A stretch of DNA of 64,000 nt from Takakia lepidozioides (GCA_030704615.1 CM060733.1:42470001-42534000), one strand, 5' to 3'; positions 1-64,000 are shown, numbered from the stretch's first letter. The notes: generated by a model from the letters alone, not told the origin. Numbers and translations: made by a program.

Positions 1-970
1 GCCAAAAACTATCATTGAACTCAAGGTAATGGTGTCTCAAGACTAATCCAGCGAGGGTCAGGATCAAGTCTTCTTTGTGTTTGGTGAAATTACCTCCAAT
101 AGCACATTCAAGCTCATACAAGCCAAGCTCGGTGATGATGCTGGGATACAGATTCCACGTCAAACGTAAAAAGAAGAGCATGCGAGGGGACCTCGAGTTG
201 GGAAACCTCTCGAAAAAGCGTGAGAGAATCAACCAAATGAGTGGGTTCCTTGAGAAGTACTGGAAGGAGTTGGTGATGGAGCCAAATTGAAGCATGCTCG
301 AAGATGTAATTGTTGTAGGAACAAATGGGTCTTCCAGCAAGCACGGGTTTGTGTGGAATGAAGTATAAAGCACAAGCTTGAAAGTCCATGGATGACCGAG
401 GGCGTTGGCGGATGTAATTCCATTCTTTGGTGGAGATCGCAAACCTGTAGATTGGATGACAAGATAGCACTTCCAACCTCGACCAAAGTTCTTCCCACGG
501 TACGGAATCCACGGGACGATAAACTTCGGTGTCTGAGAGTTGCCGCATCGCCTCTTGCATGTACCAAGACTTGTCCATAAGCACAAGACCAAGATTTTTG
601 TCGGCCGGCTTGATAACAAGGTCCGGATCCGACCTCAATCTTTTGAGAGCAAGTCTCAAGTGTCTCGGCAGACAAGGTCGTGCATTGCGGGCGATTTGAT
701 CCAAACGGCTAGACAAAAGATCATTACCTTCTCGAATGATGGCCTCGAGCGGTTGAGATTCCACTGGCGGATTGAATGATGGATTCGGAACGCGCCAAAG
801 AGGAACCTCATCGTTGTCTTTGCCGGAGAAGAACGTTTGCAACCTCAAGCTTCGAGCAAAATTGTTGAATTCGGTGATGATTGAAGATCGGGAAGGGGGA
901 AGAGGACGAGGAATGTAATTGAGACCAAGGCCCAGGAGTTGTCGCTCCGTAAAGGAGAGAACCCTCTTGC
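1..970 (-). mobile_element. Penelope-like element RT, N-terminal half (degenerate, inverted relative to its C-terminal half; runs off window start)
   Basis: ORF 114..848 has PLE RT motifs VIKPADKNLGLVLMD..WY, GRPICS and FTFDVES. The upstream frame reads LLGLGLNYIP. Frameshifted near 120. Confidence 0.9.
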
Positions 971-1879
971 TATATCGACGACGACTTTGGCATCTGGGTA
1001 GGCTCCGAAAAAAGCCTCCAGTCCTGGTTACGGAACTACGGTTCCATGTTTGATGGCATCAAAATCACGACCGCCATAAGCCCGACGTCCGCCGACATCT
1101 TGGATATCACATTCTTCAAAGGAGACGATTTCATCCAAACTCGACGGCTCTCTATTAGATGTCATCAAAAAGCCCAGAACAAGTATCAATACTTGCCTTG
1201 GTCCTCGTGGCATCCACATCACCAAAAGAAAGATTTCGTCATCGGCGAGCTCCAACGGTACGTAATACGAGAAAGCACCATCCAAGGGTTCAACCATTTG
1301 CGACTTTTGTTTTACAAACGTCTTCAAGCCCGAGGTTATCCGGCGGCGTTCATCCGGAGTTGTTTTACCAAGATCTCCTACGACCTCAGATCCGCTCTAC
1401 TCGACCAACAGACGCAACGCGTAGTTGAGGGTAAACGGGCCCCCCTTGTTCTTAAGCTCGACTACTCTTCGTACACTCGAGCTTTAAACTTGGGGGCCAC
1501 CCTAAACCCTAGACTCTACGAGTTGCTTCAGCAAGTCCTGGAGCTTCGGTTTCTTCCTCGAGCAATGATTTGTTGGAGGAATCGCGAAAGCTGAGTTCAT
1601 TCTTAGTTAAATCTAGAATGATAGGATGATTTTGTAGTGCAAATGTCCCTAGCATTATTAATTTTGCCTCTTTGATAGCCCTAGTATTGATGTTAAAGTC
1701 AAAGGGTTCCAACAATTAATTTGGACCATTGACTAATTAATGCAGTCTTGACTTGGAGGCTAAATTAGTGCTTTAGTGGCATTATTATTGCCTTGGGAAT
1801 TATCCCATATCGTTTGCACATAGTGAAGGTGCTTTTCTAGTATATAAGGATAGGCTTGGCTCTTAGGACTTCATCTCTT

Positions 1880-1935
1880 GGTGTTCCACTGATGAGCTTG
1901 AGCAATCAAGCGAAACTTGTTTGGAATAAAACACC
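1880..1935 (+). ncRNA. Minimal hammerhead ribozyme (PLE pseudo-LTR type)
   Basis: GTTCCA-CTGATGA-GCTTGA(GCAA)TCAAGC-GAAA-CTT-GTT^-TGGAAT: conserved core CUGAUGA/GAAA, 6-bp stem II, stem I pairing, very short stem III. Confidence 0.88.
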
Positions 1936-2505
1936 TTAACTCTTTTTGTGTCTCCACACTTAGAGAAGTTGAGAGTCTAGTCCTTGCCCGCCCGGGCAAC
2001 TTGGATCGAAGGTCGAAGGGGTGCTCGGTTCCAAGGGGAATCCCAACCCTTGGATACTTCCGAGGCTTTTTTTCTTTCCAAAGCATGGCGTATATAGCCT
2101 TCCGTTTTACGAACCTCTTTTTGAAGGTGGGGCATATAAGTTTTCCAACTAGGGGTTGAGACTTGACCCTATGTTTGTGAGTGCCTTGAGCGCATGCTTG
2201 CCCATAGTGAGCAAGATTTTTGTCGCTAAACAAGGAGGAGCAAACATAAAAAAGCTTACGGTTGGAGCGAAAGTGCCTCATTCTTCAATTAGAGAACCTT
2301 ATCTCGTGAGGGCGGGAGTCCTTGCATAAGACATAATAGTCTTATAGCATCCCTTTAGGCACGATAGGCGCACTTTGTATGCATTTGTCTTGGTTTTCGT
2401 TGCATTTGTATTTGGGTCCGAACCGGCCCCCCTTAAAATTTACTGTCTTTTTCCAGTATTTTTTCTACTTTTTGTTACCTTTGCAAGCCTTTGTTGACCA
2501 CCTTG

Positions 2506-2525
2506 AACCCTAAACCCTAAACCCT
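2506..2525. repeat. Interstitial plant telomere repeat (CCCTAAA)~3 at the PLE 3' end
   Basis: aaccctaaaccctaaaccct. Confidence 0.9.
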
Positions 2526-2779
2526 TGGACCTGCAATTTGATGGGGTCATAGCCACTCCACTTTTGATTTGGAAATGGTGGGTCTTGGGACAAGCAAAAT
2601 TGGATAAAGCTAGGTTTTAATTTGGTCAAACCAATTTTTTTCTCACTTTTTCTTTGGGCCCTGATATTTGAGGTCTGGGCCAATGGTATAATCTCACAAT
2701 TGCCACGGTGCAAAGCCCCTACCCTCCCAGGTGTGCTGGGTAGCATTGTCGGTGGCTCCAAAGAAACAATCCATGGATC

Positions 2780-3825
2780 GAAGATTCTCTTTTTACGCTT
2801 AGCATCGAAGCGAGCCTTCCTTCGCCGTTGCAACTGCCTCAATGTGCTGAGCTGCTGCTTGTCGGATTTCATCTAGTCCTTCCAACATCTCGAGTCGTTC
2901 CTTTAATGACTCTGATTGTCACCAATCGTTCGGTAATGGCCAATCGTAGAGATGGGATTTCTGTCTCGATTGGCATGATGAACTCTAACCCATAAACCAA
3001 TGAAAAGGGGTATGTCGAGTAGTTACCTTATGGGTTGTGCGAAATGCCCACACGGCCGAAATTAACTTGGTGTCCCAATCCCTTTTGTGCTCCCTGATTG
3101 TCTTGGAGAGAATGTTGCACAGGGTTTGGTTGGCGCGCTCCACCTGCCCACTCGTTTGTGGATGATAAAGGGGCATTGTGATGCTTGATGGAGAATGCCA
3201 CCATCATTTCCTCGATGATGTCGTTGATGAAGTGAGATCCTCTGTCACTCACTATCTCTTTTGGGCATCCGAATCGGGAAATGATATATTTATAAATGAA
3301 AGAGGCGGTTACCTTTGCGTTGGCTCTCTTAACCGCTTTGGCTTCTGCCCACTTGGTCAGATACTTAGTGGCTATAATGATGTAGCGATTTTGTCGACTC
3401 GATGCAGGGTGCACTTCCCCTACATAGTCGATCCCCACTTCTCAAACGGAGCAAGGGGGAGAGTGGGACTAACGGCATTCCGAGCCTGTTATTTCGCTTG
3501 GCGTACCTTTGACAAGAGTCGCATTTTCGCACATGCATGTGCGCATCTTTGAACATGGAGGGCCAGTAGTATCCTACCCTCAAAGCCTTTTGCACTGTGA
3601 GCCGCCCTGCAAAGCGTCCTCCGCACATGCTATCTGGGGAACCTCCTCCGGGGTGATGCATCGGCTCAAGAGTCTATCCAATCCCCTTCTATAAAATTGC
3701 CCTCCCACAAGAGCAAACTTCATGTTGCGCAGTCGAAGCCTTCGTCGCGCATGTCGATCCAATCCTGGGGGAAATTCCAGGGTGCTTAAATAATGAGCTA
3801 AGTGTTCATGGACTCGGCTCATTTT
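2780..3825 (-). mobile_element. Ty3/Gypsy integrase fragment (frameshifted)
   Basis: GYYWPSMFKDAHMHVRKCDSCQ (Zn finger), GIDYVG, IVSDRGSHF and YHPQTSGQVERANQTL (DDE core) spread over ORFs 3580..3822, 3365..3661, 3028..3438 and 2985..3176. Confidence 0.92.
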
Positions 3826-5119
3826 GGTATGTCATGCATAAATGAGCTAGGCCCATTGCTATATGGTTGGAATCTCTGGATGATTTTTGGTAGGTTTCTA
3901 GGGGCAATTTACTGCAGCTGGGTACCAAAAATTGGTAAAAAGTCAAAAAAAGGGCTTGGGAACTTAAAGGTTAAATAAGGTAGAGGTATTTAATTCAGAC
4001 CTAAAATCTTTCACGATGAGTACAAATTAATTTTGAAAATGTCCACCACCTTGACATAAAAACTTGCGTCGGTTCTAAGTCACCTAACAAAAAACTTCGA
4101 AACCTTATGATTTTTGAATCCACGCATTCTTTGCTGCATTGGAATCCACTTTAATTTGCTAACAAAAATATACAAAAACTTGACCATTCTAATAGTAGTA
4201 ACTATGCCGAGTGATTAATATATCACTTATTTTGGTACGATCACCTTACTTTTGACAACAGCAAAAAAATTAGGTTTCACTTCAATCACAAAATCGGAAA
4301 CTATGCTCAATTTTCGAACGATTTCCATTGTGGAATACCTCACGGACGAGAGACAGAGCATGATACTGCATATGAGGACTCCTGCCTAAGTCAGCACAGC
4401 CGCTCTCCGCCTTTGACTGGTCCGCTTGCGCTTCCCGAACAACGATCGAAACGAAAGCCACGATCAAGATCCGCATCCTCCTCCTCCATGGCCCTATGCA
4501 CGGACAGCTAGGGTTGCAAGAACCCCTATGCAATCGGAGACGGGGAATTGAGCAATAAATGCTTGGAGAGGAAATGTTGGGGTGACAGAAACGAAATACA
4601 TGAAATTGTGTGCGTGTGATTGCAGTGGAGAACCAAAACAAAAACAAATGAAAAACAGGAGAGGAACGCAAAGATTGCAAGGTGGTATGGAATTGGAAAG
4701 AAGAGCACCGACTAAAACCTTGAAGCGGAGTTTCCCTTGCAACGCAGAGACAGACACTCTCCAGTCAGCAAGTGGAGGGCCCGTTTCCTGACATGCACGA
4801 GGTGGCGGTGCCCCGTTATGAGATCTGCGATTTGCCGGTTTAGCTGGGCTCTAAGAAAATTGAAGGGCAGCCTGCCCCTGCATGCAGCCCGGCTCCAAAA
4901 TGTAAAAATCACCCAGCTATTTGTGCAACTTTGTAGGTCACTATATATCAATGTCTTACATTAAATTTTTTGACTTGTACATTACTAGTGCATAGTGACA
5001 CAAGTAAGGTGAACTCTAAATAATGGTTTTCATCTTTTACTCCCTTGTTCCGAAATAAAAAGCACTTTGATTTCTTCATGTATTTGTACCTCTTCATATA
5101 TTTGTATTCTTCACGTATT

Positions 5120-5376
5120 TGTATTTATTCTTTTATTTTATTTTACTTTATTGTTTTTTCTTAAAAAAAGGGGACACCTGGGGAGCGACAGCTCACAAAT
5201 CAGGCCCCTTAACAGTGAGAGGAGAAAATAACCTCTTTCACAGTAACCTGCGCCGCGAGGCATAGGAACGGGACCAGGAAACGGGGAGAAGAGTATGCCA
5301 CACCCGTCAGTAGCAAGATTCGACCCCAGAATCGCCTCGGTCGCACTTAGTGCTCTTAGCCAACTGAGCTACCGAC
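5120..5376 (-). mobile_element. tRNA-derived SINE-like element
   Basis: The minus strand starts GTCGGTAGCTCAGTTGG (A box) ... GGGTCGAATC (B box) and has an A-rich tail near 5120-5170. No full cloverleaf. Confidence 0.6.
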
Positions 5377-8300
5377 TGTTGGTTTTTAATTTCCGAATGG
5401 TAAATCACAAAAAATCAAAAGTGATCACGGAAATCACTGCAGAGAAGCCGTCGTCAACACACACAAGGAATCTGATACTCAGAGTGCCTGCACATCTTCC
5501 AATGATATGAAAAACTCTGGTCTACATCTCCTAGTAGAAGTCTATCTTAACGCTATTTGGTTCACTTCACTCACCGCCAAGTGTAGCCAAAACACAACTT
5601 CAAGAATATTCACACCTAATCTCAATTCTCAATGGCACCTGATGCCCAGTGCACTACAACACACAACCGCGCCTTGGTGTTGAACCAATTGACCTGCCGA
5701 CTCCCCTGGAAACAAAATTATTCTGGAATATCCTGCAAACTTGTCACACCATCGTATCAGTGTAACACAAAGCTGATGAACTCATTGATTGGTTCATGAA
5801 AACATACTTGTCATTAATTTGTGTCCCTTTTTCACAGGTTCTTGAAGTTGGTCCGTGGTTGAATACAGAAGCAGTCTAACTTAGTAGTATACTTCTGTAG
5901 CGTGGAAAGGTGTGACAGCAACAAGAGAATATATAGAAATGTCACCAAACACAAAAAAATAGAGCCAGTATCCCAATGAACCTTCTCAATACTCCATGAG
6001 CCATCACAAAATTTGTCCCCGTCACTCCTTGATAGAACGTAAGAAATCACATAACACGCGGTCAAACAAATCCTCCGCTTCTACCTGTCCAATATAGCCA
6101 ATTAAACGATTATCTTGGCATTCAGATTGGAGTTTAGCTGGCTTCTTTGCAGGATAGGCAACTACCAAGCTGATGCAACCATCTTTGCATGCGGCAAGCA
6201 CCCTCGTTTTGGACTCGGAACTATTCTTGTACATCTGTTCCGGATCTGTAGTTGCCACTGCTCTAGCCCACTGCACCTCAGATCGCAGCTTCAGTTGACA
6301 GAAGACAGGAATCTTCAAATTCCCAAGTCTCACAACAAAAAGAACATCAGCTCCAGATCTGTCGTCAAAAATGAGGCATGGTGGACGAGATTTCTCTTCA
6401 GCATCAAGAAATTTACTTACGGTGTGGATCCTATATGACTCCCTCCACACTCCTTCACCTTCACCGGTAATCGTTGGCTTGTCCCTTGCGAATTTTGGAG
6501 GCAGGGTTGCATCCTTGAAACAGCACATATCGGCCAACAATTTTGTGCCGTCAAACAGCTTGGCCACATGAACTGTGAAAAGTTTCTCCCATGCCCTACC
6601 CATTGCACTGGGATCATCCTTGCAATTAACCATGTAGTCTTTGAGTGATTTCTCAAATGAATGGTTGTTTTTCAAGTAGTTCATGATGCTATGATGGACT
6701 GTCGGTTCGACTATAGAGAAAGTGAATTGGGAACCTGTTGAATGGTGTAGCTGTCCAAGGCCACACTCGAGCAAAGTCATATCTCCGTCCGTTGAAACGG
6801 TATGTTCTCCCCTCCCTGCATAGGCAAAGGAGGTTCCTATTCTTTGCACCAAGGAAGCACCATTGAATGATTCTTCTTTCAGGACAAATGTGCCTTTTGC
6901 TCCACACAGAGCGCTCACAGCATAATAAATGGAAGTGCTGTCATTGGTGTCGCTTGTGATCTCCTTGAAATAGTTGTCTACTACGGTTATATCCCATCTT
7001 CCTCCAGCCTTCCTCAGAAGGCGCTCGACACAACTTACCAAACACCTTCGACGGCCTCTGAACTTTTCCAGCAGATACTGGGCATTGTCCTCCATATGAT
7101 CATCCTCTAGCTTCAGGTACTCGCTGCAGAATTTCAGAACCTGACGCACATCTGTCCATGAAGAAAATGGAGCAGAAGAAAATTGAACCGGGCCACCACC
7201 CCCTTCTTTTGCAATCTGCGAACCTATGTCCGCTTCCAGCTTCAAAAAGCTGACACCTGTACCAGCAACAAATACTTTCTGCTTTGGCAACGATGTAGAT
7301 GGCCGCACTAGGGCTTTGATCAACGGAGAATAAATGGACCTTAGCTCTTTCATCTCGGGGGATTCGTAGTCATTTACATTTGTCCTTCCCAACACCTGCG
7401 CTTCATCCAGAACTACAGTGAAAGTGCCAACCTTCCCCTCTAAATCCGTCCACAGTTTTTTTATCCTAGCACTTAGCCCCTCTGAATCTTCCAGGGAAGT
7501 AACCACGTTAAAAAGTTTCCGAGTAAGCACATCATATAGATCGTTACGATCTGCACCAAGGAAAGCACGGAATTGCACCTGGAGCATGAGCCATTGCAGA
7601 GGACTCAAATCAGGAATTTCTTGGTGACAAAATTCCAAGATTAACAACCTTGAAAGAATGGCACACCTCATACGTTTCATCACATTCCTGTGATTCATTG
7701 CCTTATCGACCTCTATCTCGTGAGAACTCACAGAGGCGACATCATCTGACCCACCGTTTCCTTTGGTTTTAGCTGTCCAAAAAAAACCCCACTTCTCTGC
7801 AAGCAGCTCGTAAAGAAACCGAGTTTTCCCACTCCCACTCACTCCAACAACTGGCACAACACCAGTCGAGCCATCATTCGCTCGTTCCCACAAATCACCA
7901 ACATCTTCAGTCCAACGAGCAGTTAATTTATCCAGTAAAATGCTTGGATAACCACGGTGGTCGAGTGGCACACCGTTCTGTATAGACAAATTGCACCCCA
8001 TCTTTTTGAACGTGTCCAAAAACTCAGAAAATTTCAATTTCCATTCTTGCATAACCACCTTCACTGATTCTGTAAGCAAAACCCACACACTTTCTGTCAC
8101 TCCTGACAGATCCATGTATCTGAAGAAAAATAAGAGCATCCTATCTTGCAAATAATTGAACAATACAAAAGATACACCAACAAAGCCTATGACCAAAGAA
8201 AATGCAAAGAGAAGGGGAACATGGAAGGGAAGGCCAAGTAACAGAGTAGCTCTACCTGAAAACCCGTTTCCAGAGGTTTTCAATCTCTTCGCAGATCTCT

Positions 8301-9356
8301 CTCCCCCTGCAAATATGTCAGATTTTGTCAAATTTCAAAAGATCTGCATTCATCCAAACTCTTACCATGGAATTACTGATGAAACTGCTGTTGTATGGCA
8401 GCATCCTGTAACCCTAAACCAAATCTCTCTCCCACTGCATATATGTCAGACTCCACCCATCACAGAGTGTGTCCTGGCCTTGAAAGAGGCCCTCCCACAC
8501 TTTACACAGTCACTTCAAGATCTCTCCTCTTGCCCATGGTGACACAAGGAGGGAGGTAGAAGGTGCTGTAGATTCTTGGGAGAGCTTCGCCACTTCTGCT
8601 GCTAATAGAGTCATGGAAGGAAACTAATTACCTGTGGTAGAGCAGTAAATTGGTGGACCCATGAGGTCAAGCTCAAGATTGCTGAGAGGCAGGCGCTCTA
8701 TAAGGACTGCTGTAATATCAAAGATGAAAAAATGCTCTGGTCTAGATACTACCAACTGCGTAAAGAGGTCAATCAGCTTGTAAGGGATCAGAAGAGGCTT
8801 TACTGGGAGAAGTTGTACAGTGACATAAACTTAACCCACCATGGTCGTAATGACAAAAGATTATGGTTGGCCTTACAGCCAATCATCATAAGACCAACAA
8901 TTGCACAACCAATACATGTACCCTACCTCGATCTTGGCAAGAACCACAACAGTGATAGACAATGTATATAGACTGGGAAAACGTAACACACCGAAGAGAA
9001 AAGAAGACAAGAACGCAGAACACTTTAAACCTGCCCTCATCCGCCGCAATCTGACCCACCTTAAGAAAATAATAGTCCTTTAGGTCTGGAAACCTTCAAG
9101 TGCAAACCCTGTTACCTGCTGGGGGTGCTACAAAAGAATAAACCACAAGTATCAACCAACAAAACGACTTGGAATAAAAATAGAAGAGGGTGTAAGGACA
9201 GCAATCACTGTACTATTGATAACATACCAGCAGCTTCAGAGGGTTCAAAGCAAAAAACATAACGAGAAAAAAACAAACCATAAACGCTACCAAGAAGCTG
9301 CTTGTAATGCTGCAAATATCTCAAGATACTAGATTCAGTTTGAAATACCCTGTCCT
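5263..9356. repeat. Segmental duplication copy 1 (~4.1 kb, direct repeat of 23541-27688)
   Basis: Near-identical sequence from taggaacgggac to gaaataccctgtcct in both places, with small indels including an ~86-bp deletion at ~8420 in this copy. Confidence 0.95.
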
Positions 9357-9764
9357 GGCTGTCGCGCTTTGGATGAAATGCCTTCTTGAATCCTCTTCTG
9401 TTCCCAGTACCAGCCAAGAATCTACATAACCTAATAGATGTAGGTTATTTGTCAAATTGCAGACATTATCTTAAGAAATTTCTGCAAACAAGAACACACA
9501 CTAACCTTCTATTTGTGCAGCTGGCATTGCGTCCCCATCAACAAGCACCGCGAAGTCTTTCGATTGTCCTGCTGTTGATCCACATGAATCCCTTACCTCT
9601 TCAATGGTTACGCCCTCATAGGCTGCTAGCTCACAAAACAGAAGTGTTTCAGGACGCAGGTCAGTCCGCTTAGCAATTCTGGAAATATCGAGCGTCCCCT
9701 TGTCATCGGTAGCGGTTACCTCCCATGACCGCTTGGCTGTACGGAGCCAGATTTTTGGCTTCAT
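6022..9764 (-). CDS. Crinkler/CR-type effector-like gene 1: putative beta-grasp-like header exon (9764-9506) + basic linker exon (8306-8256) + P-loop NTPase/REase-fold exon (8102-6022)
   Basis: Walker A VVGVSGSGKT, Walker B VVLDEAQ, FVAGTG, RGRRR, and C-terminal E..GAD..QLK (PD-(D/E)xK variant). Predicted phase-1 junctions: GAAG|GTTAG, TGCAG|GGG, TCAG|GTAGAG, TGTCAG|GA. The exon structure is inferred. Confidence 0.8.
8580..8900 (+). repeat. LINE-derived intronic module (ORF2 EN-RT linker-like), also at ~26930-27220, ~28190-28470 and ~44340-44630
   Basis: Reads NWWTHEVKLKIAERQALYK..LWSRYYQLRKEVNQLVRDQKRLYWEKL..DKRLWLAL, the pattern of non-LTR ORF2 linkers. Four near-identical copies, all inside CR-gene introns. 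Confidence 0.7.
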
Positions 9765-10337
9765 CCTGATCTTTCACGACCATACACTTGCACTCGCAAG
9801 AATATGCCAAAACTAGATCTGAAACAAAGAGAGAAACTAACATTTAATAAACCTGCACTGCTAGTTGGCAAAGACATGCTCGCTCACATAAACAATCGCG
9901 ATCAATCATAACATAAAGCAAACAAGGAAAAACGCCTTTAACCTAGAAGCAAGAAAGACTTCACACGAAACCCTAGGTGAACAGAACTGAAGCGAAAGCG
10001 ACAAAGGAAGCAGTAAAAAGTTGTTCGCAAGCAACACTCACACAACACCTGCGAGGTTTTGATAAACGAAGTTGAATATGAACAATTGGAAAAAAGTACC
10101 TCCAATGCACACAACTAGCCAACTACCAGGCACATGATCGAGAGAAACATGATCGCGCGACGACGAAGGCAAGCCAAGTGCAAAAGGCGAAAGCATGAGA
10201 GTGCAAGACTCTTTGTTTGGTGCTGCTGCTTAGGGTTTCGGGAGCTTCTATGAGCCGTCGATGGGTTCAGATTGGAGGGTCGAGGGCCGTTGGATGGGAG
10301 TTCCCGTGTGGAATTTGCGATGATGATCTGCAACTGG

Positions 10338-10680
10338 GCTATTCGGGTTTGTGCGGGTTCACGGAACCCTACTCACGGGTTCAGGGCTGGAACTGGGTTA
10401 TGAGTTATGACCAGTGTTGAGCGGGTATTGAATTTTCATTTACCCTCAGGGTAAGGGTAACCTGAATTTTTAGAAAAGATTTACCCGCCGGGTCAGGGTA
10501 TTAATATTTTTCAAATGGAAAGTAAGGGTCGCTTCCGGGTAATGCACACATACGCCGGGTCAGGGTATAACCGGGTACTCTCAAAATATAACCTGAGGGT
10601 AAGGTTATTTAACGGATCCAGGTAATTTGGTATTACCCCCCAAATAAGTTTAAGTTTAGGTAGGGCGAGGGTAGGATGAA
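10338..10680. repeat. Possible DNA-transposon subterminal region (hAT/MITE-like) rich in GGGTA/TACCC/CCGGGTCAGGGTA motifs
   Basis: Dense short direct and inverted GGGTA/ACCC motifs. Termini and TSD not identified. Confidence 0.3.
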
Positions 10681-11749
10681 AGTCAATTTTCAGAAGGATT
10701 TAATATGATGTGGCAATATAAACAATATAAACCAATGAGATTCTAAAATTCTAACCAGAAGAAATTAAAATATATTTCAAAATATAACGTTATTAAGCAA
10801 AAGTTTCAATCCCAAGAGTATGAAAGGAAAAATTTCGATAATTGAAAAACAGGGGGAGTGGAAAAAGGAGCGATGGCGGAGCTACGAGACAACCTCCAAT
10901 GGTCATCTGAAAACTTCTTCCATCTCTATCAGATCCTTTCGACTTCCAGCTTACTTTCAACTCGCAAATACTCCCAAGCTCAGCTTTCAAATGATATGCA
11001 CATTAGGAGTTTTTGTTTGGTTTTCTTTCAAAACTCTCTTCTTCAGTGTTCATCCTAACACCTTACTTCCTTTCATCTCCATCTCGGTTGCTTGCATCAT
11101 CCCTAATCCACCCACCACAGCCGTCTCTAGCTTTTAAGCCGTTTGCTTTCTACAGTGACATTTCCCGCCTATACCCCCTTCCTCTACATTTCCCGTCTCT
11201 CTTAAGCTCCATAACTCACACACCCAGCGGAGTCCTTAAAACACCTTCTGTTTTTCTACATTTGTTAACTATGGCTCCCGGAAGCAACCAGCTGCGTAAC
11301 AACGAGAAGATGGTGACTCGTGGGAATATCCGAGGGCAACAGAGTATTCACAGAAGACCCAACCTGTCGGTATGGGCTTTTTTATGGCACACCAAGCTCG
11401 ATCCAGGATAGCTTCTGCCAGTGGTTCAGTAAGATATCCCTCCCCTCCCATTCCCATCAACCCTCTCTCTCCTCCCCAACCACTTCTCAAAACACCCAGG
11501 CTAAACTCCTTCATTCCGAACATTCCGAACCCTCCAATTTTGGAGGAACCACCAGCAGATTGGGAGGAGGAGAGCGCTCTTAATCAAGATGATCTGGACA
11601 AGGACTACCCCATGATCAATATGAACATCCCAGAACGGCAAAGGAGAGTCACAACAATGGAGGAGACAGGTCACAACGCAAGACACATGGCTCCCCGGAA
11701 GACTACAATTTTGTGCCTTAACCCTACCCAACTCAACACGTCCGATTGG

Positions 11750-12975
11750 GCTGGTGAATATCTATGCACCTAATAATTATGCTGACAGAGCAGAATTCTG
11801 GATCACTCTCAACACCAAAATGAGGGAACAACCTTCAATAGACAGCTGGATAGTTTCTAGAGATTTTAATATGGTGGAGATGCAAGAGGATAGAAGAGGT
11901 GCGGGGTCATTTACCTCGAACCCAGAAGAAATGGACCAGTGGTTCAACTGCTCGCAAACACATAACCTCACGGAAACAGTGCCAATCTTTGGACAGTCAT
12001 CAAACATCACCTTTACATGGTCCAATAACCGTTCTCTTGCAGATCTAAGTATGGCTCGTCTTGATAGGGCTTATCTTTCCCTTGACCTAGTTCAATATGC
12101 AAAGAGAGCCCCACAAGAACCAATACCCTTAAGCTTCGACCATGCTCCAATTACTCTCTCCATAACCTTACCGGATTCTTACAGAAGGGGTAGAGGCCTT
12201 TACAAAATAAATAACCTCCTCCTTAAGCTGCCAAGCTTCAAGCAGGGCCTGCTGAGGGCTTGGACTCAGGCGGGAAGTGACCTCCTGGACCCTACGCATC
12301 TCTTTCTGGCCAAGTTGAAGGCTGTCAACATTGAAAGTCAGAGGATGAGTCAAGAACTAGCAAGTATCAGAAAGAGAAAGGTCATGGCCTTAAATAAATG
12401 TGTTAGTCAAGATTAGAATCTACTCGTTGTGATGAAGATACATACCGTACGTATGTGGATAGGCCAGAAACAACCTTGATATTCATCACAAAATCCAAGA
12501 GAGGAAGTGGAAACTGCAGGCGGGTGTCAACTGGTCTACAAAAGGAGAAAAAATGAATAAATATTTTTTCGACAAAACAAGATTGAGACATGCCTCTCAA
12601 ACAATATCAGAGCTCATTGACTAGCCATCAGGCACTTCAACTTCTACACCAAAGACCATGCCCAAGTTGGTTGGCAGGCATTTCCATAATTTTTTTCATA
12701 GCGACCTCGACTTCCTGCAACCAACAGAAGAACAAACATTCTGCTTGATCCACACCCCTACCCTAATGTCCCACCACGTCGCTTCCCAATTAGAAGGAGA
12801 TTTCACAGATATAGAACTGGGTGAGGCTTTATCCAAACTATAGAACAACAAATCTCCGGGCATAGATGGTATATCCATGGAATTTTATAAAGCATTGTGG
12901 CCGGAAATCTCAAGGGATTTCACTGCAATGGCAAACCACTTGTTTCAACAGGGACACATGCCCCCCAAATGATGG
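11750..12975 (+). mobile_element. L1/Tx1-type LINE fragment (AP endonuclease and start of RT, degenerate)
   Basis: NIYAPN..WIVSRDFN..FTWSN..ARLDRAY..DHAPI in ORF 11754..12416, and KSPGIDGISMEFYKALW at ~12850-12900. Contains stops and frameshifts. Confidence 0.9.
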
Positions 12976-14844
12976 TCAAACTTCGGGCTCCCACATTGTC
13001 CCGCCCCGGCACTACAACAGATCCCGGCTTTAACGTCTGCCACATTTGCCCAGTCATAGCATATATGTCTACAAAATGCAAGGGGGCAGTCTTGGTTGCC
13101 ATTTGTGACCACCAGAAGTCGTATATGCCACCTTGTACCTCCACCACGACAGGATCTGTGGTCAAACACGTTTAACCAGATAGGGGAAGATGGTAGATAC
13201 GACTAGGAGTCATGGCCAAAACTGCAACAGGATGACGTGGGCATGGGAATGTATGACTGCCAGTATTCACAACTACACGTGGCAATTGCCGGTTGCCCAA
13301 GGAGTGTCTACGTGGACGATGCAAACATAAATGGATGAAACAGATGTAGGATGTGATTGCAAATGACGACGTGTAAATCTATCATTGCTCGCAGTGTTGG
13401 ACATTCAAGTGCATTGGATGCAAGTGCATCTAACGGATGCACACGATGCATGTTACTAACGTGTGGGCTTGGTGGAGAACAGAGACAAGTCCCGAACATG
13501 CGTATGAGAGGCGACCATGCAGGTTCTATGATGGTTGAAGCGGTGCACTGTATTTTTCGAAAATCGGCAACACAATTGAAAGACAAAGGCTTGAGAAAAG
13601 ACAAAACGATGCATTCAGTGGATACGCACCCTGGTGCAAAACACCGGCCACTCATTCACATTCACAATGATGCAAAATATGTGTAGACAAAAAGACCCAG
13701 CGGGTAGTTCAAGGCACCCAAAAACGAGTGGAGTTCGCTATACCGCAATCTGCAAATGCACTGGCCTATTCAGAATCATGGCACATTGTGTGCGCAATGA
13801 CTCTCAGTAAATTCACCTATGCATTTGATCCTCTTAGTGGTCTCCATCATATGTAAGGTTTTAGAGATTCAGTCTTCAACGTACATGCAGAAGAAGCATG
13901 TACGCATCAAAGTTGGAAATAGTTAGTAGCTAGAGAAACAGAATACATCTCTTAAAGTCACCCAATGCTATTCCTTCGACCAAGTGCATCCTAATTTCTA
14001 CCGAAGACTGCTATCCTAGTTGCAAGTGCTGGGATAGGAGATTACATGATGCCTTCACACACAAGAGCAGCAAACTTCATGACTGACATCCTGTCACATC
14101 TCCTCTACAGGGAGAACCCAATTGGACAGGGAAGATTAGTGATATGGTACCACGCCGCGTAGCCATATAGGTAGGGGTACCGACGCGGTGGGGCGTCCAG
14201 CAAAGCACGTTGCATCTCCTGTTGTAAAAGTTGTTCTTGGTCAGGTTCATCCACACCCCTCGTTTCAAGTGTAGGACTGGACGGTCCTTCCTCCCCATCC
14301 GAATCTTCATCATACATAATGTGAGCCTGCAATTTGCCGCACCAAAGCATGACTCGGCAGTGCAGATACATCAGTAAATGCGAAATGACATCAGCTGGTA
14401 TGCCTTGGGCCAGTTCAAATATTGTTCAGGAATGAAGCCATTTTTTGCTTCTTGGAATTGTGCTTGATTCATTCACTTCAGCAGTTCAACAATGCGCTTG
14501 GCTATTATCAATACCTATCCTTGCGGATCCAAGGTTGTCTTTGAGGTTCATCGTCGAACTCTAATCGCAACGTTAGTCTACTCTAGGATTGAAACGCCCC
14601 CGTTAATCTACTTACTTGAAGTGTTTCGGTGCATGTGTGGAGGTTAGGACACACATCACGCAATCGTGAAAACAGGTGTAGCCGTGCTTAGGACTACCAA
14701 CGGCATAAAGTGTAGTCACGACCATGACTACCCACTGCCCCATAGCCAACGTCTATGAGACACGTGTTTTGTTAGGCAGTCATGGTGCTCCTGACTGGCG
14801 GTGATTTCAAAAAATGGGACCCCATCTTGAGCAGAGACATCAAG

Positions 14845-15084
14845 TCAGAAGTGCATGTGGAGTAAGTATGGAGTGCGTACCAGAACTGTAGGGTACCTCA
14901 GGTTTGGGTCCCTGCGATGCATGAGGAGGTAATTCTTTACTGTCATGCGTAGTTGCCACTTGCCACCATGGCACTCTGAGCAACTACACAACATTTTCTT
15001 CCGGTTGTTTGTTGTGGCGTAGGCGTCCTCAAACCTCCACAGGTTGTGGTCTCGCAAGCTCATTCTCCGCCTATCCCCTGTCAC
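14845..15084 (-). mobile_element. CACTA/En-Spm transposase-associated domain fragment
   Basis: MLCSCSECHGGKWQLRMTVKNYLLMHRRDP matches the CxCxxC..V..HL...G.dp pattern. Confidence 0.55.
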
Positions 15085-16976
15085 ACTCGACCCCCCCCCC
15101 CCCTCTGTACATCTTGATCGTCGTGTTGCGTTTAGGGAGGTGATGTGCTCATGCGATGGTCAAGCACGTGGCCACTGCACCCATTACCGACTATGAGAGG
15201 CTAAGAGAAGCTAACATTGCTCGCATCAAGCTCGTTGAAGCGGAGCTGCTGAAAGACATAGCACAGTGAGTTCACTTTTGAACTATCAAAGTCACTCTTT
15301 CCGTAGAGGTTTGCAGCTTGCGGAGCTTGATTTCATGCAATGTAGGTAGCTTTGTGAGTTCCTAAGACACCATGAAGAGGATGAGATGAGTGCGAGCGCA
15401 GTGTAGGTTATGCTTGCATGGTGGAGTGGGCGGGAGATCACCGCATGTCGCGGGTCGTGAAAGTGGCTACACTTTTAGGGTTGAGGGGTGCATTAGTTCG
15501 TCATCTCCTCCATTATGTTTTCTTTGTCATGTTACACTCAGGGAACTAGTGGTTGGGTTAGGGTTTACAACACCTTCCATGGGGGGTCGAATGCAGGATT
15601 GTGGGAGAGAAGCCAAAGCGTACAAGATGACGGCCACCAGCTCGCCCCTCTGGTCCCCCAAGACGCAGTGGAAGAATAGAGTCCATGCCCCCCCCCCCCC
15701 ACACACGGAGATATGCAATTGATGATGACGATTAGGACGACCTCTGTGTGCCTGCGATAGAGCACATCGGGGACTCCGACGAAGACATGTCCGGCGGTGA
15801 ACCCGCCCCAGCCACCATCTCGCACAAATGCCCAGCAGCTACGGAGTCTCCAACTGTAAGTACCCAGCTCAGTGTAGGTCATGTGTGAGTATCCAGCCAG
15901 ATAGAAAAACTGCCCGTCCACAGTTGCATTGCCCCAATGTTGCATTGCCCCCATTTTGAAAGTACTTGCCAAGCACTTTATGGATGGAAGGAAATGAAAT
16001 GAAATGAAATGGTGCTTTATAACGTCCGCGGAAAGCTCATAGAGCTTGTGGGACAAAATAGAAGAAAACATGAGAGAGGAACAAATCCAGAAACCACAAT
16101 TAATGCTCACGTGATTGTCTAAGGGTGAAGGCCTCGTGCAGGTAGGTTGCCAAGCATTTTTTATCCTCATAGTGGAAGACATCAGTGAGAGTTTGGGTTC
16201 CACTGAATAAAGTAAAAAAAGTATGACGCCTCCCAAAGGGAGCGTAACCACATCTAACGTGGTATGTGCCCATTACCACTGGGTTGTTGGTTGTCTGGAA
16301 AGGAAGAATACATACCCCATTACAAGGGGGCAAACATAGTGCATGAGAATATGGTGGTTGCATTTGCCAAAAAGAAGCAATTGAATTGACCTCTTCAGCA
16401 TTCCAGGGGGAAGAGGCATTGATAGCATGCCAAAAGAGGGTGAAAGCCAACCATTCCCTAAAACCATGCACCGGACGCGCAACAAGAGTGAGGCCTATTA
16501 CATTTGGTCGATTTTCTGCCCAACACCTGCATGACTTCTTGGTAAATGGCACCTGATTTCTATTTTGTCATTGTATGATCCTCATTACCAATGTGCTTCC
16601 CTGGTGGTTGTGCGAGGGCTGAGTTTTTGTCAATTGTCTAGGGTGAGTTTTGACCAGCATTGTGTTGTGTGTTGCACAGGCGAGGAAGAAGCGTGCAGCG
16701 ATTGGTGGATCCAGCGCTGCCACACATGGCAGCCCATCGGGGCATGGTTTGCTGAAACAGGTGAACCCTCCTGTTGGCAAGACTCCACCCTCCAAAAATA
16801 CCCCCAACCCCCATCTGGTTATGCAGAGCAGGCCTATGGCCATTCTCCACCCCCTCATCCTCTTTTCAGTAGCTGCCTCATAGCTACCCTCAACCTGTAG
16901 TGCAACCGCCATACCCACCCTATGCCCCTTACCCTGGGCCCATGTCACATCTCCCCAGCTCCAGTCACAGCCCCCA

Positions 16977-17560
16977 GTGGATGAAGTCCCTAGTGATGTC
17001 CCCGAGCCCCCGATTGAAATGTCCAAGAAGGACAGAGCCAATGCACCGCGGCGTCAGAACCGGAGAGCAAAGACAACGGCAACAAAGGTGAAAGTGGAGC
17101 GGGAGCAGCTCGGCCTTCCCTTGCAGATCGTTGGTGTCAACAAGTTTGGGGAGCCAGTAGGCCCTTCTCGCAATTCTTGGCATGCAGCCCTTAAAGGGCA
17201 GATGTTTCGATTGTGTGACTTATCATTGGCCATTCAAGATCAGGATGAGGAGGACATTAAGGCAGTCCGGCACGTGCTGGCGTCCACTTTTTCATACACT
17301 CCACGCAGTCTGGACTATGAGCACATGCGACACACCATTGGCAAAGCTTTGAAGACACAACGAAGTGAACTGTATGCAAAGTTCAAGGCAGGGGAGGTGG
17401 ACCTTTGTATGTGGACGAAGGGCAATGGACCAGGCTTGTTGCATACTGGTCAACCCCAAATTTCAGCACCGTATCAGCCAAGATGAAGAAGGCAAATTCG
17501 TGTATACAGAATCCATCAAAAACTGGTCGTGGTGGGAAGGCATCTGTGGAGGCACGTCTG
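16977..17560 (+). mobile_element. CACTA/En-Spm TnpA (Ptta-like) fragment, frameshifted
   Basis: VNKFGEPVGP..IGKALKTQRSELY.., followed in a shifted frame by VDEGQWTRLVAYW, resembling plant CACTA ORF2 proteins. Confidence 0.55.
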
Positions 17561-18167
17561 GTAAGTTATTGATCACACCCCCTGGCACAAACTATTGCTA
17601 AGGTACTTCAACAGTATGATATGTGGCATCAATTCTTCAACCAAACCTGCAATTTGATTTATTTCTTCAACCCGACTGGTTGATTAATTGGTTTACTGAC
17701 TGATTGATGGTTGATTGGTTTACCGATTGATTTAATTCTTCAACACGACTGGTTTGTCTTCCCGCTCCGAGTTTAAAAATCAGCCAATTACCTAGGGTAG
17801 CTAGGCCCTTCAGGCCATCCTTAAGGTCCTCGCCTTTGTTAGACCGACAAGTTCAAGGAAGTTTAATGCGCAACCTGATTTGCTAGGACATTTTATGTGC
17901 TTCCAACTTGCCCTTAGCCACTTCAGCCTCCAAATCAGCTTCATGTACCATGCTCAGTGCTTCCTGCCTAATATTTGTTTCATTGAGAATCTTTTTTGCC
18001 CGATATTGCCAGTACTTGATTTGTTTAAGCGGATGGTCTTTCTTCTGCGAAATAGAGTGGATCATCTTAAGGTATTTGGTATTTCAGTTGGCGCTCGCAT
18101 CTAACCCAAATGTCAGGATACTTTACAACGTCCTTGGAAAGCTCAAAGAGCTTGTGGGACAGCAGAA

Positions 18168-19327
18168 GGGGGGCTGCTATTTCATGAGCGGCATGAGCAT
18201 GAGCGGAAAAAAAAAAAGCATGAGCGGGCCGAATTGTGTCCACGGAAATAGGGTTAGGAGGCACGGAAATAGGGTCATGTGGACTCGTCATAGCAATGAA
18301 ATGCAACATTTTATTGCAAATTTGGTGGCAAGCCACGTCTATACAAGTGTGTCCTAACTGTCATAGCAGGAATGGGAACTACTCTCCTACACCTTCCGAG
18401 GAACTTGGCCCTCCTTCTTCCTCATCCCCCCCATCCTCCGAGCTCTGTGATGCATCGGTTGCAGTATGCCTCTCAAAAATGCCATCCTCTCCTTGGGGAC
18501 TGTCCACCTCACCTCCTGGGAAAATTCTGCCTCTTCTCCCCCACTTTCCTCAGCAGAATCCAACACAAATCTACGAGCCCGACGGGCTCTAATAGCTGCT
18601 GCCTCCTCCCTCATCTTCATTTTCTTGAGGCTTGCCTCGTCTAAAATCTGCTGTACACGACTAGGTTCGGAACACCTCCTAATGGACACCGAAGCAAGTC
18701 GGGCAGCATAAGTAGGAAGGATGTAGTCCCTTTTTGGACTAGGCATGAAATCCCCCCTGGCAAAAAAAGGCACGTTCCTCCTGCCCATGAACTCCGGTGT
18801 AGACGTCATTCCTGCCGTACTTGGCATCCTACAATAAGAACAAATCCACTTCTAGAATGTCAATACCAGCAGAAGCAGAAAGGGTTTTCAATGAAATAAG
18901 AGAGCGAAGGGAGGTGCCTCACGAAATCTGGAGGCAACTTACAATGCGACCACTCACTCGTACACCGGGGGCTCCTCGGCCTCGATCCCAACTTGTTCCT
19001 CCCCCTGCTCCTTCTCGGATTTTTCCTCATCCTCCGAGGATGCCTCTTCCTTTTTCGGCAGATGTTCAGCCGCTGCAAGTTCCGAGTTGTGGAGGGCAGT
19101 ATCTGGCTCGAAGGCGAACACATGCCTGTCGGACAACGTCCCTGCCCACATTGAAGCACCTGAGGAACAAAGCGGGCGGTTAATAGCTTGTGGCATGCAA
19201 TTGCAATCGGGCCAGGGGACAAACTGAGCACGTGAAGGCTTACCCGTGCTGCATGTGAGGTCCAGAATCCGCCCTTGGACATCCGAGCACGTCTCCATGA
19301 GGGTTTGGGTGAAAGCAGGGCTCCGGG
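18168..19327 (-). pseudogene. Second, 5'-truncated copy of the methyltransferase 3' exons plus element terminus (inverted copy of ~59644-60812)
   Basis: High identity to 59644-60812 in reverse complement. Retains ILDLTCSTG|ASMWAGTLSDRHVFAFEPD with an intact GT..AG intron. Ends at the same GGGGGGCTGCTATTTCATGAGC boundary. Confidence 0.85.
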
Positions 19328-20182
19328 GCTTAGCTAGCTTAGGAATCCGATTGCAAAAACTTGTATTGTACAAAACGTGCTATAAATGAAATGGCTTCCA
19401 AATGTTGTGCGTCCTATTTTGTTTGGAATGGTGATGCATGGTATGGTTGGCTAGTGTATAAAATGCATGCTAGCTTATAAAAGTGGGAGAGGTAAATTGG
19501 GTTAATCGTGTGTTTGCGTAGTGCCGAAATCGGGTGACCTCCATCCAAGGGGCAAGGAAACTTGCGCCTTCTTTGGGAGTTCACGTGCTAGTGCGCACCT
19601 GGCGCGTGCGCGTACTATAACTGCGCTACCGAGGGGGTTGCCTTGTAGTGCGGGCTAACGCAGAAGCTACGTGCTTCCATTCACGTACTATAATCGTGTA
19701 GCCTCGGGACGAAGTCGTAGTGCGGCTTCGGCGTGTTCCCGTACCTCAGGCCAGCATTCCAAGGCGGACCCAATTGTAGTGATTGGGGCGCACGGTTGAT
19801 TCAAGGTTATCTTCCTAGTCAAAGAGGGTTCCAGGGAACCCTTGCTCAAGGTGATGCCAAAAGCGGCATCATGAGCGGTCGCAAGCAATGTTGTTGAAGT
19901 AAGGCGATTCGATCCTCGGGGAGGATCGTTCCTTGGCCTTGAAGTAGGCCAAGAAGAGTGCGCTGGGAGGAGCTGGAGAGGCTCCACCCTTGGCCGGGAC
20001 TTGGAGGAAGTCGGCCGAACTAGCTAGTGGAGAGTAGAGTCAAGTGTGGGGTTTGGTTCTTTGCCATGGGACGCCATGGTACGGAAACAAACTCCTTGAT
20101 GTGGGATGCCACAACTTGGATGTTCGTTTCTATAAAATGGACAAATCGATGAGGACATCGACTCCCTGTTGGTAGGGGTGTG

Positions 20183-20909
20183 TGTCGCGGCCCTTTGCCT
20201 TGAGGGCAGGGGGTCGGGACACATGAGGGGCTGCCCCTGTGGTGGGGGCAGTGGCAGCCATAGGTATGGGGGGCTGGAGCACCCTTGAGTGCCCAAGGCA
20301 CTCAAGGAGGCGGAGGCGCTCACTAGGTGGAGCCCCGCACACCAGGTTGCGGTGGGGGTGGCTCCACAAGGGGTGGTGGTAGCTTAGCGGGACTTAGTGG
20401 GGGTAGCATAGGACTCACCATGGGGGCGGAGACCTCGTGGTGGGAGTCGTGGGGAGTCTTGGGACTCATCACGGTCCATAGGGGCCGTGGTGAGTGGGCC
20501 AAGACTCACCGCGACTCATCACCGGGAGTCGAGGGTTTTCGTGGTGGTTCGCCATAAAATGGCATGGCTGGTTGTGAAACCCCCGCGGACAGCTATAGAA
20601 GTATATATAAGGGGAGTAGTGACCCCGAGAACGGTGCAAGCCCGTTGGTGACAAAAACTAATGAGTAAGCGAGCGAGCCGGAAAGCGACCAAAGAGTGGG
20701 GAGCTGTTCCGGACTGCCATCTACCAAAGGGAATTCCACTAGGCCCAAATAGGTGGAGGGTTTAGTGGGAGAGCGAAGGGGGACCGTTATGTCCCGGTGA
20801 GCAGCCGAAGCTCCAAGTTGGCCCGGCGGCCAGGTTGGGAGTCAGGCGCGCACATCAAAGCGAGTAACTATGACTTGAAGGGGAGCTTACCGAAGTGAGG
20901 TGCGTGACA
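20183..20909 (+). mobile_element. 3' LTR of a Gypsy-type retrotransposon (truncated internal region ~19330-20182)
   Basis: TGTCGCGG...CGTGACA termini, preceded by a PPT-like GAGGAC..GGTAGGGGTGTG tract. TATA (gtatatataagggg) at ~20601. Same family as 55660-56309. Confidence 0.85.
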
Positions 20910-21300
20910 GAGATGATTCTGAAGACAAAAATGTAGGATATGAGTGATGTTGATATGTTCTAAAGTGCAATTGTAAAGATATGCAAATGACTAAAGTGTA
21001 TGACTGAAACTGTTTCACCGTAAATACAGGATAACAGAAACCTATCTCTTATGGAAGAGAAAACACACACTAGAGAACAAAACTAGCAGCAAAGGCAAGA
21101 CTAGATAGACAGTCTAAACAATATAACTGTAAGGTACAACAACACAAAAGAGAAAGTGGTACAAAACATATTTATATGCAGAACACTAGCAAATCTTTAT
21201 AAGCCCCAGACTAGTTTCGCTCAAAACCTGAGCTCTTCAGTGGGAAGAAAGAAATGGAGTGAAGTACAATGAGCTTCACGCCAGCTTATATACTGTCGAA
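20910..21300 (-). mobile_element. Inverted PLE pseudo-LTR fragment (TATA + hammerhead), cut by the LTR at 20909
   Basis: Similar to 31560-31985. Minus-strand AGTATATAAGC at ~21285, hammerhead at 21204-21245. Confidence 0.8.
21204..21245 (-). ncRNA. Minimal hammerhead ribozyme
   Basis: Minus strand TCCCA-CTGAAGA-GCTCA(GGTTT)TGAGC-GAAA-CTA-GTC^-TGGGG, with a canonical GUC cleavage triplet and palindromic ACTAGT stem III. Confidence 0.9.
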
Positions 21301-21477
21301 GGATTTTAATATATTGTCAACAGTTGCTTTGAGACGTTGCAATCTCTTAAAATCCTTCTTGTATTGTATGAAAGAATTGTCCAGTAACTTTTGAGCAGCC
21401 TCCACAAAGGTAGGAGTGTGATCCCGTTTGTTGAAAAACATGCCCACTCGTGGTCTCGAAGAAGAACACTCCCGAAT

Positions 21478-23036
21478 TGTGTACAGCTTCCTGCTTTAGA
21501 AAGTATCATTGCAGACGGTCACGACATTGTAAAGGCTCGCTTCAAGGATGTGGTTCGCTCTACCTTCAAGTCCTCTATTCGAGGTCATCTCAAGACCGCA
21601 ATGCGTGCTCTGACTACAGATGACTCCATCGTCATCAATCCCGCGGACAAAAATCTTGGGTTGGTGATCATGCGTAAGGATTGGTATATGGATGAGGCAC
21701 ACCGCCAACTCCACGATGGACATGTTTATGAATCTGTGGCAGAGATTCCATGGGACAATCTCATTTATGATTTGGATGCAGTGCTCACTTCTGCTTTTAT
21801 GCGGGGATTAATCGACAAGCAGGAAAATGATTTTTTGGCTTTCAAGCCCCAAGGGGGCTACCGACCCTGCATGTTCTATCTTGTGCCCAAAATGCACAAA
21901 CCTGTGGTGGTTGGACCAATTTGTTCGTACAATGGGTACCTTTTTGAGCACGCATCCAAGTGGTTACATTACCATTTGTTTCCTATTTTGCTTCAGGAAC
22001 GTAATCATTTGATAGATTCAATTTCTTTGTTGAAAAATCTGTCGAGTAGACAACTTCCTCGAGATGTGCTTCTATTCACCTTTGATGTGGAGTCATTGTA
22101 CCCTAGCATTCCTACTGGGGATGGGCTTCGACGATTGACGGACATGATTACCGGCAAGCTCAAGTCACCCCGGTTTGAATGAGACTCGTCATGAGTCTTT
22201 CTCACATGGTCTTGGAGAACAACTATCTTCAATTTGGCTCGAGCTATTGGCATCAAATCCAAGGCACTGCAGTGGGTAGCAATTTTGCTGTTGTGTATGC
22301 TTGTCTCTTTCTTTGCAGCTTAGAAAGAGAGTTGGCTTGTGCAGCAGCAAGAGGTATATGGTCTTTGTACTACAAGAGATACATCGATGACGGATTTGGA
22401 ATCTGGGAAGGATCTCGGGCAAGTTTGGAGACTTGGCTCGATCGATACAACTTTCTCAGTCCCACAATTCGCATTCAAAGGGTGATCTCTGACTCTACTG
22501 TTGACATTCTTGATATTCAATTCTTCAAGGGAGCTGATTTTGTCAATAGTGGGATTCTATCTTCGAGATGTCATCAGAAGGCACTCAACAGATATCAGTA
22601 CTTGCCATGGACGTCCTGTCATCCGCGACACCAAAAATGAGCATTCATCATTGGTGAGCTACGCCGATACACTTCGAGAGAAAGCACATGTGCAGGTTTT
22701 TCAGAGATCAGACGACTGGTCTATGAATGACTGCGTGCTCGAGGCTATCCAAAGTCTTTTATCTTAGAGTGTTTTAGTCTATGTGACTACGGACAACGTG
22801 CTACACTGTTAGCTTCAGAATCCACTCGTAAGTTGACGGGCAAGCGGGCCCCCTTGGTTCTGAAACTTGAGCATTCGCGTTATACTCAAGCTCTAAGCTT
22901 TGAGGGAGTCCTAAACCCTAAACTTCATGTGGGTTTTTTGAAAGTTCCGCAGTTAGCGTCCTTTGACAGACCTATTGTTTGTTGGAAAAAAACGAGGAAT
23001 TTACGTTCATACTTAGTTCGTGCTAAGTTACAGTAG
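21478..23036 (+). mobile_element. Endonuclease-less Penelope-like element RT, 5'-truncated and degenerate
   Basis: INPADKNLG, FTFDVESLYPSI, QIQGTAVGSNFAVVYA, YKRYIDDGFGIW and HQKALNRYQYLPW. Ends PIVCWKKTRNLRSYLVRAKLQ* with no GIY-YIG domain. Stops at 22180 and 22638. Confidence 0.93.
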
Positions 23037-23540
23037 AGTCAATTATATTAAAGGAGGTATTCTTGGCTTGCAGGCATAAGTTGGAAAAAGACCTTATTTT
23101 TTTTTAGAAAAGAGAGATTCTTGGCTTACAGGCTTAAGTTGGAAAAAGAACTTTTTCTTTTCTAGAAAAAGACCTTTTCTCGGCTAAAAGATACTTTTAG
23201 TTGTCTTTTTATCTTATGCACTTTTTGAGACATCACTTATTCAACAATATAAGGTTTGCATTTGAAACTTGGGTTTTTAAGTCAGCGTTGCAGACATGGA
23301 GCAGTGAGGATGATGACTTGTCTCTTCACTACATCTCAATTTATGGCTGCATACTGATTGACTGTAATGGCGCCACAGCCTGCTAAGAGGACAGCATATT
23401 CAAGCCTGGGAGCAGACCGAGTCTTCTCTCCTGTGGAGAGGGAGCTTGTTTCTGACATTGTGAGTTTCTGGCCCTGATCTGAAAGTTCTATGTGCATGTG
23501 ACAGAAATATATCAACAAAAAAAGCATATGAGAAGACTCC

Positions 23541-26500
23541 TAGGAACGGGACACCACCCAGGAACCGGGGAGAAGAGTATGCCACACCCGTCAGTAGCAA
23601 GATTCGACCCCAGAATTGTCTCGGTCGCACTTACTGCACTTAGCCAACTGAGCTACCGACTGTTGGTTTTTAATTTCCGAATGGGAAATCACTGCAGAGA
23701 AGCCAACACAAGGAATCTGATACTCAGAGTGCCTGCACATCTTCCAATGACATGAAAAACTCTGGTCTACAACTCCTAGTAGAAGTCTATCTTAACGCTA
23801 TTTGGTTCACTTGACTCACCGCCAAGTGTAGCCAAAACAAAACTTCAAGAATATTCACACCTAATCTCGATTCTCAATGGCACCTGATGCACTACAACAC
23901 ACAACCACGCCTTGGTGTTGAACCAATTGACCTGCCGACTCCCCTGGAAACAAAATTATTCTGGAATATCCTGCAAACATGTCACACCATCGTATCATGC
24001 AGTGTAACACAAAGCTGATGAACTCATTGATTAGTTCATGAAAACATACTTGTCATTAATTTGTGTCCCTTTTTCACAGGTTCTTGAAGTTGGTCCATGG
24101 TTGAATACAGAAGCAGTCTAACTTAGTAGTATACTTCTATAGCGTGGAAAGGTGTGACAACAACAAGAGAATATAGAAATGTCACCAAACACAAAAAATA
24201 GAGCCAGTATCCCAATGAATCTCACCTTCTCAATACTCCATGAGCCATCACAAAATTTGTCCCCGTCACTCCTTGATAGAACGTAAGAAATCACATAACA
24301 CGCGGTCAAACAAATCCTCCGCTTCTACCTGTCCAATATAGCCAATTAAACGATTATCTTGGCATTCAGATTGGAGTTCAGCTGGCTTCTTTGCAGGATA
24401 GGCAACTACCAAGCTGATGCAACCATCTTTGCATGCGGCAAGCACCCTCGTTTTGGACTCGGAACTATTCTTGTACATCTGTTCCGGATCTGTAGTTGCC
24501 ACTGCTCTAGCCCACTGCACCTCAGATCGCAGCTTCAGTTGACAGAAGACAGGAATCTTCAAATTCCCAAGTCTCACAACAAAAAGAACATCAGCTCCAG
24601 ATCTGTCGTCAAAAATGAGGCATGGCGGACGAGATTTCTCTTCAGCATCAAGAAATTTACTTACGGTGTGGATCCTATATGACTCCCTCCACACTCCTTC
24701 ATCTTCACCGGTAATCGTTGGCTTGTCCCTTGCGAATTTTGGAGGCAGGGTTGCATCCTTGAAACAGCACATATCGGCCAACAATTTTGTGCCGTCAAAC
24801 AGCTTGGCCACATGAACTGTGAAAAGTTTCTCCCATGCCCTACCCATTGCACTGGGATCATCCTTGCAATCAACCATGTAGTCTTTAAGTGATTTCTCAA
24901 ATGAATGGTTGATCGTCAAGTAGTTCATGATGCTATGATGGACTGTCGGTTCGACTATAGAGAAAGTGAATTGGGAACCTATTGAATGGTGTAGCTGTCC
25001 AAGGCCACACTCGAGCAAAGTCATATCTCCGTCCGTTGAAACGGTATGTTCTCCCCTCCCTGCATAGGCAAAGGAGGTTCCTATTCTTTGCACCAAGGAA
25101 GCACCATTGAATGATTCTTCTTTCAGGACAAATGTGCCTTTTGCTCCACACAGAGCGCTCACAGCATAATAAATGGAAGTGCTGTCATTGGTGTCGCTTG
25201 TGATCTCCTTGAAATAGTTGTCTACTACGGTTATATCCCATCTTCCTCCAGCCTTCCTCAGAAGGCGCTCGACACAACTTACCAAACACCTTCGACGGCC
25301 TCTGAACTTTTCCAGCAGATACTGGGCATTGTCCTCCATATGATCATCCTCTAGCTTCAGGTACTCGCTGCAGAATTTCAGAACCTGACGCACATCTGTC
25401 CATGAAGAAAATGGAGCAGAAGAAAATTGAACCGGGCCACCACCCCCTTCTTTTGCAATCTGCGAACCTATGTCCGCTTCCAGCTTCAAAAAGCTGACAC
25501 CTGTACCAGCAACAAATACTTTCTGCTTTGGCAACGATGTAGATGGCCGCACTAGGGCTTTGATCAACGGAGAATAAATGGACCTTAGCTCTTTCGTCTC
25601 GGGGGATTCGTAGTCATTTACATTTGTCCTTCCCAACACCTGCGCTTCATCCAGAACTACAGTGAAAGTGCCAACCTTCCCCTCTAAATCCGTCCACAGT
25701 TTTTTTATCCTAGCATTTAGCCCCTCTGAATCTTCCAGGGAAGTAACCACGTTAAAAAGTTTCCGAGTAAGCACATCATATAGATCGTTACGATCTGCAC
25801 CAAGGAAAGCACGGAATTGCACCTGGAGCATGAGCCATTGCAGAGGACTCAAATCAGGAATTTCTTGGTGACAAAATTCCAAGATTAACAACCTTGAAAG
25901 AATGGCACACCTCATACGTTTCATCACATTCCTGTGATTCATTGCCTTATCGACCTCTATCTCGTGAGAACTCACAGAGGCGACATCATCTGACCCACCG
26001 TTTCCTTTGGTTTTAGCTGTCCAAAAAAAACCCCACTTCTCTGCAAGCAGCTCGTAAAGAAACCGAGTTTTCCCACTCCCACTCACTCCAACAACTGGCA
26101 CAACACCAGTCGAGCCATCATTCGCTCGTTCCCACAAATCACCAACATCTTCAGTCCAACGAGCAGTTAATTTATCCAGTAAAATGCTTGGATAACCACG
26201 GTGGTCGAGTGGCACACCGTTCTGTATAGACAAATTGCACCCCATCTTTTTGAACGTGTCCAAAAACTCAGAAAATTTCAATTTCCATTTTTGCATAACC
26301 ACCTTCACTGATTCTGTAAGCAAAACCCACACACTTTCCGTCACTCCTGACAGATCCATGTATCTGAAGAAAAATAAGAGCATCCTATCTTGCAAATAGT
26401 TGAACAATACAAAAGATACACCAACAAAGCCTATGACCAAAGAAAATGCAAAGAGAAGGGGAACATGGAAGGGAAGGCCAAGTAACAGAGTAGCTCTACC

Positions 26501-27688
26501 TGAAAACCCGTTTCCAGAGGTTTTCAATCTCTTCGCAGATCTCTCTCCCCCTGCAAATATGTCAGATTTTGTCAAATTTCAAACGATCTGCATTCATCCA
26601 AACTCTTACCATGGAATTACTGATGAAACTGCTGTTGTATGGCAGCATCCTGTAACCCTAAACCCTAAACCGAGGACAAACTAAATTATCTGAGCACACA
26701 CCGATCTCTATCAGTCATGGAATGTTCAGAAGTTTTCAATCTCTTCCCAAATCTCTCTCCCACTGCATATATGTCAGACTCCACCCATCAGTATGTCCTG
26801 GCCTTGAAAGAGGCCCTCCCACACTTTACACAGTCACTTCAAGATCTCTCCTCTTGCCCATGGTGATACAAGGAGGGAGGTAGAAGGTGCTGTAGATTCT
26901 TGGGAGAGCTTCGCCACTTCTGCTGCTGATAGAGTCATGGAAGGAAACTAATTATCTGTGGTAGAGCAGTAAATTGGTGGACCCATGAGGTCAAGCTCAA
27001 GATTGCTGAGAGGCAGGCGCTCTATAAGGACTGCTGTAATATCAAAGATGAAAAAATGCTCTGGTCTAGATACTACCAACTGCGTAAAGAGGTCAATCAG
27101 CTTGTAAGGGATCAGAAGAGGCTTCACTGGGAGAAGTTGTACAGTGACATAAACTTAACCCACCATAGTCGTAATGACAAAAGATTATGGTTGGCCTTAC
27201 AGCCAATCATCATAAGACCAACAATTGCACAACCAATACACGTACCCTACCTGGATCTTGGCAAGAACCACAACAGTGATAGACAATGTATATAGACTGG
27301 GAAAACGTAACACACCGAAGAGAAAAGAAGACAAGAACGCAGAACACTTTAAACCTGCCCTCATCTGCCGCAATCTGACCGACCTTAAGAAAATAATAGT
27401 CCTTTAGGTCTGGAAACCTTCAAGTGCAAACCCTGTTACCTGCTGGGGGTGCTACAAAAGAATAAACCACAAGTATCAACCAACAAAACGACTTGGAATA
27501 AAAATAGAAGAGGGTGTAAGGACAGCAATCACTGTACTATTGATAACATACCAGCAGCTTCAGAGGGTTCAAAGCAAAAAACATAACGAAAAAAAAACAA
27601 ACCATAAACGCTACCAAGAAGCTGCTTGTAATGCTAAAAATATGCAAATATCTCAAGATACTAGATTCAGTTTGAAATACCCTGTCCT
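23541..27688. repeat. Segmental duplication copy 2 (includes SINE head 23541-23660)
   Basis: Direct repeat of 5263-9356. Confidence 0.95.
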
Positions 27689-29737
27689 AACAAACAACCG
27701 TGTCTTTCAAAGGACCCCCCTCATATTTTACTTGTTAACATGGATCTATCGAATGAATAAACTGCATGTGTCAACCGTACACAGGATCACACACGGGATT
27801 GGGAGAAGCTGTTGAAACCCTGAGTGCACAACGCAGCCAAGAAACCAAAAAAATTGCAAACACTTGACTCCAAGCTACGCATTGAACGAATCATTGAACA
27901 AATCAGCAACTGCAGCGGGTTTAACAATCAACTGCCCAATTGTCTTGCAAGAATTCAAATGTGCCTGCCCATCATCAGAATTGCAGACATAAAAACAAAC
28001 GGGCTCAGACTGCCCTAGGCAACCCATCGACATTCACCAGACTCTCTCCATGACGCACTATCTGACACCCTGGTTTCCATAACCAACAATCCCACACAGA
28101 AAGTAGGCTGCGAAGACAGACACAACACCGTTCAACCAAGAAGCAAGAGACGTAACAAAAATCAGATGAAGATTTGAAACCCTAACCCGAGTCATGGAAG
28201 GAAACTAATTATCTGTGGTAGAGCAGTAAATTGGTGGACCCATGAGATCAAGCTCAAGATTGCTGAGAGGCAGGCGCTCTATAAGGACTGCTGTAATATC
28301 AGCAGATCTGGTCTAGATACTACCAACTGCGTAAAGAGGTCAATCAGCTTGTAAGGGATCAGAAGAGGCTTTACTGGGAGAAGTTGTACGGTGACATAAA
28401 CTTAACCCACCATGGTGATATTGACAAAAGATTCTGGTTGGCCTTACAGCCAATCATCATAACACCAACAATTGCACAACCAATACATGTACCCTACCTG
28501 GATCTTGGCAAGAACCACAACAGTGATAGACAATGTATATAGACTGGGAAAACGTAACACACCGAAGAGAAAAGAAGACAAGAACACAGAACACTTTAAA
28601 CCTGCCCTCATCCGCCACAATCTGACCGACCTTAAGAAAAGAATAGTCCTTTAAGTCTGGAAAACTTGGACATTCAAAGAGCTAGCAAAACACATTTTAG
28701 CACGAAACCCTAACAGCTCCGGAAGAATCTCGCCTACACGGTCCTAAAGCATACCTGCATGAGTATGTGGGCTCGTAGAACAACAGGTCATAATCAAGCA
28801 AATATTCTGAAGTCAAGGTGCCAAGAATCTACATAACCTGGGCCCACGGTAAGGTGAGGCTAACATGCAGCAATGAACTATAGTGCTGCGGTGCACACTT
28901 GCGACGGCAATAGAATTATTGATTTGCATTGTCATCGGGGGTCTAGAGGGCAAGTATGAAAATAAAGTAACCCCACCTTCAAAGGGAGATCGTTAACTGC
29001 ACGGCACTACCCTAACACTAGCCATAGCTAAGAAACAAACTAATCATGAAGAATTGTCCCTTTTCTTTCCACTATTGTTCTATTGTTGTTCTATCTTGAA
29101 TCTGAGCAGATTCCATCCTATAGAATAAATAGATTATTTGCAAACCCTAAGCACTTGACCTTCTGTTCATTGACTGCTTGCACTACTCGAACTCAAGACA
29201 GAAAAACAAAGAAAAGCAACAAAAGCAAGAGAGACCGTATAGAAAAGCATGAGGGTCAATCACAGACCATACTGAAATGCAGAGATTCCTTACAATCCAA
29301 TCCAATCTTGAATCTGAGTCCTTTAAGGCTGTCACTGTTGTGGTTCTTGCGTCGCAGGGGGGTCGGCACGTCCGGCTCACCCGGGGTCCCGGCGTCACTA
29401 ACCCCCCCTAAACGTAGTAGTGAAAGTTTTCAAAGCTTGAAACACTTGCAAACCCCGAAATAATACAAAATTACAATTCAAGTTCAAGGTAAGGTGAAGT
29501 TGCACCTGCGGAAGAGGAAGCTGCTGTCACACGACACAAGCCCTTGTAGAGAGCCCGGTGGTAATTAGTCCAACGGGCGGGAAGATCAAGCTCGCTCAGA
29601 CCTCTTCGTACTGTGTCAGTCAAAGGTGCCTCTAGAACTGTCTCCGGCACTCCCTCGGACTTGAGAAATAGTAATGTTAGGTCTAACTGCTCTTTGTCAC
29701 TGAAGGTTTTCTTCAAATACACATGCAGGGTCTCCAT
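24266..29737 (-). CDS. Crinkler/CR-type effector-like gene 2: helical (possibly SAM-like) header exon (29737-29506) + linker exon (26550-26500) + NTPase/REase exon (26346-24266)
   Basis: The effector exon differs from gene 1 at 9 residues. Header METLHVYLKKTF..AASSSA ends in phase-1 GCAG|GTGCAA and shows no similarity to the gene-1 header. The exon structure is inferred. Confidence 0.75.
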
Positions 29738-31044
29738 TCCAAACAACAAGGAAAATAAGGAAGTGGTATCCTCTCTTGTCCGTGCGCAATTCTGTGATCT
29801 CGAATCCAATTCCCGTTTTGTACCAACAACCTCAACTCATCACTTTTGTGTTTTTTGCGTCTGCTACACAAAAAAAAGTTTGCCGCCCCCTCCCATTAGG
29901 GCCTCCCATCTGAGATACATCCTCCTATCCCATCTTGGTGGGAGCCAAGGAGTTGAAAGATAAGAAGGAATGAGAGTGAGTGAGATCAGTGAACGAGAGA
30001 TTGAGAGCAGCAGGAGAGACCACTTCTAGACTTAAGTGGAAGAACGAGTTGCATATAGCAATAAAAATTTAATTGTTTATTAATTAATTATTAATTGCTT
30101 AATTGTTTACGCGGGTGCAAGATAAACACAATCAGGGCAAACAAGTTTTAGGGGGCGAGTTATGCATATGTGGAAAATTTTCAAATCCTGTGAATCAAAC
30201 CTGAAAGGAAAGATCCTGAGAGACAGGAAACTAGAATAGAAGTATGCGAGGTGTCCTGAAATGCAACTGCAAACCTATGCAAGAGGCAAATGTGCGTATG
30301 AGAACTATTTCACTGGATGCACAGGAGAATAGAACCCTATCTCTGTTTTGCAAGAGAATGGACATACTAGGAACAACTTAGATGCAGATCTCACATGCGC
30401 TACTCGAAAGGGAGTTTAGGGTTTTAGGGTTTAGGGTTTACAAAAGAGTGGAAACAAATACATGTAGCAGTGCAACAGAGTTCGAACCGCGAATGCACCG
30501 GGTGTGCATTAATAGCAAAGTGCAAACAAGTTTTTAGGGAGGGCCAGTTATGGACACCTTAGAAAACTTGTAAAAATATCTAGCGTGCGAATCAAAACTA
30601 AAAAGAATTGATCCTGAGAAACAGAAAACTAGAATAGAACAGAGTGGGAGTGATATTGCAATGTTCTAAAGTGCAAATGCAAAGATATGCAAGATGCAAG
30701 TGTGTGTAATGAAACTAATTCACTGTAAGGACAGGAAAATAGTAACCTATCTTTAAGTAAGAGAATAGATACACCAAAGAACAGTCTTAGAAGGAGATCT
30801 AACATGCAACACTCGAAAAAGAGTTTAAAACATTCACTACAATAGACACAAAGCAAATGAATGCAATGAACTATGCAGAGGATCAAATCTAAAACTCAAC
30901 AACAACAACAACTCCAATGAGACAAAGAGACAAGAACACAAGATGCAGCAAAGCGAATCTCTATAATCCCCAAGTCTTTGGGTTTAGGGTTTAAGGTTAC
31001 AAGTTTAGGGTTTACAAAAGAGTGGGGTTTAGGGTTTAGGGTTT

Positions 31045-31285
31045 ACAAATGTGTCTCGACTCCGACACCGACATGCCGACGACAAACATGGCCAAATCAT
31101 TGCATTCTTCCTAGCGTGCCTCCTCTGCGGCGCATCTGGTGGATATCCTCACTGCCACAATGGAGGACATTGTGAGGTCAATTATGCAGCCATGCAGGTA
31201 CAACGAGTTCTTGAAAGGGAAACAGTGGGGCTTGGGGCCGAACAGGCAGGAAATGCTGATGCGGACTGCCACCGACTCAGAGATT
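31045..31285 (+). pseudogene. Captured ~240-bp fragment of a MULE-like transposase
   Basis: Frame reads MPTTNMAKSLHSS*RAS..DILTATMEDIVRS..YNEFLKGKQWGLGP, resembling the TNxxE-H region of MULE-type catalytic domains. Confidence 0.45.
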
Positions 31286-31888
31286 CGGTCTTAGAGATTA
31301 CCCTTTGAATCCGAATTGTGGGACTACGAGAATTGTATCCATGGAGCCAAGCTTCCAAGTCTACAAAAGAGTGGAAAAAAATACATGTAGCAGTGCAACA
31401 GAGTTCGAACCGCGAATGCACCGGGTACATTAGTAGCAAAGTGCAAACAAGTTTTTAGGGGGGGCCAGTTATGGACACCTTAGAAAACTTGTAGAAATAT
31501 TTAGCCTGTGAATCAAAACTAAAAAGAATCGATCCTGAGATACAGAAAACTAGAATAGAACAGAGTGGGAGTGATGTTGCAATGTTCTAAAGTGCAAATG
31601 CAAAGATATGCAAGAGGCAAGTGTGTGTGATTAAACTAATTCACTGTAAGGACAAGAGAATAGTAACATATCTCTAAGTAAGAGAATAGACACACTAAAG
31701 AACAGTCTTAGAAAGAGATCTAACATGCAACACTCGAAAAGGAGTTTAAAACATGCACTACATTAGACACAAAGCAAATGAATGCAATGAACTATGCAGA
31801 AGATCAAATCTAAAACTCAACAACAACAACAACGCCAATGAGACAAAGAGACAAGAACACAAGATGCAGCAAAGCGAATCTCTATAAT

Positions 31889-31930
31889 CTCCAAACTAGT
31901 TTCGCTCAGCGCGTGAGCTCATCAGTGGGA
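31889..31930 (-). ncRNA. Minimal hammerhead ribozyme
   Basis: Minus strand TCCCA-CTGATGA-GCTCA(CGCGC)TGAGC-GAAA-CTA-GTT^-TGGAG, ~45 nt downstream of a TATA box at ~31975. Confidence 0.88.
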
Positions 31931-32230
31931 AAGAGAAGGAAAAGAGATACAATGTGCACCCCTCACCCAGCTTATATACTGCGGAAAATGAACTTGTCTC
32001 GGGGGGGGGGGGATGAAAATATCTAATGGATGGAAAACATCCAAAATTGTCTCGGCTGGAGAGATCGTCCAACATAGGAAAACTTAGATGAAAAAACATC
32101 CAAATTTTTCTCGGTAGGAGAGAAATATCCAACGCATGAAATTCTAGATGAAAAACATCATAATGTTCTCTCCAAAATGGATAATCATCCAAACTAGAAG
32201 CTAACTGTATGTTTCAAATACAACTAGCCT

Positions 32231-33321
32231 CTAGATTTGTAACATAGCACGAACTAGATAGGAACGCAAATTCCATGCCCTCTTCCAACATACCATAGGT
32301 CTGTCAAATGACGCTAACTGCGGATCTTTCAAAAAGCCCACATGAAATTTAGGGTTTAGGACTCCCTCAAAGCTTAGAGCTTGAGTATAACGCAAATGCT
32401 CAAGTTTCAGAATCAAGGGGGCCCGCTTGCTCGTCAACTTACGAGTGGACTCCGAAGTCAACAGTGTAGCACGTTGTGTATAGTCACAAAGCATAAAACA
32501 CTCCAAGATAAAACACTCCAAGATAGCCTCGAGCACGAAGTCGCTCATAGAACAGTTGCCGGATCTCAGAAAAACTTGCCCGTGTGCTCTCCCTCAAAGT
32601 GTAACGTCGTAATTCGCCAATGATGAATGCTCGTTTTTGGTGTCGTGGATGACACGAGGTCCATGGCAAATACTGGTATCTGTTGAGTGCTTTTTGATAA
32701 CATCTCGAAAATAAAATCCCATGGTTGACAAAATCAACTCCCTTGAAGAACTGAATATCAAGAATGTCAACCGTAGACTCAAAGATTACCCTTTGATTCC
32801 AAATTGTGGGACTAAGAGAGTTGTGTCCATCGAGCCAAGCCTCCAAACTTGCCCGAGATCTTGCCCAAATTCCAAATCCATCATCGTTGTAGTATAGAGG
32901 CCACATACCTCCTCCAGCACCAGCCAACTCTCTTTCTAAGCTGCAAAGAAAGAGACAAGCATAAACAACAGCAAAGTTGCTACCCATTGTTGTGCCTCGG
33001 ATCTGATGCCAATAGCTTGAGCCAAATTGAAGATAGTTATTCTCCAACATCATGCGAGAAAGACTCACGACGAATCTTTCAAACCGAGGCGACTTAAACT
33101 TGTCGGCAATCATCTCCTTCAATCGTCGAAGCCCGTCCCCAGTAGGAATGCTAGGATACAATGACTCCACATCAAAGGTGAACAAAAGCACGTCGCCAGG
33201 AAGTTGCCTATCCGACAGATCTTTCAACAAAGATATAGAATCTATCAAATGGTTATCTTCCTCAAGCAGAATGGGAAACAGATGGTGATGCAACCACTTG
33301 GATGCGTGCTCAAAAACATAA
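32231..33321 (-). mobile_element. Endonuclease-less PLE RT, 5'-truncated copy
   Basis: YVFEHASKWL..FTFDVESLYPSI..QIRGTTMGSNF..YNDDGFGIW (small deletion at YIDD)..RLRARGY. Ends RSYLVRAMLQI*. Confidence 0.92.
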
Positions 33322-33953
33322 GCGGAGTGAGGGGTGCACATTGTATCTCTTTTCCTTCTCTTTCCCACTGATGAGCTCACGCGCTGAGCGAAACTAGTTT
33401 GGGGATTATAGAGATTCGTTTTGCTGCATCTTGTGTTCTTGTCTCTTTGTCTCATTGGCGTTGTTGTTGTTGTTAAGTTTTAGATTTGATCTTCTGCATA
33501 GTTCATTGCATTCATTTGCTTTGTGTTTATTGTAGTGCATGTTTTAAACTCTTTTTCGAATGTTGCATGTTAGATCTCCTTCTAAGACTGATCTTTAGTG
33601 TGTCTATTCTCTTACTTAGAGATAGGTTACTATTCTCCTGTCCTTACAGTGAATTAGTTTCATCACACACACTTGCTTCTTGCATATCTTTGCATTTGCA
33701 CTTTAGAACGTTGCAACATCACTCCCACTCTGTTCTATTCTAGTTTTCTGTGTCTCATGATCGATTCTTTTAGTTTTGATTCACAGGCTAGATATTTCTA
33801 CAAGTTTTCTAAGGTGTCCATAACTGGCCCCCCCTAAAAACTTGTTTGCACTTTGCTCCTAATGCACCCGGTGCATTCGCGGTTCGAACTCTTTTGCACT
33901 GCTACATGTATTTGTTTCCACTCTTTTGTAAACCCTAAACCCTAAACCCTAAA
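33322..33953 (+). mobile_element. Inverted PLE pseudo-LTR with hammerhead and (CCCTAAA)3 tail
   Basis: Reverse complement of ~31361-31968. Ends ccactcttttgt-aaaccctaaaccctaaaccctaaa. Confidence 0.9.
33363..33405 (+). ncRNA. Minimal hammerhead ribozyme
   Basis: TCCCA-CTGATGA-GCTCA(CGCGC)TGAGC-GAAA-CTA-GTT^-TGGGGA. Confidence 0.9.
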
Positions 33954-33954
33954 T

Positions 33955-35070
33955 GTACCTCCTCCAGCACTAGCCAACTCTCTTTCTAAGCTGCAAAGAA
34001 AGAGACAAGTATAAACAACAGCAAAGTTGCTACCCATTGCCGTGCCTCGGATCTGATGTCAATAGCTTGAGCCAAATTGAAGATAGTTATTCTCCAACAC
34101 CATGCGAGAAACACTCACGACGAATCTTTCAAACCGAGGTGACTTAAACTTGCCGGCAATCATCTCCTTCAATCGTCGAAGCCCGTCCCCAGTAGGAATG
34201 CTAGGATACAATGACTCCACATCAAAGGTAAACAAAAGCACGTCGCCAGGAAGTTGCCTATCCGACAGATCTTTCGACAAAGATATAGAATCTATCATAT
34301 GGTTATCTTCCTCAAGTAGAATGGGAAACAGATGGTGATGCAACCACTTGGATGCGTGCTTAAAAACATATCCGTTGTATGAACAAATCGGCCTCCCCAC
34401 CACCACAGGCTTGTACATTTTGAGCACGAGATAAAACATGCAGGGTCGGTAGCCCCCTTGGGGCTTGAACGCCAAAAAGTCCCTTGTCTGCCTGTCAATC
34501 AAACCAAATAAGAGAGCGGAAGCGAGCAATGCATCCAAACCATATGTGAGATTGTCAAATGGGATCTCTGCCACGGATTTGTAAACTTGTCCATCGTGGA
34601 GTTGGCGGTCTGTCTCATCCACATACCAGTCCTTCCGCATGATCACCAACCCAAGATTTTTGTCTACTAGCTTGATGACGATGGACTCATCTCTGCTCAG
34701 ACAGCGTATCGCAGTCTTGAGGTGACCTCGAATAGAAGATCTGTAGGCAGAGCGAGCCACCTCCCTTAACCGAGTCTCTACAATGTTGCGACCCTCGATG
34801 ATAATGCTTTCCAAAGTAGGAAGTCGCACACACTGATCCCAAGAAGGTTGATGAACTCTGAAAGGAAGAATGGATCTATCTCTAGCATCCCTGAAGTGAT
34901 ATCGAAGACGTAAAGATCGAGCCAAAGAGTCATAAGCATCAAGAATAGAAGAGGGAGAAGGAGGAGTAGGATGTGGAATAAAACTCAAACCTAGGCCTAA
35001 AAGCTTCTTTTCAAAACAAGAGAGTGGACGATTGGCCATGTTGTGGATGGCCACGTTGGTTAACCTGTTC
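33955..35070 (-). mobile_element. Endonuclease-less PLE RT, 3'-truncated copy (N-terminus to just before YIDD)
   Basis: ORF 34059..35054 reads IHNMANRPLS..LLGLGLSFIP..DKNLG..GRPICS..FDVESLYPSI. Segment 33955-34371 duplicates 32905-33321. Confidence 0.92.
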
Positions 35071-35209
35071 TCTACCTAAGAGACTCTCTTGCAAGAAAAA
35101 GATAAAGCTTATAGCCCTCTACATCCCTCAACGGCCACCAGAAGAGCTTGCGAGCTCCCTTCGGCTTGGATCTGCCCATGTGACCCTAAACCCTTAAAAC
35201 GTGCATAAC

Positions 35210-35243
<34 letters not shown>

Positions 35244-36429
35244 ACCCTCTCCCACCAATCGGAACTACGTGACTGACATGTTGGTAGGTTGCATGATCCG
35301 TACTCTCTCTCATGATCCTCGAGTATGGCCCATCCGTCCGGACGTCCTTCTCAGAAATCGTCGCTAGTAGTGCGGAGCAACGCGAAGCCCTAGTAATTAA
35401 TTATTTCAAGGGTTTGGAGAAAGCGGCGGTTAGTGTGATGGTAAAGAGCATTTGTGACGAACGTGAGGTCTGCTGTTCAAATCTTGGCAGCTGAGATTGT
35501 AGTGGTAATGTGTGTCAATTATAAATATATATTTTGTTTGAGGAGGGTCTGAAGGTTGGAGTTAGGCGCTCGCCAGTTGGAGTCCAATGTTGGTCGGTCG
35601 GTCCGCTCGCCAATCGCCAGTTTGCTAGTCAGTCCGCTCGCCAGTTGGAGTCAGTCTGTTGAGGGTTTGGCCCGTCCGCTAGAAGGTCCACTACCGTTAA
35701 AGAGCTAGGACTTAGAAAAAATTTAGAATCTAGACCCGGTGAAAGGGGGTGGGTTCATGAGCTCACCCCCTGGGCCGTACTCGCAGGCCCATATGTGCAT
35801 TGAAGTCCCAATTATTAAAAAATGAGAGGAATAGTATAATTTGGTTCCGTGTATCATATATATATTTCGTTAGTGGACAAATTGGTGCACAGAATGGACG
35901 AATTCATTTGTAACTTCATGCCGTCAGATTCGTAATGATCCAATGGTGCGGATTGAGGGTTATGACTACCCTCGGGAGGGAGGCTAACATATGTGCTCGC
36001 ATAGTCCCTCTAGCTCTCTCGCTCTCAGATCGCTCTTTTCTGGTCTCCGATCTCTGATTGCTCGCCAAAGTTTCTCTTAGTGTTTGTGTCAGGTGAGGCG
36101 AGGTTTGCGCTGCACTGTCATATGATCTGGATGCGTTCATTCAGTAAGTCTTCGGACTTGTAGTGGTTGCAGCTTTACGCCTTTTCTCTGTAGCCCTTCC
36201 TCGCGTTGTGCTATTTTCAAGTGAATTTTGTGTGCTTTCTCTCTCGGTGCCTTTCGAAAACGTTGTCCGTCACTGCACCGGTTGGTTAAACCCTAATCAG
36301 CTCAAATTCCAATTTCAGGTCGTTCAGCATTGCGTTTGTAATTTCGATCGGAAGCATGGACTGGAAAGATACATTGAAGTCACTCATCCCAAATGGTAGG
36401 AAGAGGGCAAGAATCAAGCTGAAGCTGCT

Positions 36430-38777
36430 CCAGCAACGTATTCAAGCCATTCCAGGTTAGAAAATGATTATCAGGGAATCTTGCATACCATTCACTTGAT
36501 TTCTTGATAAGTGAACAAGGAAACAATCTCATCTTGGCATCATCGCCATTCTCATTGTTCACTATACACATGTGCTCAAATTGGCTAATGTGTACATCGG
36601 GATCCCCTTTTCCTGAATATATTGGAAAATGTGGTTTTTCCCGTGTTGGTTGTAACGCCATCTGTGGCCCTACCTTCTGCCCACTGACAGGTGCTGGCAC
36701 CCTTGCTGGTGCTGGGCCTTCTGGACCTGTTGTTTTTGTGGTGGATCTTCCACCAAGTGGTGGCCCTTGAGCACTCCCTGCTACTGGCCCACGATATTCA
36801 CAGTATTCCCAGCTTCAGTTGCACTACTTCTCACACTCCCTATCCCCCTAGAGCCAGATCCAGGCAGCCCGCCTGATCCCCCTGAGCCGACACCTTCGTT
36901 GGCCTGTGATCCAAGTGCTCCACTTGATCCAGGTCCAACGGGTTGGGATGACCTGGTTGTAGTCTCAACTCAGCTGTTGGGTCTACTTCTTCATACTCTT
37001 CCTCTTCCAATTTCTTCTCTCTGTTTTCATCCTCCAAGTTCTGCCCTTGGGTTCATGTAACTCAACTGCAATGGTGTTGGAGAGTCTGAACTCTCCGTTG
37101 GCTCTGCCACATCCTCTCCTCCTTCTTCACCTTCCGCTTCAGAAACTGGAGTTCCTGCTTTTGGTGTTCCATGCCAACTCTTATCAAAGATTATTGTCAA
37201 ATCTTTTATCCAGGGATGTACCTCAGATCTTTCACCTCATGATTGATCTTCTTCCCGTACCAATTCCCTTAATCTTTCTTGCAAAGAAACAGAAGGAGTG
37301 GCATCCAACTCTAGTTCTTCCGGTATGGGTGATGTACTCTCTGATCTTAATGGTGTGAGAAGTCCAGATGATTCCCCTATGTCTATTCCTCTCTCCCAAA
37401 GATATGGATAATTAGCTTTCAGATAGCTTTCTCTTTTTGCTGAATATCTCTGGCGTCTAGCTTCTCTTTCATCACTCATGTCCCATGTCTTTCATTTCTT
37501 TTTAATGTGGCAATAACCAAAACTCTCTTCTGTAGTATCTCTCGTATATGCCTGGGTTTCTTTCAAGCTTCAATGCACCCTTGGCTATACTTGAAGTCTC
37601 TGTTACCATATAACCATATGGCAAACAAGTCTGGAAAGCTGTTCTTGGTATGAGTTTGATCCACAAAATATCCTTTGGAATCCAATTCTTTACCAGTACA
37701 AGCTCTTCATGCATATGAGTATAAACATTCACCTTTCTTTCCTCCAAGCCTTCAAACTCTACTCGCTTAATGGATAGCAATGCTATCACATAAACCAATG
37801 TTGGTAACCAACGTGCTCTTCCTCTACAGGCCACCTGATAAATCTTTATCACCCCTTTCTCCAGGCCTCACTTAGGGTCAGCATCATGCACTCTCTTAAG
37901 AATGTTTTCTTTACAACCGTCTGGCAATTCCAAAAACCTCTGGAAGAATCGTTTGGACAATCTTTCCTTCTCAGTTTCACAAGGAATTTGATTCACATCA
38001 AATTCTTTAATTCTCCAACCACCATGATCCCACCAGATGCCTGTCACATCTGGTTATTCATGACCCAGTTCCCCAGTATGGTTGCCAAATGTCGCGCGGC
38101 TTTTACTCACCCATCCCTTCGCTATCCGAGGCGGAAACTCCAAGATAGAAGAGTTGGAAATCTCTAAGCACTCAGCCCGCTCAAAACAATCAGTCATGAC
38201 CTACAGCTAGTGTATCATGGGGGTGTTTCCTATTTGTTTTCCTTCCCGCATTCATGTTAGCTAGTTACCTTACTGTTGGTAATTAAGTATCAGTTTGCTT
38301 CAGCAATCTATCGGATTCCATCAACTCATCCATTCATTCCACAGCTTCACTCAGATCTCTCTACACAATGTGAGTATGAAGTGTGTATCAGATTAATATC
38401 TATCAAGTATCAGGCTGAAGCCAATGAGTCTCTAATCTGCTCTACATTACAATTCTACTGCTTGCATTCATTAAGCATCACAGATCAACCTCCTCCTACT
38501 CCGTGCTCTCCCTCTTTCTGCTCAGAGATACGCTCTCTGCCTCATTTTCCCCCAGTGATGTCCGAAGTCCCCCCAAGAAGTGCTCCCCCACTCCTTCCAG
38601 CAGTGATTCCCCAAGAAGTGATCCTTTTTCAGTCCTCGCTCCTCGCTTTATTTTCCTACCCGTTGTTCTAACCGTTTCCCTCACTAACCGTCACCCGTGA
38701 ACTAACATGTTCCATTCGCAGATGTTGTTCCCCACAGTCGTTCCCTGTCCTGCTATCCGTTCCCTATGGTCGTGACA
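36430..38777 (-). mobile_element. Gypsy 5' portion: LTR (38777-38090), PBS-like site and degenerate gag
   Basis: LTR bounded by TGTCACG..CGCGACA on the minus strand and followed by TTTGGCAACCATACTGGGG. gag motif FPIYSGKGDPDVHISQFE..MRLFPCSL..EWY. Confidence 0.88.
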
Positions 38778-38988
38778 GCTGTGTCAAGCTGTGACTAGCT
38801 GTGCGACTGTGTTGGACTGTGTCAGCTGTGTCGAGCTGTGACTGGCTGTGTCGGACTGTGACGGGCTGTGTTGGCTGTGACGAGCTGTGTTGGCTGTGAC
38901 GGGCTGTGTCGGACTGTGACGAGCTGTGTTGGCTGTGACGGGCTGTGTCGGACTGTGACGAGCTGTGTTGGCTGTGACGGGCTGTGTA
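38778..38988. repeat. Simple tandem repeat of GCTGTG(A/T)CG-like 9-10-mers with a ~39-bp higher-order unit
   Basis: gctgtgtcggactgtgacgagctgtgttggctgtgacgg repeated. Confidence 0.9.
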
Positions 38989-39107
38989 ACCCCCCTAAAG
39001 TGCGCTGTTGTCACCCCTAAGGCTCCTGTTGGTCTCAGTCTGTGCAAAAATTAAGGGTACCCCACATATCCCGTAAAAGTGTCTAAGTCCCAGACAGTCC
39101 TCTAACA

Positions 39108-40151
39108 CTTTCATCTCGCAGATTGCAATCGTCATGAGCCTCTTGGAGTGATAGTCATAAACATGCGCACCCATAGTCACCCACTGATGGTTTGTAATTC
39201 GCTTGATGTGATCAAACATCACCCAATCATTTGACAAGTTTCCAGTTGTCATGCGAGTGACCAAGTCGACTCCACTCCTAGGCCCACACGTCGACATTTT
39301 AAAAATGTAACAACGATCGGATTTGTTGCCTTGCCCTGCAAACCTGCTACCTTGGATGTAGTCATATCCAGTCATTCGTTTCACCTCCATGTCTGACCCC
39401 CGACCGAATTTCTGCTTGCAAGATACGATGTGATTCCGCACATTCGGACTACAAACGTGCGAGACGGACTCGAACAGGTCAACCATCTCCTCTTCGTTCA
39501 AGGGCACTCGGTCTGAACCATCTTCAGACATGATTTTGCTAAGAGCAATCTTGTGGGCTGCCTTCAGCTGAATCTACTTTGGTCTGGCTCCAGGGCTCAA
39601 TTTCACCTCCTCTTTTATGATGTCGTGTGCTTCCAGCACAGCCTCACGCATGTTGCCTCTCGCCAAGGGGTGACAGTGGACCCCAACGTGTATGCAAGCT
39701 CTAGTCAAGTCCGGGAGCAAATGGATTATATAATATTGCTTGGCTCTGCACATGGACATGCACATCGGTGGTTCTTTGCAATGTGCGCACTTGAAAGAAC
39801 CCATAGGAGCTTGGCTGAAGACAATGAATGGATGATGCGTTGTGCCAGACCAATCCGTCTCGTTTCTCCGCCCTCCATTGGAGAGAAAGTGGAAGCAAGC
39901 GGGATTGAGGCACCTCAGCTTCCCCGCACAGAGGACGTATTGTACACGAACACCATCAGCAATTTTCATGCTACTGGTCTTCGTCACACCAGGGGTGTCC
40001 GTCATGCTTTCAATCCATGTCTGTTAACATCCCTTAGGCTTTGTTTGACAAAGTAACAGGTGGAAACTTGAAGATGACATTGCCATCGACTTTGGGAGGC
40101 AGATACGTTACCTTCCTGACAGGAAATTTGGCATAGTTGAGAGCAGCCAGC
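39108..40151 (-). mobile_element. MULE-like transposase fragment (GCM-like Zn domain + start of DDE domain), degenerate
   Basis: KHDGHPW..CAGKLRC..C..CAHC..C..HVGVHCH, then WVMFDHIKR..WVTMGAHVYD..TIAICEM. Paralogous to 49775-51142. Confidence 0.7.
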
Positions 40152-40775
40152 TGTCGAACGGCTTTTACTCACCCATCCCTTCGCTATTCGAGGTGGAAAC
40201 TCCAAGATAGAAGAGTTGGATATTTCTAAGCACTCAGCCCGCTCAGTACAATCAGTCATGACCTACAGCTAGTGAATCATGGTTGTGCTTCCCATTTGTA
40301 TTCCTTCTTGTCTTCATGTTATCAATTCACCTTATCTGATACTGAAGCATCAGATTGCTTCAGTATCTACTTAATTCCAATTAATCATGCATTCATTTCA
40401 CAGCTTCACTCATGTCACTCTACACAGTGTGCTTGTATCGAATAAGTATCAGATTATGATTTATCAGGTACAATGTCAAGGTGACTCTAATCCGCCCTAC
40501 AGTATCACTACAGCTCTGCATGTAATAAGCATCTACTGTTCATCTCTCCTCCTTCTCCGTGCTCTCGTTCTTGCTCTCCGCCTGATCTCCTCCCCTCCAT
40601 GACCAAGAAGCGCTCTCCGTGAAGTGTCCCCTCTTTCCGTTGCCGCTCCCCTTATCTGCCCGCAAGTTGTTCTAACCACCTAACTAATTAACCGTCATCC
40701 CTGTAGTAACACGTTCCTTTTGCAGATGTCGTTCCCTTATAGTCGTTCCCTGCCTACACTCACCAGCAATCGAGA
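40152..40775 (-). mobile_element. Diverged solo LTR, same family as 38090-38777
   Basis: Begins tgtcgaacggcttttactcacccatcccttcgcta and aligns along its length with 38090-38760. Right end approximate; no TSD found. Confidence 0.8.
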
Positions 40776-42408
40776 ACTTGACTCCACCTCGATAATCTCG
40801 AGCTTAAATTTGCAGCTGCATGACCAGACAGGAAAAATTATGTACTTCTTGTAGCACATGCACCTCAATCTTCTGGTCCTTACTGCAAAATCTAAGCCTA
40901 TGCTAGATCTCAACTGTAATTTACACTTATGCGGATTATCAATCCATCTCAACACAAAACAGTCCCTGCAATAACAATGAAAGCATGAGTGTGCCCTCTC
41001 CTCAAGAGACATAAGCTCGTAGTATTTGCATATCATAGAAGAAGTCATCACAAACAGATCAGTGTGCTATGAATGAGTGGCTTCGGTGCTTGCACCTCAA
41101 TTTAAAATAACAACTTGAAGGCACGTTATTGATGGGCTGTTGTAATCGCAGCTAATTTTCTGCAACTGAAAATGGCTGCACATGGTGGCTGACATGCTGA
41201 TTACCATCTACATGCTCAAAAGCCGATGATGGTGCTCTTTACCTATAGAATAACCAATCAGTGTTCTTCTATGTTATATCTCATAACTCACCATTGCGGC
41301 GTTGCGGCCCCTTAACGAGAGCCGTCGCTTTCCAATTCGTAACTTCAGGGGAACAAGGAAAGGCATAATGGATGCTCTATTTTGAGGGTATGTCTTTATG
41401 GAATCTAACTACTATGGAGGTGCATTAACACTATGAAGAGTAGGATGTCATAACAAATAACCATTTAACACTCTTGACATGGTAGTGTATTTTTTTATAG
41501 AGTATCAAAACCATAACATTTAACAGAAGGAGGCCTTATAATGCGCTATGTTGATCGGGGGAGCTGGGCTGCAATCCCCTGAGATTCTACATAAAACTGT
41601 TAACAGCTCAAAACATGCGCACAATTTCGGCGAGAGCTTTATATCCTCTAAAGATGGTACTCAAGAAATCGTAAAGGTTTGAACAACACTACTGATTCGC
41701 AGGTCACATGCATCAAAGTACTGAAGAGAGAACAAAAACTCATTCTTCACATTGGTAGCAAACCCTACAAACTTACACTCACCAGACTCCCTCCTTGACG
41801 CACTATCTGACACCCTAAACCATCAACCATGGTTTCCATAACCAACAATCCCACAAAGAAAGTAGGATGCGAAGACAAACACAACACTGTTCAACCAAGA
41901 AGCAAGAGACGTAACAAAAATCAGATGAAGATTTGAAACCCGACATGGACCCTAAACCCTAAACCCTAAACTTTATTATACATCCAAGTACTTGGGGTTC
42001 ATACATCCATTGAGACTACGAGGAGATAGATGACGTCCACCGAATCACAGGGATGAAAATTGAATGGATGTGTCCCTACGGATGATAAAGTGAGTTCGTT
42101 CCTAACGAAGCCTGTGCAGCGAGTATAATCCTTTCCCACTTTTTTCATCCTCTCTTTGCGCTCTTCATTTCTTCCTAGTCCGCTTGTGAGAAAGGGTCCA
42201 TTGCGTGTTACACTGGAGCTCCGAGGAGGATTTTGAGAATGTCTCTAAATCAGTCTGCTGTTTGCTGTGAATGTAGCCACAGAGGACACAACAAAGAACC
42301 AAAAAGACCACCCAGAAGGTTTGAGTCTAAACAAGACTTCAGCTCCCTAATAAACCGCCAAGAACACCTCAGCTTCCCGAAGTTCTGCATCTTTTACTAG
42401 ACTACATA

Positions 42409-45400
42409 TCATGTATCAAGCAACTCCAGACACTCTGCTGCAGTTGGCCTTTGGTCTGGCACCTGATGCTTGCATTTCTCCATCAAACCCAAAAGCTTCG
42501 CATCCAGAATAATATTTGAAGTAGACAAAAGGTACCCAATGCCCCAGATGTCAACCATGGTATCATGAGGCCCAACTGTCATCTCTGGAGCATGTGAATT
42601 GGAATCTAGACGGTGGAGCTTGAAGCACTGATCGGTCTTTATTGCCTCATCAAGATCCACTAGTACCCATTTCTCAGCATTATTCCTGTCGCGAAGAACA
42701 TTTTCCCACCTGATGTCTCTGTGCGCGAGTCCTTTTCTGTGCAACCACTGCAGTGCTTCACACAAACATCGGAGACAGGTCATCAGTTCGTCATGGTTCT
42801 TTGGTTTTGTAACCACAGCCCTCTGCACCACAATAGTTCGGTCTGAATCCCTTCTATGCAAAAAAAGTTCCACATTTGGACAAGATGTCGTCGCCTCATA
42901 GATGGCTACAACTTCCCTGTAGAAAGCCTCATTTGGATAGGACTTCTCTACCTTCCTCCCACATGGACGAATAACTTTTCCACTGTTCCTCCGTATGAGA
43001 GGCATATCCGACACTTCATCCTTTCCTTCGCAAACCTCTTCCATTGTTTTCAGCAACTTCGCCATAGTTATGCAGGCCAGTACAAGCTTAAGTCGTTCCT
43101 TTGCATTTGATATATTGAATTGAATGAGATCACGGCACATGTTCATGGATCCTCCATGTGGATCCACAACCACATATAGCACACAGAATGTCACTAGGGC
43201 TGCCCTCGCATAGTACGCCATGAGAAAGGGGAGATGTTTATACGTCCAGTCCAATTTCGAAATCAATTCCTTTCTTGGATCACCAGCAGTTGTAGGGCCT
43301 TTCTCTTCCCCTCTCCACAAAGCATAGAACCGGAAACCAAACCTAACGACCTTGTCGGGCCTTGTTCCACTATTACTCCCTTCACCAGACTTGTTTCGCT
43401 CTGCCAGCCAAGGGCCATCAAAGAAAAACTTAAGTGATTCATCAATAACAGTGTCCCAAAGGTAGTGAAAAGAATCTTCTGTATCAGCAGTGGGTGCAGG
43501 CATTGGAGGGTCCACAATAGCATTCACAAGTGGAACAATCTTATAACACTCTTCATCAGGTCCAGCTAGTTTGAACAACTTGTCCCTGTTCGTCGGCAAA
43601 GAGTTCCACATATTCAAAGAAACGGGAAATCGTAAGCCATCCTTCAATTCCATTTCCAACAATCCCCGCAGCTCATCCACTTCACAAAGTTGCACACGCT
43701 GCTCAACTATGTCCTTCCGAATGGATAAAGTATTGTCAACTCTGGGGGTACCTGACGAAGGAATGGGTTAGAAGACAAGCTGCTCATTGGCATTTGAGAA
43801 CTAATATTATCATTTCCTCTTCAAAAGGAGCAAATGATCTGGTGATGACATACTCGAAGTACGTGAACCTCACTATCAGCAAACTCAGGCCGCAGAGCCC
43901 TGAGAAACTCAGACCACCACAAGGATCAGGTGCTTGTAAAAACAAAACAAGATTTCAACATAGTGGAACATGCACTGAAATGACAAAATAAAATGTCCAA
44001 GGTGCTGGATTGGACATCAACATGCGACAGTTGCATCACGTGATGCACTAGCTTGACACCTTGATGGGTGAACACAGCGAAGAAACTTACACCACACCTA
44101 GTTGCCAAGAGAGCGCAACCCTGAGTGCACATCCAGAATTCCACATCTAAATAACAAGCAACCGTGTCTGCCAAGGACTCACCCAGGAACAAGAATTGCT
44201 AACACTTTCTAGTCCACTTTTTACCCTCCCACACTTTACACAGTCACTTCAAGATCTCTCCTCTTGCCCATGGTGATACAAGGAGGGAGGTAGAAGGTGC
44301 TGTAGATTCTTGGGAGAGCGTTGCCACTTCTGCTGCTGATAGAGTCATGGAAGGAAACTAATTATCTGTGGTAGAGCAGTAAATTGGTGGACCCATGAGA
44401 TCAAGCTCAAGATTGCTGAGAGGCAGGCGCTCTATAAGGACTGCTGTAATATCAAAGATGAAAAAAATGCTCTGGTCTAGATACTACCAACTGCGTAAAG
44501 AGGTCAATCAGCTTGTAAGGGATCAGAAGAGGCTTTACTGGGAGAAGTTGTACGGTGACATAAACTTAACCCACCATGGTCATATTGACAAAAGATTCTG
44601 GTTGGCCTTACAGCCAATCATCATAACACCAACAATTGCACAACCAATACATGTACCCTACCTGGATCTTGGCAAGAACCACAACAGTGACAGCCAATGT
44701 ATATAGACTGGGAAAACGTAACACACCGAAGAGAAAAGAAGACAAGAACGCAGAACACTTTAAACCTGCCCTCATCTGCCGCAATCTGACCGACCTTAAG
44801 AAAATAATAGTCCTCTAAGTCTGGAAAACTTGGACATTCAAAGAGCTAGCAAAACACATTTTAGCACGAAACCCTAACAGCTCCGGAAGAATCTCGCCTA
44901 CACGGTCCTAAAGCATACCTGCATGAGTATGTGGGCTCGTAGAACAACAGGTCATAGTCAAGCAAAGATTCTGAAGTCAAGGTGCCAAGAATCTACATAA
45001 CCTGGGCCCACGGTAAGGTGTGGCTAACATGCAGTAATGAACTATAGTGCTGCGGTGCACACTTGCGACGGCAATAGAATTATTGATTTGCATTGTCATT
45101 GGGTGTCTAGATCAGGGCAAGTATGAAAATAAAGTTACCCCACCTTCAAAGGCGTTAACCGCACGTCACTTCCCTAACACTAGCCAAAGCTAAGAAACAA
45201 ACTAATCATGAAGAATCGTCCCTTTTCTTTCCACTATTGTTCTATTGTTGTTCTATCTTGAATCTGAGCAGATTCCATCCTATGGAATAAATAAATTATT
45301 TGCAAACCCTAAGCACTTGACCTTCTGTCCTTCCACTGCTTACACTACTCGAACTCAAGACAGAAAAACAAAGAAAAGCAACAAAAGCAAGAGAGAAGGT

Positions 45401-48400
45401 ATAGAAAAGCATGATCAATCACAGACCATACTGAAATGCAGAGATTCCTTACAATCCAATCCAATCTTGAATCTGAGAAGATTCCATCCTACGAAATAAA
45501 TAAATTATTTGCAAACCTTAAGCACCTTTCATTGACTGCTTAAACTACTCGAACTTATGACAGAAAAACAAAGAAAAACAACAAAAGCAGGAAGAAAAGC
45601 AAAACCCTGCTACCTGCTGTAGGTGCTACAAAAGCTTGAGAAGTATCCCCACAACAGCCAACCCATGTTGTTGCGTTGCATCTATCATGTAGTGCACAAC
45701 CAGAATTCCACATATAAATAACAAACAACCGTGTCTTTCAAAGGACCCCCCTCATATTTTACTTGTTAACATGGATCTATCGAATGAATAAACTGCATGT
45801 GTCAACCGTACACAGGATCACACACGGGATTGGGAGAAGCTGTTGAAACCCTGAGTGCACAACGCAGCCAAGAAACCAAAAAAATTGCAAACACTTGACT
45901 CCAAGCTACGCATTGAACGAATCATTGAACAAATCAGCAACTGCAGCAGGTTCAACAATCAACTGCCCAATTGTCTTGCGAGAATTCAAATGTGCCTGCC
46001 CATCATCAGAATTGCAGACATAAAATCAAACGGGCTCAGACTGCCCTAGGCAACCCATCGACATTCACCAGACTCTCTCCATGACGCACTATCTGACACC
46101 CTAGCTAATGGGTGAACTCTGTCACAGAAGGTTCTGCAGCCAAGGCGGTTTTGGTTAACTCACATAAGTCACCAACAACCACATTCTGTCATCGACCAAT
46201 TAACAGCTCAAAACATGCGCACAAATTCGGCTAGAGCTTTCTATCTTCTGAAGATGGTACTCAAGAAATCGTAAAGGTTTGAACAACACTACTGATTCGC
46301 AGGTCACATGCATCAAAGTACTGAAGAGAGAACAGAAACTCATTCTTCACACATTGGTAGCAAACCCTACAAACTTACACTCACCAGACTCCCTCCTTGA
46401 CGCACTATCTGACACCCTAAACATCAACCATGGTTTCCATAACCAACAATCCCACAAAGAAAGTAGCCTGCGAAGACAGACACAACACCGTTCAACCAAG
46501 AAGCAAGAGACGTAACAAAAATCGGATGAAGATTTGAAACCCTAACCCTGTACATACTCTTGGGATGCCATTGAGCCCGTCCAAAACTGTTGCGGTTATG
46601 GTTATGGATGCAAAAAATCCAAGAGAGCTCCAGAGACACAAAGGAAGACTCCCTCTCCCTCACAATAAAAATAGAAGTGGATGCGAGGACGGCAATCACT
46701 CACAAGTGAACTACCAAAATGACGGTTTAGAGTTAGGGGTTCAGGCCACACAACACTTTAAACCTGCCATCATCTGCCGCAATCTGACCGACCACTGCGC
46801 TTCAAGAGATTCAGAAGGGCTTGCCCTCTGACCTTGCCCGAAAAGTGCCCACAAAGGTTCACGGCCAGACATTTCCAAGAAGCAGTGCAATGCAGCAAGC
46901 TCAACAAAATGGCAACTCAAAACCATAGAACATGATCCGGCAACTTTTTCTTCAGCCATTCTCTGAGGGTAGGAGGCGGTGCCCGCAGCAATCTATCAAC
47001 CAACAAAATGACTAGGAATATAAATTGGACGCTGCCATACGCTGGCTCTTATCAGACTGCTCGACAGCTCTATGAGCAGCCTGATTAGCATCGTTCTAGA
47101 AAATACATTCTAGAGAATTACCCTGGGTGATGCCTACCTGCAGGATATTGCAGGGAAAGGAAACAAAGAGAACTCATTCATTCATCAGGAGTAACTACAG
47201 ATAACCAGATAAGGAAAAACTTAAGTAATCTGCTGTAGAGCCATATAAATAACAAACAACCGTGTCTTTCAAAGGACCCTCCTCATATATTACTTGTTAA
47301 CATGGATCTATCGAATGAATAAACTGCGTGTATCAACCGTACACAGGATCACACACGGGATTGGGAGAAGCTGTTGAAACCCTGAGTGCACAACGCAGCC
47401 AAGAAACCAAAAAAATTGCAAACACTTGACTCCAAGCTATGCATTGAACAAATCAGCAACTGCAGCGGTTTCAACAATCAACTGCCCAATTGTCTTGCAA
47501 GAATTCAAATGTGCCTGCCCATCACCAGAATTGCAGACATAAAAACAAACGGGCTCAGTCTGCCCTAGGCAACCCATCGACATTCACCAGACTCTCTCCA
47601 TGACACACTATCTGACACCCTAGCTAATGGGTGAACACTGTCACAGAAGGTTCTGCACCTGACGAAGGAATGCGTTAGAAGACAAGCTGCTCATTGGCAT
47701 TTGAGATCATAATCAACCAAGGATTCTGAAGTCATACCTAATATTATCATTTCCTCTTCAAAAGGAGCAAATGATCCGGTGACGACAAACTCTAAACCCT
47801 AACCCTGACCAGGTTAGGACATCTTTTCTTCTCACAAGATCTGAGACTAAAACCCTGTTTGCAGTGATGTTGTGTGCTGAGTTTTATGAGCTGGTTAAAA
47901 AATTAAAGAAGGACATTATGCGATTGAAATGACTCTATATCTACCTCACACCAATATGCTACTTGTTGATCAATCTCTGATTGCTCCAAAAGAATTGGAG
48001 GCCCAAATTAAGACCATGTGATTCACTCTGCTTGAAATATCCAGTCTAATCCTGCTCTACTGGCACATGTCAGAGCGAGTTTCCTCCTACAATCCCATCA
48101 ATGTTCTCCTTTTTCTTAGAGACCTCCTCTTTCTTAGTTATCTCTGCCCTTCTCTTGTCGCTTCCTTCTCACAAGGGGGTTGCTAATAGAAGTGATAGTG
48201 ATCGTTTGTGGACTTTTGAATTTTAAGAATTACTGATACTTGTAGCGTGAAATAAACAAACCCTAGCTATCAAAAGTATCAAGAAAAGATCCCAGCATCA
48301 GCAGCGGTATTCGAAGAAAAAAATTGAACGAAAAAACAGTCTTCATGCTAAGAAAACCCTAAAACGTCATAACCTCCGAATTAGACCAAACGCACCTGTG

Positions 48401-48630
48401 GTGGCTTCAGATTGGGCGAATGTCTTGAGGAGAACGGCCACTTTACCAGGTCGTCCAGGAAGAGTGCTCATCAAGGATTCCCTATCGCCTGCTTTAAGAT
48501 CAGTTTCTGATTCAAATCCCGCATCCACCAATCTCTTGATGTCGGTATCACTGAACTTCGAACCTAGACATTTCGCCTGCAAGAGTTGGCGGAGGTCTCC
48601 GTAGGCGTCAACCACCTCCATGTCCTCCAT
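42409..48630 (-). CDS. Crinkler/CR-type effector-like gene 3: SAM-like header exon (48630-48396) + REase-fold/protein kinase exon (43751-42409)
   Basis: TEDSFHYLWD..RPD..RGEEK (PD-(D/E)xK), then HRDIRWEN, VDLD, HAPE and DIWGIG (CRN8-like kinase). Phase-1 ACAG|GTGCG donor and in-frame phase-1 CGTCAG|GT acceptor. Confidence 0.8.
44225..47806. repeat. Mosaic intron built from modules shared with the other CR genes
   Basis: 44225-44815 ~ 8490-9080; 44816-45478 ~ 28654-29320; 45720-46100 and 47250-47620 ~ 27689-28070; 46200-46545 ~ 41598-41940; 47658-47790 ~ 43751-43850. Confidence 0.9.
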
Positions 48631-49384
48631 CAGGCAAAGAGTTGCAAGCGAAGAAAGAAGCTCCAGAAGAAAGGACGGGCTAATCCAGCGACTTAAAAAG
48701 CGCTATCCATGTTCAACCTGTACACCGCCCACCAAACCCTAGATCACCGAATGAGTGATGGTTTAATTTCGACACACCAACCACTTCGTCCGTCCAGGCA
48801 CATGATCAAGAGAAACAACAGACGCACAAAAAAGAATAGTATCCACGCAGCTGATGATCAACCGCGGCGGAAGCTTTATTACCTCGAACAACCCCGCCGA
48901 GAACCCGCACGCACACCAAAGCCAAAACGCTTGCACACGCAGGCTGAATCCGAAACAAGAACGCTCAAAGACGAGCCCGCGCACAGCAGAGAGGCCCACA
49001 GACGCAGGCAAGCAGAAATGCAAACGCCCGCCCGCAGACAGAAAACGAAGCCAAACCCTCGCGGCAAACTCCTCTAACCTCGTCCTGTTGATGACGACCA
49101 CCACGATATCACCTCAGTAGGGTACTAGGCCCAATCCCTACGCACCTAAGGCAAAATTATTTTATTTTACTCTTAACTGTAGCGACGACCGAAGGTCGGA
49201 AGCTAGTTTAGCGAGAGCAGGAATAGGGTGCACCTCGTCATCGTCGCCACGATTCGTCGTCGTCAATTTTCGTCGGACCTGCCCGGCCTGCCCAAAAACC
49301 CAGAACCTTTCTTGACCCGAAGCTTTCTTGAATGGCCTGAAGGAACGCTGCGCATTGTGAACCAAGGAGGCGATTCAACGCACC

Positions 49385-49715
49385 AAGGGCTCAGCCCAAA
49401 CAAGAGGGTATTTTTCTGCGTTCTTCGTGCGTGTGAGAGCCTCCAAGCTCTTGAAAAGGGCACAAAGGTACATGCTAACATCATCAAAGCTAGAATTGGG
49501 TCAGATATCATTCTCGAGACAGCCCGTATGCTAAATGTAGAAGCGCGCAAAGTGTTTGACAATGTAACTCAACAAGATGTGGTCTCTTGGAACGCCATGA
49601 TCACGGGATATGCTCAGCATGGGTATGGTAGGGAGGCTTTGGAGATCTATGAGCAAATGATACTGGAAGGGGTGATACCTGACAAGGTCACGTTTACTCT
49701 GCTAATGAAGGCACG
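49385..49715 (+). pseudogene. PLS-class pentatricopeptide repeat fragment
   Basis: PNKRVFFCVLRAC..EARKVFDNVTQQDVVSWNAMITGYAQHGYGREALEIYEQMILEGVIPDKVTF. Internal deletion; truncated at both ends. Confidence 0.88.
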
Positions 49716-49774
49716 TTCTTCAACACATTTCACCCTGTTTGGAGTGAGTTTGACATGATACTGCCAATGTGACA

Positions 49775-51142
49775 ATAGGGAAGTGCATGACACAATGTGG
49801 TTTCGGACATTCGGTGAACAGACGTTGGACACCGACTCCAGCAATGCCTCCATTTCCTTGTCATCGAGAGGAACTCTGTCGGAGCCGTCTTTCTGGCCAA
49901 CGCCATCTTATGGGCGGCTTGGAGCTGTATCTGTTTGGGTTTGGCACCTGGTCTCAACTTAACCTCATCCTGAACGAGCTGCTCTGCCTCGTGGGCAGCC
50001 TCCCTCGAGTTCCCCCTCGCCAATTTGTGACAATGGGAACCAACGTGTATGCAAGCTCGGGTGAGGTCAGGGAAACGGTGCAACACATAGAACTGCTTGG
50101 CATTACAAACAGACATGCAGTGTGGTGGTTCTTTGCAATGCGCACACTTAAATGTGGAGTTCGGAACCTTTTCCTGAGCTCGAAATGATTGATGAGCTGT
50201 GCCTGTCCAATCGGTCTCATTCCTGTGACCTCTGGATTTAAAGTGGAAGCAAGTTGGGGAGAAACACCGCAACGCGCCCGCACAAACAACGTAGCGCACC
50301 CGCACACCATCGAGCATCTTCATGCTGGTGGTTTTGGTGACGCACCAAGGATGACCGTCATGTTTTTTATCCATATCTGTCAACATTCCGGACGCCCTCG
50401 AGTAGTCCGCCCGAGGAGGGAACTCAAAGAAGATATTACCGTCCACATCTGCGTGAAGGCATGTAACGGATTTAATTGCAAACTTGCTGTAGTCCAGCCC
50501 GGCCAGCTCCGAGCGGTGTCCCTCCATGTGAAGCCCTCGTAGAATTTCAAGAATGGATCGAACTGCGGTGCTCGTGCTGGGAATATGACTCCCTCGTCCA
50601 CTGACGTCCATTGAGGACTTGCCTGATCTCCAGGACGATCTCGGAACTTCCATGACCTTGTCTGAGTCGGACAGGTTGTGAACAACTCGGTTCTCGCTCG
50701 TCTTCATCGATGGGTTCGGCTCTGGATTTACTTCGTTGCGGACTTCTCTCTTTGAGGTACCCACTCTCTGATTTGCCAATTGTTTCGTGGAAGGCGCCAG
50801 GATAGAAGGTGCATTTGGCGGGCAAATGAAGTCCCCAACAGCCATGTATATGACGTTGTCCAATGGTGGAACTCGCCATTCCCTGCCATCGCCGAAGTCA
50901 TCGTGGAGCACAACAATACTCTCGACAACAACGCCGTTTGAGTCCTTCCTTTCCTCCTCCAAAAAAACCGACCCCGGTTTCAGGTGGTATCGAACGCACA
51001 GATACTTCTCCATCACACGGCAGATGTCCCCTCTGCACGGAAATGAAGCTCTATGCACGTGAGGAGGGCAGTACACTGTAGCGCTCGGGTTTTCCGCCAT
51101 GGGAGATGTGCACACAAGACTGCCAGGATGGCGTGCGGGCAA
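49775..51142 (-). mobile_element. MULE-like transposase N-terminal part (GCM-like Zn domain), 3'-truncated
   Basis: 470-aa ORF with FEFPP..MDKKHDGHPW..CAGALRC..C..CAHC..C..HVGSHCH. Frameshifts into LLESVSNVCSPNVRNHIVSC, as in the 39-40 kb paralog that continues into the FDHxKR catalytic region. Confidence 0.7.
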
Positions 51143-51336
51143 GCTCCCTGGTAGAAGGGGGATGCAGTGAAGGGAAGGAATGCGGTGCCGATTTGTCCGA
51201 GCGACGAAGCCTGATCCAAATCCAGGGAGCCAACTATCTCAAAAATCCACAGTCAGAGTGTTAATGAACCTTGTCTCCGGAATGCGGCCCCTGGTCTTTG
51301 TGCAATAACTGCCAACGGTATGCAGTCAGAAAGTGG

Positions 51337-52205
51337 GGGGCCGTCCGGATAAAGTCGGCTGAAGGGGAGAAGCCAGCACCGGGCCGTCACATTACTACCC
51401 CCGGATGGAAATTGGGCACCAAATATCCAACAGGGGCCGCCCGGATGAAGTCGCCTTGGGCGGAGAGGCCGGCACCTGTCCGACAGAGAGCATCCCCCGG
51501 ATGGAAATTCGGCGCCGAATTTCCATCCAAGCCCCCCCCTAGGAAGTCCTGTCGGGGGGTCAGGCCGAAAACTTGCCGACATAAAAACCTCCCCGGATGG
51601 AAAAACGGCGCTGAATTTCCATCCGGGGCCGTTTGGATGCAGTCGGCCCGGGAGGAGAGGCCGGCACCTGGCCGTCACATTACAACCCCCGGACGGAAAT
51701 TCGGCACCGAATATCCAACAGGGGACGCCCGGATGAAGTCGCCTCGGGCGGAGAGGCCGGCACCTGTTCGACAAAGAGCATCCCCCGGATGGAAATTCGG
51801 CGCCGAATTTCCATCTGGGCCCCCCCCAACGAAGTCCTGTCGGGGGGTCAGGCCGAAAACTGGCCGACAAAAAAACCTCCCGGGATGGAAAAACGGCGCC
51901 GAATTTCCATCCGGGGCCGTTCGGATGCAGTCGGCCCGGGGGGAGAGGCCGGCACCTGGCCGTCACATTACAACCCCCGGACGGAAATTCGGCACCGAAT
52001 ATCCAACAGGGACGCCCGGATGAAATCGCCTCGGGCGGAGAGGCTGGCACCTGTCCGACAGAGAGCATCCCCCAGATGGAAATTCGGCGCCGAATTTCCA
52101 TCCGGGCCCCCCCAAAGGAAGTCATGTCGGGGGGTCTGGCCGAAAACAGGCCGACATAAAAACCTCCCAGGATGGAAAAACGGCGCCGAATTTTCGTCCG
52201 GGGCG
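51337..52205. repeat. Tandem array A: 3 x 288 bp (each of three ~96-bp subunits) with palindromic cores
   Basis: ggggccgt recurs at 51337, 51625 and 51913. Perfect 30-bp palindrome GGATGGAAATTCGGCGCCGAATTTCCATCC at 51499-51528. Confidence 0.95.
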
Positions 52206-52289
52206 TTCGGATTTCCCTCTAGCAGTTGAGAATTCCCTGAAAAACGCAAGGTTTAGTGTCTTTTTTGACCAAAAACCAAGCGGCCACGC

Positions 52290-53245
52290 TCAGAATTACC
52301 TGCAGGATGGTAATTCGGCGCCGAATTTCCATTCGGCATCGATCCGAGTTACCTGCTGGATGGAAATTCGACGCCGGATTTCCATCCATCCGGGCTCCGA
52401 ATTACCTGCAGGATGGAAATTCGGCCCCGGATTTCCATCCATCCGCTCTCCGAATTACCTTCATGACGGAAATTCGGCGCTTCCAGTTACCTGCAGGATG
52501 GAAATCCGGCGCCGGATTTCCATCCATCCGCGCTCCGAATTACCTGCATGACGGAAATTCTGTGCGCCGACCTACCTGGAGGAGGGAAATCCGGCGCCGG
52601 ATGTCCCTCCATCCGTGCTCCGAATTACCTGCATGACGGAAATTCTGCGCGCCGACCTACCTGGAGGAGGGAAATCCGGCGCCGGATGTCCCTCCATCCG
52701 CGCTCCGAATTACCTGCATGACGGAAATTCTGCGCGCCGACCTACCTGGAGGAGGGAAATCCGGCGCCGGATTTCCCTCCATCCGCGCCCCGAATTACCT
52801 GCATGACGGAAATTCTGCGCGCCGACCTACCTGGAGGAGGGAAATCCGGCCCGGATTTCCCTCCATCCGCGCTCCGAATTACCTGCATGACGGATATTTT
52901 GCGCGCCGACCTACCTGGAGGAGGGAAATCCGGCGCCGGATTTCCCTCCATCCGCGCTCCGAATTACCTGCATGACGGATATTTTGTGCGCCGACCTACC
53001 TGGAGGAGGGAAATCCGGCGGCGGATTTCCATCCATCCGTGCTCCGAATTACCCGCTTGACAGAAATTTTGCGCGCCGACCTACCGGGCGGATGGAAATC
53101 CGGCGCCGGATTTCGATCCATCCGCTCTTCGAATTACCTGCATTACGGAAATTTTGCGCGCCGACTTAGCTTGCGGATGGAAATTCGGCGCCGGATTTCC
53201 ATCCATCCGCGCTCCGAATTACCTCTACGATGGAAATTCGGGGCC
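52290..53245. repeat. Tandem array B: ~85-bp unit with palindromic core
   Basis: gctccgaattacctgcatgacgg recurs every 85 bp (about 52532, 52617, 52702). Perfect palindrome GGAGGGAAATCCGGCGCCGGATTTCCCTCC at 52751-52780. Confidence 0.95.
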
Positions 53246-55659
53246 TCGTTGCGTCATATTTCATCCAACATTTAATTGAGTAGTTGGGCATTAAATGTCC
53301 ACCGCCGTCGGTTTTGATTCGGGCTGGCGACACAGGGATTCCACGCTTGCTTCCTTGAATCGTCTTGGAAATGTGATTCTAAACTTGGATGAACTTCTAT
53401 TCGAGGCATGTACCCAAAAAAACGCCGATCTTTTTTCTTTTGTTGGGACTTATGCCGCCTGAAGGGGGTGGCTCTCCTGAGAGAGACCCCACATCCTGAC
53501 CGCGGCGGAAGTTGAAAGCTTTGTACTACGGATGATGGCCAATCTCTCGCATGGCCAAACTTAAGCTCCAGCAGGAGATTCCAGTGTTTTGCTCACAACC
53601 CGCGCCAACTGAAGCCGAGTACTTTAAGGCAAGCCACTTCCGCTTTCGCTTTGTTCTCTTTCGCTTTGTTGTTTCGCTTTGTTTTCGCATCTTTATCCTG
53701 GCATCGCTGGAAGCGTATGGTTTCAGCGCAAATGCAGGAGCTGTTGAGAAGAATGATGAAGGTCAGAGTGGTTAAAAATTAAGGAAATCCATGCTGAGCT
53801 GAGAAGATTGTCTGAGCAGATGAAGTGCCTTCTTAACATTTCACCCTGTTTTCCCGTCTTATGGAATTCGTGATCATTTTGTTCATCGTGTTTCATGTTA
53901 CTGGTTGAGTGAACCTTAAATAGTTTGCAATGCGTGTGCAAAGCCGGCAGCTCTGGAGAAGGCTGCTTGTGCATGTCATTCTTAGGCATTGGTTGGATCT
54001 GTTTTCATTGTTGTTCCACGATTGTTGCGATGGTGGTTGCGCTGCTCGTTGCGATGGTGGTTTTTATTCCGATGTTGGTTCTCACGATTTTTGGGAATGA
54101 CAGTGTGACGACGAGCCCGGCACGCTGGTGGTATCATCGACAGCTGCAACTCATCGCATGTTTGAATCGCCCAACTTGGGGCGAGAGGGTAAACTTAAAC
54201 CTTTTGTTGGTGGACGGGAGGACCTGCAGCGAGAGTACGACAGAATAGGCATTGGGGAGGTTGGTGCAGGTGGCATGGCAGGTGAAGGGTGTGAGGACGT
54301 GAGGACAGCAGATCCGGCAATGGAGGTTGTTGATGCACATGCAGTAGGGCCCGCCCACGCAAAGAAGAAGAAGAAAGCCAAGCACATGCAATCCCCGGCG
54401 AGAGAGCCGTCACGGGTTGCGGAGGGGGGAGTGAGCAGTGCGCGCGAGGGTGTCAGTTCGCCTCAATCAAAGGTGGTCGTCTCCCCTGCTGCTAGCCCTA
54501 TTAAGAAACAGAAAGCCCGTGAGAGGGCAACAGGCGAGACAGAAGGCTAGCCAGGAGGAAAGAGAAAAGGCCACTGAAGAGGCCAGGGGTGCCGAAATGA
54601 CAGATGCCCATGTAAGCGAGGGACGCACAGAGACGGTGGATCCCTCCAAGACACCACAAAGAGGCAGTAACACACCGGTTAGACCATCGCGGGCAAGAGC
54701 AGCCCCTGCAATTACCCATACGGTGGAGAGTGGAGGAGAGGAAAGAACACCAGAAAGAGCACGGATTGTGCAAGTTCGAGGTGAAGTCGGGGAGAGGGCA
54801 GTAAAGATGGGGAGAGTGCTCGAGGTGGTTTCGCCGGTGGCTGACCATGTTGACGAGGACGACAGGGAGCTTTTTGACCAGGATGACATCCTCTCGGACA
54901 TCCCCAGGCCCCAAACCCGCAGCATACAGGCTGGATTTGGCGGTCCTGGTGGGTTGCTGGAGAACCCCTTTGCAGCAGACGTCATGTCGGAGGCGGATAT
55001 GAAGTTGGCCGCTGCCAAGATGTTGGAGGCAACCCACAACAACATTGGCAGGGTGCTGGGGGGCACGGTGTACCCGGCCAAGCTTCGAATTCCCCTTTGC
55101 CACTTGGTGTCATTGCAGGTGGTGAGACCTGCCCTCCCAGGCGATATCGAGAAGCTGAAATTCTCTTTTCGGGATGGATATCGAATGGGGTCTACCGCGT
55201 TTTACGTTTCCATTGAGAACGACCACGGAGCTTCCCGTGCCCACACTTCTGATGAGGTGGACAAATGGGGTCCCCATTGGCAAAGGCGAAATGAGGAGTT
55301 CGAGAGATCGATTGCTACTGATCCTCTTTTCCAGCACTTGTCCGGTAAGATGTTTTACGTGTGGGACGGCAATCATCGCCTCCTGGCATGGATGGAGCAC
55401 ATAGCCGAAGCCCACCCCAACAACCTCGATTGGCATTTCGCCGTGGAGTGTGTTGTGCTGAAGGTTGTGGGGCCCAAAGATCGCAGTCTTCTCAAAGCTG
55501 CAATGGCAGACATCAACTCGTAAGTTACAGCGCCTCTTGCTTTTGGACCCATCCGATTATAAGTCATTTCATTGCGAATCCTCATATTCGTTGAAAATTC
55601 CCATTTCAGTATTGTTTGATGGAAATGTGGCATTGCAGGGTGACTGAGAATGCCTTCAT

Positions 55660-56309
55660 TGTCGCGCACCTCACTTCGGTAAGCTCCCCCTCAAGTCATA
55701 GTTACTCGCTTTGATGCGCGCGCCTAACTCCCAACCTGGCCGTCGGGCCAACTTGGAGCTTCGGCTGCTCACCGGGGCATAACGGTCCGCCTTTGTTCTC
55801 CCAAAGAACCCTCCACCGATTTGGAACCAGCGGGAATTCCCTTTGGTAGTTGGCAGTCCAGCACTCTTTGGTCGCTTTCCGGCTCGCTCGCTTACTCACT
55901 AGTTTTTCGGGGTTCCACAACTAGCCATGCCATTTTATGGCGAACCACCACGAAAACCCTCGACTCCCGGTGATGAGTCGCTGTGAGTCTTGGCCCACTC
56001 ACCGCGGCCCCATTGGACCGTGATGAGTCCCAAGACTCCCCACGACTCCCACCTCGAGGTCTCCACCTCATGGTGAGTCCTATGTCACCCCCACTAAGTC
56101 CCGCTAAGCTACCACCACCCATTGTGGAGTCACCCCCATCGCAACCCGGTGTGCGGGGCTCCACCTAGTGAGCGCCTCTGCTTCCTTGAGTGCTTTGGGC
56201 ACTCAAGGGTGCTTCAGCCCCCCCATACCTATTGCTGCCGCTGCCCCCACCACAGGGGCAGCCCCTCATGTGTCCCGACCCCCTGCCCTCAAGGCAAAGG
56301 GCCGCGACA
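55660..56309 (-). mobile_element. Solo LTR with 5-bp TSD inserted in the ParB-MTase gene
   Basis: TTCAT|TGTCGCG...CGCGACA|TTCAT. Removing it restores the reading ENAFIATNLSHMLFR. Same family as 20183-20909. Confidence 0.95.
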
Positions 56310-57471
56310 TTCATTGCCACCAACTTGTCCCATATGCTCTTCCGAGTGAAGGATGTCGGGAAGCAGGGGGTGCAAGAGTTTGCCAATTTGCTCAGTGCCG
56401 ACCTCCTACGCAAGTTGGAGGCAAAGGCAGACAGAACTGGTATAGGCTGAGCGTGGACGCCATGGTGGACTACATATTTCGGGTAAAGCTCCTGACAGAT
56501 TTGTTGAGCTAATCTGTGTCTCCTCCCCCAATAGAAGAAAAAGTGTTGAGCAGGATCTCTAATCTTATGTGCGCATTCTTGACAGACAAAAATTCAGCAG
56601 GATTTGGCATATGCGCGGAGGTTCTACATGGAGTCAGAGGAGAAGAATCTAACCCTCCCGGCACTCGAATCGTATCTCAAAGCTGCGGAGGCCAGGGCCC
56701 GCATAAAGTACAAGTCGCGGATGGTAAAGTACGTGGCCATAGCTGATCCCGCCCTTGGTGCCGACTTTCTGGTGGAGGTGGGGAAGCACTACTCCCATGC
56801 TCTGAAGCCCACGATGACATTGGAGAAGCTCCATCATCTAGCCACATCCTGTGTGGATGCAATAGAAAAGGTGATACATTCTTAACCAAATTGTGGTGGC
56901 AACAACTCGTTTTTGTGGTGTTTGGCGCTTACGAATATGCTGGGTGGTTGGACAGACCCGGTGGCTCCAAATCTGGAATGGTTCCCAAAGTACAAGGGAC
57001 ATGTGGAGCTTCCCCAAACCGGACAAACTGTCTGACCCCACATTTGACATGTGGATGAACCGCATGACATGGTGGTTTCAGGTACTTCCCCACGCTTCGT
57101 TTGGCGCTTCTACTCTTGTAGGGGGTGGATTCATTGTATTTTTTCAGGAAACCGATCTGATGGAGAATCTCCACAGGTGACGACGAATGCGCAAGAGCAG
57201 CTGGACACACAAGCACATCAGTTCAAGATGGAGATTTCTCCTGCAGCAGAGAGTCTACGCGACTATGTGACGAGGTACTTTCTGCTCTACAAAACCGACC
57301 TATTCTTTCGGGAGATACCCCATGCCCGCCGAAGCCACGAGTTCACCGACCAGCCGAACGTGGACAAAGCAGCAATGCGCCTTCTGTACAGGTACATAGG
57401 CGATGCCTTCATTTCAAGTCCTTGCATTTCAGGATGTTAGAGGCCTCATGTGGCGCATGAAAACTGGTCTT

Positions 57472-58215
57472 TGGAAAAATGGTGCCAAATTTCCAGTTCA
57501 GGGCTCCGAAAATGGCTAAGTCCCTAGGGTGGCTGGCACCGAAAACCGAAATTCGGCGCCATTTTTCCAGTTCTAGGCCCTGGCAGTTTTGGGACTTAGC
57601 CATTTTCGGGCCGGACCTGGGAAAATGGCGCCGAATTTCCAGTTCAGGGCTCCGAAAATGGCTAAGTCCCTAGGGTGGCTGGCACCGAAAACTGAAATTC
57701 GGCGCCATTTTTCCAGTTCTAGGCCCTGGCAGTTTTGGGACTTAGCCATTTTCGGGCCAAACCTGGAAAAATGGCGCCGAATTTCCAGTTCAGGGCTCCG
57801 AAAATGGCTAAGTCCCTAGGGTGGCTGGCACCGAAAACCGAAATTCGGCGCCATTTTTCCTGTTCTAGCCATGGCAGTTTTGGGACTTAGCCATTTTCGG
57901 GCCAAACCTGGAAAAATGGCGCCGAATTTCCAGTTCATGGCTCCCAAGATGGCTAAGTCCCTAGGATGGCAGGCACAGAAAACCGAAATTCGGCGCCATT
58001 TTTCCAGTTCTAGGCCCAGGAAGTTCTGGGACTTAGCCATTTTCGGGCCGGACCTGGGAAAATGGCGCCGAATTTCCATGTCAGAGCTCCCAAAATGGCT
58101 AAGTCCCTAGGGTGGCTGGCATCGAAAACCGAAATTCGGCGCCATTTTTCCATTTCTAGGCCCAGTCAGTTCCGCCCCAACCTGGGAAAATGGTGCCGAA
58201 TTTCCAGTTCAGGGA
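57472..58215. repeat. Tandem array C: ~5 x 146 bp with internal inverted repeats, in a probable intron of the ParB-MTase gene
   Basis: ccagttcagggctcc at 57493, 57639 and 57785. Each unit has GAAAATGGCGCCGAATTTC / GAAATTCGGCGCCATTTTTC and GAAAATGGCTAAGTCCC / GGGACTTAGCCATTTTC pairs. Confidence 0.95.
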
Positions 58216-60704
58216 CCTCATTGTGTTTTTCATGAATGCAGGTACTGCAAGTTCTCCCTTTTGGAGAAAGGTCATCTGTCTTTCGAGCCACCATTCTTCC
58301 TGGCATGGAGGAACCCTGGGGCTGACTCCATGTACACTGACGATATTGTGAAGGAGTGGCATCTGGAACATTTGCGTGATTGCCCTTGGTATGTGACCTT
58401 CCCCCTAGCTTGCTCGACCTATCCGAGTTTCAATTGAAGCTGGATGCTGAGGCCCGACGAAACCGGGCTCCGCTGCCTCCGTTGGGTCCAAAAGAGGCAA
58501 AAGCGCTTGCGAACTCCAGGAAAGCGGCAGAGCTTGCTCAGGCAGGAATTCAGGAGAAATTGAATGAGAAGAATAAAGGCCAAAGGAAAAGGACAAGGAA
58601 ACAGGTGAGTACAGTAACACCCAAAAAACAGAAAACCATCGGGGCATCGGAGGAGGCGCAGGAGGGGACCCAAGGGAGTGACTCGGACGACGACTTTGTT
58701 GAAGGTCCTGCGACTGCTGCTGCTGCTACCAAGTCACCGGTCGTCCGGGTTCCCAAGTCAGTTTGGAGTGGGACTGGCTCTGCCAAGAAGTTGGCATTTG
58801 AGGGCGAGCCTACACGGCGATATTCGGCGGTGACGTTTACACACAGGCCAAAGATAGAACCTCCAACCATCATCCAATGCGTCAATGAGAGCTTCCTTGA
58901 CGCTCTCGCTGCCAAGGCGAAGAAGGTGGCACACATCAATTCTTTGGCGGAGCAGAAGGGGAAAGCCAAGAGAGGGCTGCCGGTCCAGAGCCTAAAGACA
59001 CCCCTGGTTTTGAAGCCATGATGGAATTCTTCACGGCTGTGAGCACAGATTGCAAGAGCACTCGGGGGGGGGGGGGGGGTGGTTGAGGTGGAGAGAGCTT
59101 GCGATATGTTTCTCCTCGACATTCCAGATGAGGAGCTGCTGGAGGGCCTGGATGGTGTGCCCACCTGGAACAGGTTTACTGAGGACTACTGGAAAGCCGG
59201 GTTTGGGCTGGCGGGGATGTTGCTGGATGACGGTGGATGTGTGGTTGTCCTTGCCACAAGAGGGAAGACCACAGAGAATGCGGTGGCAAGATGGACACCG
59301 AAAAGTGTCACCCCGGTCCTCCTCAGAAAATGGTTCTGCATCAATACATAGGGGTTGCGAACAGAGGGCCAAAGTGTAAGTTATCAATCTATTGCATTCA
59401 CCTCATATTGTGGTGTATCTAAACTAGATCCCGGAGTTGATCCCTCTTTTGTTGGATGTGCAGACATTGGTGTTTGAGGCATATTGCTTTGTGAAGAGAG
59501 GGTCTACGTTCAAATTCCGCAACGACGGTCGTCTTGTTGATGCCGCTGTGGACCCTGTTATCTATGATGTCCTCTACAACTATGTGCCCCACTCCAGTAT
59601 GCCGAAGGACACAAAGACAGGCAAACCGTGGCGGTACAACCGGACCCGGAGCCCTGCTTTCATCCAAACCCTCATGGAGACGTGCTCGGATGTCCAAGGG
59701 CGGATTCTGCGGCATGGGTAAGCCTTCACGTGCTCAGTTTGTCCCCTGCCCCGATTGCAATTGCATGCCGCAAGCTATTAACCGCCCGCTTTGTTCCTCA
59801 AGTGCTTCAATGTGGGCAGGGACGTTGTCCGACAGGCATGTGTTCGCCTTCGAGCCAGATACTGCCCTCCACAACTCGGAACTTGCAGCGGCTGAACGTC
59901 TGCCAAAAGAGGAAGATACATCCTCGGAGGATGAGGAAAAATCCAAGAAGGAACAGGGGGAGGAACAAGTTGGGATCGAGGCCGAGGAGCCCCCGGTTTA
60001 CGAGTGAGTGGTCGCATTGTAAGTTGCCTCCAGATTTCGTGAGGCACCTCCCTTCGCTCTCTTATTTCATTGAAAACCCTTTCTGCTTCTGCTAGTATTG
60101 ACATTCTTGAAGTGGATTTGTTCTTACTGTAGGATGCCAAGTACTGCAAGAAGGACGTCTACACCGGAGTTCATGGGCAGGAGGAACGTGCCTTTTTTTG
60201 CAAGGGGGGATTTCATGCCTAGTCCAGAAAGGGACTATATCCTTCCTACTTATGCTGCCCGGCTTGCTTCGGTGTCCATTAGGAGGTGTTCCAAACCTAG
60301 TCGTGTACAGCAGATTTTAGACGAGGCAAGCCTCAAGAAAATGAAGATGAGGAGGAGGCAGCAGCTATTGGAGCCCGTCGGGCTCGTAGATTTGTCTTGG
60401 ATGCTGCTGAGGAAAGTGGGGGAGAAGAGGCAGAAGATTCCCAGGAGGTGAGGTGGACAGTCTCCCAAGGAGATGACGGAATTTTTGAGAGGCATAGTGC
60501 AACCGATGCATCACAGAGCTCGGAGGATGGGGGGGATGGGGGGGATGAGGGGGATGAGGAAGAAGGAGGGCCAAGTTCCTCGGAAGGTGTAGGAGAGTAG
60601 TTCCCATTCCTGCTATGACGGTTATGACACATTTGTATAGACTTGGCTTGCCACCAAATTTGCAATAAAATGTTGCATTTCATTGCTATGACGAGTCCAC
60701 ATGA

Positions 60705-60812
60705 CCCTATTTCCGTGCCTCCTAACCCTATTTCCGTGGACACAATTCGGCCCGCTCATGTTTTTTTTTTTTTCCGCTCATGCTCATGCCGCTCATGAAA
60801 TAGCAGCCCCCC
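60705..60812. mobile_element. Putative transposon terminus with subterminal repeats
   Basis: cctatttccgtg x2 and gctcatg x4, ending tagcagcccccc. The same boundary occurs at 18168 with a different flank. Confidence 0.7.
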
Positions 60813-61920
60813 ACTAGTGGTACTGCTGCTCCGCACATGAATCCCATGCCTCCCATATCTCCTCCCTCAAGAGCAGGAGGTGGACCATCCCGCCTGGGAG
60901 CCGGTACCACCTGAGCTGTAGCCATGGCAGCGAGCCTCTGCTCTAGCTGCTGAAGCCGGTTGGCCATGCCTTGGTCAACACCTTGACCTCCGTGTCCTTG
61001 GCCATGTTGAGCTTGCCCTTGGCCTGCACCTCGTGCCTGGCCACCTCGTCCTCTCTGGGCTGGTCCACCTTGCCTCCGACCACCATTGTTCAATTTTGGA
61101 ACTGGCATGGGCGCAACTCAGGATGCAAGTCATAACATTGGGCATCTCCATGTCCATACTTGCCACAATGCCCACACTGCAACTGTGCAGGTTGTGCTTG
61201 TGCCGGCCTTTTGCCACTCTCTGGGCAATCTCTCTTGACATGGGGTCCTCCACATGTCCAACATATCACCCCTGGTTGTTGTTGGCCTGCAAAAGATGCC
61301 ACGGGCCTCTGCACCTGAGGTCCCCTGTAAGCTCCATGGAACTTGGGTTGGGAAACCTTGCCCCCCTGACCACGCTGTTGGGCAGTCCCTTGTGCCTGTG
61401 GGCTGGCAGCTGCGCCTCGTGCAGGCATGTCCTTGCCAAATCCAATGGTAACAACTCACCCCTCCACCATGTTGAGCTCAATCCGCTCAGCCAGCAGAAA
61501 CACATCTGCTAATGTGGGTTGGGCTGCTTGTAACAGGGTTGCATCTCGCACCCTTCTCCTGAGCTCCTTGTCCAGAATTCCATACTAGAACTGGATTGCC
61601 TGAGCTTCAGTAACCCCTTGGGTCACACTTATCAAGCGCCTCATACGAGTGTACGTCTCTCGCAGGCTCTCACTGGGTTTGCGCTGGAAGTCTTGCAAAC
61701 TTCGCAGCTTCTCTGTCCGTACACCTTGGTAGTTCTTCGGCAACTCCTGGAAGAACTCCACCACCGGGCTGAATATAGGCACATGTGTTGTAGTCGTGGG
61801 AGGATAAGTAGTGGGACCTTCTGCAGAAGTAACGACACTACTTGTTCCACTACTAGTGCTAGCCGTGGGAGGTATTGGTGCTGATGCCGCTACTGGTTGT
61901 GTTGTGCCTCGAGTAATGGA
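60813..61920 (-). mobile_element. Ty3/Gypsy gag fragment with two zinc knuckles
   Basis: LQDFQRKPSESLRETYTRMRRL, CWTCGGPHVKRDC and CGHCGKYGHGDAQC; frameshifted. Confidence 0.85.
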
Positions 61921-62250
61921 GACGTAGTCAGGTGACAAATGGCGGCAGAGGGGTCATATGGAATGCATTACCCCCACCCTCTATCCCCCTCTACACCTGC
62001 TCTAACCCCACTTTCACATCAGCAATTTTTGGAATGTGCAGGAAGGCTGTTGGAATATATTTACTTTGATTTGATCCCCTCCTTAACCCCGGGTGCGAAT
62101 GGACGTTTAACTGCTCAAATTAATAAGAGCAATGAAAAAATAACCTTGCTGAAGCCGTGAAGGCAAGTACGTAACCAAAAACTAGAGGCACACCACTTCA
62201 AAGATGAGAAGTGGGCCAAAGGGGAGAGAGAGAAGACGGAGAAAGGCGGA

Positions 62251-63420
62251 TACCCAATGGGATTTTCTCTGGACTTTTGGGAGGAAATGACGTCCTATAG
62301 GCCGGAGTGGCAGTCAGGGGATGGCCAACGTGCATTGCCCCCAGTGCGGTTTATTAGTGTAGTGGTGGATCATAGAAATATGATGCCCACATTGGCTGCA
62401 TTCTCAGGTGTGGTGGCTTAGGGTGGTGAGCTCTTGGAAGGAAATAGCCATGCAGATGATAGGCCACCACCTGATGAGGACAAGCAATTGGCATACAAGG
62501 CTGAGTTGCTTCCTCATGTTCCTGTGCATAGCTCACTGTGGGGTACAGTTGGGGATTTGCAGCGAGTGGCAAGCCAGTGTGTGCAGCAAGCATGACAGGA
62601 GGCCTTTCCATTGGTAGGTGAGGAGAATTCAGTGACATCACCTGGACCTCCTCAATTAGCTCCATTGGACACAATGCCTATTATCTGGCAACAACCTGAC
62701 TCAGGCATTTGTTTGCTAGACCTGTTTGGAGGCATGAGCACTGGGCTTGCAGGAGTGTTGTAAGCAGGGATTAAAGTACATAAGTACTTGTATGTGGAGA
62801 AGGTGAGATTGCTCGGCGTATTTCTATGCGCCACATTGTCTCGCTCACACACGGGTATCCTGAGTTGTTGCCTCTCTTAGCAATTCAAGGGTATCAAAAG
62901 GCCTTGCTAGCAGACATTACCTTGCTGGGGGCGGATAATTTGGACCGGCATGGTCCTATTGACTTGGTGATAGTCGGATGGCCTTGCCAATGACAGTCTC
63001 CCGCAGGTCATGGGAATGATTTGCATGATGCACGATCTCATCTGTTTTGGGAGATATTGCGAGTGTTGTGTGACTTGCAGGTGAGGCAAGTGCAACCTCC
63101 AGCTTACATCCTGGAGAATGTTCCTCTCATGGGAGATTCTCGGGCCAGGGTTATGGCCAGTGTGCATCAGATCCGGTCATGGATTGGACCAGCTGTATTG
63201 TTGGATGTAGCTGCAGTGGGTTCCTGGACACATAGGCCTAGGTTGTGGTGGACCAATCTTGCACCACCAGAGTTGCTCAAGAGAGCCTATCATTCCATTC
63301 AACGGCCACCAACCTCACGGTTGAGGGCATTTTGGACCAGGGGAGGCAACCACAGAGAGTGCAATATGATGATCGTCCACCTTCAGCGGTGGTCAATCGA
63401 GTGGGGCAACCACGTGATCC
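62251..63420 (+). pseudogene. Retrotransposon pol-like fragment containing a DNMT3-like C5 cytosine methyltransferase (degenerate)
   Basis: LLDLFGG (motif I), YLYVEK (II), DLVIVGWPCQ (IV), YILENV (VI) and HRPRLWWTN (VIII). Intronless with several stops. The upstream in-frame YPMGFSLDFWEE..YRPEW resembles a retroviral-type protease end. Confidence 0.85.
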
Positions 63421-64000
63421 ACCCACACTCCCAATCCCAAACAAAATGAGGAATGATGCATTCTGGGAACAATGGATACAGAATAGAATAAAAAGATGGC
63501 ACTTTGGGGTTTTTATTGATCCACATGAATTGCATTTGAAGCACATCTATTGTGCTGATTGTGCAAACAAATCTTTAGCCCTGTGCCTTCTGAATACAAG
63601 TCACGTTGTCAATGGGACTTCGACTGCTCTGAGAACTAGCTCATGAGTCATCGGGCTCCTCCAGGTAAACTGGATTGCAGCCGTTGTACCGCCCCTGTTG
63701 ATGTTCACCACAATGTTGTGCCCTTCAATCATACCACCATCAAATATGGAAAGCTTCACGTTTTCGTCGTCCACACCAATGCAAATGTCCCCATACAATG
63801 GAGAAGAGGAGCGCACTCCTTCAAGAGTATACGTCTCTCCGATGGAGTCCACCCACGTCCACTGGCAGCAGTTCCACCGCAACAACATAGCAGTGCGCAT
63901 TCTTCTGCATGGGTGCTCGTCGTAGGTGGGAAAATTGGAATCAAGGATGCGCAGGAGCCACGGACTCCTCAGACCAAGAGAGTCACCCCGCTCGAAGGCA

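Follow-up and report, generated by a model that had tools for sequence, protein, structure and literature searches.

The window analysed here, i.e. a stretch of 64,000 nucleotides from the moss Takakia lepidozioides (GCA_030704615.1 CM060733.1:42470001-42534000), harbours three genes, all on the minus strand and lying amid retroelement debris. As assembled, a short header exon opens each of them, followed at a distance by one or more exons for a large enzyme, i.e. an NTPase-REase in genes 1 and 2 and an REase-kinase in gene 3. Judged by these enzymes the cluster consists of bryophyte CR (Crinkler/RHS-type) genes; its headers are not of the oomycete CRN type. The products are predicted, from their sequences, to be nuclear nucleases. 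A preliminary description of this DNA had recognised Crinkler-like effectors, and for both the NTPase-REase and the REase-kinase the CR domain assignment is borne out by homologues, by motifs and, for the latter, by a Pkinase domain. Among named proteins, the closest relatives of the two effectors come from Ceratodon and Physcomitrium, and those of the third header also from Sphagnum.

For the exon structure we relied on contigs from two studies, X5 and X6, which derive from other individuals than the source of the window and consist of contigs only. Both are taken as RNA because they skip four GT-AG introns that the DNA runs X1 and X7 keep. In gene 1, a 51 nt linker exon (8256..8306, phase 1-1) matches the linker of the Ceratodon protein P0002, which is composed of header, linker and NTPase-REase, and contains a basic stretch that we take to be NLS-like. 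The linker is followed by a 186 nt intron (8070..8255), which is in frame and stop-free and whose joint 8069/8256 was found in both X5 and X6, by the NTPase-REase exon E1 (6022..8069, 681 codons) with Walker A, Walker B and D..QxK motifs, and by a 3'UTR intron (5733..5981), the joint of which was also present in both studies. Therefore, the earlier placement of the effector exon at 8306 needs amending, since the NTPase-REase starts only at 8069, behind the linker and its intron, while the phase 1 assigned to the junction holds at both acceptors; the start of the enzyme exon at 8069 in phase 1 is the same as in Ceratodon P0002. A hydrophobic stretch after the linker was discarded as a membrane helix, as it is intron. 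Read onwards from the acceptors 8306, 26550 and 43751, the DNA is open in phase 1 only (760, 760 and 446 codons, respectively), as had been proposed. E1/E2 aligned with the Glomus protein P0008, a carrier of PF20147, at 27 % identity over 91 % (E 9e-51).

The effector of gene 3 is a CRN8-like REase-kinase encoded by a single exon (42409..43751, 446 codons), with a Pkinase match at E 1e-11 (above the cut-off) and both PD..ExK and HRD motifs. It shows 37 % identity over 98 % to the Physcomitrium protein P0013, named 'crinkler effector protein 8' (E 1e-67), and among its relatives the N-termini differ between Ceratodon and Physcomitrium.

Gene 2 shares its NTPase-REase with gene 1. A duplicated unit comprising intron modules, linker, E1 and 3' flank (copy 1, 5263..9356) recurs as copy 2 (23541..27688, minus strand), in which homology places the linker at 26550-26500, the intron at 26499-26314 and the second enzyme exon, E2, at 26313-24266. 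As initially noted, the two NTPase stretches are about 99 % identical (14 of 2285 nt differ) and lie behind unrelated headers. Since the unit includes introns, it was copied at the DNA level. Its 3' end is marked by a tRNA-like, SINE-like short repeat (5170..5385, minus strand; boxes recognised by eye), which is complete at this position but truncated, at 23541, in copy 2, and the bin of which had a very high depth in X1; ARAGORN found no tRNA in the repeat. At the ends of the unit as delimited, the true ones possibly lying elsewhere, the longest TSD or TIR matches were 4-5 nt, i.e. background. E1 and E2 differ at 12 of 2048 nt without any indel, the 3' flanks at 17 of 759 nt with eight indels (Fisher p 0.0004), while the excess in the 3' flank over the non-coding DNA on the 5' side reached only p 0.06. 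Exon copies closer to each other than their 3' flanks are the pattern that a recent exchange would leave. The differences amount to nine non-synonymous and two synonymous codons, i.e. a pN/pS of about 1.3; no selection is apparent from these 11 codons, and the reading frame is intact in E1, in E2 and in the kinase exon.

The three header exons run from an ATG start to a phase-1 donor, i.e. H1 (9506..9764, 86 codons), H2 (29506..29737, 77 codons) and H3 (48396..48630, 78 codons), in agreement with the three header ORFs ending at a phase-1 AG|GT described previously at 9764, 29737 and 48630. All three are covered by contigs in X5 and X6. Upstream of H1 and H3, 5'UTR introns are spliced out in both studies (9819..10041 and 48718..48882, respectively), the former having no such joint in X1 and X7, of which X7 lacks cover over H1. 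The headers had also been called unrelated to each other, and indeed H2 and H3 gave no alignment and each of the three is single-copy in the window. However, stretches of this kind are common by chance, since 37 minus-strand donors end ATG...AG|GT stretches of 70-95 codons, 8 of the 37 in phase 1, so that the header pattern alone is weak proof and evidence from outside is needed.

Such evidence differs among the headers. H1 and H2 matched none of the 51 proteins compared and nothing in Pfam, PDB sequence searches with them gave nothing useful, and fold searches with both returned no match at Z >= 5. The structure model of H1 had a pLDDT of 54, with a best fold match at Z 3.9, while the best of the H2 models reached a pLDDT of 77 (the other four, 42-51), from which H2 is predicted to be a five-helix domain. 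A SAM domain was considered for H2 and not confirmed, and a SAM-like nature of H3 was obtained as an Atlas lead only, with a score under 0.9. The PF20147 header (LxLFLAK / HVLVxxP) had no match at E 0.5 in H1, H2, H3 or P0002. Two metagenome scans found nothing, and an Rfam search returned one weak match (E 0.18).

H3, in contrast to H1 and H2, belongs to a bryophyte header family. It aligned with the N-terminus of Ceratodon P0002 at 37 % identity over 68 aa (E 3e-11), and a search of the full library returned 19 matches, 15 of which were kept, while P0059, P0060, P0066 and P0070 were dropped as long repeat proteins; when H3 was compared with longer proteins, none of 54 candidates qualified. 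In 9 of the 15 relatives, seen as proteins only, a Gly followed by M, T, K or R stands three or four residues past the end of the domain, which is what reading on through a G|GT donor in phase 1 would give. The view that header and effector are joined across a phase-1 intron is thus supported beyond the window, the junction looks conserved in the H3 family, and on these protein sequences it appears to be old. Gene callers lose these headers: a good number of the database entries related to H3 are fragments consisting of no more than a header and its read-through. Both P0052 (72 % identical to H3) and the Sphagnum protein P0063 continue with a basic linker and then with tails unlike either effector of the window, so that across bryophytes the H3 family sits on three unrelated tails. 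P0052 is moreover a close paralogue of H3 with the same C-terminal end.

Between headers and effectors lie two introns (8307..9505 and 26551..29505) and a longer interval (43752..48395), all on the minus strand, of which 88 %, 92 % and 55 %, respectively, consist of shared modules, confirming that the high-identity intron modules also occur in the kinase gene. Module M is present in four copies (8608..9096, 26932-27420, 28189-28667 and 44342-44831), 2-4 % apart, and contains an antisense ORF piece, which we presume to be LINE-like by its look and which had no match in Pfam. Module S occurs three times (27688..28071; 45719-46102, 1.0 % apart; 47250-47621, 2.4 % apart), and a 1.1-kb block (28189..29318) is common to 44342-45477 at a distance of 2.8 %. 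Since one copy of module S leads into the NTPase path and another into the kinase path, this module is a candidate switch point between the two, as far as the sequence suggests. Within the window the shared modules had no match outside these three genes. An AGGGT lies at most 12 nt from 10 of 29 module ends, compared with a background of 8.4 %, these ends not being independent of each other. A candidate micro-exon of 12 nt (phase 1-1; minus strand, 9116..9127, 27440-27451 and 45614-45625) recurs in the three intervals and was not seen spliced, and the third interval additionally harbours, at 47795-47657, a relic of the kinase acceptor.

Contig depths are of limited use here and do not give copy number. 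Both X1 and X7 contain the organism, as long near-identical contigs show. In X1 the depth of the unit was about 1120-1240, compared with 131 for H1, and in X7 it was 12-13, compared with about 2 for the kinase bins and 3.5 for the H3 contig; hence the 4.1-kb effector unit looks multi-copy. The module contigs had depths of 2003 (X1) and 12-18 (X7), i.e. around one to two times that of the unit, while the bins of neighbouring repeats reached 200-1500 in X7. By this measure the intron modules look low-copy, far below the neighbouring repeats, and do not look like generic dispersed transposons, which had been named as an outcome speaking against the proposed exon shuffling.

The header-effector pairs of the assembly are another matter. 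The preliminary description had expected the joins 9506>8306, 29506>26550 and 48396>43751, none of which was seen. Of the first and the third, which each lay within a single stretch compared, the former was absent from the 15 joints listed at the H1 gene and the latter from those listed at the H3 gene (15 of 20), and none of the contigs listed spans a header-effector interval. Instead, an X6 contig continues from the H3 donor for 22 letters that match exactly only the start of the linker (at 8284 and 26528), and in the same study the linker acceptor also takes U4, an exon for which the window has no match at up to five mismatches. In X5, U4 is joined to the acceptor 44120 in the third interval, where a stop follows after seven codons, so that this join is non-productive. 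The kinase acceptor takes U5, another exon from outside the window, in both X5 and X6. The upstream partners of the NTPase linker are therefore H1 and H2 by assembly and H3 and U4 by X6 contigs, and those of the kinase are H3 by assembly and U5 by contigs of both studies. With one linker receiving two further upstream exons in RNA and the H3 family carrying several tails, the many-to-many pairing of headers and effectors that had been suggested holds up, and all three header donors and the acceptors 8306, 8069, 26550 and 43751 are compatible in phase, i.e. all phase 1. The non-productive 44120 and a frame-shifting acceptor at 7977, also in use in X5, indicate that splicing at these genes is noisy. 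Among the contig loose ends, of which the best 24 of 163 and 18 of 107 were considered, an H1 contig of X5 runs 4 nt past the donor and then for 25 letters, and an H2 contig of X6 runs 2 nt past it and then for 24 letters; neither fits the start of the linker, so that the two headers may lead somewhere else altogether than into E1 and E2. In X5, the contigs of H2 and H3 stop one base past the donor, which fits a fork there, although only as a hint.

Taken together, we favour, with somewhat better than even confidence, a reading in which headers and effectors are re-paired by duplication of DNA and by ectopic recombination or conversion in the low-copy modules of phase-1 introns. A CR gene would accordingly be built of a short header exon and an enzyme exon, split by a conserved phase-1 intron; each of two unrelated headers has a copy of the recently duplicated 4.1-kb unit behind it, and ectopic recombination or conversion within the intron modules would swap the header-effector pairs. 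Because all junctions are in phase 1, a crossover anywhere in the intron would keep the frame, so that new pairs could arise without a coding hotspot. A crossover at module S, for instance, would place H3 on the NTPase, which is the pairing found in X6 and in Ceratodon. That the modules act as crossover sites is what we infer, the adjacencies of the window giving no mapped crossover, and the label of a 'diversity generator' is likewise one that we infer. The process would be evolutionary shuffling rather than a programmed somatic switch, and a function of the products in conflict or defence is predicted by analogy with the CR family. The joins in RNA differ from the pairings of the assembly, a difference that other copies may explain, i.e. 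these joins would stem from copies or haplotypes with other arrangements.

The same joins could be read as mixing at the RNA level, with headers spliced to whatever phase-1 acceptor is on offer, either in cis over long distances or in trans, which we consider quite unlikely. Clustered variable exons are known from the protocadherin, UGT1A and mod(mdg4) genes of animals. Both copies of the linker stand downstream of H3 and on its strand, X6 shows H3 joined to a linker, U4 reaches two different acceptors, and the kinase, although low-copy-looking in X7, receives an exon from elsewhere in each of two studies. Yet other copies explain these joins more simply, given that the unit looks multi-copy and that H3 has in P0052 a close paralogue ending in the same way at its C-terminus, and in X6 sequence of the gene-3 type precedes module S on a contig that departs from the window at 45719. 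On the RNA-level view H3 would pass over the kinase and join 26550 at a distance of 21.8 kb; for plants it would be unusual to bypass an entire gene that has a 3' end of its own. Were any header spliced to any effector, in cis over tens of kb or in trans, on top of the swapping of DNA, each individual would hold a combinatorial header-by-nuclease repertoire; we regard such an array, akin to a protocadherin or mod(mdg4) cluster but for polymorphic toxins, as rather improbable. If mixing did occur at the RNA level, it would amount to a new kind of plant gene array.

It is also conceivable, albeit unlikely, that the NTPase-REase unit is a promoterless cassette that amplifies selfishly or neutrally, lands behind any first exon and traps it through its acceptor. 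The alternatives to the favoured reading do not exclude one another. The near-identity and apparent multiplicity of the unit, its neutral-looking differences, its 3' end inside a SINE-like repeat, the relic acceptors in the introns and the non-productive joins would all fit, as would the linkage of CR domains to transposons mentioned in the accessible part of PMC5289972 and the spread of a CRN-like gene with transposons in fish, as given in the part seen of PMC12957317. On the other hand, TSDs and TIRs are not above background, all three enzyme exons have kept their frames, and in the H3 family the header is old and dedicated and its donor conserved. H1 and H2 would then be bystander exons, and most pairings non-adaptive, which is similarly unlikely: our searches returned no relatives for these two headers, but phase 1 is shared by all three headers, as compared with 8 of the 37 chance candidates. 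A third explanation holds that adjacencies of the window are in part assembly misjoins through the 0.4-1.1 kb repeats of a multi-copy family, the true pairings being other ones and fixed. The RNA of two studies contradicts the H3-kinase pair, H3-NTPase matches Ceratodon, and the header-effector intervals are bridged by none of the contigs listed. We nevertheless hold this to be very unlikely, as long reads, if the assembly was made from these, normally span repeats of this order (about 1 kb), and as the many-to-many joins in RNA contigs and in other species are independent of the assembly of the window.

The re-pairing of heads and tails by DNA exchange that we favour is not without precedent. 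CR genes in plants and the recombination of CRN genes are already known. According to the available part of PMC5289972, which relays Zhang et al. 2016, NTPase-REase and REase-kinase are the two commonest architectures of CR proteins behind their headers, the headers are alpha-helical and the family is found in land plants; the two architectures and the occurrence in a land plant are shared by the present genes, and alpha-helical headers may be as well. The moss genes differ in having a phase-1 intron and a linker exon at the junction, in headers that lack PF20147 and in the many-to-many joins of their transcripts. In the literature searched, to which Zhang et al. 2016 itself did not belong, there was no report of an intron junction or of exon shuffling in plant CR genes, and the portions seen of PMC6131194 and PMC5364385 hold nothing on the header/effector junction. 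A conserved phase-1 intron would offer land-plant CR genes a simple frame-preserving route for the exchange of heads and tails, a route testable in Physcomitrium and Ceratodon, both of which have relatives.

Similar exchanges are described elsewhere, again as far as the accessible text of each source goes. Grass NLR-IDs of the MIC1 clade swap terminal domains via intron fusion, with DNA-level copying or ectopic recombination (PMC5819176); there, a receptor presents a variable bait, whereas the moss varies both header and enzyme. The ROCO genes of brown algae, also candidate immune genes of a photosynthetic lineage, combine exon shuffling with alternative splicing, but shuffle repeat exons within a gene and not unrelated heads and tails between genes (PMC11378527). 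AACRNL is likewise a CRN-like gene amplified in a free-living eukaryote, but encodes an ADP-ribosyltransferase in animals and is carried by flanking DNA transposons (PMC12957317), while the moss unit shows neither TIR nor TSD. In oomycetes, duplication and recombination re-pair the N- and C-terminal parts of CRNs as well (PMC5289972; PMC3726527), but at a coding HVLVxxP hotspot where the moss has an intron, and the oomycete CRNs are secreted pathogen effectors. In Phytophthora cinnamomi, seven of ten validated CRNs are without an intron (PMC11064341). In our alignments, the HVLV motif of the Glomus protein P0008 comes to lie beside the moss header/linker junction.

Copies of the linker acceptors of the NTPase-REase genes (8306 and 26550) and of the kinase acceptor (43751) recur as relics within the introns between header and effector exons, i.e. 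at 8420-8450, 26727-26778 and 47657-47795, which suggests that nested copying took place repeatedly. In all three header-effector intervals (8307-9505, 26551-29505 and 43752-48395), the transcribed strand carries the motif TAGGGT at a density of 1.7-2.7 per kb and the opposite strand has not one occurrence; in two control regions the density is 0.1-0.6. An additional copy of one of the repeat modules found in these introns lies downstream of the kinase stop (41600-41941) and is 96 % identical to 46200-46542.

In the DNA run X1, a contig with a depth of 55 links 8378 and 9413 via 16 letters of other sequence, possibly representing a short version of intron 1 without modules. The header exon H1 itself (9506-9764) is present as two variants in contigs of X1 and of X6, a run taken as RNA. 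It is followed by an exon-like piece (9430-9357), the initial 18-20 nt of which are found again at 28837 and 45001; this piece may be either an exon joined to the donors of H1 and the second header, H2, or an old donor site.

The bryophyte sequence P0052, a close relative of the third header, H3, carries a different, P-loop-like tail that presumably resembles oomycete CRN C-termini, with no match in a Pfam search, and is likely to represent a third effector class for H3-type headers. Head to head with H3 lies a PPR-repeat fragment (PF13041; 49207-49758, forward strand).

The window also harbours broken reverse-transcriptase ORFs (114-1594, 21388-23036 and 32231-35075), which we take to be Penelope-like by their motifs and which had no match in a Pfam search; telomere-like TTTAGGG runs are found close to their ends, e.g. 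at 33929-33953. Also present are a weak match to a LINE endonuclease (11625-12416, forward strand), an integrase fragment (3028-3441, reverse strand) and a presumed DNA-methyltransferase fragment (62994-63449, forward strand). Long-unit tandem arrays that are partly palindromic occupy 51337-52212, 52288-53240 and 57472-58214.
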